37,093 nucleotides of DNA from an uncultured Campylobacter sp. (lineage in GTDB: Bacteria > Campylobacterota > Campylobacteria > Campylobacterales > Campylobacteraceae), in NCBI GenBank assembly GCA_900319915.1, contig ONQI01000103.1, positions 1 through 37,093 of the forward strand, read 5' to 3'. How positions within the stretch are numbered: position 1 is the stretch's first letter; the number at the start of each line of letters is the position of its first letter. This document shows, piece after piece, positions 1 through 37,093 of this stretch. The notes beneath the pieces were generated by a model, which ran no database searches, had not been told where the DNA came from, and worked only from the letters and a program-made list of their open reading frames with translations. A program made the translations under genes and the position numbers.

Positions 1-48
1 AATTTGAATTAAGCAAAGTCGCCTGGCATAATTCAAATTTGAATCGCG

Positions 49-73
49 AAAAAGCCCGCGCGGGGCGGACTTT
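49..73 (-). terminator. Rho-independent terminator after nrfA-like gene
   Basis: Minus strand reads AAAGTCCGC-CCCGC-GCGGGCTTT-TT, a GC-rich stem with a T tail, 15 nt after the stop codon at 88. Confidence 0.65.
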
Positions 74-87
74 CGCAATTATACCAT

Positions 88-1629
88 TTATTTATCTTTT
101 TTGCATAAATGGTCGTAGAAATTAAACGCTTTTTCCACGCCTTCTAATTCTTTAAACAGCGTGCCGTTTGCCTTAGCTTCGGCTAGCCATTTGCGACCCG
201 TTTTGTCTATCCATTCGCATTTTTCTTTGATGAGCTTTTTGCGAGCGGTGGTGTCTACTAGCGCGTAAACGTCGTCTAGGGTTTTAATCTCGGGCGCTTT
301 GTAGTCTCTTACGCCGCGAGAAGCAAGTATGGCGGCGAGTTTGACGCGGGCTTGCATAGCGTAGTCGTTGGCGTCGGAGAATATGCGAAGGCTCTCGTCC
401 GTGGCGTGGAAATACGCGCCAAAGCTAGAATCCACGTAAGTCCAGCGCCATTGAGCTTTGCGTAGCAAATCTAAGACGGGCTTCATTTCTTCTTGCGTCG
501 CGTTTAGTTCCCACGCTTTGGCGGCTTCTAAGTGCGCCGCGGCTAGATTGTCTAGCGAAACGTCGCTGAGACGGTCAAATTTGGCCTTTTTGTCCTTAAC
601 TATCGACGTCAAAATATCCTTTTTGCCCGCGTGGCAAGTGAGGCAGACTTTGTCCATCATTTCAAGGGGATTGCCGATTTTGTGGTGGCTAAACTTGCTT
701 CCGCCCTCGCTGGTGTAAGGCAAGTGACAGTCCGCGCATGCTAGGCCGTTTTTGGCGTGAACTCCTTTTTGGAATAGTTCGTAATCTGGATGCTCGGCGA
801 ATATTATCGGAGCGCGCGAAAAGGTGTTTTCAAAATGCACTTCTCGCTCGCCGCCAAATAGCGCGGGATCGTCGTAGTGGGCTTCGGTTTCTTCTACGCT
901 AAGACCTTTGCTCCATGGGAAAATCACGCCTTTGGCGATTTTTTTGGAGCCGTTCGCGTCCGTGAACTCATATTTTTTGGTGTAGCTTAGGACGTGGCAT
1001 TGCGCGCAAAGAAGCGAGCGTTTTTCTTGGTGAGAGCTGTGTTCCCAGTCCGGCAAGCCCGCCGAGCGAAGAGAATCGTTGAGGTATTCGCGCTTCATCG
1101 CTAGCGCGCCCGTTTTGGGGTCGTGGCAATCTACGCAGCCGATAGGGTTCATTGCCTCTTTGCCGTAGTGAGCGAGGGATTTTGAGTAGAAATTATCCAC
1201 GCCGTCGCGTTCCATGAGCCTAAGAGTGTCGCCGCTGTGGCAGACTAGACAGCGAGATGCGGTGCCGCCTTCTTCGCCTTCCATGGCGCCCGAGATGAGG
1301 TTAAAGACCATGTCGATGTTTTGGTAATAGTGACCGCGACCATGACCTAGCCACGCGCCGTAGTCGTCTTCGCCCATGCGAATGACGGCGATTTTAGGTC
1401 GCGCTTCTAGCAAATCGAGATAGTCCGCGGTTTGCTTAGTTTGCGCCCAAGTTTCGTATTGCTTTGGATAGTAAGGTTTCCAATCCTCGGCTTTATGCTC
1501 GTTCGCCGGCTCTCCGCGCGGGACGCTTAGCATAGCTTTCTCGGCTTGTTTACCGCTAATGTCGGCAAACAACCACCAAAGCGCGCCTATTAAAACTAGC
1601 GCGCCACAGATCGCGAGTAATTTTTTCAT
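88..1629 (-). CDS. nrfA: NrfA-family pentaheme cytochrome c (ammonia-forming nitrite reductase-like), divergent active site
   Basis: 513 aa with an N-terminal hydrophobic anchor and five heme motifs (CLVCH, CVDCH, CAQCH, CADCH, CLTCH). NrfA-like segments WKPYYPKQYETW, RGH, HPDYE, GVHAKNGLACADCH and RKAQWRW...GAYFHA. Adjacent to nrfH. Confidence 0.85.
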   Translation of the reverse strand: MKKLLAICGALVLIGALWWLFADISGKQAEKAMLSVPRGEPANEHKAEDWKPYYPKQYETWAQTKQTADYLDLLEARPKIAVIRMGEDDYGAWLGHGRGHYYQNIDMVFNLISGAMEGEEGGTASRCLVCHSGDTLRLMERDGVDNFYSKSLAHYGKEAMNPIGCVDCHDPKTGALAMKREYLNDSLRSAGLPDWEHSSHQEKRSLLCAQCHVLSYTKKYEFTDANGSKKIAKGVIFPWSKGLSVEETEAHYDDPALFGGEREVHFENTFSRAPIIFAEHPDYELFQKGVHAKNGLACADCHLPYTSEGGSKFSHHKIGNPLEMMDKVCLTCHAGKKDILTSIVKDKKAKFDRLSDVSLDNLAAAHLEAAKAWELNATQEEMKPVLDLLRKAQWRWTYVDSSFGAYFHATDESLRIFSDANDYAMQARVKLAAILASRGVRDYKAPEIKTLDDVYALVDTTARKKLIKEKCEWIDKTGRKWLAEAKANGTLFKELEGVEKAFNFYDHLCKKDK

Positions 1630-1653
1630 TGTTTTTCTCCTTTTGATTTGATT

Positions 1654-2172
1654 TTATTTTCTTGCGCCAAGAGCGTTTGGCACGACGTTTACGCCGCCTA
1701 GATTAGAGTGCGGGACTTCGCGGTGGCAACGCCAACAATATTCGCCGCTTTCATGTGCTTTTTTCAAATCCCCGCTCAAATTTGAATTAGAGACGAGCGC
1801 GGCGGCTTGTCTAGGGTGGCATTTCTCGCAGTTATTTTGCACGATATTTGACGCGCTTTGGCTAATCTTGATCGAGCCTTCGCGCTCGCCAAAAGTAAAA
1901 GCGTAGGCGTGATGAAGTCCGTCGCTAGCCTTGGCGAGCCAGTAGTTAGCGAAGCCGTCATGGGGCAAATGGCAATCCACGCAACCGGCTCTCGTCCCGT
2001 GCGAGCCGTGCTGCCAAGTGGCGTAAAATCCGTCCATCACGTGGCAATTTACACAGGCTTTGGGATCGGCGCCTAGATACGAAAATATCTCGGCTCTTTG
2101 CGCGGTAGCTAGCGCGAGCCCCGCGAAAATACAGCCCAAAACCGCTATCGCGATAATGAAACGATTTTTCAA
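1654..2172 (-). CDS. nrfH: Tetraheme membrane-anchored quinol dehydrogenase NrfH (NapC/NirT family)
   Basis: N-terminal TM helix, SYLGADPKACVNCHVM, four CxxCH motifs, CWRCHREVPH. TTG start with AGGAGG RBS upstream. Confidence 0.92.
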   Translation of the reverse strand: MKNRFIIAIAVLGCIFAGLALATAQRAEIFSYLGADPKACVNCHVMDGFYATWQHGSHGTRAGCVDCHLPHDGFANYWLAKASDGLHHAYAFTFGEREGSIKISQSASNIVQNNCEKCHPRQAAALVSNSNLSGDLKKAHESGEYCWRCHREVPHSNLGGVNVVPNALGARK

Positions 2173-2207
2173 GTTTTCCTCCTTTTTGTTTGGGGAAAAT
2201 TTAGAGC

Positions 2208-2229
2208 AAAAGTATAAAAAAAGTATAAA
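2208..2229. promoter_or_regulatory. 11-bp tandem direct repeat (AAAAGTATAAA x2) upstream of nrfH
   Basis: Exact tandem repeat 36-57 nt upstream of the nrfH start; reads TTTATACTTTT twice on the minus strand. Confidence 0.35.
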
Positions 2230-2273
2230 AATGAGAAATTTTGTTTAAAATTCGTTAATGTAACTCAAATTTG

Positions 2274-2292
2274 AATTATCTTTATCATTATC
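2274..2292. promoter_or_regulatory. Candidate Fur-family box
   Basis: Reverse complement GATAATGATAAAGATAATT matches the classical GATAATGATAATCATTATC at 15/19 and is a three-hexamer GATAAW array. Confidence 0.45.
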
Positions 2293-2316
2293 TAAACTCA
2301 AAATTCACAATTTTAA

Positions 2317-2324
2317 GCTAAAAT
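2317..2324 (+). promoter_or_regulatory. sigma70 -10 box for macA operon
   Basis: gcTAAAAT (Campylobacter-type gnTAnAAT) 26 nt before the ATG, with AAGGA RBS in between. Confidence 0.55.
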
Positions 2325-2349
2325 ACGCCAAAAACGCAAGGAAAAGCAA

Positions 2350-3534
2350 ATGAAAAAATGGCTAATTCTCGTCGCGCTTGTCGGAGCCGGGCTTGCGGCG
2401 TATTTCACGCTGGGCAAAAGCGAAAACAAAAACCAAATCCTAACCGCCACCGTAAAACGCGCCGACCTTACCCAAAGCGTCGAAGCCGTCGGCGAAGTTT
2501 ACGCCGAAAATCTCGTCGTCGTGGGCGCGCAAGTAAGCGGTAAGATTGAGAAGTTATTTGTCAAAATCGGCGATAAGGTCAAAAAAGGCGACAAAATCGC
2601 CAAAATCGACGCCGAAACCAAGCAAAATACGCTTGATCAACAAGAAGCGGAGCTCGATATTCAAAACGCAAATCTAAACTCTGCTCAAATCGCCTATGAC
2701 ATCGCGCGAACACAGTATTTGCGCGAACTCGAACTCGCTAAGCACAACGCCACGAGCAAACAAAACGTGGAAAACTTCAAAAACACTCTAAGCAGCGCGG
2801 AAGCCATGCTCAAAGAGTTAAAATCTAAAATCAAAAAGACCAAAATCGAAATCAAAACAGCCAGGACAAATCTCGGCTATACCGACATCACCGCGCCTTT
2901 TGACGGCACGATAGTCTCGGTGCCTGTAGAAGTGGGTCAAACTCTCAACGCCAACCAAACCACGCCGACCGTGGTAAATATCGCAGACCTTACCAAGATG
3001 GAAATCAAAATGAAAGTCAGCGAGGCCGATATCGCGCATGTAAAAGTGGGCGACAAGGTGCGCTACTACACCATTGGCAACCAAAAAAAGATTTTCGAGG
3101 GCACGGTGAGTTCGATAGATCCGGGGCTCACCACGCTTAGCGACGGTAGCTATTCGACGACTTCTTCTTCTGGTTCGAGTAGTTCCAGCTCTAGTAGTTC
3201 TTCGGCGGTGTATTATTACGCCAAAATCCGCGTGGACAACACCGACGGCGCGCTTCGCATAGGTATGACTACGCAAAACGAAATCATTATAGCGCAGATT
3301 AAAAACGCTCTTTCTTTGCCGACGCTCGCTATCAAAAACGACGCGGAGGGGACGTACGTACTTGTCAAAGAAGGCGAAGAAATCCGTCCGGTTCGCGTAA
3401 AAACCGGCATTAGCACTAGCGTCGATACTGAAATTTTAGAAGGTTTGAGCGAAGGTCAAGTGATCGTTACCTCGCAAATGAGCGCGGAAGAGCTCGCTAA
3501 AACAATGAAAAAAGCGCATATGAGAATGAGATGA
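2350..3534 (+). CDS. macA: Efflux periplasmic adaptor (membrane fusion protein) MacA
   Basis: N-terminal anchor, VGAQVSGKI lipoyl half, alpha-hairpin, ITAPFDGTIV, GQTLNANQTTP, LRIGMT. Overlaps macB by ATGA. Confidence 0.9.
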   Translation: MKKWLILVALVGAGLAAYFTLGKSENKNQILTATVKRADLTQSVEAVGEVYAENLVVVGAQVSGKIEKLFVKIGDKVKKGDKIAKIDAETKQNTLDQQEAELDIQNANLNSAQIAYDIARTQYLRELELAKHNATSKQNVENFKNTLSSAEAMLKELKSKIKKTKIEIKTARTNLGYTDITAPFDGTIVSVPVEVGQTLNANQTTPTVVNIADLTKMEIKMKVSEADIAHVKVGDKVRYYTIGNQKKIFEGTVSSIDPGLTTLSDGSYSTTSSSGSSSSSSSSSSAVYYYAKIRVDNTDGALRIGMTTQNEIIIAQIKNALSLPTLAIKNDAEGTYVLVKEGEEIRPVRVKTGISTSVDTEILEGLSEGQVIVTSQMSAEELAKTMKKAHMRMR

Positions 3535-5459
3535 TTAAGCTCGTAAATATCACCAAAAGCTTTCAAAACGGTCCTGAAAAAACGCTTGTTCTAAAAGGTA
3601 TAAACCTCGAAATCAAGCGCGGCGAGTTCGTTTCTATCGTGGGTCAAAGCGGATCTGGCAAGAGCACGCTTATGAATATCCTCGGCTGCCTCGATACCCC
3701 GAGCGGCGGCGAATATTTGCTAGAAGGACAGGATATCAGCAGTTTTGACAAGGACGCACTTTCAAATTTGAGACTCAAAAAATTCGGCTTCATTTTTCAG
3801 CGCTATAATCTTCTGGGCGCAAGCGACGCCAAAAATAACGTCGCGCTCCCGGGAATTTATGCGGGTATGAGCGCCGAAGAAAGGATTGCTCGTAGCAAAA
3901 AGCTGCTTGACATGCTAGGGCTTAGCGATAAAGTCGATTCTATGCCAAATCAACTCAGCGGCGGACAACAACAACGTATTTCGATAGCCCGCGCCCTAAT
4001 GAACGGCGGCGAGATATTGCTGTGCGACGAGCCCACGGGAGCGCTCGATAGCAAGAGCGGTATCGTCGTCATGGAAATCCTCAAAAAACTCCACGAGCAA
4101 GGTCGCACCATCATCGTAGTCACGCACGACAAAAATATCGCCTCGTGGGCGAACCGCATCATAGAAATCAAAGACGGAAATATCATCTCCGATACCAAAA
4201 CCAAAGACGAGATATTCAAATTTGAAGACCAAAAAGCCGTCATAAAGAGCGGTTTTGGCAGCATAAAAGACCGCCTAATGGAGGCGTTTGGCATGTCGGT
4301 GGACGCTATCAAAGCTCACAAACTCCGCTCGTTTCTTACGATGCTTGGTATCATCATCGGTATTACTTCGGTCATTTGCGTGGTGGCTTTGGGCAAGGGT
4401 AGCCAAGCCAAAATCCTAGCCGACATCAACAAGGTGGGCACTAGCACGATACGCATAATGCCCGGCAAGAGTTGGGGCGATCCTAATATCAAAAAAATCA
4501 AAAACTTCACTCTAGACGATGCCGTGATGCTTGGCAAGCTTGATTTTATCGACGACGCGACGCCTATGATTTCTTCTAGCGGACTGCTGATGTATGCGAA
4601 CAAATCAGCCAGCGCGAACCTTCGCGGCGGTAGCGAGAGTTCGCTTAAAATCAGCGGCGTGGAAATCATAGAAGGACGAGATTTCGCCCGCAGCGACATC
4701 GAAAACTCAGCCTCCGTCGCCATCATAGACAACAATGTCAAAAACGAGTTTTTCGGGGGCGAAGACCCGCTTGGCAAAACGATACTTTACAACAAAAAAC
4801 CATTTAAAATCATCGGCGTCGGCAAAAAGGACGAAGGCGCGTTTGGTAGCGAGAGTTTGACTATTTATTTGCCTTATTCTACCACGATGAACAAGGTTAC
4901 GGGAGATAGAAACCTTCGCTCAATCGTGCTCAAACTCAAAGACGGCGTCAATTCTCAGCTCGTCGAGCGTGCGATTACCGAGATTATGGTTAGCCGCCGC
5001 GGAACGCAGGATTTTCATATCAACAACTCTGATACTATCATGCAAACGGTTAAGAGCGCGACCGATACCATGCGGCTTTTAATCTCCGGAATAGCGCTCA
5101 TTTCACTCATAGTGGGCGGTATCGGCGTGATGAATATCATGTTAGTTTCGGTGATAGAGCGCACCAAAGAAATTGGCATTCGCATGGCTATCGGTGCCAA
5201 GGGCAGCGACATTATGATTCAGTTTCTCATCGAGGCGGTGCTACTTTGCGCTTTTGGCGGACTCGTGGGCGTGAGCTTAGCATACGCGATAGGAGCGGGG
5301 TTTAACGCGTTTTTGGGAGATAAGTTTAGTATGCTTTTTAGCTCAGAATCCGTAGTTATCGCTTTTGGGATTTCGAGCCTAATCGGCATTATTTTTGGCT
5401 ATATGCCGGCCAAAAACGCCGCCAAACTAAACCCAATCGACGCGCTTTCAAGGGAGTAA
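3531..5459 (+). CDS. macB: MacB ABC transporter (ATPase plus permease)
   Basis: Walker A GQSGSGKS, LSGGQQQR, DEPTGALD, LRSFLTMLGIIIG and GGIGVMNIMLVSVIERTKEIGIRMAIGA. Confidence 0.95.
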   Translation: MIKLVNITKSFQNGPEKTLVLKGINLEIKRGEFVSIVGQSGSGKSTLMNILGCLDTPSGGEYLLEGQDISSFDKDALSNLRLKKFGFIFQRYNLLGASDAKNNVALPGIYAGMSAEERIARSKKLLDMLGLSDKVDSMPNQLSGGQQQRISIARALMNGGEILLCDEPTGALDSKSGIVVMEILKKLHEQGRTIIVVTHDKNIASWANRIIEIKDGNIISDTKTKDEIFKFEDQKAVIKSGFGSIKDRLMEAFGMSVDAIKAHKLRSFLTMLGIIIGITSVICVVALGKGSQAKILADINKVGTSTIRIMPGKSWGDPNIKKIKNFTLDDAVMLGKLDFIDDATPMISSSGLLMYANKSASANLRGGSESSLKISGVEIIEGRDFARSDIENSASVAIIDNNVKNEFFGGEDPLGKTILYNKKPFKIIGVGKKDEGAFGSESLTIYLPYSTTMNKVTGDRNLRSIVLKLKDGVNSQLVERAITEIMVSRRGTQDFHINNSDTIMQTVKSATDTMRLLISGIALISLIVGGIGVMNIMLVSVIERTKEIGIRMAIGAKGSDIMIQFLIEAVLLCAFGGLVGVSLAYAIGAGFNAFLGDKFSMLFSSESVVIAFGISSLIGIIFGYMPAKNAAKLNPIDALSRE

Positions 5460-5461
5460 AA

Positions 5462-6814
5462 GTGAAAAAATACGTATTTTTAGCCGTTCTAGCCGCGCTA
5501 TTTTTGGGCGGCTGCGCAAGTAAGGATTTGAACTACGAACCGCGCGAGGTCGTGCGCGACTATAATGCGAGCTGGCAATTCAAATTTGAAAACGCCAAAC
5601 TAAACGAGCTAATCGACATGGCGCTTAGAAACAACGAAAATTTGCGCGTGGCGGCGGCGAATCTGGGCAAAGCCCTAGCCAACGCGGGGCTTGCGAGGGA
5701 CGATTTGTTTCCGACTCTTAGCGCGAGCGCGAGCGGTACTACAAGCCGCGATATTTCGACCAATGATAATTGGGCTAAAACCTACAAAAGCCAGTTCGCG
5801 CTAAGCTGGGAGCTCGATATTTACGGGCGCATTTACGACGCTTACGCGAGCAAAAACTGGAGTGCTATAGAGAGCTCTCTTAGTCTCGTCAATACTCGCC
5901 TAAGTATCGTAAATTCTGTTATAGACGAGTATTTTCATATTTTATATCTCAACGACCAAATCCGCAATCTTAATTCAAATTTGAATAACTTGCGCGAACT
6001 CGACGCGCTTGTAAATCAAAAATATACTCTTGGCAAAGAGGAGTTTTTGGCCGTGCGCCAAAGTCGCCAAAATATGCTAAACGTAGAAAATAACCTACTT
6101 GCCGCCCGTCGCAATCTCGAGACGAGCTATGAGACTCTAAATAATCTAACGAGAAATTCCGAGCGTTTCGACGAGCTTGGAATTTTGGATTTTAATTTAG
6201 AGGATTTGGATTTCAAATTTGAAATAGGCGAGGGAGGCGAGGTTAAATTTGATTTTATCGAGGATTTTGAGGGGCGAATCGCGCGTCGTCCCGACGTGAA
6301 CGCCGCTTTGGCCGCGCTAAACGCCGCGTTTTACGATTACCGAGGGGCGCAAAAGGCGTTTTATCCTAGCATTACCGTGGGCGGCTCGCTCGGCGATAGC
6401 GACGAGAAGTTTAGTAAGAGTTTTGGTTTTAATCTGCTTAGCGGCAATTTTAGCGTAAAACTGCCTTTTTTAGATTATTTCAGACTCAAAAACAAGCTAA
6501 AAGTCAGCGAGTATGCGTTCGAGGGGCTTCGCGCGACCTATGAAAAAACGCTCAAAAACGCGATAAACGAGGCGATAAAATATGGCGCGTATTATGAAAT
6601 CGACCGCGCCGATCTCGAAAATCTAGAAAAAATTTTAGCCGAAAATGAGAAAATAGTGGAACTTTACGAGCGCAAATACGACGCCGGCCGCACGGAGTTA
6701 AAAGACTTGCTTAACGCTCGCAACGACTTAATTGGGACGCAAAATTCGTTTTTAAAACAAAAATATTTGATAATTTCGGATTACATAAGTTATAACAAGG
6801 CTTCGGCGCGTTAA
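5462..6814 (+). CDS. TolC/OMF-family outer-membrane efflux lipoprotein
   Basis: GTG start, lipobox LGGC, LIDMALRNN, SWELDIYGR, RRPDV, AFYPSITVGG. Third gene of the macAB operon. Confidence 0.88.
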   Translation: MKKYVFLAVLAALFLGGCASKDLNYEPREVVRDYNASWQFKFENAKLNELIDMALRNNENLRVAAANLGKALANAGLARDDLFPTLSASASGTTSRDISTNDNWAKTYKSQFALSWELDIYGRIYDAYASKNWSAIESSLSLVNTRLSIVNSVIDEYFHILYLNDQIRNLNSNLNNLRELDALVNQKYTLGKEEFLAVRQSRQNMLNVENNLLAARRNLETSYETLNNLTRNSERFDELGILDFNLEDLDFKFEIGEGGEVKFDFIEDFEGRIARRPDVNAALAALNAAFYDYRGAQKAFYPSITVGGSLGDSDEKFSKSFGFNLLSGNFSVKLPFLDYFRLKNKLKVSEYAFEGLRATYEKTLKNAINEAIKYGAYYEIDRADLENLEKILAENEKIVELYERKYDAGRTELKDLLNARNDLIGTQNSFLKQKYLIISDYISYNKASAR

Positions 6815-6879
6815 TGTGGGCGACTTGGCTTTTGCGCAAAAACCTTTACCGCGAAAGTTTTCGCTAATTCAAATTTGAA

Positions 6880-8145
6880 ATGAAATTATTTGAAAGTAAA
6901 TTTGAAATAGCAATTTTCATCGGCGTTTGTTTGGCGATTTTCGCCGCGAACGTGACGTGGGAATATTTCAAATTTGAAAAGTTTGTCGCCGATGGGCGCG
7001 TGGAAATTACGGCAAAAGTCCTTCTTAACTACGTCAAAAATGGCGCTAAGAGCGATTACCGCGTGCTCAAACTTCGCGCGGACGGGTTTGATTTTTACAC
7101 TACCACGAGACGCAAAAACTTCTCCGCCGCCGCCGTTACCCTCGTCGCGGACACTTCGGGCGTGAGTTTTGCGGAGTATCTTAAAAAGACCTTTTATATG
7201 CCAAGCTACAAACTTCGCGCCGCGCCTCTTAAAAAGGGCGTTCGCGAGCGACTTTACGATTTGGTTGCCGCCCGGCACGAAAACCCAAAGATGAAAGAAC
7301 TCTTCGCGGCTCTCTTTCTCGCCGCGCCCGTCTCTCGTGAGCTTCGCGCGGACGTTACGAACTGGGGCGTGGCGCATATAATTAGCATTAGCGGCTTTCA
7401 CCTGGGTCTGCTTTTTGCCATAGCGTTTTTTATTTTGCGCCCGCCTTACCGAGCCTTGCAGAGCCGCTATTTCCCATGGCGCGACGCGAATTTCGACCTT
7501 AGTTTTTTCATTCTTGCTTGCGCGGGATTTTATCTTTGGATTTTGGACTTTACGCCAAGTTTTCTACGCTCTTACCTCATGGGAGTTGTCGGGTTTTTCT
7601 TTTTGGCGCGCGGTCTTGGCGTTTTCAAATTTGAAAATCTCTTTGTTTGCGCCGCTCTCGCGCTCGCGTTTAATCCGAGCCTGCTTTTTTCGATAGGATT
7701 TTATTTTTCGGCTCTAGGGGTGTTTTTCATTTTTCTCTATATCCACCATTTTGGCGATGCGAGAGACCTTGAAAGCGCGCCAAAAATGCTTGCTCACACT
7801 CTCTTGCTCGAACTTTTCGTGTTTAGCGCGATGAACGTGCCCGTTTATTACTTTTTTCATCCCGCGGGCGTTTTTCAGCTTTCCGTGATACCGCTAGGAT
7901 ACGCGTTTAGCGTGTTTTACCCGCTTGAAATCGCGCTCCACCTTTTGGGGCGGGGCGATTTGCTAGACGAGTATTTGCTGCGCTTCATCCCGCTTGCGAG
8001 TTCTAGCGCGCAAATCAGCGTTCATCCTTTGATTTTTTGGGCGTTTAACGCTCTTTTATTGCCCGCTATCAAATTTAAATGGCTCGCGGTTTTTCTCGCC
8101 GTTTTTGGTATGGCGGTTTACGCGTTTGGATTAATTCAAATTTGA
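6880..8145 (+). CDS. comEC: ComEC/Rec2 competence membrane channel (no metallo-beta-lactamase domain)
   Basis: Polytopic membrane protein with GVAHIISISGFHLG, PSFLRS and NPSLLFSIGFYFS, which are Competence-domain signatures. Confidence 0.88.
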   Translation: MKLFESKFEIAIFIGVCLAIFAANVTWEYFKFEKFVADGRVEITAKVLLNYVKNGAKSDYRVLKLRADGFDFYTTTRRKNFSAAAVTLVADTSGVSFAEYLKKTFYMPSYKLRAAPLKKGVRERLYDLVAARHENPKMKELFAALFLAAPVSRELRADVTNWGVAHIISISGFHLGLLFAIAFFILRPPYRALQSRYFPWRDANFDLSFFILACAGFYLWILDFTPSFLRSYLMGVVGFFFLARGLGVFKFENLFVCAALALAFNPSLLFSIGFYFSALGVFFIFLYIHHFGDARDLESAPKMLAHTLLLELFVFSAMNVPVYYFFHPAGVFQLSVIPLGYAFSVFYPLEIALHLLGRGDLLDEYLLRFIPLASSSAQISVHPLIFWAFNALLLPAIKFKWLAVFLAVFGMAVYAFGLIQI

Positions 8146-8178
8146 ACGGTTCAAATTTGAATTATTAAGCAATTTTTC

Positions 8179-8186
8179 GCTAAAAT
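8179..8186 (+). promoter_or_regulatory. sigma70 -10 box for asd-hemE operon
   Basis: gcTAAAAT preceded by TTAAGCAATTTTT; AAGGA RBS before the ATG at 8216. Confidence 0.6.
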
Positions 8187-8215
8187 ACGCCAATTTTACT
8201 TTCAAAGGACGCTAG

Positions 8216-9250
8216 ATGAGAAAATACAACGTCGCCGTCGTGGGTGCAACAGGTGCCGTGGGCGAGGAGATTTTTAGGGTTTTGGGCGAGATGAACTTCC
8301 CCGTCGCGGATTTATTGCCGCTTGCGAGCGAACGCAGCGCGGGCAGTGAAATAGAGTTTGGCGGCAAAAAATACAAAGTCGCCCTTCTCACCGACACTGT
8401 TTTTGAAGAGCACGATGTCGATATCGCGTTTTTTAGCGCGGGCGGCAGCGTGAGCGCGCATTACGCGCCGTTGGCGGCCGCTAGCGGAGCGGTCGTCATT
8501 GACAACACAAGCCACTTCCGTATGGATCCCGAGGTTCCATTAGTCGTCCCAGAGTGTAATCCAGGCGACGTCGCGCAGTGGACAAACAAAGGCATTATCG
8601 CCAACCCTAACTGCTCAACTATTCAAATGGTGCAAGTTCTCAAACCGCTCAACGACGCGTTTGGCATTCGCCGCGTAGACGTGAGCACTTATCAAGCCAC
8701 TAGCGGCGCGGGTCACAAGGGTATGGAAGAGCTCGTTTTGCAGATGCAAAAATTCTTCGAGTTCAAGCTCGACGAGTGCGAGCCAAAGGCATTCGCGCAC
8801 CAAATCGCGCTAAACGTGATTCCGCATATCGACGTATTTCAAGACAACGGCTACACCAAAGAAGAAATGAAAATGGTTAATGAAACCCAAAAAATTCTTC
8901 ACAAAAAAATGGAAGTTAGCGCTACTTGCGTGCGCGTGCCGGTACTTCGCAGCCACAGCGAGGCGATTACCATCGTTTTCGAACGCGACGTCACCGCAGA
9001 GGCCGCTAGAGAAGTCCTTTCTCACGCTCCTAGCGTCGTAGTCCAAGACGATCCTAGCAAAAATATCTATCCTATGCCGATTTGGGCGAGCGATACAAAC
9101 GAAACCTACGTGGGTCGCATACGCGTAGATAATTATCAAAGCAACATTTTGCATCTTTGGTGCGCCGCCGATCAAATCCGCGTCGGAGCGGCTACAAACG
9201 CCGTGCGCATCGCTCAAATTTGGTGCAAAAATCAAGAAGAGCAAGCATGA
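8216..9250 (+). CDS. asd: Aspartate-semialdehyde dehydrogenase
   Basis: [42 protein letters not shown]. Confidence 0.97.
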
Positions 9251-10278
9251 TTTTCGTCGACGCATGCTATGGTAAACCCACTCCATACACGCCTGTGTGG
9301 ATGATGAGGCAAGCGGGGCGTTATTTGCCCGAATACCGCGCTCTCCGCGCCAGCACTAGCGATTTTGTCGCGTTTTGCCGCGATAGCGAGAAAGCCGCCG
9401 AAGCCACGCTCCAACCGGTGCGCGCACTGGATGTGGACGCGGCGATTATTTTTAGCGATATTCTTGTGGTGCCCCTTGAAATGGGTATGGGCTTGCGTTT
9501 TGAAGCCGGCGTCGGTCCGATATTTGACGCGCCTATCGCGAGCCTAGAAGATCTCGACAGACTAAAAGGCGAGCGCGCCGTCGAAAAGCTAGACTATATG
9601 TATGACGCGATCAAAATCGCGCGTTCAAATTTGAACCCCGATAAAGCGCTCATCGGTTTTTGCGGCGCGCCTTGGACGCTTGCGACTTACATGGTCGAGG
9701 GGCGAGGCACGAAGACCTACACCGTCGTCAAAAAAATGCTTTACCAAAACCCCCAACTTTTGCACTCGATTTTGCGCAAAGTCACAAACGCGCTCAAAGG
9801 TTTCCTCGACGAGCAAATCAAAGCGGGCGTAAACGCCGTGCAGATTTTTGATAGTTGGGCGGGCGCGCTTGAAGAAAGCGCTTATTTGGAGTTCGGATTT
9901 AGCTATCTTGACGAGCTTTGCGCGCACGTCAAAGAAAACCACCCGGGCGTGCCGGTCATAGCTTTCCCAAAAGGCGTGGGCGCGTATATTTCAAATTTGA
10001 AAGGCCACTTCGACGTATTTGGCGTGGATTGGGGAACGCCGATGAAAGCCGCCAAAGAAGCTCTTGGCGCAGACTACGTGCTTCAAGGCAATATGGAGCC
10101 GACTCGCCTTTACGATACGCTCGCTATAGAAGAGGGCGTCGATAGCGTGCTAAGCGTCATGCGCGGCAAACGCCATATTTTCAACCTCGGTCACGGCATT
10201 TTGCCGGACGTCCCGGTAGAAAACGCCAAATATTTTATCGACTACGTGCGCAAGACGTCTGCGAAATACTGCAAATGA
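9247..10278 (+). CDS. hemE: Uroporphyrinogen decarboxylase
   Basis: [28 protein letters not shown]. Start reassigned to ATG 9247, which overlaps the asd stop (ATGA). Confidence 0.96.
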
Positions 10279-11177
10279 AATATATTTTCGGCCCGGTGAG
10301 TTCGCGCCGCTTTGGCGCGTCGCTGGGCGTGGATTTGAGCCCGGGGGCGAAATGCTGTAACTTTGACTGTCTTTATTGCGAGCTTGGCAAGGGTAGAGTT
10401 AAGGACGCGATAGAAAATCCGCCGACCGTCGCCGAGGTCGCCCGCGAGCTAAAAACAGCGCTTGAAGAGTTCCCAAACATCGACGTTATCACTCTTACCG
10501 CGAAGGGCGAACCGACTTTGTATCCAAATTTGAAAGAGCTAGTCGCGCGCGTAAACGAACTCAAAACCACTCAAAAGACGCTCATTCTCTCCAATGGCAC
10601 AGTCGCGCTTTATCCGGAGCGGCTTGCGGCGTTAAAAGGGCTCGACATAGTCAAATTTAGCCTTGATAGCGCGGTTGCAAAGACTTTTCGCCGTATCGAT
10701 AGAGGGCTTGAAAATTACGATTTGAGCAAAATTATAGAGGGTATGGCGAAGTTCCGCGCGGAATTTCGCGGCGAGCTTGTCATGGAGACGCTGGTACTCG
10801 CTGGATTTAACGATACTGAAGCTGAGTTTAGTGCGTTAAACGAAGCGTTTGCGAGAATAAAACCTGATAGAATCGATATTTCCACGCTCGATCGACCGCC
10901 GGCTTACGACGTAGGGGGCGTGAGCGAAGAGCGACTTAGAGAGCTAGCCAGGTTAATTACCGCCGCGCCCGTTTTTGTAGCTACTCGTCATCCGCTCGCG
11001 CAGAAAATGGATTATTCGTTAGAAGAACTCGAAAAACTTCTCGCCCTCCGCCCGCAAAGCAAATTTGACGTGGAAAATAATTTTAGCGAAGCGGCGAAGT
11101 CAAATTTGAACGCGCTTTTAGAACGCGGTATCACCCGCCGCGAAACGCTGGCAGGGATGGAATTCTACCGCGTGTAA
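10275..11177 (+). CDS. Radical SAM protein
   Basis: [25 protein letters not shown] (CxxxCxxC), GEPTL. Confidence 0.9.
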
Positions 11178-11431
11178 TTCAAATTTGAAAAATAGGTTTT
11201 TCTTATCCCGCCCATTCTCCAAGCGTCTTCGCGTTGCTATCAGTTGAGAGCGCGTTGTGGCGAGTAAAACGAGCGTGGCAATCTCGTCTTTGAATTACCA
11301 AAACGCTCAATTCAAATTTGAATTATAATTCATAGTCGAGATTTTGCCTCGCCGCGCTCGCAATTGCAAGCCCAAGCCGCGTTCCTTTCGCGGCGCGTTA
11401 GGGATAAGAAAACCGACTATTCAAATTTGAA
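11178..11431. mobile_element. MITE/REP-like nested palindromic element (family A, copy 1)
   Basis: Imperfect 31-32 bp terminal inverted repeats starting with TTCAAATTTGAA, inner inverted repeat 11273-11297/11326-11352, no coding capacity. Homologous to 26539-26739. Confidence 0.65.
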
Positions 11432-11518
11432 CTTGCAATGACGACGACCCGTTTCAAATTTGAATTATAGAGTAAGAGCGAGAGGGATTTCAAATTTGAA
11501 TATTTCAAATTTGAACTT

Positions 11519-11546
11519 GCGGCGCAAACAAACTCGCGCCGCTTTT
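11519..11546 (+). terminator. Hairpin/terminator between convergent radical SAM gene and ppa
   Basis: GCGGCGC-N10-GCGCCGC followed by TTTT. Confidence 0.5.
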
Positions 11547-11549
11547 GGA

Positions 11550-12068
11550 TTATTTGTAGTTTTTGATGGCTTTATCTAGGATTTCTTCGGCGGCTTTCGC
11601 GTCTTTAAATCCCGTTACTTTCACCCATTTGCCAGGTTCTAGCAATTTATAGGTTTCAAAGAAGTTTTTAATACGCGCCAAAGTCGCTTTTGGTAGGTCG
11701 TCGAGCGATTTGATTTCGTCGTAGCGAGGGTCGATTTTGGTGGTTGGGACGGCGATGAGTTTTTCGTCCATGCCAGCTTCGTCCTCCATGACAAGCACGC
11801 CCACTAGACGGCACGGAATGACCGCTCCGGCTTGCACCGCGTAGTCGCTGATGACGAGGATATCGGCAGGATCGCCGTCCGCGGCTAGCGTGCTAGGCAC
11901 GAAGCCATAGTTGGCCGGATACATTACGCTAGAATATAGCACGCGATCTACGCACACCGCGCCGCTTTCTTTGTCGAGTTCGTATTTGATGTTCGAGCCG
12001 TATGGAATTTCGATGACGGCGTTGAGTTTGTCGGGGTTTGAGCCGGTTTTGATTTTTGTTACGTCCAT
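11550..12068 (-). CDS. ppa: Inorganic pyrophosphatase (family I)
   Basis: IEIPYGSNIKYE, YPANYGF, DGDPADI, DEKLIAV. Confidence 0.97.
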   Translation of the reverse strand: MDVTKIKTGSNPDKLNAVIEIPYGSNIKYELDKESGAVCVDRVLYSSVMYPANYGFVPSTLAADGDPADILVISDYAVQAGAVIPCRLVGVLVMEDEAGMDEKLIAVPTTKIDPRYDEIKSLDDLPKATLARIKNFFETYKLLEPGKWVKVTGFKDAKAAEEILDKAIKNYK

Positions 12069-12078
12069 TTTTGCGTCC

Positions 12079-12648
12079 TTATTTCAAATTTGAAAGCAGA
12101 TTTTTCATATCCGCTACGATTTCTTCGATAGTGCGCTCGCCGTTTATGCGGTGAAGCAAGCCTTTTTCACCATAAAAGCCGCGAATAGCCTCGATTGGGT
12201 CAAGATAAACTTTCATACGATTATTGAATACTTCGTTATTATCGTCCGCTCCGCGTGCGCGTCCGAGGACTCTGGCGCGAGCGGTGTCTTCGCTCACGTC
12301 TACTTCGATGACGCCGGCGAGCTCTACGTCGTCGTTTGCGACGAGGACTTTGTCTAGCTCTGTCATTTGCTCGACGCTGCGAGGGTAGCCGTCGATGAGG
12401 ATGAGGTCTTTGTCGCTTGATTTGATAGCCGAAACGATAGTATTTACGACTACGTCAAGGGGCACTAGGTTGCCTTTGGAGATGAAGCTATCGATGAGTT
12501 TGCCTAGGTCGCTACCTTTGGCGACTTCGGCGCGGAGTAGGTCGCCCGTGGAATAATGCGCGTAAGTTTTGTCGTTTTGCGCGATTATGCTCGCGTCGGT
12601 GGTTTTGCCGCTACCAGGAGCGCCGATGATGAGGAATAGTTTTTTCAT
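12079..12648 (-). CDS. adk: Adenylate kinase (short LID)
   Basis: [23 protein letters not shown]. Start reassigned to ATG 12648 overlapping the aspS stop. Confidence 0.95.
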
Positions 12649-14399
12649 TTTTCTTCCTTTTCTTTGATTTTGAGTTCTAGTTCCCTTAGCTGCTCTTTTG
12701 ATACGGGACTTGGCGCTTTGGTCATAAGGCACGCGGCCTTTTGCGTCTTAGGGAAGGCGATGACGTCGCGAATACTCTCCGAGCCCGTTACAAGCATGAT
12801 GAGGCGGTCAAGTCCGATAGCGATACCGCCGTGCGGAGGCGCGCCAAAGCTGAGCGCGTCGAGTAGGAAGCCAAATTTCTCTCTTTGTTCGGCTTCGTCG
12901 ATTTTGAGGAGTTTGAACACTTTTTGTTGGACGTCGTTTTTGTGGATACGAATCGAGCCACCGCCCAGCTCTACGCCATTTAGAACCACGTCGTAAGCGA
13001 TAGAAGTAATGTCCTCGATATCTGGCTCGTCGGGGTTGTTTGGCATGGTGAACGGATGGTGCATCGCAGAATACGTGCCGTCGTCATTGCGCTCAAACAT
13101 TGGGAAATCTAGCACCCAAGTGAATTCTAGGCGTTTTGGATCGATGAGATTTAGTTCGTTGGCTAGGAAAATTCTAAATCTGCCCATATAATCGAGCACG
13201 GTTTTTTTGTCTCCCACGCCGAAAAAGACCACGTCGCCGACTTTTAGGTCGCAGCGGCGAACGAGTTCGTCCACGTCGCTTTGCTCGAAAAATTTAACGA
13301 GCGGACCTTTTAGACCGTCTTCTTTGACTTGGATAAAAGCAAGACCCTTCGCGCCAAATTTGCGGACGTATTCTTCAAAGCCTTGCATTTGGCGTTTGCT
13401 AAAGATTTTATCGCCGCCAGGGACGACTATGGCTTTGGCGCGATTGCGTTTAACGTCCTTTGCCGGTTCGCTAAAAATCGCGTTTGTCGAGCGCGCGAAA
13501 ATATCGGCTACGTCGATGAATGGCAAACCAAAACGCAAGTCCGGTTTGTCGCTGCCGTAAGTCTCCATCGCGTCTTTATACTGCATGCGAGGGAACGGAG
13601 TCTTCACATCGTGTCCGCATGCGGCAAAAACGTCTTTGAGGAAGGTCTCGGCGACTTTTATAACGTCTTCTTGTGTGCAAAAGCTCATCTCGACGTCAAT
13701 TTGGGTGAATTCCGGTTGGCGATCGGCTCTCAAATCCTCGTCGCGAAAACAACGCGCGATTTGGAAATATTTGTCAAATCCCGCGCACATAAGAAGTTGT
13801 TTGAACAATTGCGGGCTTTGCGGGAGCGCGTAAAAACTGCCCGGATACACGCGGCTAGGCACGAGATAATCGCGCGCGCCCTCAGGCGTGGCGCGGGTAA
13901 GCATAGGCGTTTCAACCTCGATAAATCCTAGTTTTGCTAGCGAATTTCGGCACGCGATTGCGGCTTTGGAGCGCATTTCAAATTTGGCGAACGCGTCTTC
14001 TTTGCGAAGGTCTAAAAATCTATATTTGAGGCGCACGTCTTCGCCGACGTTTGGATCGCCGATGACAAACGGAAGCGGCGCGGATTCGTTTTCGATGACG
14101 AGTTCGTCTACGACGACTTCGATTTCTCCGGTTTTTAATTTAGGGTTGGTTAGCCCTTCGCCGCGAGCTCTGACCGTGCCGCTGGCGCGTAGGACGTATT
14201 CGTCGCGCACGCGCGAGCCGACTTCGTGAGCTTGCTTGCTATCTGCCGGGTCGCAGACGAGTTGGATTAGCCCCGTGCGGTCGCGCAAATCTATAAAAAT
14301 AACCCCGCCGTGGTCGCGATACGAGTTTGCCCAGCCGCAAAGCTGAACCTTCGCGCCAATATCGGCCACGCCAAGGTCGGTGCAGTAATGACTACGCAT
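12645..14399 (-). CDS. aspS: Aspartate--tRNA ligase (probably non-discriminating)
   Basis: [59 protein letters not shown]. Confidence 0.98.
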
Positions 14400-14427
14400 G
14401 GTTTTCCTTTCGTGTGATAAAGCCGTG

Positions 14428-14433
14428 ATTATA
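14428..14433 (-). promoter_or_regulatory. -10 box for aspS-adk-ppa
   Basis: TATAAT on the minus strand about 29 nt upstream of the aspS ATG; AAGGA RBS present. Confidence 0.55.
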
Positions 14434-14488
14434 TTACAAGTTTGCTAAATTTAGCCCTAAATTTGAGCTTTTTTAAGCAATTTTTTTA

Positions 14489-14494
14489 TAAAAT
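14489..14494 (+). promoter_or_regulatory. -10 box for nadK-recN
   Basis: TAAAAT preceded by TTTTAAGCAATTTTTTT. Confidence 0.5.
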
Positions 14495-14511
14495 CGCGGG
14501 TAGGAAAAGAA

Positions 14512-15372
14512 ATGGAAAAAATAGAGAAAAACTTAAAATCGGTATTCGTGGTATCTAGAAACGGCGCGACGCAAATAGACGCATTGAAGCGATTAGAGCG
14601 CATTTTGACCGGATTTGGACTGGATGCGATTTTCGAGCCCGCTCTCGCGGCGGCTTTGGGGAGGGAGAGTAATTCAAATTTGAATTATGACGAGCCTAGG
14701 TTCGTCCTTTCTTTAGGTGGAGACGGCAATTTTATCGGCGCGTGTCGCAGGTTTGCGGGCAAAAACGCCTATATTTTTGGCGTGCATACGGGGCATTTGG
14801 GCTTTCTCACGGACGTTACGCTAGACGAGCTTGGCGGTTTTTTAGCGCGGTTTTTTGAGGGCGATTACAAAGTCGAAAGCGTGAGGCTACTCGAAGCGCG
14901 TTTCAAAAAAGACTCCAAAATCACTTTCAAACACGCTTTTAACGACGTGGTCTTTATGCGAAAAAAAGTCAAATCCACCGCCCATATCGACGCGTATTTT
15001 GAGGGTGAACATTTCAACTCATACTACGGAGACGGCGTAATCGTGAGCTCCGCGATGGGATCGACCGCTTACAATATGAGCGCGGGCGGAGCGATAATCC
15101 ACCCGAGCGCCGACGTTTTCGCACTCACCCCCGTGTGCTCGCACAGCCTCACGCAACGCCCGCTCGTATTGCCGTCCGATTTTCGCGTGGAGTTCCGCTC
15201 GAATGACGACGTGGCGGTGCTCATAGACGGGCAAGACACTTTTGATATGCGAAACTTCGACGGCGTCGAAGTCGGATATGGCGCGGAGTGCGTAAATATC
15301 ATCCACAGGGCCGACCGAGATTATTTCGGAATATTAAAAGAAAAGCTTAGATGGGGGCATTATGATAAGTAG
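14512..15372 (+). CDS. nadK: NAD(+) kinase
   Basis: SLGGDGNF, GHLGFL, FNDVV, GDGVIVSSAMGSTAYNMSAGG. Confidence 0.95.
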   Translation: MEKIEKNLKSVFVVSRNGATQIDALKRLERILTGFGLDAIFEPALAAALGRESNSNLNYDEPRFVLSLGGDGNFIGACRRFAGKNAYIFGVHTGHLGFLTDVTLDELGGFLARFFEGDYKVESVRLLEARFKKDSKITFKHAFNDVVFMRKKVKSTAHIDAYFEGEHFNSYYGDGVIVSSAMGSTAYNMSAGGAIIHPSADVFALTPVCSHSLTQRPLVLPSDFRVEFRSNDDVAVLIDGQDTFDMRNFDGVEVGYGAECVNIIHRADRDYFGILKEKLRWGHYDK

Positions 15373-16900
15373 ACTTTATATAAAAAATCATCCGAGTTTC
15401 GCGCAAACAGAACTCAAATTTGAAAATGGGCTTAGCGTTTTTACGGGCGTCTCTGGCGCGGGAAAATCCGTGCTGATGGACGCGATTTTGAGCGTTTTTG
15501 GTTTCAAAGATAGCGAGGCAAATCTCATTGAAGCGGACGTGAAGCATAAATTTGAAATGGATGAATTCGGTATAGAAAACGAAGAAATTAACGTTTTTAA
15601 GATGCTTCGCAGCTCTTCGGCTAGATATTTTATTAATAACCAAAGTATTTCGAAAAAAAAGCTTGCAAACATTGCCGCGACACATTTAAAATATCTCAGC
15701 GCAAAGCAAATAGACGAGTTTGAAAACGCTAGGTTGCTCGCTGTTTTAGACGAAATAGCAAGAAAGCAAAATCCAAAATTTTTAGGGCTAGTGGAGGATT
15801 TTAGGCTTGTTTTTGGCGCGTTTGGCGAAGCGAAAAAAGAACTTGAAAAAATAAATGCCGACGAAGCAAAAGTCGACGAATTAAAAGAATTTGCCGCGTT
15901 TGAAATACAAAAAATCGATAGCGTAAGTCCAAAAGCGGGCGAACTAGACGAACTTTTGGCGGTGAAAAAACGTATTAGCAAACGCGACAAAATTGAAGAA
16001 GCGTGGGCGCGCGCGGAACCTGTTTTTGCGCTCGAGAGCGCCGTTACCCATGCTCTAGCTTTGAGTGAAATCGACGGGGCGTTTTTTAGCGACGCGATGA
16101 ACGAGCTAAGGGCGGCTAGAGCGGGGCTAACTTTCGACGAGATGAGCGACGACGAAATCGAAAAAATCCTAGACCGCATCGAAGCTCTAAACTCACTGGT
16201 TAAAAGATACGGTAGCGAAGAAGAGGCCCTAGCGGTGCTAGAAACTCGCAAAAAAGAGCTCGCGCGTTATGAAAAAATCGAATTTGAAAAAAGCGAGTTA
16301 GAGGCCAAATTTGAAAGCCTCAAAAAGCAAAGCGAGGATTTGGCGGAAAAAATTTCGACTTCTCGCGCAGCCGCGCTAGGGGAGTTTGAAACCGTGCTAA
16401 ATCGTTATTTGGGCGAACTTTATATGGAAAAAGTTAGCGTCGCACTTGGCGTTTCAAATTTGAATATAAACGGGCGCGATGAAGTAAAAATTAGTCTAAA
16501 CGAAGCCGCGCTTAAAAATTTAAGTAGCGGCGAAATCAACCGCTTGCGCCTCGCTTTTATCGCGAGCGAGGTCGAGATTTTGGGCTTCGGAGAGGGCGTG
16601 CTGATACTAGACGAGATAGATTCAAATTTGAGTGGCAAAGAAGCGATGAGTATAGCCGAGGTGCTCCTTCGCCTCGCTAAATATTACCAAATTTTCGCGA
16701 TTTCGCACCAACCGCAGCTCAGTTCAAAAGCTCACCATCATTTTTTGGTGGAAAAAAGCGGCGGCGAAAGTAGCGTGCGCGAACTCGCTCGCGAAGAGCG
16801 TGTAAAAGAGCTTTCGCGTATGATAAGCGGCGAGAAGATCACCGAGGAAGCGACGCAATTTGCTAAAAAATTATTGGGCGTAAGTTTAAGCAAAGTTTAA
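15362..16900 (+). CDS. recN: DNA repair protein RecN
   Basis: FTGVSGAGKS, coiled coil, LSSGEINRL, LILDEID, ISHQPQL, ELSRMISG. nadK-recN synteny. Confidence 0.93.
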   Translation: MISRLYIKNHPSFAQTELKFENGLSVFTGVSGAGKSVLMDAILSVFGFKDSEANLIEADVKHKFEMDEFGIENEEINVFKMLRSSSARYFINNQSISKKKLANIAATHLKYLSAKQIDEFENARLLAVLDEIARKQNPKFLGLVEDFRLVFGAFGEAKKELEKINADEAKVDELKEFAAFEIQKIDSVSPKAGELDELLAVKKRISKRDKIEEAWARAEPVFALESAVTHALALSEIDGAFFSDAMNELRAARAGLTFDEMSDDEIEKILDRIEALNSLVKRYGSEEEALAVLETRKKELARYEKIEFEKSELEAKFESLKKQSEDLAEKISTSRAAALGEFETVLNRYLGELYMEKVSVALGVSNLNINGRDEVKISLNEAALKNLSSGEINRLRLAFIASEVEILGFGEGVLILDEIDSNLSGKEAMSIAEVLLRLAKYYQIFAISHQPQLSSKAHHHFLVEKSGGESSVRELAREERVKELSRMISGEKITEEATQFAKKLLGVSLSKV

Positions 16901-16941
16901 AAATGCTAAAATATAAAGACGAATTTTTCGAGGAAAATTAG

Positions 16942-18192
16942 ATGAGAGAGAGAATTTTAGTCGTAGACGACAATAAAGCGCTCGCAAAACTAATAGCTAA
17001 AAAAATGGAACAAAACGTCGATATGGATGTCGTTGTGGCGCACAGTTTTAGTGAAGCAAAAGATATTTTGGAAGAAAACGACGACTTTTTTATCGCGCTT
17101 CTTGATCTTAATCTTCCGGATGCGCCAAACGGCGAAATCGTGGACTACGTACTAAGTCTTGGCATTCTTGTTATCGTGCTAACAGGAAGTATGGACGAGG
17201 AGACGAAGAGCGCGTTTATGAGCAAAAATATCGTCGATTACGTCGTCAAAAATAATATGAATAACATAAATTATATCTTCGATATGATTAACCGTATCAG
17301 CAAAAATCGCAATTATAAAGTCATGGTCGTCGATTCCAAAGCCCCGTCGCGAAATATGATCAAGCAGACTCTTACCGCATGGCAATTTCGCGTTTTTACC
17401 GCGGCCCACGGCGAAGAGGCGATGTCGTATCTAGAAGACAATCCCGATATCAAATTTATCATCTGCGAATATCACATGCCGGTCATAGACGGATTTGAGC
17501 TAACCAAACGCGTTCGCGATACGCACGAAAAAGACCAGCTCAGTATTGTGGCTATGCTCGAACAAAACGAAATCGCCGACGCGGCAAAATTTCTTAAAAA
17601 CGGCGCGACCGAGTTTATCCGCAAGCCTTTTACCAAAGAAGAGCTCGTGTGCCGCGTGAATAACTCCATTGAAGTGCTCGAACACGCCAAGCTCCAAAAA
17701 GAATACAAAAGTATCGATTATCTCACGCACCTTGCCAATAGAGAGTATTTTTTTGCCTATCTCAACGATTTGCAAAAATCAGTCGACAGTCGTGTAGTCA
17801 CCGCAGGTTGTATTAACGTCGATAATTTCGCGGACATCTGCGCCGAGCACGGCTACAAAATCGGCGAACTTGCTCTCGAGAAAATCTCGCAAATCATCAT
17901 GGGAAAAGTGGGCAAAACGGGCATAGTTTCGCGCTTTGGTAACGACGAGTTTGGTGTGGAGTTTTACAACATCGGCTACGAGGACGCGCTAAAACGCCTT
18001 GTCGAAATCCGCGGCGAAGTGAGCGCGAACAGAGTCGAAATCACCGACGAAATTAGCTTAAACATGAGCGTCTCAATCGGCGTCGCGAGCGGTGATTTTA
18101 GCGTGAAACCGGAGGCGTTGTTCCGCTCGGCCGGTCTAGCGCTAGAAAAAGCCAAAGTAAACGGCAAAAATCGCGTGGAAATCGCCGAATAG
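16942..18192 (+). CDS. cbrR: Dual-receiver response regulator with degenerate GGDEF domain (CbrR-like)
   Basis: REC1 (ILVVDD...LLDLNLPD), REC2, then a GGDEF-type domain (DYLTHLANR, RFGNDEF, SVSIG, AKVNGKNRV). Located between recN and tatD; TGcTAAAAT promoter at 16904-16912. Confidence 0.85.
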   Translation: MRERILVVDDNKALAKLIAKKMEQNVDMDVVVAHSFSEAKDILEENDDFFIALLDLNLPDAPNGEIVDYVLSLGILVIVLTGSMDEETKSAFMSKNIVDYVVKNNMNNINYIFDMINRISKNRNYKVMVVDSKAPSRNMIKQTLTAWQFRVFTAAHGEEAMSYLEDNPDIKFIICEYHMPVIDGFELTKRVRDTHEKDQLSIVAMLEQNEIADAAKFLKNGATEFIRKPFTKEELVCRVNNSIEVLEHAKLQKEYKSIDYLTHLANREYFFAYLNDLQKSVDSRVVTAGCINVDNFADICAEHGYKIGELALEKISQIIMGKVGKTGIVSRFGNDEFGVEFYNIGYEDALKRLVEIRGEVSANRVEITDEISLNMSVSIGVASGDFSVKPEALFRSAGLALEKAKVNGKNRVEIAE

Positions 18193-18199
18193 GACGCGC

Positions 18200-18967
18200 A
18201 TGATAATCGACACGCACTGCCATCTAGACGATTTCAAATTTGAAAACGATTTGAGCGAGGTCTTAGCAAACGCACGCGCGGCAAACGTCGATAAAATCAT
18301 CATTCCGGGTGCTAATATCAACGATTTACCAAAAGCCGCTAAAATAGCGGACGAGAATGAAAACATTTTTTTTGCGGTGGGCGTGCATCCCGACGAACTC
18401 GCGAATTATTCTAGCGATACTTTGCGCGAGTGGGCGAAGCACCCCAAATGCGTGGCGGTAGGCGAATGCGGGCTGGATTATTATAATCCGCCCGAAGGTT
18501 GCGACATGAGCGTGTACAAGGTGGCGCAAAAAGCTTGTTTTGAAGATCAAATCGCGCTGGCGTGCGAGCTTGATTTGCCTCTTATCGTGCATTGTAGAGA
18601 GGCTAACGAAGACTGTCACGAGATTTTAAAACGCCATTATTCAAATTTGAAAGGCGGCGTGCTGCATTGCTTTAACGCAAGCGAGCTATTTCTCGATTTG
18701 AGCGAGAAGTTTTATTATGGTATAGGCGGCGTGCTGACTTTTAAAAACGCGCGCAAACTTGTCGAGATTTTGCCGCGAATTCCGCTAGAGCGTCTCGTCA
18801 TCGAAACAGATGCGCCATATCTCGCGCCGACCCCGCATAGGGGCGAGCGAAACGAGCCCGCGTTTACACGCCTTGTCGCTCTTAAAATGGCGGAGATTTT
18901 AAACTCTAGCGTGGAGAACATCGAGGAAATCACGAGCGAAAACGCCCGAAGACTTTTTCAAATTTAA
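18200..18967 (+). CDS. tatD: TatD-family DNase
   Basis: IDTHCHL, GVHP, VGECGLDY, HCF, ETDAPYLAP. Confidence 0.93.
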   Translation: MIIDTHCHLDDFKFENDLSEVLANARAANVDKIIIPGANINDLPKAAKIADENENIFFAVGVHPDELANYSSDTLREWAKHPKCVAVGECGLDYYNPPEGCDMSVYKVAQKACFEDQIALACELDLPLIVHCREANEDCHEILKRHYSNLKGGVLHCFNASELFLDLSEKFYYGIGGVLTFKNARKLVEILPRIPLERLVIETDAPYLAPTPHRGERNEPAFTRLVALKMAEILNSSVENIEEITSENARRLFQI

Positions 18968-18976
18968 AGGAGAAAA

Positions 18977-20089
18977 ATGAAATTTTTAAGTATAATTTTC
19001 GCATTTTTTATCACCACTTCGGCTTACGCATATATTTGGCATGAAGACGATTACGGCGCGCAGCTAAGAGTCCTCAAAGAGCTCGATATAGACGCGAGCT
19101 ATATGAAAGACCCGCACTTTTTGGAAATGCAAGCCAGCTCCACAAGCGCCAATCGCAAGCATTTTTTGCGTGCGCTCGAGGAGCAATCTAGACACATTGG
19201 TATGCTAAAAAGCGCGCTTGGCAAAAACGAAATCCCAAAATCCATTCTTTATCTGGCCGTTGTCGAGAGCGGTTTAGCCAACCACGCCACTTCGGGCAAA
19301 AAAGCCGCCGGCATTTGGCAGCTCATGCCTAGTTCGGCGCGTATTTTGGGTTTGCGCGTAGACAAATACATAGACGAGCGCCGCGACCCGGTAGCTTCGA
19401 CCAAAGCCGCTCTCAAATATCTCACGACCCTCAAAGAAAAATTTGGCAAATGGTATTTGGCGTTGCTCGCTTACAACTGCGGCGACGGTAAACTCCAAAA
19501 AGCCATCGCCGCCGCTGGTAGCGATAAACTAAGCGTGCTTATAAATCCGGAAAAAAAATACCTAAGCAAGGAAACTCGCACTTTTATCCGCAAAATTTTA
19601 CTTACCGCCAAGGTAGCCGAAGACGTGAATTACATCATCGCGGGAGATTCGGCGTTATTTAACAATCCCGTTCAAACAAATATTGCCAAAGTGGACGTGC
19701 CCGCCGGCGCCAGTCTGAGGGCCGTCGCTAGGAGTGCTGGAATCAGCGAAGCTCGCATAAAAGAGCTAAATCCCCATATTTTAAAAGGAGTAATCCCCGC
19801 AAACGTCGGCAGTTACGCGGTTTATATCCCGCGCGGCAAAGAAGAGCAATTTTTGGCTAATTTCGATGCCAAAAGTGCGGTGAGTGCGGGCAAAGCGGTG
19901 CTTGCAAGCGATAAAGACGGCAAAAAGAGCGAGAGAAAGATTTCAAATTTGAATTATGTGGTCAAAAAGGGCGATACCTTGCTTGGAATTTCGCACAAAT
20001 TTGGCGTGAAAGTGAGCGCGCTTAAAAAAGCCAACGGTATGAGGGATTCAAATTTGAATATAGGAGAGAGTATTGTTATCCCTCAATAA
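18977..20089 (+). CDS. MltD-like lytic transglycosylase with LysM domains
   Basis: LAVVES, AAGIWQLMP, DERRDP, AYNCG, ETRTF; C-terminal LysM YVVKKGDTL. Confidence 0.9.
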   Translation: MKFLSIIFAFFITTSAYAYIWHEDDYGAQLRVLKELDIDASYMKDPHFLEMQASSTSANRKHFLRALEEQSRHIGMLKSALGKNEIPKSILYLAVVESGLANHATSGKKAAGIWQLMPSSARILGLRVDKYIDERRDPVASTKAALKYLTTLKEKFGKWYLALLAYNCGDGKLQKAIAAAGSDKLSVLINPEKKYLSKETRTFIRKILLTAKVAEDVNYIIAGDSALFNNPVQTNIAKVDVPAGASLRAVARSAGISEARIKELNPHILKGVIPANVGSYAVYIPRGKEEQFLANFDAKSAVSAGKAVLASDKDGKKSERKISNLNYVVKKGDTLLGISHKFGVKVSALKKANGMRDSNLNIGESIVIPQ

Positions 20090-20870
20090 ATCATTCGTCG
20101 CCGCTATTTGCTTGCTTTTTGCGGGTTGTAGTGCGGTGAGATTGCCGTATTATCCCAGCAATGATTTTAAGAGCAACAAACCAAATACTTCGGCCAAAAC
20201 TCAAGCCGCGACTATGCGCCCTTATGTCGTCAATGGCAAGACTTATTATCCTACTACCGTTTCTGTCGGAGATACCGCAAGTGGTATCGCGAGCTGGTAT
20301 GGACCTGATTTTCACGGTAAAAAAACCAGCAACGGAGAGATTTATAATATGCATGGCATGACGGCCGCGCACAAGACTTTGCCGATGAATACGATGGTCA
20401 AAGTAACAAACTTGCGCAATGGTAAAACCGCCGTAGTGCGCATAAACGATCGCGGTCCGTTTGTCTCTGGACGTATCATCGACTTGACCAAAGCCGCCGC
20501 TTCTAAAATTGCGATGATAGGCACTGGCACGGCTCCTGTGAAGCTTGAAATCGTCGGCTTTTACGGTCAAACGAATACTTCTACTGGTGGAAGCGGCAAG
20601 ACAAGTCGAGCCGGCGTTCAAAAAGTAAGGAGTGTTTCAAGCGGAAATTTCCTTGTGCAAATCGGTATGTTTAGAAATAGAGCCGGCGCATATGCATTCA
20701 AAAATCAAAATAGCAATGTGAACGGTTATCAAACGACCGTTCGAGAATATAGTGACGATGAGGGGAAATTTTACCGCGTTTACGTAGTAGGATTTAGAAG
20801 CGAAGACGAAGCGCGCGATTTTGTGGCAGCTAAGCACTTTACGGGCGCATTTATCGTAGGAGATTATTAA
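20073..20870 (+). CDS. rlpA: RlpA septal lytic transglycosylase lipoprotein with SPOR domain
   Basis: Lipobox FAGC, ASWYG, TAAHKTLP, RINDRGPF, C-terminal VQIGMF SPOR domain. Exact start uncertain. Confidence 0.92.
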   Translation: MLSLNKSFVAAICLLFAGCSAVRLPYYPSNDFKSNKPNTSAKTQAATMRPYVVNGKTYYPTTVSVGDTASGIASWYGPDFHGKKTSNGEIYNMHGMTAAHKTLPMNTMVKVTNLRNGKTAVVRINDRGPFVSGRIIDLTKAAASKIAMIGTGTAPVKLEIVGFYGQTNTSTGGSGKTSRAGVQKVRSVSSGNFLVQIGMFRNRAGAYAFKNQNSNVNGYQTTVREYSDDEGKFYRVYVVGFRSEDEARDFVAAKHFTGAFIVGDY

Positions 20871-21442
20871 TGATAAAAAAAATTCGCAACACAAAAGAAA
20901 CAAAAATAGAACTTGCGCTTGAGCTAAATGGGCGTGGAGAATGCGATATATCCACCGGCGTGGGCTTTTTTGATCACATGCTTAGCGCCCTAGCTAAACA
21001 CGCTTTGATCGATTTAAATTTGAAATGCGAGGGCGACCTCGAAGTAGACGCTCATCATAGCGTGGAGGACTGCGGCATTGTGCTGGGTGAGGCTTTGCGT
21101 GAGGCGATATATCCTCTTAACGCGGTCGAGAGATTTGGCAACGCCGTCGTCGTGATGGATGAAGCGGCGGTAGAATGCGCGCTAGACCTTTCAAACCGCG
21201 CCTATTTAGTTTTTGAGTGCGAAATGAAAGAGCGCGTGGGAGAGTTTGACACCGAGCTTGTTGAGGAGTTTTTTACCGCGCTCGCAAGCAACGCGCGTAT
21301 CACACTGCATTTGAACAAACTTCGCGGACGCAACGCTCACCATATCGCGGAAGCCGCTTTCAAAGCGTTCGCCGTCGCGCTTCGCCGTGCGCTTATGCCG
21401 AATCCTAGGATTAGCGTACCTAGCACCAAGGGCGTGCTATGA
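20870..21442 (+). CDS. hisB: Imidazoleglycerol-phosphate dehydratase (monofunctional)
   Basis: TGVGFFDHML, DAHHSVED, MDEA, NAHHIAEAAFKA, PSTKGVL. Confidence 0.97.
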   Translation: MIKKIRNTKETKIELALELNGRGECDISTGVGFFDHMLSALAKHALIDLNLKCEGDLEVDAHHSVEDCGIVLGEALREAIYPLNAVERFGNAVVVMDEAAVECALDLSNRAYLVFECEMKERVGEFDTELVEEFFTALASNARITLHLNKLRGRNAHHIAEAAFKAFAVALRRALMPNPRISVPSTKGVL

Positions 21443-21930
21443 TAGAAATCATATTTCTCGACGTGGACGGTTGCCTTAGCGACGGCGGGATTTACAAAGG
21501 CAACGCGGGCGAGGAGTTTAAACGCTTCGACGTCAAAGACGGGTTTGCGCTTGAACAATGGAACAAGCGCCTCGGTAAAATTAGCGCGATAATTACGGGC
21601 AAAACCTCGCAAATAGTCGAAAATAGGGCGAAGGAACTTGGCGTGAAATATTGCTTTCAAGGCGTGAAAGACAAGCTTGCCAAAGCCGGCGAAATTTTAG
21701 CCGCCGAGGGGCTGGATTGGGAAAACGCCGCCGCGATAGGAGACGATTTAAACGATATGCGCTTGCTCGCTAAAGTGGCTGTGAGTTTTGCGCCCTCGGA
21801 CGCCGTTAGCGAGGTAAAACCCAGCGTACGCCTAAATCACGCGGGCGGTCGCGGCGCGGTGCGCGAAGCGCTCGAGATTCTCATCGAGCGTTCAAATTTG
21901 AAACAAAAATGGCTTGAACCTTGGCTATAA
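21439..21930 (+). CDS. kdsC: KDO-8-phosphate phosphatase (HAD)
   Basis: LDVDGCLSDG, FDVKDG, IGDDLND, GGRGAVRE. Upstream of lptC/lptA. Confidence 0.9.
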   Translation: MIEIIFLDVDGCLSDGGIYKGNAGEEFKRFDVKDGFALEQWNKRLGKISAIITGKTSQIVENRAKELGVKYCFQGVKDKLAKAGEILAAEGLDWENAAAIGDDLNDMRLLAKVAVSFAPSDAVSEVKPSVRLNHAGGRGAVREALEILIERSNLKQKWLEPWL

Positions 21931-22442
21931 GGATTTTTTATTTCATTTTAACGATGTTTAGTTTGAGCGTCGTTTTTCTCATGATAGGTAAGCCCTACGA
22001 TTTGAGTGTGGACGCAAACGATATAAAAGTGGCGAACTTGCAGGCTTACGACGTGCTAAATTACGAGCTGGATTCAAATTTGACTCACGGCAAATACCGC
22101 GCGGAAGTAGTTACGCGGTATCGCAAATACGACGAGCTCACAAAAGTAAGCGGCGAGTATATTGACGATAAGGGTTCGCTGCATACTCTTAGCGGCGATA
22201 AGGGCACGATAAAAGGCAACGTCATGCGCGTAGACGGCAACGGGCATTATAGAAACGTTTTTGAAAACGTAGATTACAAATCAAAAACCATAATTTACGA
22301 TAAAAAAGCACTTCGTAGTCCCACGCCTTTCGTGCTCACGCAAAACGCCGACAAAGTCACCGGCGCGAGCGCGAATTATAATATAGATACCAAACAACTC
22401 AAAGCTAAAAAGGTAAAAGCATGGTTACAAACAAAAGATTAA
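21921..22442 (+). CDS. lptC: LptC-like LPS export protein
   Basis: Single N-terminal TM helix followed by a beta-rich domain; lies between kdsC and lptA. Confidence 0.65.
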   Translation: MAIRIFYFILTMFSLSVVFLMIGKPYDLSVDANDIKVANLQAYDVLNYELDSNLTHGKYRAEVVTRYRKYDELTKVSGEYIDDKGSLHTLSGDKGTIKGNVMRVDGNGHYRNVFENVDYKSKTIIYDKKALRSPTPFVLTQNADKVTGASANYNIDTKQLKAKKVKAWLQTKD

Positions 22443-22906
22443 TAATTTTTGGCGCGTTTATGGCGTTCGCGCTTTCAAATTTGAACGCCGAGCAGGTCGA
22501 GGTCACGACGGCTGATTTTTTCGCCGATGAGAACAAGCTCATAAGCGATCTAAAAGGCGGCGTGCATATCAAAAAAGGCGATTTTGACGAGCTTACGAGC
22601 GAGAGCGGACGCATATATTTTAACAAAGAAAAACAACCAGTAAAATACGTCGCCACGGGCAACGTGAAGATGAAAGCCATCGTCAATGGCAAAAAATACG
22701 ACGGTAGCGGCGACGAGGCGACTTACGAGCCCGCGACCTCGACTTACACGCTTACGGGCAAGGCGTATTTACACGAAATCGACACCGACAAAAAAGTATA
22801 TGGCAACCGCATCACCGTCAATCAAAAAGACGGCACTTATCACGTCGATAGCGCGGATAAACAGCCCGTACGTATGATTTTCCAAGTCGAAGACGCCAAA
22901 AAATGA
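22421..22906 (+). CDS. lptA: LPS transport periplasmic protein LptA (OstA family)
   Basis: Signal peptide, EQVEVTTADFFADE, YVATGNV, VYGNRITV, PVRMIF. Confidence 0.85.
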   Translation: MVTNKRLIIFGAFMAFALSNLNAEQVEVTTADFFADENKLISDLKGGVHIKKGDFDELTSESGRIYFNKEKQPVKYVATGNVKMKAIVNGKKYDGSGDEATYEPATSTYTLTGKAYLHEIDTDKKVYGNRITVNQKDGTYHVDSADKQPVRMIFQVEDAKK

Positions 22907-23496
22907 TAAAAATCACGGACGCTAAGTTTCTTATTTCCAGCCCAAATTTGGCGCTATGTCCTGATTTTGGTATGAGCGAAGTAGCTTTTTTAGGACGTAG
23001 CAACGTGGGTAAGAGCTCGCTTATAAACGCGCTAACCGGGCGCAATAGCCTTGCTAAATCAAGCTCCACACCGGGCAAAACGCAGCTTATTAATTTTTTC
23101 GAGGTTGCGTTCGACAGGGATGGCGAAAAAATTCCCGCGATTTTTGTGGATTTGCCGGGCTTTGGATATGCGAAAGTTTCCAAATCCATGCATGCGGACT
23201 GGCATTCAAATTTGAACGACTATCTCAAAAATCGTCCCCATATTCGCAGTTTTGTGCATCTCGTAGACGCTCGCCATTTTGACCTTGAAGCGGATTTAAA
23301 TTTGAAAGATTATTTGCGCTCTTTCGTGCGCGGCGATCAAAAAATTCTCACTATTTACACTAAGGCCGACAAGCTCAACCAAAGCGCCAAGGCCGCGCTT
23401 CGCAAAGCAGACCCTGCGGGACTGCTCGTCTCCACGCTCAAAAAAACTGGGCTTGACGAGGCTAGAGAAGCTGTGTTTGGGAGTATGTTCGCATGA
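22903..23496 (+). CDS. engB: GTP-binding protein EngB/YihA
   Basis: GRSNVGKSS, SSTPGKTQLINFF, DLPGFGYA, TKADK. Confidence 0.96.
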   Translation: MIKITDAKFLISSPNLALCPDFGMSEVAFLGRSNVGKSSLINALTGRNSLAKSSSTPGKTQLINFFEVAFDRDGEKIPAIFVDLPGFGYAKVSKSMHADWHSNLNDYLKNRPHIRSFVHLVDARHFDLEADLNLKDYLRSFVRGDQKILTIYTKADKLNQSAKAALRKADPAGLLVSTLKKTGLDEAREAVFGSMFA

Positions 23497-24128
23497 GTGG
23501 AGTTAAATTTGAAAATAGCAATTCAAATTTGAATAATAATCAAGCCGAAGTAATTTTACGCAAGGCTCGCCCTAGAGACATCGCCGCCATGCAAGCCCTA
23601 GTCGCTCCCGAAGTCGCCGCCGGGGTGATTTTGCCTCGCGCCGACGACGTGGTAGCGACCAACATTCGCTCGTATACGCTCGCATTTTCGGTAGGTCCAA
23701 AATTGAATAGCGAGGAAACCGAAAATTTAGTCCGCATAGCCGGGCAATCACGCGAAGCGCGGGGTTGCGGGGCGGTGAGCCCCGACCGCAAAGACGGGCT
23801 TTGCTCGTCTGCGGAATCAAATTTGATAGGATACTGCGCTTTGCATATCCATACTGCCGCCTTAGCCGAGGTGCGCTCTCTCATAGTCTCTCCTTCTCAT
23901 AGGGGTCAAGGCGTGGGAGGCGCGCTTGTTCGAGCGCTCCTTGATGAAGCTCGAGAACTTGGCCTTAAGCAAGTTTTTGCGCTTACGTATCAAGATAAAT
24001 TTTTTGAAAAGTTGGGATTTAAACAAATCCCCAAAACCGACCTCCCGGCCCAAAAAATATGGTCGGATTGCGTCAAATGTAAACACTTTCCAACATGCAA
24101 CGAGATCGCGCTAATTTATCCTCTTTGA
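23493..24128 (+). CDS. GNAT acetyltransferase (short ArgA-like), carrying an in-frame repeat insertion
   Basis: LRKA...ILPR, AEVRSL, HRGQGVG acetyl-CoA loop, VFALTY...FFEKLGF, KIWSDCVKC. About 45 extra residues at 23688-23822. Confidence 0.88.
   Translation: MSGVKFENSNSNLNNNQAEVILRKARPRDIAAMQALVAPEVAAGVILPRADDVVATNIRSYTLAFSVGPKLNSEETENLVRIAGQSREARGCGAVSPDRKDGLCSSAESNLIGYCALHIHTAALAEVRSLIVSPSHRGQGVGGALVRALLDEARELGLKQVFALTYQDKFFEKLGFKQIPKTDLPAQKIWSDCVKCKHFPTCNEIALIYPL
23727..23813 (+). repeat. 87-bp palindromic repeat (family B, coding copy)
   Basis: 83/87 identical to 27230-27315. Internal hairpins CGCG-AAG-CGCG, CGGGGC-N5-GCCCCG and AGACGGGC-TTT-GCTCGTCT. Confidence 0.92.
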
Positions 24129-24583
24129 GATTTACCGCTTTTTGCGTTTTGCTTGTAGCATACGAGATTGCGAGCGCCGCGACGCAGTTTTTGCCGCCGC
24201 TCATAGGTGTGATGTTCGCTTATCTCGTCATACAAAAAGCCACGCTTGATAGAGACTTAGACGAGCTTTCCGCGCGAGAATATTTAGGTTTTGGTTTTCT
24301 TGTTTTTGCGGAACTTTTGCATGGATTTATGCTCTTTTCTTGCGCTTTGGCGTTTTTGGTTTTTTATTACTTTATTTATGATTGGCTTATCGTAAATTTC
24401 AAATATCGTCAACTTTTGCTAGGCGTTTTTGTTTTTGCGGGCTACGCGGGCGCGCTGATAGTTAGCGACTTGATACTTTACGTGATGAACGAGGCTCATT
24501 TGAGCCTAAATTACCGTTATCTCGCGTTCGCTCTTGTTGAGTCTGTACTCGCGACCGCGTTATTTAAGGATAAGATACTATGA
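24095..24583 (+). CDS. Integral membrane protein, MreD-like
   Basis: About 5 TM segments, 162 aa, directly upstream of and overlapping mrdA. Function inferred from position. Confidence 0.6.
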   Translation: MQRDRANLSSLRFTAFCVLLVAYEIASAATQFLPPLIGVMFAYLVIQKATLDRDLDELSAREYLGFGFLVFAELLHGFMLFSCALAFLVFYYFIYDWLIVNFKYRQLLLGVFVFAGYAGALIVSDLILYVMNEAHLSLNYRYLAFALVESVLATALFKDKIL

Positions 24584-26382
24584 GAATGCGAATTGCCTTC
24601 GGCGTGCTCATCGTGGTTTGGACGGTGCTCTTGACGCGCGTTTATTATCTTAGTATCAAAACGGGCGATTATTACGCGCAAATTGCCGAGCAAAACGTGC
24701 TAAAAACGGAAAAAATTCCGCCCATCAGAGGCCAGATACTAGACCGTCGCGGCAGACCTCTGGCGGTAAATAAATTAGGCTTTTCGGTGCTAATTAAGCA
24801 TCATATCAAAAAGCAAGAAATAATTGACGCCGAAATCGCCGCGCTTGTAGAGTGCTTCCCCGATCTTAACGCCACGAAACTCGCTCGCGAATACAAAAGA
24901 AACGATTCTCCATATAATCAAGATTTCGTCGAGGTTATCGACTTTATTGATTACGACAAAATGCTAACGTCTTTTGCCAAGCTTAGTTTCCGCGAAAACC
25001 TCGAAATTCGCCCGATTAGCAAGAGATTTTATCCTCATAACGAGCTCGCCAGCCACGTCGTGGGCTACGTGGGTCGCGCCAACCTCAAAGACGTAGAAAT
25101 CGACCCGACTGCTAAATTAACCGGTCAAATGGGGCGTAGCGGAGTAGAACGCTATTATCACGAGCTTTTACAAGGTGAGAGCGGCGAGCGCAAGACTAGG
25201 GTAACCGCGCTAAATCAAGAAATCGAGCAAGTGTCTTACAAAAAGCCTTCTAGTTCGGACATTGTGCTGACTTTGGATATGGAGCTCCAAGAATACCTCG
25301 CCGAAGCCTTTGGCGACCAAGTGGGCGCGGCCGTGGTGATGGATTTGCGCGATGGCGCGATTTTAGCCGCCGCGAGCTTTCCAGAATACGACCTAAACCC
25401 GTTTGTAACAGGTATCAGCAAGACTCAGTGGGAAGAAATAATGGAAAATCCCGATCACCCTTTTACAAACAAGCTCGTTAACTCGCTCTATCCGCCGGGC
25501 TCGGTTGTGAAAATGACTATGGGTATGGCGTTTTTCGCGAGCGGCAAAATCGCGCCTACCACGCGCATTATGTGCGATCCTTATTACGAACTGGGCGGGC
25601 GCAAATTTCGCAATTGGCGCGATTGGGGATATTCGAATATGACTATCGTCGACGCTCTGCGCGAGAGCTGCGACACGTATTTTTATCGCGGCGCGCACAG
25701 CGTGGGGATAGACGTGATTACGGATACTTTGGTAAGGTTTGGCTTTGGAAGCAAGACGGGCGTGGATTTGCCAAACGAATACGTGGGCGTCGCGCCCGGA
25801 AGAGAGTGGAAGCGCGCAAGATTGCGCCAACCGTGGTATCAGGGCGACACGCTAAATACCTCGATCGGGCAGGGCAATTTCCTCGTAACCCCTATGCAAG
25901 TGGCTAAAAACACAGCCTATTTTGCGAGCGGGCTCGAAGTCACGCCGCATTTTTTGTGGAAAGTCAACGGCGAGGAAGTCAAATTTGAAAACCGCGACGT
26001 GCTAACGCCAGCTGAAAAATCCCAAATCGAATACGTCCGCAAAGGTATGTATGAAGTCGCCAACGTCCAAGGCGGCACGGCTCGTCGCACTCTCGAGCCC
26101 GCAAACGTCGTCATAGGCGCTAAAACGGGTTCCGCGCAAGTCGTCGGCATTTCTCAAACCGACAAAAAGCGCATCAAAGAAGAAGCGATGGAATACTACC
26201 AACGCTCGCATGCGTGGATAACGACCTACGCGCCTTTTGAAGCGCCTCGCTACGTCGTGACGGTGCTAGTCGAGCACGGCGCGCACGGCGGCGGCGCGGG
26301 CGGACCGGTGGCGGCCAAAATCTATAATAAACTCATTGAAATGGGATATATCGAGGAGAAATATCTCAAAAAGAAAAAGTAA
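24580..26382 (+). CDS. mrdA: Penicillin-binding protein 2 (class B transpeptidase)
   Basis: PIRGQILDR, YPPGSVVK (SxxK), SCD (SxD), KTG, SHAW. Confidence 0.95.
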   Translation: MRMRIAFGVLIVVWTVLLTRVYYLSIKTGDYYAQIAEQNVLKTEKIPPIRGQILDRRGRPLAVNKLGFSVLIKHHIKKQEIIDAEIAALVECFPDLNATKLAREYKRNDSPYNQDFVEVIDFIDYDKMLTSFAKLSFRENLEIRPISKRFYPHNELASHVVGYVGRANLKDVEIDPTAKLTGQMGRSGVERYYHELLQGESGERKTRVTALNQEIEQVSYKKPSSSDIVLTLDMELQEYLAEAFGDQVGAAVVMDLRDGAILAAASFPEYDLNPFVTGISKTQWEEIMENPDHPFTNKLVNSLYPPGSVVKMTMGMAFFASGKIAPTTRIMCDPYYELGGRKFRNWRDWGYSNMTIVDALRESCDTYFYRGAHSVGIDVITDTLVRFGFGSKTGVDLPNEYVGVAPGREWKRARLRQPWYQGDTLNTSIGQGNFLVTPMQVAKNTAYFASGLEVTPHFLWKVNGEEVKFENRDVLTPAEKSQIEYVRKGMYEVANVQGGTARRTLEPANVVIGAKTGSAQVVGISQTDKKRIKEEAMEYYQRSHAWITTYAPFEAPRYVVTVLVEHGAHGGGAGGPVAAKIYNKLIEMGYIEEKYLKKKK

Positions 26383-26413
26383 TTCGCGCGCGGCTCGCGC
26401 TCACTGCTCGCGC

Positions 26414-26538
26414 TTTTTGGCGATTTCGCGCGGGATTTGCAAAATCTCGCACGATGAACCTTTTGTTTTATTCACGCTCGATTTTTGCTTCACGGCGTGC
26501 AAATTAGCCTAAAAATCGCTTCGCCTTATTCCCCACGC
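26414..26538 (+). repeat. Family C intergenic repeat, copy 1
   Basis: 26489-26527 matches 31375-31412 at about 30/39. Shared CGATTTTT(T)GCTTC; both copies run into TTCAAATTTGAA. Confidence 0.55.
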
Positions 26539-26739
26539 TTCAAATTTGAATAATTGGTTTTCTTGCCCCTAGCGCGCCGCGAAACGCTCATCGCGCCCGC
26601 GCGACGGGTGCGCGCTAGCATTGCGAGCGAGCAAGAGGGGCGCGGCAATCTTGACTATTTACGAGCTACAAATCAAATTTGAATTAAACGTTTTTTTGGT
26701 AATTTGAAGGCGAGATTGCTTCGCCACGCTCGCAATGAC
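26539..26739. mobile_element. MITE/REP-like palindromic element (family A, copy 2, inverted relative to copy 1)
   Basis: 26539-26584 is 41/46 identical to the reverse complement of 11386-11431. Perfect inner inverted repeat CATTGCGAGCG (26619-26629)/CGCTCGCAATG (26727-26737). Confidence 0.65.
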
Positions 26740-26751
26740 GGCAAATTTGAA

Positions 26752-27147
26752 CTATTTTCTTTCAAATTTGATACTTACTTTATTTTTTTCAAAAAGTTGG
26801 CGCAGGTTTGCCGGGTTTTTGATACGTCCGATTCGCGCGTAGGCGTGCGACGGCGCGAAGTCGCTCGTGAAAATCATCACGTAGCGATTGTCGTATAGCA
26901 CGACGTCGCCTTCGTGGATTTGCGAGATTTTTTCGCTTTTGCCGGGGATAAATTCGGGGCTATAAAAGTATTTGCCGTCTTTGCTGACTGGCTGCATGCG
27001 CGCGTATAGCGGAAAGCGATCGCCAAAAGCGTTCGCGCTCTCGTTTTCAAACAATTCGCCCTCAAACTTCGCGCCGTCCACGCTCACGACCATTTCACTC
27101 GCGCCCAGCACACCGCCCAAAAACAAAGCCAAAATGATTTTTTTCAT
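26752..27147 (-). CDS. Secreted cyclophilin-like fold protein
   Basis: Short signal peptide, then FEGELFENESANAF..FPL..M, GDVVLY...MIF, YARIGRI, the pattern of the cyclophilin-like fold family. Confidence 0.65.
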   Translation of the reverse strand: MKKIILALFLGGVLGASEMVVSVDGAKFEGELFENESANAFGDRFPLYARMQPVSKDGKYFYSPEFIPGKSEKISQIHEGDVVLYDNRYVMIFTSDFAPSHAYARIGRIKNPANLRQLFEKNKVSIKFERK

Positions 27148-27229
27148 TAAGATTTTCCAAGATATAATTCAAATTTGAATTGCGCCACGTCAAGGGTATA
27201 ATTCAAATTTGAACCAAAAATACAAAAAA

Positions 27230-27315
27230 TTAGTCCGCATAGCCGGACAATCACGCGAAGCGCGGGGTTTCGGGGCGGTAGCCCCGAGCGCAAAGACGGG
27301 CTTTGCTCGTCTGCG
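27230..27315 (+). repeat. 86-bp palindromic repeat (family B, intergenic copy)
   Basis: Near-identical to 23727-23813; preceded by two TATAATTCAAATTTGAA direct repeats at 27163 and 27197. Confidence 0.92.
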
Positions 27316-27325
27316 AAATACAAAT

Positions 27326-27361
27326 AAAAAAGCGCGAACCTCGCCGAAGCGAAGCCCGCGC
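27326..27361 (-). terminator. Rho-independent terminator of cytochrome c553 gene
   Basis: Minus strand GCGCGGGCTTCGC-TTCG-GCGAGGTTCGCGC-TTTTTT, a 13-bp stem with a cUUCGg loop and a U tract. Confidence 0.85.
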
Positions 27362-27384
27362 CCAAAATAAACCGCGAAACGCGA

Positions 27385-27702
27385 TTATTTCAAGGTAGAA
27401 ATGTAGTCGTTTACGGCAGCCATGTCGTCGTCGCTAAGAGTGGCCATTTGACCTTTCATTACAGCACCCATGTTGTATTTGCCTTTACCCGCGCCGATTT
27501 CGCCTTTTTTGTAAGCTTTCATGTCGGCTAGACGCATAGCAGGGTCAAGGGTAGTAAGCACAGGAACTTTGTTAAGGTAGCTTTTTTCAGCTTTTGCACC
27601 GTGGCAAGCGACGCATTTTTTGAATACAGTCGCGCCGTCGGCGGCGAACGCCATAGAGCAAGCCATAGCGGCGGCACACGAAACTAGAAGTAATTTTTTC
27701 AT
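27385..27702 (-). CDS. Periplasmic monoheme cytochrome c553
   Basis: Signal peptide, CVACHG, MGAVMKGQ axial Met region. AAGGA RBS and TATAAT at 27735-27740 (minus). Confidence 0.92.
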   Translation of the reverse strand: MKKLLLVSCAAAMACSMAFAADGATVFKKCVACHGAKAEKSYLNKVPVLTTLDPAMRLADMKAYKKGEIGAGKGKYNMGAVMKGQMATLSDDDMAAVNDYISTLK

Positions 27703-27824
27703 CTTTCATCCTTTGAAATGGAATTTGTAAGAAAATTATAATCCTTTTGTATAAATCAAAAGTAAACGTAATTTTAAAATCGAAAATATTAAATTTAAAG
27801 GTAAATTTGAATAAAATCGCGTCT

Positions 27825-28334
27825 ATGGAAAAAATAAAGGCCGTATTTTTGGATCGCGACGGCGTGATAAACCGCGACGGCGGTTACGTTTGCCGGGCGG
27901 AGGATTTCGAGTTTTTGTCCGGAGTTCCCGAGGCTTTGGCGGGATTTTCGCGGCTAGGATACGAACTATTCGTAGTCACGAATCAATCCGGCATTGGGCG
28001 CGGATACTACTCGCTGGAAGACTTTTTTTCATTGAACGAATACATGCTGGACGAACTCGCAAAAAATGGCGTAAGAATTCGCGGAGTGTATTTTTGTCCG
28101 CACGCGCCGGAGGCAAACTGCGAGTGTCGCAAACCTAGAGCCGGCATGATACTTCGCGCCGCGAGCGAGTGGGACGTGGATTTGGAGCGCTCGATTATGA
28201 TAGGCGATAAGGATAGCGACGTGGTCGCGGGTCGCGCCGCGGGCGTGGGCAAATGCTACAAAATCGGTGCGGGAGTGGGGGAGTATTCAAATTTGAAAGC
28301 GGTTTTTGAGGCGGTTAATTCAAATTTGAACTAA
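27825..28334 (+). CDS. gmhB: D-glycero-D-manno-heptose-1,7-bisphosphate phosphatase
   Basis: FLDRDGVIN, VTNQSGIGRG, CPH...CECRKP, IGDKDSD. Start reassigned to ATG 27825. Confidence 0.93.
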   Translation: MEKIKAVFLDRDGVINRDGGYVCRAEDFEFLSGVPEALAGFSRLGYELFVVTNQSGIGRGYYSLEDFFSLNEYMLDELAKNGVRIRGVYFCPHAPEANCECRKPRAGMILRAASEWDVDLERSIMIGDKDSDVVAGRAAGVGKCYKIGAGVGEYSNLKAVFEAVNSNLN

Positions 28335-28379
28335 ATTTGAGCGAATTTAATTCAAATTTGAATTACAAAAGGAAATAAT

Positions 28380-29351
28380 ATGAAAATCGTAGTAACCGGC
28401 GCGGCGGGCTTCATCGGCTCGAATTTGGCCAAGCACTTTATGGAATGGCACGAAGTTTTGGCGGTGGATTGTTTCCGTTCCCCGCGCACGTTTAGCAATG
28501 GTAATTTGCGCAGTTTCGGGCATTTCAAAAACCTTCTAGGATTTGGCGGCGAGATATATTGCGGCGATATTTGCGACCGCGCGACTATCGAAAAAATCCG
28601 CGATTTCGAGCCCGACGTGATTTTTCACGAGGCGGCGATTTCGGACACGACCGTGGGCGAGCAAGACGAGCTAATGAAGGTAAATCTAAACTCGTTTAGC
28701 GACCTGCTCGAAGTCGCCGACGAATGCGGCGCTAAGCTCATTTACGCTAGCTCGGGCGCGACGTATGGCAACGCTCCGGCTCCTCAAACCGTGGGGGGAG
28801 GCGAGAGCCCCGCAAACGTGTATGGGTTTAGCAAGCTCATGATGGACGTAACCGCTCGCAAATGGCGTGAAAAACACGATACACAAGTCGTTGGGCTGAG
28901 GTATTTTAACGTTTACGGCGGCGGCGAGTTTTTCAAAAACAAAACTGCCTCGATGGTGTTGCAGTTTGGTTTGCAAATACTCGCGGGCAACGCGCCAAAA
29001 CTCTTTGAGGGTAGCGACAAGATTTTGCGCGATTTCATTTACGTGGGCGACGTCGTGCGCGCCAACGAACTAGCGATGAGAAGCGACGCTAGCGGGGTTT
29101 TTAACGTTGGAACGGGCAAAGCGCGAAGTTTCCAAGATATAGCCGATATTTTGCAACGCGAAATCGGCGTAAATTATGGGAACGAATACATCAAAAATCC
29201 GTTTTTAGGGCAATATCAGTTCTTTACTCAGGCCGACATTGCGCCTACGACCGAAGCTCTTAGCTACGAGCCAAAATGGAGTTTGGAAGAGGGCATAAGG
29301 GCGTATTTGCCGGAGATTAGACGCATTTACGAGGAGGAAATCCGTGGCTAG
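28380..29351 (+). CDS. hldD: ADP-L-glycero-D-manno-heptose 6-epimerase
   Basis: VTGAAGFIGSN, AAISDTT, YASSGATYG, YGFSK, LRYFNVYG, YQFFTQA. Confidence 0.95.
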   Translation: MKIVVTGAAGFIGSNLAKHFMEWHEVLAVDCFRSPRTFSNGNLRSFGHFKNLLGFGGEIYCGDICDRATIEKIRDFEPDVIFHEAAISDTTVGEQDELMKVNLNSFSDLLEVADECGAKLIYASSGATYGNAPAPQTVGGGESPANVYGFSKLMMDVTARKWREKHDTQVVGLRYFNVYGGGEFFKNKTASMVLQFGLQILAGNAPKLFEGSDKILRDFIYVGDVVRANELAMRSDASGVFNVGTGKARSFQDIADILQREIGVNYGNEYIKNPFLGQYQFFTQADIAPTTEALSYEPKWSLEEGIRAYLPEIRRIYEEEIRG

Positions 29352-30723
29352 GGTTCTGGTCGTCGGCGACCTCATGATAGACCACTATTTGTGGGGTAGC
29401 TGCGAGCGCATTTCTCCCGAAGCGCCCGTGCAAGTCGTGCTCAAACAACGCGAGAGCAAACGACTGGGGGGATGTGGCAACGTAGTTTCAAATTTGATTG
29501 CGCTGGGCGCGAAAGTTGGCGTCGTTAGCGTGCTAGGAGACGACGCGCTAGGGGATGAAATACTTGATTTGCTAAAAGAGCGCGGCGCAAAAAGCGAACT
29601 TGTTTTGCGCGAGAGAGGTCGCAAATCCAGTCAAAAATCTCGCATTATGGTTTCTCACCAACAAGTCCTAAGAATCGACAACGAGAGCGTTTGCGATATC
29701 TCGTGCAGCGATGAAATCGCGGCTAAATTTCCTGAGATTTTGGAGGGCTATGACGTCGTGTTGCTCAGCGACTATGGCAAAGGCGTGCTCACGCGCGAGC
29801 TCACCGGGAGCCTTGTTAAAACGGCAAAAGCGGCGGGGAAGCCCGTGCTAGTCGACCCAAAAGGCAGAGATTACGCTAAATATAGCGGCGCGACCCTGCT
29901 TACGCCAAACCGCAAGGAAGCCAGCGAAGCCCTAGGTCACGCTATCGCCTCGGCTCGCGATGTGGAGCTAGCTCTTACTGAAATGAAGTCCAAATTTGAA
30001 CTTGACGTCGCTCTTATCACGCTTAGCGAGGAGGGCATAGCCGCGCTAGATAAAGGCGAGGTCAAGAGATTCCCCGCCCTTGCCAAAGAAGTCTTCGACG
30101 TTACGGGCGCGGGAGATAGCGTGCTAGCCACGCTAGGATATTGCCTCGCGGAGGGGCTAAGCTTAGACGAGGCTATAGAGAGCGCAAATCTCGCCGCCGC
30201 CGTGGTCGTGGGCAAAGTAGGAAGCGCGGACGCGACGTGGAGCGAGATAGAGGCGCTAAAATCCACGCGCACGGGATTAGAGCGCAAAATAACCAGCCTA
30301 GACGAACTCCTCAAACTCCCTCGCGATGGCAAAAAAATCGTATTTACAAACGGTTGCTTTGATATTTTGCACGCCGGACACGTGAGCTATTTGCAAAAAG
30401 CAAAAGCTCTTGGCGACGTGCTTATCGTGGGGCTAAATTCGGACGCCTCCGTGCGCGCCCTAAAAGGCGCAAGTCGCCCGGTAAACTGCGAGAACGATCG
30501 CGCGATAATGCTCGCCGCGCTCGAGTTCGTGGATTTCGTAGTGGTTTTCGGGGAAGAGACCCCGCGCGAACTCATACGCGCCATTCGTCCCGACATTCTT
30601 GTCAAGGGCGCGGATTACGAGGGCAAAGAGGTCGTGGGAAGCGAATTTGCGGGTCAAACGCGCTTGATTGAGTTTGTGGCGGGCAAAAGCACGAGCGCGA
30701 TAATCGCGAAAATCAAAGGATAA
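29344..30723 (+). CDS. hldE: Bifunctional heptose-7-P kinase/heptose-1-P adenylyltransferase
   Basis: RISPEAPV, SDYGKG, DVTGAGD, FTNGCFDILHAGH, KGADY. Confidence 0.96.
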   Translation: MARVLVVGDLMIDHYLWGSCERISPEAPVQVVLKQRESKRLGGCGNVVSNLIALGAKVGVVSVLGDDALGDEILDLLKERGAKSELVLRERGRKSSQKSRIMVSHQQVLRIDNESVCDISCSDEIAAKFPEILEGYDVVLLSDYGKGVLTRELTGSLVKTAKAAGKPVLVDPKGRDYAKYSGATLLTPNRKEASEALGHAIASARDVELALTEMKSKFELDVALITLSEEGIAALDKGEVKRFPALAKEVFDVTGAGDSVLATLGYCLAEGLSLDEAIESANLAAAVVVGKVGSADATWSEIEALKSTRTGLERKITSLDELLKLPRDGKKIVFTNGCFDILHAGHVSYLQKAKALGDVLIVGLNSDASVRALKGASRPVNCENDRAIMLAALEFVDFVVVFGEETPRELIRAIRPDILVKGADYEGKEVVGSEFAGQTRLIEFVAGKSTSAIIAKIKG

Positions 30724-30726
30724 AAA

Positions 30727-31299
30727 ATGTTCAAATTTGAAAATAGTTTATTCGAGCGCGAACTAGCCGCGCATGCTGAAACTGTCGCCAAAATGAGCGC
30801 GTTAGCCCCGCAAGTCGCAAAAGCGAACCAAATCATCGCAAACGCCCTAAAAAACGGCGGTAGAGTGTTAATCTGCGGCAATGGCGGCAGCGCGGCGGAC
30901 GCGCAACATTTCGCAGCCGAGCTCACGGGTCGCTACAAAACCGAGCGCACCCCGCTTGCGGGAATCGCGCTCACTACCGATACTTCCGCGCTTACCGCGA
31001 TTGGCAACGACTATGGCTATGAGGAGGTTTTCGCTCGTCAATGTGCCGCTTTGGGTCGCGCGGGCGACGTGCTGGTAGGGATTTCTACTAGCGGAAACAG
31101 CGCGAACGTGCTAAAAGCCTTTGCCACCGCTAAGAGGGTGGGTTTATCCACCATAGGACTAAGCGGCAAAGGCGGCGGAGCGATGAACGACGCGTGCGAG
31201 CTAAATATCGTCGTGCCCGCTTCCGACACGGCGCGAATACAAGAGATGCATATTCTAATCATTCACACGATTTGCCAAGGTATTGACAACGCATTTTGA
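30727..31299 (+). CDS. gmhA: Phosphoheptose isomerase
   Basis: [34 protein letters not shown]. Confidence 0.97.
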
Positions 31300-31309
31300 G
31301 CGGCTTGTC

Positions 31310-34436
<3,127 letters not shown>

Positions 34437-34440
<4 letters not shown>

Positions 34441-35048
34441 CGGGAATTATCGATTATGGCGCGGGCAATATTAGGAGCGTGATAAACGCCTTTGATTATT
34501 TGGGCGAAAAAACGGCGCTTGTTAGCGACCCGGACGCGCTTGAAAAATACGATCGCGTCGTGCTTCCTGGTGTGGGGGCGTTTGGCGAGGCGATGATGAA
34601 ATTAAAAGCGGCTTCTATGGATGAGGCGATTTTAAACTTTATCTCGAGCGGAAGACCTTTTCTTGGTATTTGTCTTGGCATGCAGTTGCTTTTCGAAAAG
34701 GGCTTAGAATTTGGCGAGCACGAGGGACTTGGTGTCGTCAAAGGAAAAATAGTCAAATTTGAAGAAGACCGCTTTTCATCTCCACTCAAAGTCCCGCACG
34801 TGGGTTGGAATGTTTGCGATTTTACTCGCGAAACGCCCATAAATAAAGGCTTGCCGCGTGAAACTTATCTGTATTTCGTGCATTCTTTTCACGCCGTTTG
34901 CGAGCCAGAATTTGTGCTCGCGCGTACCCATTATGGTTATGATTTTGTGAGCGCGGTGGCAAAAGGAAACGTTTATGGTTTTCAGCCTCACCCTGAAAAA
35001 TCGCACGAAAACGGACTAAAAATACTAAAAAATTTCACGGAGCTATAA
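34437..35048 (+). CDS. hisH: Imidazole glycerol phosphate synthase glutaminase subunit
   Basis: [39 protein letters not shown]. Confidence 0.96.
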
Positions 35049-35049
35049 A

Positions 35050-35760
35050 ATGGAGCTAATTCCCGCAATTGATCTCAAAGACGCCAAGGCGGTACGCCTT
35101 TTAAAAGGTGAAATGAATACGGCTAAAATCTATTCCGAGCACCCTTGGGAATTAGCGCAGATCTTCGCCGACGCCGGTGCGAGCAGACTTCACGTGGTCG
35201 ATCTTGACGGCGCGTTCGCTGGCGATACGCTCAATTTCGCCACGGTCGAAAAAATAGCCAAATATTCAAATTTGAAAATAGAAATCGGTGGCGGAATTCG
35301 CAATGAAGAGCGTATTAAAGCATATTTAAATCTCGGCGTAGATAGGATTATTTTGGGTTCCGTGGCGCTTAAAAATCCTGATTTCGTGCGCGAAATGGCG
35401 CAAAAATACAAAATCGTGGTCGGCATAGACGCGAGAGACGGATTTGTAGCGGTCGAAGGCTGGGCGGAAGTCTCAAATATTCGCGCTACCGAACTCGCGA
35501 GCCTTTACGCGGACGCGGGTGTGGAGGCGATAATCGCTACCGATGTAGGTAAGGACGGCACACTTAGCGGAGTAAATTTGGATTTTACTAGCGAAATTGC
35601 AAAAGTGGCAAAAATTCCCGTTATCGCGAGTGGCGGAGTTTCAAATTTGAACGATATAGAGACGCTTTGTGCTCATCCGGAAATTGCCGGTGCGATTATA
35701 GGCAAAGCGTATTACGAAGGCAAATTAGACCTAAAAAAAGCTTACGAACTTGCGAATTAA
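35050..35760 (+). CDS. hisA: ProFAR isomerase
   Basis: [32 protein letters not shown]. Confidence 0.96.
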
Positions 35761-35782
35761 AGTTTATTTAAAACTAAATTTC

Positions 35783-35790
35783 GCTAAAAT
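35783..35790 (+). promoter_or_regulatory. sigma70 -10 box for cheY operon
   Basis: gcTAAAAT; AAGGA RBS before GTG 35823. Confidence 0.55.
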
Positions 35791-35822
35791 ATAGTCGAAT
35801 GCAAAATTAGAAAGGATAAATA

Positions 35823-36194
35823 GTGAAGTTATTGGTCGTCGATGATAGCTCTACTATGAGACGTATTATCAAAAATACTTTGCAAAGACTTGGACACAAG
35901 GATATTTTGGAAGCCGAGCATGGACTTGAGGCTTGGAATTTGCTTCAAGAAAACGCCGATATTAACGTGCTTATCACGGATTGGAACATGCCTGAGATGA
36001 ACGGTCTCGAACTCGTCAAAAAGGTTCGCGCCGAGAAAAAATACGAAGACATGCCGATTATTATGGTTACCACGGAAGGCGGTAAAGCCGAGGTTATCAC
36101 GGCCCTAAAGGCCGGCGTGAACAATTATATCGTCAAACCTTTCACGCCACAAGTGTTAAAAGAAAAACTTGAAGACGTCCTAGGCGCCTCATGA
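35823..36194 (+). CDS. cheY: Chemotaxis response regulator CheY
   Basis: LVVDDSSTMRRII, TDWNMPEMNG, VTTEG, YIVKPF. cheY-prmA-ftsH synteny. Confidence 0.95.
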   Translation: MKLLVVDDSSTMRRIIKNTLQRLGHKDILEAEHGLEAWNLLQENADINVLITDWNMPEMNGLELVKKVRAEKKYEDMPIIMVTTEGGKAEVITALKAGVNNYIVKPFTPQVLKEKLEDVLGAS

Positions 36195-36997
36195 AAAACA
36201 AATTTTTCGAGCTAAGCGTTTTTAGCTCGCAAAATGAAATTTTAAAAAATTTTGCTTTTGAATTAGGCGTAGAGGCGGTTGAAGAGGTAGAGGGCGGATT
36301 TGTCGTGCGCGACGAGGACGACCTTAGCGCGCTCGAATTCGGTCTAAAAGAGCTTGCCTCGCGTCTAAATATTGACATTCGCACCTGCATGCAAATCAAA
36401 GACAACATCGACTGGATAGAAAAATACAAAAAGTCTGTTCAGCCTATTAAGGTTGGTAAATTCTACGTTCGCCCAAGTTGGGAAGAAAAGGGCGAGGGGC
36501 TCGACATCATCGTCGATCCCGCACTCGCTTTTGGTTCCGGACACCACGAGAGCACAAATTCGTGTCTTACTCTCATTAGTAGTCACGTTGATTCAAATTT
36601 GAAAACCGCTCTAGACGTAGGCTGTGGCAGCGGAATACTCTCAATCGCTCTTGCTAAGTTGGGCTTAAAAGTAGACGCGTGCGACACCGACGAACAAGCT
36701 ACAGACGCGACCGCCGCGAACGCCGCGAAAAACGACGTTAAATTAAATCAAATTTGGACTGGCTCCGTAAACGGCGCAGGCGATAAAACTTACGACGTCG
36801 TAGTGGCAAACATCATTGCCGACATCATTCTTATGCTGGCTCCAGACCTTGTTTCAAAGGTCGCGCCGGGCGGTTATCTCGTGATTTCGGGCATACTTGA
36901 TAAATATAAATCCCGCGTTTTGGACGCATTTTCAAATTTAAAACTTGTTGAAAATATCTCCAAAAACGAATGGGAAAGCTTCATATTTAAGAAATAA
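36191..36997 (+). CDS. prmA: Ribosomal protein L11 methyltransferase
   Basis: DPALAFGSGHHEST, LDVGCGSGILS, VVANI, SGIL. Confidence 0.95.
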   Translation: MKNKFFELSVFSSQNEILKNFAFELGVEAVEEVEGGFVVRDEDDLSALEFGLKELASRLNIDIRTCMQIKDNIDWIEKYKKSVQPIKVGKFYVRPSWEEKGEGLDIIVDPALAFGSGHHESTNSCLTLISSHVDSNLKTALDVGCGSGILSIALAKLGLKVDACDTDEQATDATAANAAKNDVKLNQIWTGSVNGAGDKTYDVVVANIIADIILMLAPDLVSKVAPGGYLVISGILDKYKSRVLDAFSNLKLVENISKNEWESFIFKK

Positions 36998-37005
36998 GGA
37001 AAAAA

Positions 37006-37093
37006 ATGAACGACGAAAATAAGCCTAATAACGGCGATAATAATAATTTTTTCAACAAAAATCCCATTTTAACCTTCGCGATTTTTGCTATCG
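37006..37093 (+). CDS. ftsH: FtsH protease, 5' fragment (truncated by window end)
   Basis: AAGGA RBS, then MNDENKPNNGDNNNFFNKNPILTFAIFAI, resembling the Campylobacter FtsH N-terminus; follows prmA. Only 29 codons visible. Confidence 0.7.
   Translation, partial: MNDENKPNNGDNNNFFNKNPILTFAIFAI

What the first reader, a model, noticed from the sequence alone, without database searches (positions are those of the whole stretch)
32..36603. Highly iterated palindrome TTCAAATTTGAA: candidate DNA-uptake or HIP1-like genomic signature with an RAATTY core
Seen: about 41 perfect copies in 37 kb, plus about 15 more retaining the 10-bp core TCAAATTTGA (e.g. 1776, 2265, 3762, 11100, 15414, 16622, 22074, 23817, 25979, 26673, 26762, 29488, 32291, 34414). 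A base-composition estimate gives well under 0.01 expected 12-mers, so enrichment is several thousand-fold. It often extends to AATTCAAATTTGAATT (11309) or TAATTCAAATTTGAATTA (14670, 28348) and occurs both inside genes and between them. Known: Neisseria DUS and Pasteurellaceae USS have similar density but are non-palindromic. Cyanobacterial HIP1 (GCGATCGC) is palindromic and centred on a methyltransferase site. C. jejuni natural transformation requires CtsM-methylated RAATTY, and the core AAATTT here is RAATTY. Inference: an extended, lineage-specific self-recognition or uptake signal, or a methylation-driven HIP1 analogue. A nucleoid-protein binding site is an alternative. I do not know of a description of this motif but cannot search.
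Basis: partly seen in the sequence, partly recalled or inferred. Interest (0 to 1): 0.9.

Follow-up and report, generated by a model that had tools for sequence, protein, structure and literature searches.

The report
Species-specific palindrome rewriting a Campylobacter genome
A 12-letter DNA palindrome is written about 1,500 times through the genome of a likely Campylobacter, even into its proteins, yet is rare in 300 related genomes; it is built around the six-letter word that Campylobacter jejuni methylates to mark its own DNA, and it likely serves as a species-specific label for DNA uptake.

Summary
Confirmed and genome-wide. TTCAAATTTGAA occurs 41 times in the window (shuffle mean 0.01) and 1,561 times in the 1.36-Mb genome (1.15/kb, 168 of 169 contigs), but 0-24 times in each of 300 other genomes of the family. 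Coding copies number 827 against 24 after synonymous-codon shuffling; they make the peptide SNLN 79-fold over-represented and sit in poorly conserved genes and residues. One-base variants of the AAATTT core are almost absent (21 vs 1,561). The genome has an orphan D12 methyltransferase 57% identical to the likely C. jejuni CtsM, plus competence genes. Relatives carry other RAATTY-centred words (GGAATTCTAGAATTCC, AAAATCAAATTTG); some lineages without this methyltransferase carry CTTTACATGTAAAG. It fits a HIP1-type iterated palindrome on a methylation site with the coding footprint of an uptake sequence. Best reading (0.5): a lineage-specific dialect of the methylated RAATTY uptake signal, spread by biased uptake and recombination. 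Methylation, uptake bias and the reader protein are untested; a dimeric chromosomal reader (0.22) or repair ratchet (0.2) remain open. Ten literature searches found no description.

The parts
32..36603 (.). 41 dispersed perfect copies of the palindrome TTCAAATTTGAA (26 in genes, 14 intergenic, 1 on a gene end) plus 15 copies with only the 10-bp core
11178..11515 (.). intergenic cluster of six perfect copies (11178, 11311, 11420, 11453, 11489, 11504); none of 20 listed strain differences in 11080-11744 falls in a copy
   Evidence: P about 0.07, suggestive only
8135..8161 (.). close pair 15 nt apart at the 3' end of comEC
6880..8145 (+). comEC competence-channel gene, with two in-frame copies read as FKFE (6967, 7624)
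   Evidence: PF03772 E 3.5e-23
14670..14687 (.). 18-bp extended form TAATTCAAATTTGAATTA inside the NAD kinase gene (read NSNLN)
28286..28365 (.). three copies 33 and 32 nt apart across the end of the ORF at 27807-28334; the last is the 18-bp form
27166..27213 (.). intergenic pair 34 nt apart, each preceded by TATAAT overlapping its first bases
23721..23826 (+). about 110-130-bp GC-rich repeat element, often bounded by the motif, inserted in frame in a GNAT acetyltransferase gene; another copy at 27225-27325 and one in the N-terminus of the methyltransferase (G000:C44)

Best explanation
TTCAAATTTGAA is a genome-wide, lineage-specific iterated palindrome that likely extends the methylated RAATTY 'self' mark of Campylobacter into a 12-base DNA-uptake dialect. 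Shown: the word is kept with a nearly invariant AAATTT core and softer outer bases; it is absent from the orthologous positions of two relatives, where it is matched by point differences or small in-frame insertions; it accumulates wherever proteins tolerate it; and a CtsM-like orphan methyltransferase and the competence genes are present. Inferred: the methyltransferase puts m6A on both strands of the core; a reader in the uptake apparatus of this lineage prefers the marked core with both TTC/GAA arms; fragments with the better word enter and recombine more often, so new copies spread by molecular drive until protein constraint stops them.
For: 1,561 copies vs 0-24 in 300 family genomes. Coding 827 vs 24.1 under synonymous shuffle; SNLN 79x and FKFE 26x over amino-acid composition, 148 of 152 FKFE spelled by the motif; 6.0/kb between genes vs 0.67/kb in genes. 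One-off variants 508/104/151 at outer positions vs 14/4/3 in the core, and 13 of the 14 keep RAATTY. In 273 orthologue pairs with G002, motif-coded residues are 36% identical vs 66% elsewhere and 16% vs 1.7% in gaps or extensions; 0 of 124 aligned sites carry the 12-mer. Density falls from 1.5/kb in 40-50%-identical genes to 0.2/kb at 80% or more; the ribosomal-protein and ATP-synthase operons give the longest empty stretches. Findlay and Redfield report the same placement for uptake sequences (PMC2817400, abstract). D12 methyltransferase without a neighbouring nuclease, 57% identical to a C. jejuni protein behind thrS-infC; present in 19 of 19 genus genomes and 32 of 32 genomes of five other genera, 0 of 17 in six further genera, whose samples have low RAATTY. 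Non-Campylobacter loci holding the same methyltransferase family show median RAATTY O/E 1.6 (32 loci) vs 4.6 in Campylobacter (42 loci), so the enzyme alone is not enough. ComEC, secretin, PilB/GspE, GspF, ComE, DprA and pilins present. C. jejuni needs methylated RAATTY at the first uptake step (PMC8468864, PMC10046745, passages).
Against: No methylome, uptake or binding data for this organism. Half-sites are barely enriched (an arm is GAA in 5.4% of cases when the other arm has no match, genome background 1.8%, vs 73% when the other is perfect), which points to a two-fold symmetric reader, while most uptake sequences are non-palindromic (bioRxiv 2024.09.10.611283, passage). In C. jejuni added methylated EcoRI sites suffice for uptake (PMC10046745), so no flank preference is on record there, and GAATTC is depleted here (249 vs 383). 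Genus g7 has the methyltransferase (5 of 5) with little or no RAATTY excess in 3 samples. An ACATGT-centred palindrome exists in genomes lacking this enzyme, so such words can arise without CtsM. The Cj0683-type pilin position before priA falls in an assembly gap. Strain variation avoids the motif only at P about 0.07-0.09.
Confidence: 0.5

Rival explanations
1. The 12-mer is the site of an abundant dimeric chromosomal protein (nucleoid, replication, segregation or recombination factor) that reads the methylated core, and copies are kept by direct selection inside the cell.
For: Perfect palindrome with both arms needed together; very sharp core; ninefold higher density between genes.
Against: Spacing of cluster-collapsed sites is random (CV 0.96 vs 0.98 +/- 0.03 simulated) and 10-kb operons and the dnaA-dnaN-gyrB region have none; 21% of gaps are under 50 nt vs 5% expected, which looks like surplus copies; the word differs completely between members of one genus, fast for an essential chromosomal protein (inference). 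No candidate protein was looked for systematically.
Confidence: 0.22
2. A methylation-linked repair or gene-conversion bias ratchets RAATTY sites towards one word without any function for the word itself, as modelled for HIP1.
For: Outer-biased one-off spectrum, density near one per kb and core not enriched outside its context all match Elhai's description of HIP1 (PMC4390886, passages). Motif sites lie near RAATTY in relatives more often than low-identity control windows (62 of 152 vs 13% in G002; 17 of 140 vs 4% in G008), as if old cores had their flanks rewritten.
Against: MutL not found in the 82%-complete genome. Elhai's ratchet rests on methyl-C flanks, whereas these flanks have no such site (sequence). 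87 of 124 aligned sites lack even the core in G002, and 27 of 171 lie in insertions. Other phyla with the same enzyme family show little enrichment.
Confidence: 0.2
3. The copies are ends or footprints of a small mobile repeat, or products of template-switch perfection of palindromes.
For: A 110-130-bp repeat is often bounded by the word, and tandem copies at 14-18 nt are common.
Against: Only 25 of 1,561 copies lie within 60 nt of that element's core (narrow pattern, lower bound); flank families other than neighbouring copies of the motif have at most 11 members; 124 of 171 coding sites align to orthologues without a gap; symmetry beyond the 12-mer equals expectation (0.374 vs 0.365).
Confidence: 0.05
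4. The word is a transcription signal (terminator arm or promoter element).
For: 99 copies start directly after a stop codon; 281 close pairs fold as hairpins (mean -11.5 kcal/mol, no shuffle control); density is highest in convergent gaps (7.9/kb vs 4.2 divergent).
Against: 828 copies lie inside genes in two reading frames; a single copy does not fold (0 kcal/mol); 93 close pairs are inside genes, 87 of them in frame; only 41 copies overlap TATAAT. At most a secondary use.
Confidence: 0.03

Closest known systems
CtsM / M.CjeNI RAATTY methylation-dependent DNA uptake of Campylobacter jejuni (Beauchamp 2017, not held; seen through passages of PMC8468864, PMC8627207, PMC10046745, PMC4294202)
   Same: Same six-base core; a 57%-identical orphan D12 methyltransferase; same competence gene set.
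   Different: The described signal is six bases and degenerate; here one form with fixed 3-bp arms dominates, the other three forms are depleted in genes, and the word is confined to one lineage.
HIP1 and alternative HIPs of cyanobacteria (PMC4390886 passages; PMC13756078 abstract; bioRxiv 2024.09.10.611283 passages)
   Same: Palindrome extending a methyltransferase site, about one per kb, one-off variants at the outer bases, core not enriched outside its context, proposed uptake role.
   Different: 12 bp and AT-rich, on an adenine-methylase site only; random rather than quasi-periodic spacing; differs between species of one genus instead of being shared across a phylum.
DUS/USS uptake sequences of Neisseriaceae and Pasteurellaceae (PMC2817400 and PMC3458573 abstracts; PMC3630211 listing only)
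   Same: About 1,500 copies, skewed peptide content, placement in poorly conserved genes and residues, critical core with weaker flanks, dialects among relatives.
   Different: Palindromic and likely methylation-dependent; peptide skew far larger (79x for a tetrapeptide vs about 2x for tripeptides, not the same measure); no uptake test and no receptor known.

Membership tests
HIP (highly iterated palindrome) | short palindrome strongly over-represented genome-wide, near one per kb | tested here: met
   1,561 copies, 1.15/kb, 34x over synonymous null
HIP (highly iterated palindrome) | contains the target of a resident methyltransferase | tested here: inconclusive
   D12 enzyme 57% identical to the C. 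jejuni protein; its RAATTY specificity is inferred from homology, not measured
HIP (highly iterated palindrome) | one-base variants concentrated at outer positions | tested here: met
   508/104/151 outer vs 14/4/3 core
HIP1 proper | quasi-periodic spacing | tested here: not met
   CV 0.96 vs 0.98 +/- 0.03 for random placement, on contigs of at most 37 kb
HIP1 proper | same word shared across a broad clade | tested here: not met
   0-24 copies in 300 other family genomes
DUS/USS uptake sequence | competence machinery in the genome | tested here: met
   ComEC, secretin, T2SSE, T2SSF, HHH_3 ComE, DprA, N-methyl pilins
DUS/USS uptake sequence | skews peptides; sits in poorly conserved genes and residues | tested here: met
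DUS/USS uptake sequence | dialects among related species | tested here: met
   G008/G016, G014, G005 carry other RAATTY-centred words
DUS/USS uptake sequence | non-palindromic word | tested here: not met
   perfect palindrome; half-sites barely enriched
DUS/USS uptake sequence | scarce in recently acquired genes | tested here: inconclusive
   0.32/kb in genes under 40% GC vs about 0.7, but that class mixes foreign-looking and highly conserved genes
DUS/USS uptake sequence | measured uptake preference and a receptor that binds the word | not testable with these tools
   needs an isolate; the Cj0683-type locus is in an assembly gap
CtsM RAATTY system | orphan D12 m6A methyltransferase of the M.CjeNI family | tested here: met
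   PF02086, intact DPPY motif, neighbours glyS and a transporter-like gene, no nuclease beside it
CtsM RAATTY system | m6A at RAATTY sites | not testable with these tools
   no methylome data; only assembled contigs were offered
CtsM RAATTY system | degenerate RAATTY abundant in all forms | tested here: not met
   in genes AAATTT 3,084 vs 1,550, but GAATTC 249 vs 383, GAATTT 695 vs 853, AAATTC 626 vs 793
REP/MITE repeat family | copies share a longer element body | tested here: not met
   346 of 1,561 sites share a flank, the largest cluster (127 flanks) through neighbouring copies of the motif, others at most 11; 25 near the 120-bp element

The most novel reading that the evidence does not exclude
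Campylobacterales use a two-layer self-recognition code: a shared methyl mark plus a fast-evolving, palindromic sequence context read by a lineage-specific receptor, giving species-level mating dialects (TTCAAATTTGAA, GGAATTCTAGAATTCC, AAAATCAAATTTG, and CTTTACATGTAAAG on another core) strong enough to rewrite about 800 protein sites in one genome. HIPs and DUS/USS would then be one phenomenon.
Probability: 0.35. Interest if true: 0.85.

Novelty: new variant of a known kind. Interest (0 to 1): 0.63.

Why it matters
The protein that reads methylated RAATTY during Campylobacter uptake was not identified in the passages I read, and the function of HIP-type palindromes is still argued. It would also imply sequence-coded barriers to gene flow inside the genus, it shows a DNA word reshaping a proteome, and it gives a clean marker for binning this lineage.

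Tried and rejected
Beauchamp 2017 is not held, so any data there on flanking bases, including supplements, are unseen. Ten paper searches found no description of this 12-mer or of extended RAATTY words; one search returned 7 unrelated papers holding the letters; most subscription papers are not searched. PF01555 methyltransferases and MutL were not found in the 82%-complete genome, which does not show absence. NCBIfam gave only a weak Dam hit. A D12 survey of 25 genomes to pair the ACATGT palindrome with an enzyme was inconclusive: a related 320-346-aa group occurs in genomes with and without the word, and 3 genomes with over 100 copies in family f23 gave no D12 hit. The first strain comparison listed only 40 of 280 differences, so it is not used as a test. 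Runs with small shares are not used for habitat. Assembly artefact rejected: contigs from other studies carry the copies in place. Template-switch perfection, MITE origin and periodic spacing rejected.
Full report
Observation. The window holds 41 perfect copies of TTCAAATTTGAA and 56 of the inner 10-mer at the coordinates given; 100 dinucleotide shuffles gave a mean of 0.01. The 16- and 18-bp forms exist but are a minority (4 and 2 of 41). The window is contig C39 of a 1.357-Mb, 47.9% GC, 82%-complete assembly. The name Campylobacter is inferred: the best relatives of its methyltransferase are in named Campylobacter records. Four runs of one study labelled bovine gut metagenome hold the test stretch, three of them marked as a possible source; contigs from other studies lie on it with 0-5% other letters in the longest listed pieces, so it is no assembly artefact.

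Genome-wide. There are 1,561 copies (1.15/kb) on 168 of 169 contigs, and it is the commonest 12-mer. With my own gene calls (1,424 genes, 91% coding), 828 copies are in genes, 699 between genes and 34 on edges: 0.67 vs 6.0 per kb. Shuffling synonymous codons within genes gives 24.1 +/- 4.4 against 827 observed. The motif is read in two frames only (679 as xSNL[N/K], 148 as FKFE); SNLN is 79-fold and FKFE 26-fold above amino-acid composition, and 148 of 152 FKFE are spelled by the motif. The other RAATTY forms fall below the same null (GAATTC 249 vs 383, GAATTT 695 vs 853, AAATTC 626 vs 793), with the caveat that the motif itself shapes the codon pool.

Anatomy. One-base variants number 508, 104 and 151 at the three outer positions and 14, 4 and 3 in the core; 13 of the 14 keep RAATTY. 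The arms go together: an arm of an AAATTT site is GAA in 5.4% of cases when the other arm has no match (genome background 1.8%) and in 73% when the other is perfect. Beyond 12 bp there is a weak TTA preference but no extra symmetry (0.374 vs 0.365), which rules out general palindrome perfection. After collapsing clusters, spacing is random (CV 0.96 vs 0.98 +/- 0.03); 21% of gaps are under 50 nt (5% expected); of 281 close pairs 93 are in genes, 87 of those in frame. The longest empty stretches are the ribosomal-protein operon (10.3 kb) and the tol-pal/ATP-synthase region (9.9 kb); the dnaA-dnaN-gyrB region is also empty (gene names from my reading of the sequences). A 110-130-bp GC-rich repeat is often bounded by the word but accounts for at least 25 of 1,561 copies only.

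Origin of copies. I compared 400 kb each of G002 and G008 (about a quarter of each genome). In 273 orthologue pairs with G002, of 171 motif sites 124 align without a gap, 27 lie in insertions, 11 in terminal extensions and 9 across other gaps; none of the 124 has the 12-mer, 29 keep AAATTT and 8 another RAATTY. Motif-coded residues are 36% identical vs 66% elsewhere; G008 gives 29% vs 62% over 226 pairs. Density drops from 1.5/kb in genes 40-50% identical to 0.2/kb at 80% or more. RAATTY lies within 12 nt of the orthologous position more often than in low-identity control windows (62 of 152 vs 893 of 6,933; 17 of 140 vs 299 of 7,496), a loose control. In 665 nt covered by other strains none of 20 listed differences falls in the 82 motif positions (P about 0.07), suggestive only.

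Distribution and dialects. The 12-mer occurs 0-18 times in 18 other genomes of the genus and 0-24 times in 300 of the family, a sample of a larger group. Samples of 2-40 kb from all 18 congeners and up to 20 kb from 38 hand-picked genomes of other genera show AAATTT or GAATTC excess across genera g1-g5, with sharp long words in a few: GGAATTCTAGAATTCC in G008 and G016 (121 perfect copies in 400 kb of G008, core variants near zero), AAAATCAAATTTG in G014, looser TAAAATTTTA-type words in G005 and G040. On an aspartyl-tRNA synthetase tree of 17 congeners G000 is a lone branch beside species with loose TAAATTTA words (support 86/86), apart from G008/G016 and G014.

Methyltransferase and uptake genes. 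G000:C44:626-1870 encodes a D12-class enzyme with an intact DPPY motif, between glyS and a transporter-like gene, with no nuclease beside it. It is 57% identical to a 363-aa C. jejuni protein behind thrS-infC. I take that protein as M.CjeNI/CtsM: the gene order is recalled, while the D12 class, RAATTY target and similar length come from passages of PMC4294202 and PMC8627207. Homologues at 49-68% occur in 19 of 19 congeners and at 53-60% in 32 of 32 genomes of genera g2-g5 and g7, but in 0 of 17 genomes of g6 and g8-g12 (9 have 26-34% paralogues; several are incomplete). Samples of g8-g12 have 1.2-3.8 RAATTY/kb against 4.9-13.4 in g1-g5; g7 is an exception, with the enzyme but little excess. 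Loci of other phyla holding this family have median O/E 1.6 (32 of 34 loci long enough) vs 4.6 in Campylobacter (42 of 46; many close kin). ComEC lies in the window; a secretin-ATPase-TPR-PilB cluster, GspF, ComE, DprA and four pilin-like genes (three with the Pfam N-methyl motif) lie elsewhere. The pilin that precedes priA in four relatives, the position of Cj0683 (PMC10046745), cannot be examined because priA is cut by a contig end. MutL was not found.

Mechanism. Shown: a sharp, symmetric, lineage-specific word is kept against mutation and pushed into every tolerant position. From the literature: C. jejuni needs methylated RAATTY for the first uptake step (passages of PMC8468864 and PMC10046745), uptake sequences sit in poorly conserved genes and residues (PMC2817400, abstract), and the H. 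influenzae genomic consensus equals its uptake bias, with a critical core and weaker flanks (PMC3458573, abstract). Against it: two-fold symmetry, no recorded flank need in C. jejuni, g7, and the ACATGT word in genomes without this enzyme. Rivals: a dimeric chromosomal reader under direct selection (0.22), a methylation-linked repair ratchet as modelled for HIP1 (PMC4390886, passages; 0.2), mobile-element or template-switch origin (0.05), transcription signal (0.03).

Comparison and novelty. It works like a HIP on the CtsM site with the coding footprint of a DUS/USS. It is not HIP1 (other word, no periodicity, one lineage), not a canonical DUS/USS (palindromic, uptake untested) and departs from the described CtsM signal (one form, fixed arms). 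Ten searches found no account of extended RAATTY words; the founding CtsM paper could not be read. Earlier notes of this scan report RAATTY hyper-abundance, a C-RAATTY-G motif and the TACATGTA palindrome in other genomes; these are unchecked leads and show that the theme recurs. Verdict: real, new variant of a known kind, interest 0.63.

Noticed in passing
G008 (L009, L292-L311), G016 (L018, L372, L373), L025: A doubled-site dialect, GGAATTCTAGAATTCC (two GAATTC 8 bp apart), 121 perfect copies in 400 kb of G008 with almost no core variants; in two genes it sits at the position of G000's word.
   Followed up: partly
G026, G028, G029 (L343, L348, L349); family f23 (G322, G366, G380, G462, G472 and others): Another iterated palindrome, CTTTACATGTAAAG; its 12-mer is in 13 of 14 f23 genomes, up to 791 copies; G026, G028 and G029 lack the CtsM-like enzyme; no cognate methyltransferase could be assigned.
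   Followed up: partly
window 23721-23826 and 27225-27325; G000:C44:1681-1870: A 110-130-bp GC-rich repeat family (about 40 blast hits), often bounded by the 12-mer and inserted in frame in proteins, including a GNAT acetyltransferase and the N-terminus of the methyltransferase itself.
   Followed up: partly
G000 genome-wide: 39 copies of a GTCATTGCRAG-type repeat head, resembling CGTC-tagged REPs (name recalled).
   Followed up: no
G014 (L016, L350, L351): An apparently asymmetric dialect, AAAATCAAATTTG / AAAACCAAATTTGA, in another 47%-GC congener.
   Followed up: no
L022-L098 (Campylobacter loci): RAATTY stays near 9-10 per kb in most Campylobacter loci whether GC is 30% or 51%, as if held at a set point; G000 has 4.8 per kb.
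   Followed up: no
G000:C138:1239-6088: dnaA, dnaN and gyrB are 33-40% GC in a 48%-GC genome and hold no copy of the motif.
   Followed up: no
window 88-2172: Cytochrome c552 nitrite reductase gene (PF02335) with a small multiheme partner, an nrfAH-like pair; no motif copy between 44 and 4214.
   Followed up: no
L030 and L067: One C. concisus contig holds two copies of this methyltransferase family at different loci.
   Followed up: no
L151, L169, L203, L205 and others: Isolated pairs of the 12-mer 14 nt apart occur in unrelated 55-60% GC environmental contigs, without dispersed copies.
   Followed up: no

Follow-up and report, generated by a model that had tools for sequence, protein, structure and literature searches.

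An N-acetyltransferase gene of an uncultured Campylobacter sp. contains a long in-frame segment that closely matches an intergenic sequence nearby, which raises the question of whether a mobile repeat has entered a conserved coding sequence and, if so, how. The gene lies on contig ONQI01000103.1 of assembly GCA_900319915.1, of which positions 1-37,093 (the window, a stretch of 37,093 nucleotides) were analyzed. The assembly is 82% complete (1.36 Mb, 48% GC), and the sequencing runs come from ruminant and other gut metagenomes. The features of the locus and of its intergenic counterpart, in window coordinates, are as follows.

23493-24128, plus strand: host open reading frame of 211 aa, an ArgA-like short N-acetyltransferase (GNAT, PRK07757); NF005840 score 179.3 bits against a cut-off of 154
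23502-23513 (degenerate) and 23522-23533 (exact), unstranded: two more 12-mer sites, in a 19-residue N-terminal extension (sequence)
23696-23707, unstranded: left palindrome copy TCCAAAATTGAA, two mismatches to TTCAAATTTGAA (sequence)
23697-23816, plus strand: inserted unit of 120 nt or 40 codons (P69-E108), from left 10-mer to right 10-mer (alignment and sequence)
23707-23722, plus strand: spacer between left palindrome and core, common to the addA and rsmE copies (copy comparison)
23723-23813, plus strand: element core of 91 nt with four hairpins (profile and folding)
23730-23745, 23751-23759 (GAA triloop), 23769-23783 and 23793-23809 (TTT triloop), plus strand: core hairpins (folding)
23816-23827, unstranded: right palindrome copy ATCAAATTTGAT, with an exact TCAAATTTGA 10-mer at 23817-23826 that reads S-N-L (sequence)
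27202-27213, unstranded: exact 12-mer TTCAAATTTGAA left of the intergenic copy (sequence)
27226-27315, plus strand: intergenic copy of 90 nt, one base short, the nearest neighbour of the coding copy

The insert in the acetyltransferase gene

The host open reading frame was assigned to PRK07757 by a score above the curated cut-off and an intact GNAT core. On one side lies yihA/engB, whose stop codon is overlapped by the GNAT start ATG, and on the other an ORF which, from gene order and sequence, we take to be at the mreD position, followed by a presumed penicillin-binding protein gene. The best solved relatives by both sequence and fold were the M. tuberculosis ArgA structures 5yge and 5yo2 (fold match to Rv2747/ArgA, probability 1.00), and 35 invariant columns are kept. 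The 19-residue N-terminal extension (23493-23550) is absent from orthologues.

The initial annotation described 45 residues (66-110, window 23688-23822) between YTLAF and LIGYCAL, and this stretch was found as described; as a measure of added sequence it was too long, since about five of these residues make up the normal turn. Analysis of the 115 sequences that could be parsed among the best 120 database matches revealed a loop segment of 10 residues in 103, 11 in six, 15 in two, 32 in two and 108 in one, compared with 51 in the query, so that 40-41 residues have been added. The predicted gap was also observed on alignment with orthologues, 27 of 29 having no long insert. The annotation had held that the same loop in distant orthologues would speak against an insertion; two orthologues, G022 and G009, do carry long inserts at this site, but these are unrelated in sequence and gave no match to the element model. 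An ancestral loop was ruled out on this evidence. A metagenome scan for the GNAT recovered 44 distant orthologues and no close strain.

An assembly chimera, the other objection foreseen, was rejected because contigs from a second and a third study span the insert region, the former from 23360 to 23849 with 0 differences and the latter from 23703 to 24102 with 4. The identical GNAT protein is present on 14 contigs. Two copies of TCAAATTTGA delimit the 120-nt unit, and without it the loop would exceed those of the orthologues by 0-1 residue. Sequences 23727-23813 (87 nt) and 27230-27315 (86 nt) agreed at 83 of 87 positions with three substitutions and one gap, exactly as annotated, and the BLAST E value of 3e-36 places this match beyond chance. 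The degenerate palindromes on either side of the insert were likewise confirmed. The intergenic copy lies between cyclophilin-like and cytochrome c genes, and its right 10-mer has decayed.

In the structure model the insert falls between strands 61-67 and 110-119, in the GNAT beta2-beta3 hairpin, and lies outside the core (pLDDT 39-68 for the insert, >90 for the core). The catalytic core is intact by alignment and model, and the GNAT with its appendage is predicted to be likely to stay active. Since other lineages hold unrelated long inserts in this loop, it is, on comparative evidence, tolerant of insertion in several lineages. Unrelated inserts of approximately 22 to 98 residues were seen at the same hairpin in L002, L003, P0118, P0074 and P0084. 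Those of G022 and P0118 contain many AAATTT sites or S-N-L words.

The repeat family and its host genes

To list coding and intergenic copies genome-wide, as the initial annotation had proposed, an nhmmer profile of the 91-nt core was run with one iteration against the genome and, as a control, against the reversed genome. This search revealed 60 loci, rising to 65 after iteration, when seven were gained and two weak loci dropped out; the reversed genome gave no match. Genes were called with a purpose-made caller (1,395 genes, 91% coding). A total of 25 of the 65 copies lie in frame inside called genes, in both orientations, and the dispersed coding repeat was thus borne out. Twenty copies sit in 19 host genes named by family scans: this GNAT, hisIE, nnrD, mdh, an MMPL/RND transporter, ubiX, coaE, rsmE, addA, hypF, two GT2 glycosyltransferases, a D-cysteine-desulfhydrase-like enzyme (weak match), mobA, pldA, pgeF, trmN6-ykgJ (two copies), an AMP-binding enzyme and uvrC. 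The copies in pldA and the AMP-binding enzyme are partial and lie ahead of the matched domain. A gap at the element was observed in the orthologues of thirteen element-bearing genes in total, including seven of seven further genes, each aligned with 3-5 relatives, and, in comparison with genome G006, hypF, pgeF, mobA, a PLP enzyme and one GT2 gene.

Each in-frame copy is predicted to add approximately 35-45 residues in surface loops of the host protein. The subfamily with stops in its sense frame was found in genes seven times in antisense and once in sense; the other subfamily was found 16 times in sense and once in antisense. The use of both orientations and of different frames gives unrelated insert peptides, and these peptides drift (54-75% identity). 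Four insert peptides gave nothing at E<=10 in NCBIfam and Pfam. The sense-frame peptide had six matches in 1.84 billion representative proteins, five in this lineage or its sister and one a low-complexity chance match, and a search for the insert peptide among longer proteins returned nothing. In contrast to the element, five other repeat groups of this genome were absent from genes (0 of 123 segments; Fisher p 8e-14); most of their copies do have some open frame, and all five groups also lie near a 10-mer. In the window these groups were seen at 26406-26529, 26550-26650, 26704-26740 and 31296-31412; they consist of long hairpins of 120-130 nt and a short CGTC-REP-like repeat, mostly beside a 10-mer.

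Three further element-bearing frames were noted. At L113 (G000:C81:5028-6359) a trmN6-type tRNA methyltransferase and a CxxCxxCC (YkgJ) protein form one 443-codon frame with two element copies; in G006 and G022 the two genes are adjacent but not joined. That the element brought about this fusion was made less likely by one low-depth contig from another study, which keeps the frame without the second copy. At L109 (G000:C44:626-1918) a copy lies in frame at the N-terminus of a D12-class adenine methyltransferase (PF02086), which, judged by its class, we presume may be the RAATTY methylase. At L121 (G000:C28:6669-7346) the element lies in frame and extends the N-terminus of a protein that we take, from its motif, to be RNase HII.

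The core folds as four separate short hairpins, and in the centroid fold computed for the intergenic copy its ends are unpaired. Covariation was seen in hairpins 1 and 4, with 220 and 233 Watson-Crick pairs compared with shuffle means of 190 and 188 and maxima of 204 and 204, respectively, in a comparison where the shuffle ignores relatedness and the hairpin-picking pattern itself fixes some pairs; hairpins 2 and 3 are too invariant for a covariation signal. That the hairpins are conserved and covary suggests that a protein recognizes them. Triloops such as GAA and TTT characteristically cap stable hairpins of single-stranded DNA, a hint that the signal resides in DNA and not in RNA. When RNA parameters were used, the top strand folded better in 38 of 43 copies; comparison of the window with Rfam gave no match to any RNA family.

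The median identity between copies was 70%, the median to the nearest neighbour was 84%, and no identical pair was found among the 43 full-length copies. The GNAT and intergenic copies, 3.5 kb apart, are among the closest pairs at 94%. A sister lineage carries the element at the same pgeF site (protein identity 79%). Because of the low copy identity and the element shared with the sister lineage in pgeF, the family is, as its sequences read, mostly old and decaying. The initial annotation had taken the match to the intergenic copy as a sign of recent insertion, and this reading was weakened: that copy is only the nearest neighbour, and the insert is common to strains of other studies.

The 12-mer palindrome and the probable spread of the element

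The 12-mer TTCAAATTTGAA is present in 1,561 copies in the 1.36-Mb genome, 41 of them exact copies in the window, compared with 0-18 per genome in 120 other genomes of the family. Its 10-mer core has 2,131 copies versus 30 expected; 1,245 are in coding DNA, in 654 of the 1,395 called genes, and the density is seven times higher between genes. Within proteins the 12-mer reads as S-N-L or K-F-E words. Comparison with G006 covered 1.2 of 1.75 Mb and 654 orthologue pairs, in which 615 coding 10-mers were distributed over aligned positions (443), gaps (82) and regions outside the alignments (90). The exact 10-mer was present in G006 at only 13 of the 443 aligned positions, and thus it commonly arises by substitution. 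These pairs also revealed 125 insertions of at least five residues in this genome compared with 22 in G006, and the exact 10-mer was found in 43 of 116 element-free insertions versus 10.2 expected (maximum 19 in 1,000 draws). Occurring near once per kb, far above expectation, in both coding and non-coding DNA, the 12-mer is by these counts a species-specific highly iterated palindrome that behaves like cyanobacterial HIP1. Its AAATTT core is a RAATTY site, which is described as methylated in C. fetus (PMC13436318) and as an uptake signal in C. jejuni (10.1101/2024.09.10.611283).

The initial annotation tied the insertion to this 12-mer. In this genome the link held, with a 10-mer to the left of 52 of 60 copies (background 10.7%) and to the right of 28 (background 3.5%); it did not extend to related Campylobacter elements, which lack the 12-mer. 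Both flanks were kept in 22 of 48 full-length copies, and the commonest unit was 111 nt or 37 codons (7 of these 22; range 111-149 nt). Among coding copies, 11 of 13 had a unit length divisible by three, compared with 4 of 9 among intergenic ones. The left 10-mer adjoins the element, with a fixed minimum spacing between the two, and spacers of 5 to 50 nt are common to several copies. Collapsing the unit to one 10-mer left approximately 0-3 extra residues relative to orthologues in 6 of 10 testable genes and failed in four (rsmE +8, PLP enzyme +10, MMPL +14, mdh -7 to -13); orthologue loop lengths were fitted better by removal of the whole stretch from 10-mer to 10-mer than by a unit two codons shorter. 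We consider TTCAAATTTGAA the likely target site as judged from these flanks, and the left palindrome at 23696-23707 is likely one half of a target duplication. With a palindromic target, duplication and element end are hard to tell apart. Conceivably the right 10-mer began as the end of the element itself and was completed afterwards, because in relatives the element has a T(C)AAA end and no 10-mer close by. No clean empty site in a close strain was identified among the contigs of other studies; the only candidate, a single contig of low depth, has 16 nt in place of 136, which is no simple collapse to one 10-mer.

Short DNA matches to the element were found in 8 of 150 family genomes, and the second subfamily was matched in 4 of 18 genomes of the genus, in one case at 78% over 100 nt. 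A 31-nt element pattern gave nothing in 185,579 species genomes. Exact matches to a 23-nt pattern were found at 18 loci, of which 12 are in Campylobacter, one is in Helicobacteraceae and the other five lie outside these groups. The 10-mer was absent from the 3-kb surroundings of all listed related loci. Related copies are mostly intergenic, many of them in prophage-like regions and many just upstream of start codons; a few are in-frame parts of long prophage-like ORFs in oral Campylobacter genomes (L164, L173, L176, L167 and L034), one of which is a DUF935 portal and another presumably a baseplate-like gene. The copy in the Mu-like portal gene corresponds to a gap of only 14 residues, in a poorly aligned linker, relative to phage CAM-P21. 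Searches of plasmids and phages gave no element match. Tandem arrays with a 100-nt period set the element ends without reference to the 12-mer and, because they occur in genomes that lack it, indicate that the element can spread without the 12-mer. Such tandem arrays, together with inverted pairs, were seen in other Campylobacteraceae (L250, L251, L262 and L042) in a BIME-like arrangement.

We also searched for a mobilizing enzyme. In the 82% complete genome no match was found to PF01797 (Y1 transposase/RAYT), for which the control was positive in 6 of 14, or to PF01548 (IS110 transposase) and PF07282 (TnpB). A motif scan of the 1,395 called proteins gave no small HUH-Y1 or GIY-YIG candidate, and no transposase was seen by eye among the ORFs beside 21 related loci.

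What was observed directly is the repeat family with its flanking sequences, its in-frame copies and the corresponding gaps in orthologues. From these we think it probable that a dispersed four-hairpin repeat of approximately 100 nt spread as a non-autonomous mobile element, inserting at TTCAAATTTGAA and duplicating the 10-nt core. An element at low copy in several Campylobacteraceae would have expanded in this lineage, mobilized via folded single-stranded DNA by an enzyme acting in trans. Insertion at the 12-mer would usually yield a unit of 111 nt, and coding insertions would be common because 1,245 of the 2,131 target 10-mers lie in coding sequence. Open-frame copies in a surface loop or linker would be tolerated and fixed and the rest purged, and the GNAT would be translated with a 40-residue appendage in its beta2-beta3 hairpin. 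The insert is most likely near-neutral baggage.

Insertion by such an element has to be weighed against recombination, in which no transposase acts and the 12-mer serves as a HIP1-like site of recombination or DNA uptake; any sequence between two 12-mers, the element among them, would then be copied to a further 12-mer through recombination or a template switch in natural transformation or repair. The 10-mer excess in element-free insertions, the surplus of insertions over G006, the shared spacers, the RAATTY core described as methylated and as an uptake signal (PMC13436318, 10.1101/2024.09.10.611283) and the failure to find transposases of three families in the 82% complete genome all favour it. 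We nevertheless regard it as unlikely: the element forms 100-nt tandem arrays in genomes without the 12-mer, the other repeat groups adjoin 10-mers and stay out of genes, and the hairpins suggest recognition by a protein. That the HIP1-like palindrome doubles as an insertion platform, with DNA that includes a codon-sized hairpin element moving between 12-mers without a transposase, is possible though doubtful. If it does, a DNA uptake or methylation signal would be rewriting the proteome, with S-N-L-N/F-K-F-E words in approximately half of the proteins and loops of 35-65 residues in dozens of enzymes.

Insertion into AT-rich DNA without duplication, IS200/IS605- or REP-like, with the flanking 12-mers arising later by a genome-wide bias that converts near matches such as a TCAAA end, would fit the frequent substitution origin of coding 10-mers, the T(C)AAA ends of relatives that lack the 12-mer and the complete right flank in fewer than half of the copies. 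It would not account for the fixed minimal distance of the left 10-mer, the sharp 111-nt mode or the better fit of full-unit removal to orthologue loops, and a Y1 transposase was not found in the 82% complete genome; we judge it quite improbable. Functional inserts, whose hairpins act on mRNA (processing or pausing) or are removed, or whose peptide regulates the enzymes, are highly improbable. The better folding of the top strand, the position of some intergenic copies just ahead of a start codon and the fixation across strains are in line with a function, but orientations and frames give unrelated peptides, which drift, other lineages have unrelated inserts in the same GNAT loop, and Rfam gave no match.

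Comparison with known repeat systems

Rickettsia palindromic elements (RPEs) are in-frame repeats in unrelated conserved genes, described in the sources cited here as having no known mobilizer (Ogata et al. 2000, 2002, via PMC10969869 and PMC2229807). The initial annotation proposed an RPE-like process; a dispersed hairpin repeat in frame in the GNAT and other genes stands, whereas its mobility and translation are inferred. Both systems are palindromic repeats of 100-150 nt found between genes and in frame in unrelated conserved genes, with a large coding share (25 of 65 here and reportedly nearly half in R. conorii). The Campylobacter unit (111-149 nt, intergenic and in 19 named host genes) compares with an RPE range of 105-146 nt. 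In contrast, RPEs form one long stem-loop with terminal inverted repeats of approximately 12 bp, while the element has four short hairpins and is bounded by a probably duplicated 10-mer, itself a highly iterated palindrome; only the palindromic flanks are self-complementary. RPE hosts are Rickettsia, whereas this is a free-living gut Campylobacter whose coding copies are known from sequence alone. The TIGR01045 (RPE1) model gave nothing in this genome and was silent in 14 of 14 controls, and the comparison with RPEs is by model and description only.

Intragenic GTAG/CGTC REPs (PMC3733652) are likewise described as hairpin repeats that lie in frame within genes for housekeeping and DNA repair (uvr and recB types; here uvrC and addA). 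The GTAG-23 REPs of T. roseum are reported inside a small palindrome with hundreds of genomic copies (PMC3733652), a precedent for a repeat inserting into an abundant genomic palindrome. REPs differ in that they are short, carry a tag, consist of one hairpin or a dimer and have a RAYT (Y1) partner, whereas the element is a 100-nt composite with a 91-nt core and no terminal GTAG/CGTC tag, and no such partner was found in the 82% complete genome; the separate CGTC-type repeat of this genome is not in genes. A classical MITE shares terminal inverted repeats with an autonomous IS, and the ends defined by relatives here are not inverted repeats. On target duplication, the other MITE feature, the evidence is mixed: of 48 full-length copies, 22 have the 10-mer on each side, collapse fits 6 of 10 genes, and no clean empty site was found. 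YPAL/RU-2 repeats, described with internal inverted repeats, a composition that is not AT-rich and target duplications at dyad-symmetry sites, and Caulobacter CIR (approximately 110 nt, two stem-loops, a methyltransferase-site link) are similar but mainly intergenic (PMC2229807); both were set against the Campylobacter element by description only. HIP1 is described as recurring approximately once per kb, both inside genes and between them, as arising largely through substitution and as having a methylation site in its centre (10.1101/2024.09.10.611283). The Campylobacter 12-mer resembles it in these respects, with a putative methylation site as its core, and differs in being 12 nt long, AT-rich, limited to one species among 121 family genomes and linked to protein insertions.

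A literature search of titles and abstract openings returned no account of the element or 12-mer in Campylobacter, and the portions consulted of reviews on RPE- and REP-type repeats (PMC10969869, PMC2229807, PMC3184786) contain no mention of Campylobacter. In-frame repeats have been described in several bacteria before, so that their presence here is less surprising. The element bears on the movement of RPE-type coding repeats and on their frequent in-frame position. It offers a concrete rule, a defined target abundant in coding DNA and a modal unit of 37 codons, and a built-in contrast in the sister repeat families of the same genome that stay out of genes. A species-specific palindrome in Campylobacter also links the spread of coding repeats to the role of HIP1-like sequences, and the 12-mer may merit study of its own. 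Because the terminal-repeat and tag features differ, the element is not filed as an RPE, MITE or REP. Taken together, these comparisons indicate by analogy that it works like RPEs and intragenic REPs, as these are described in the available accounts (PMC10969869, PMC2229807, PMC3184786, PMC3733652).
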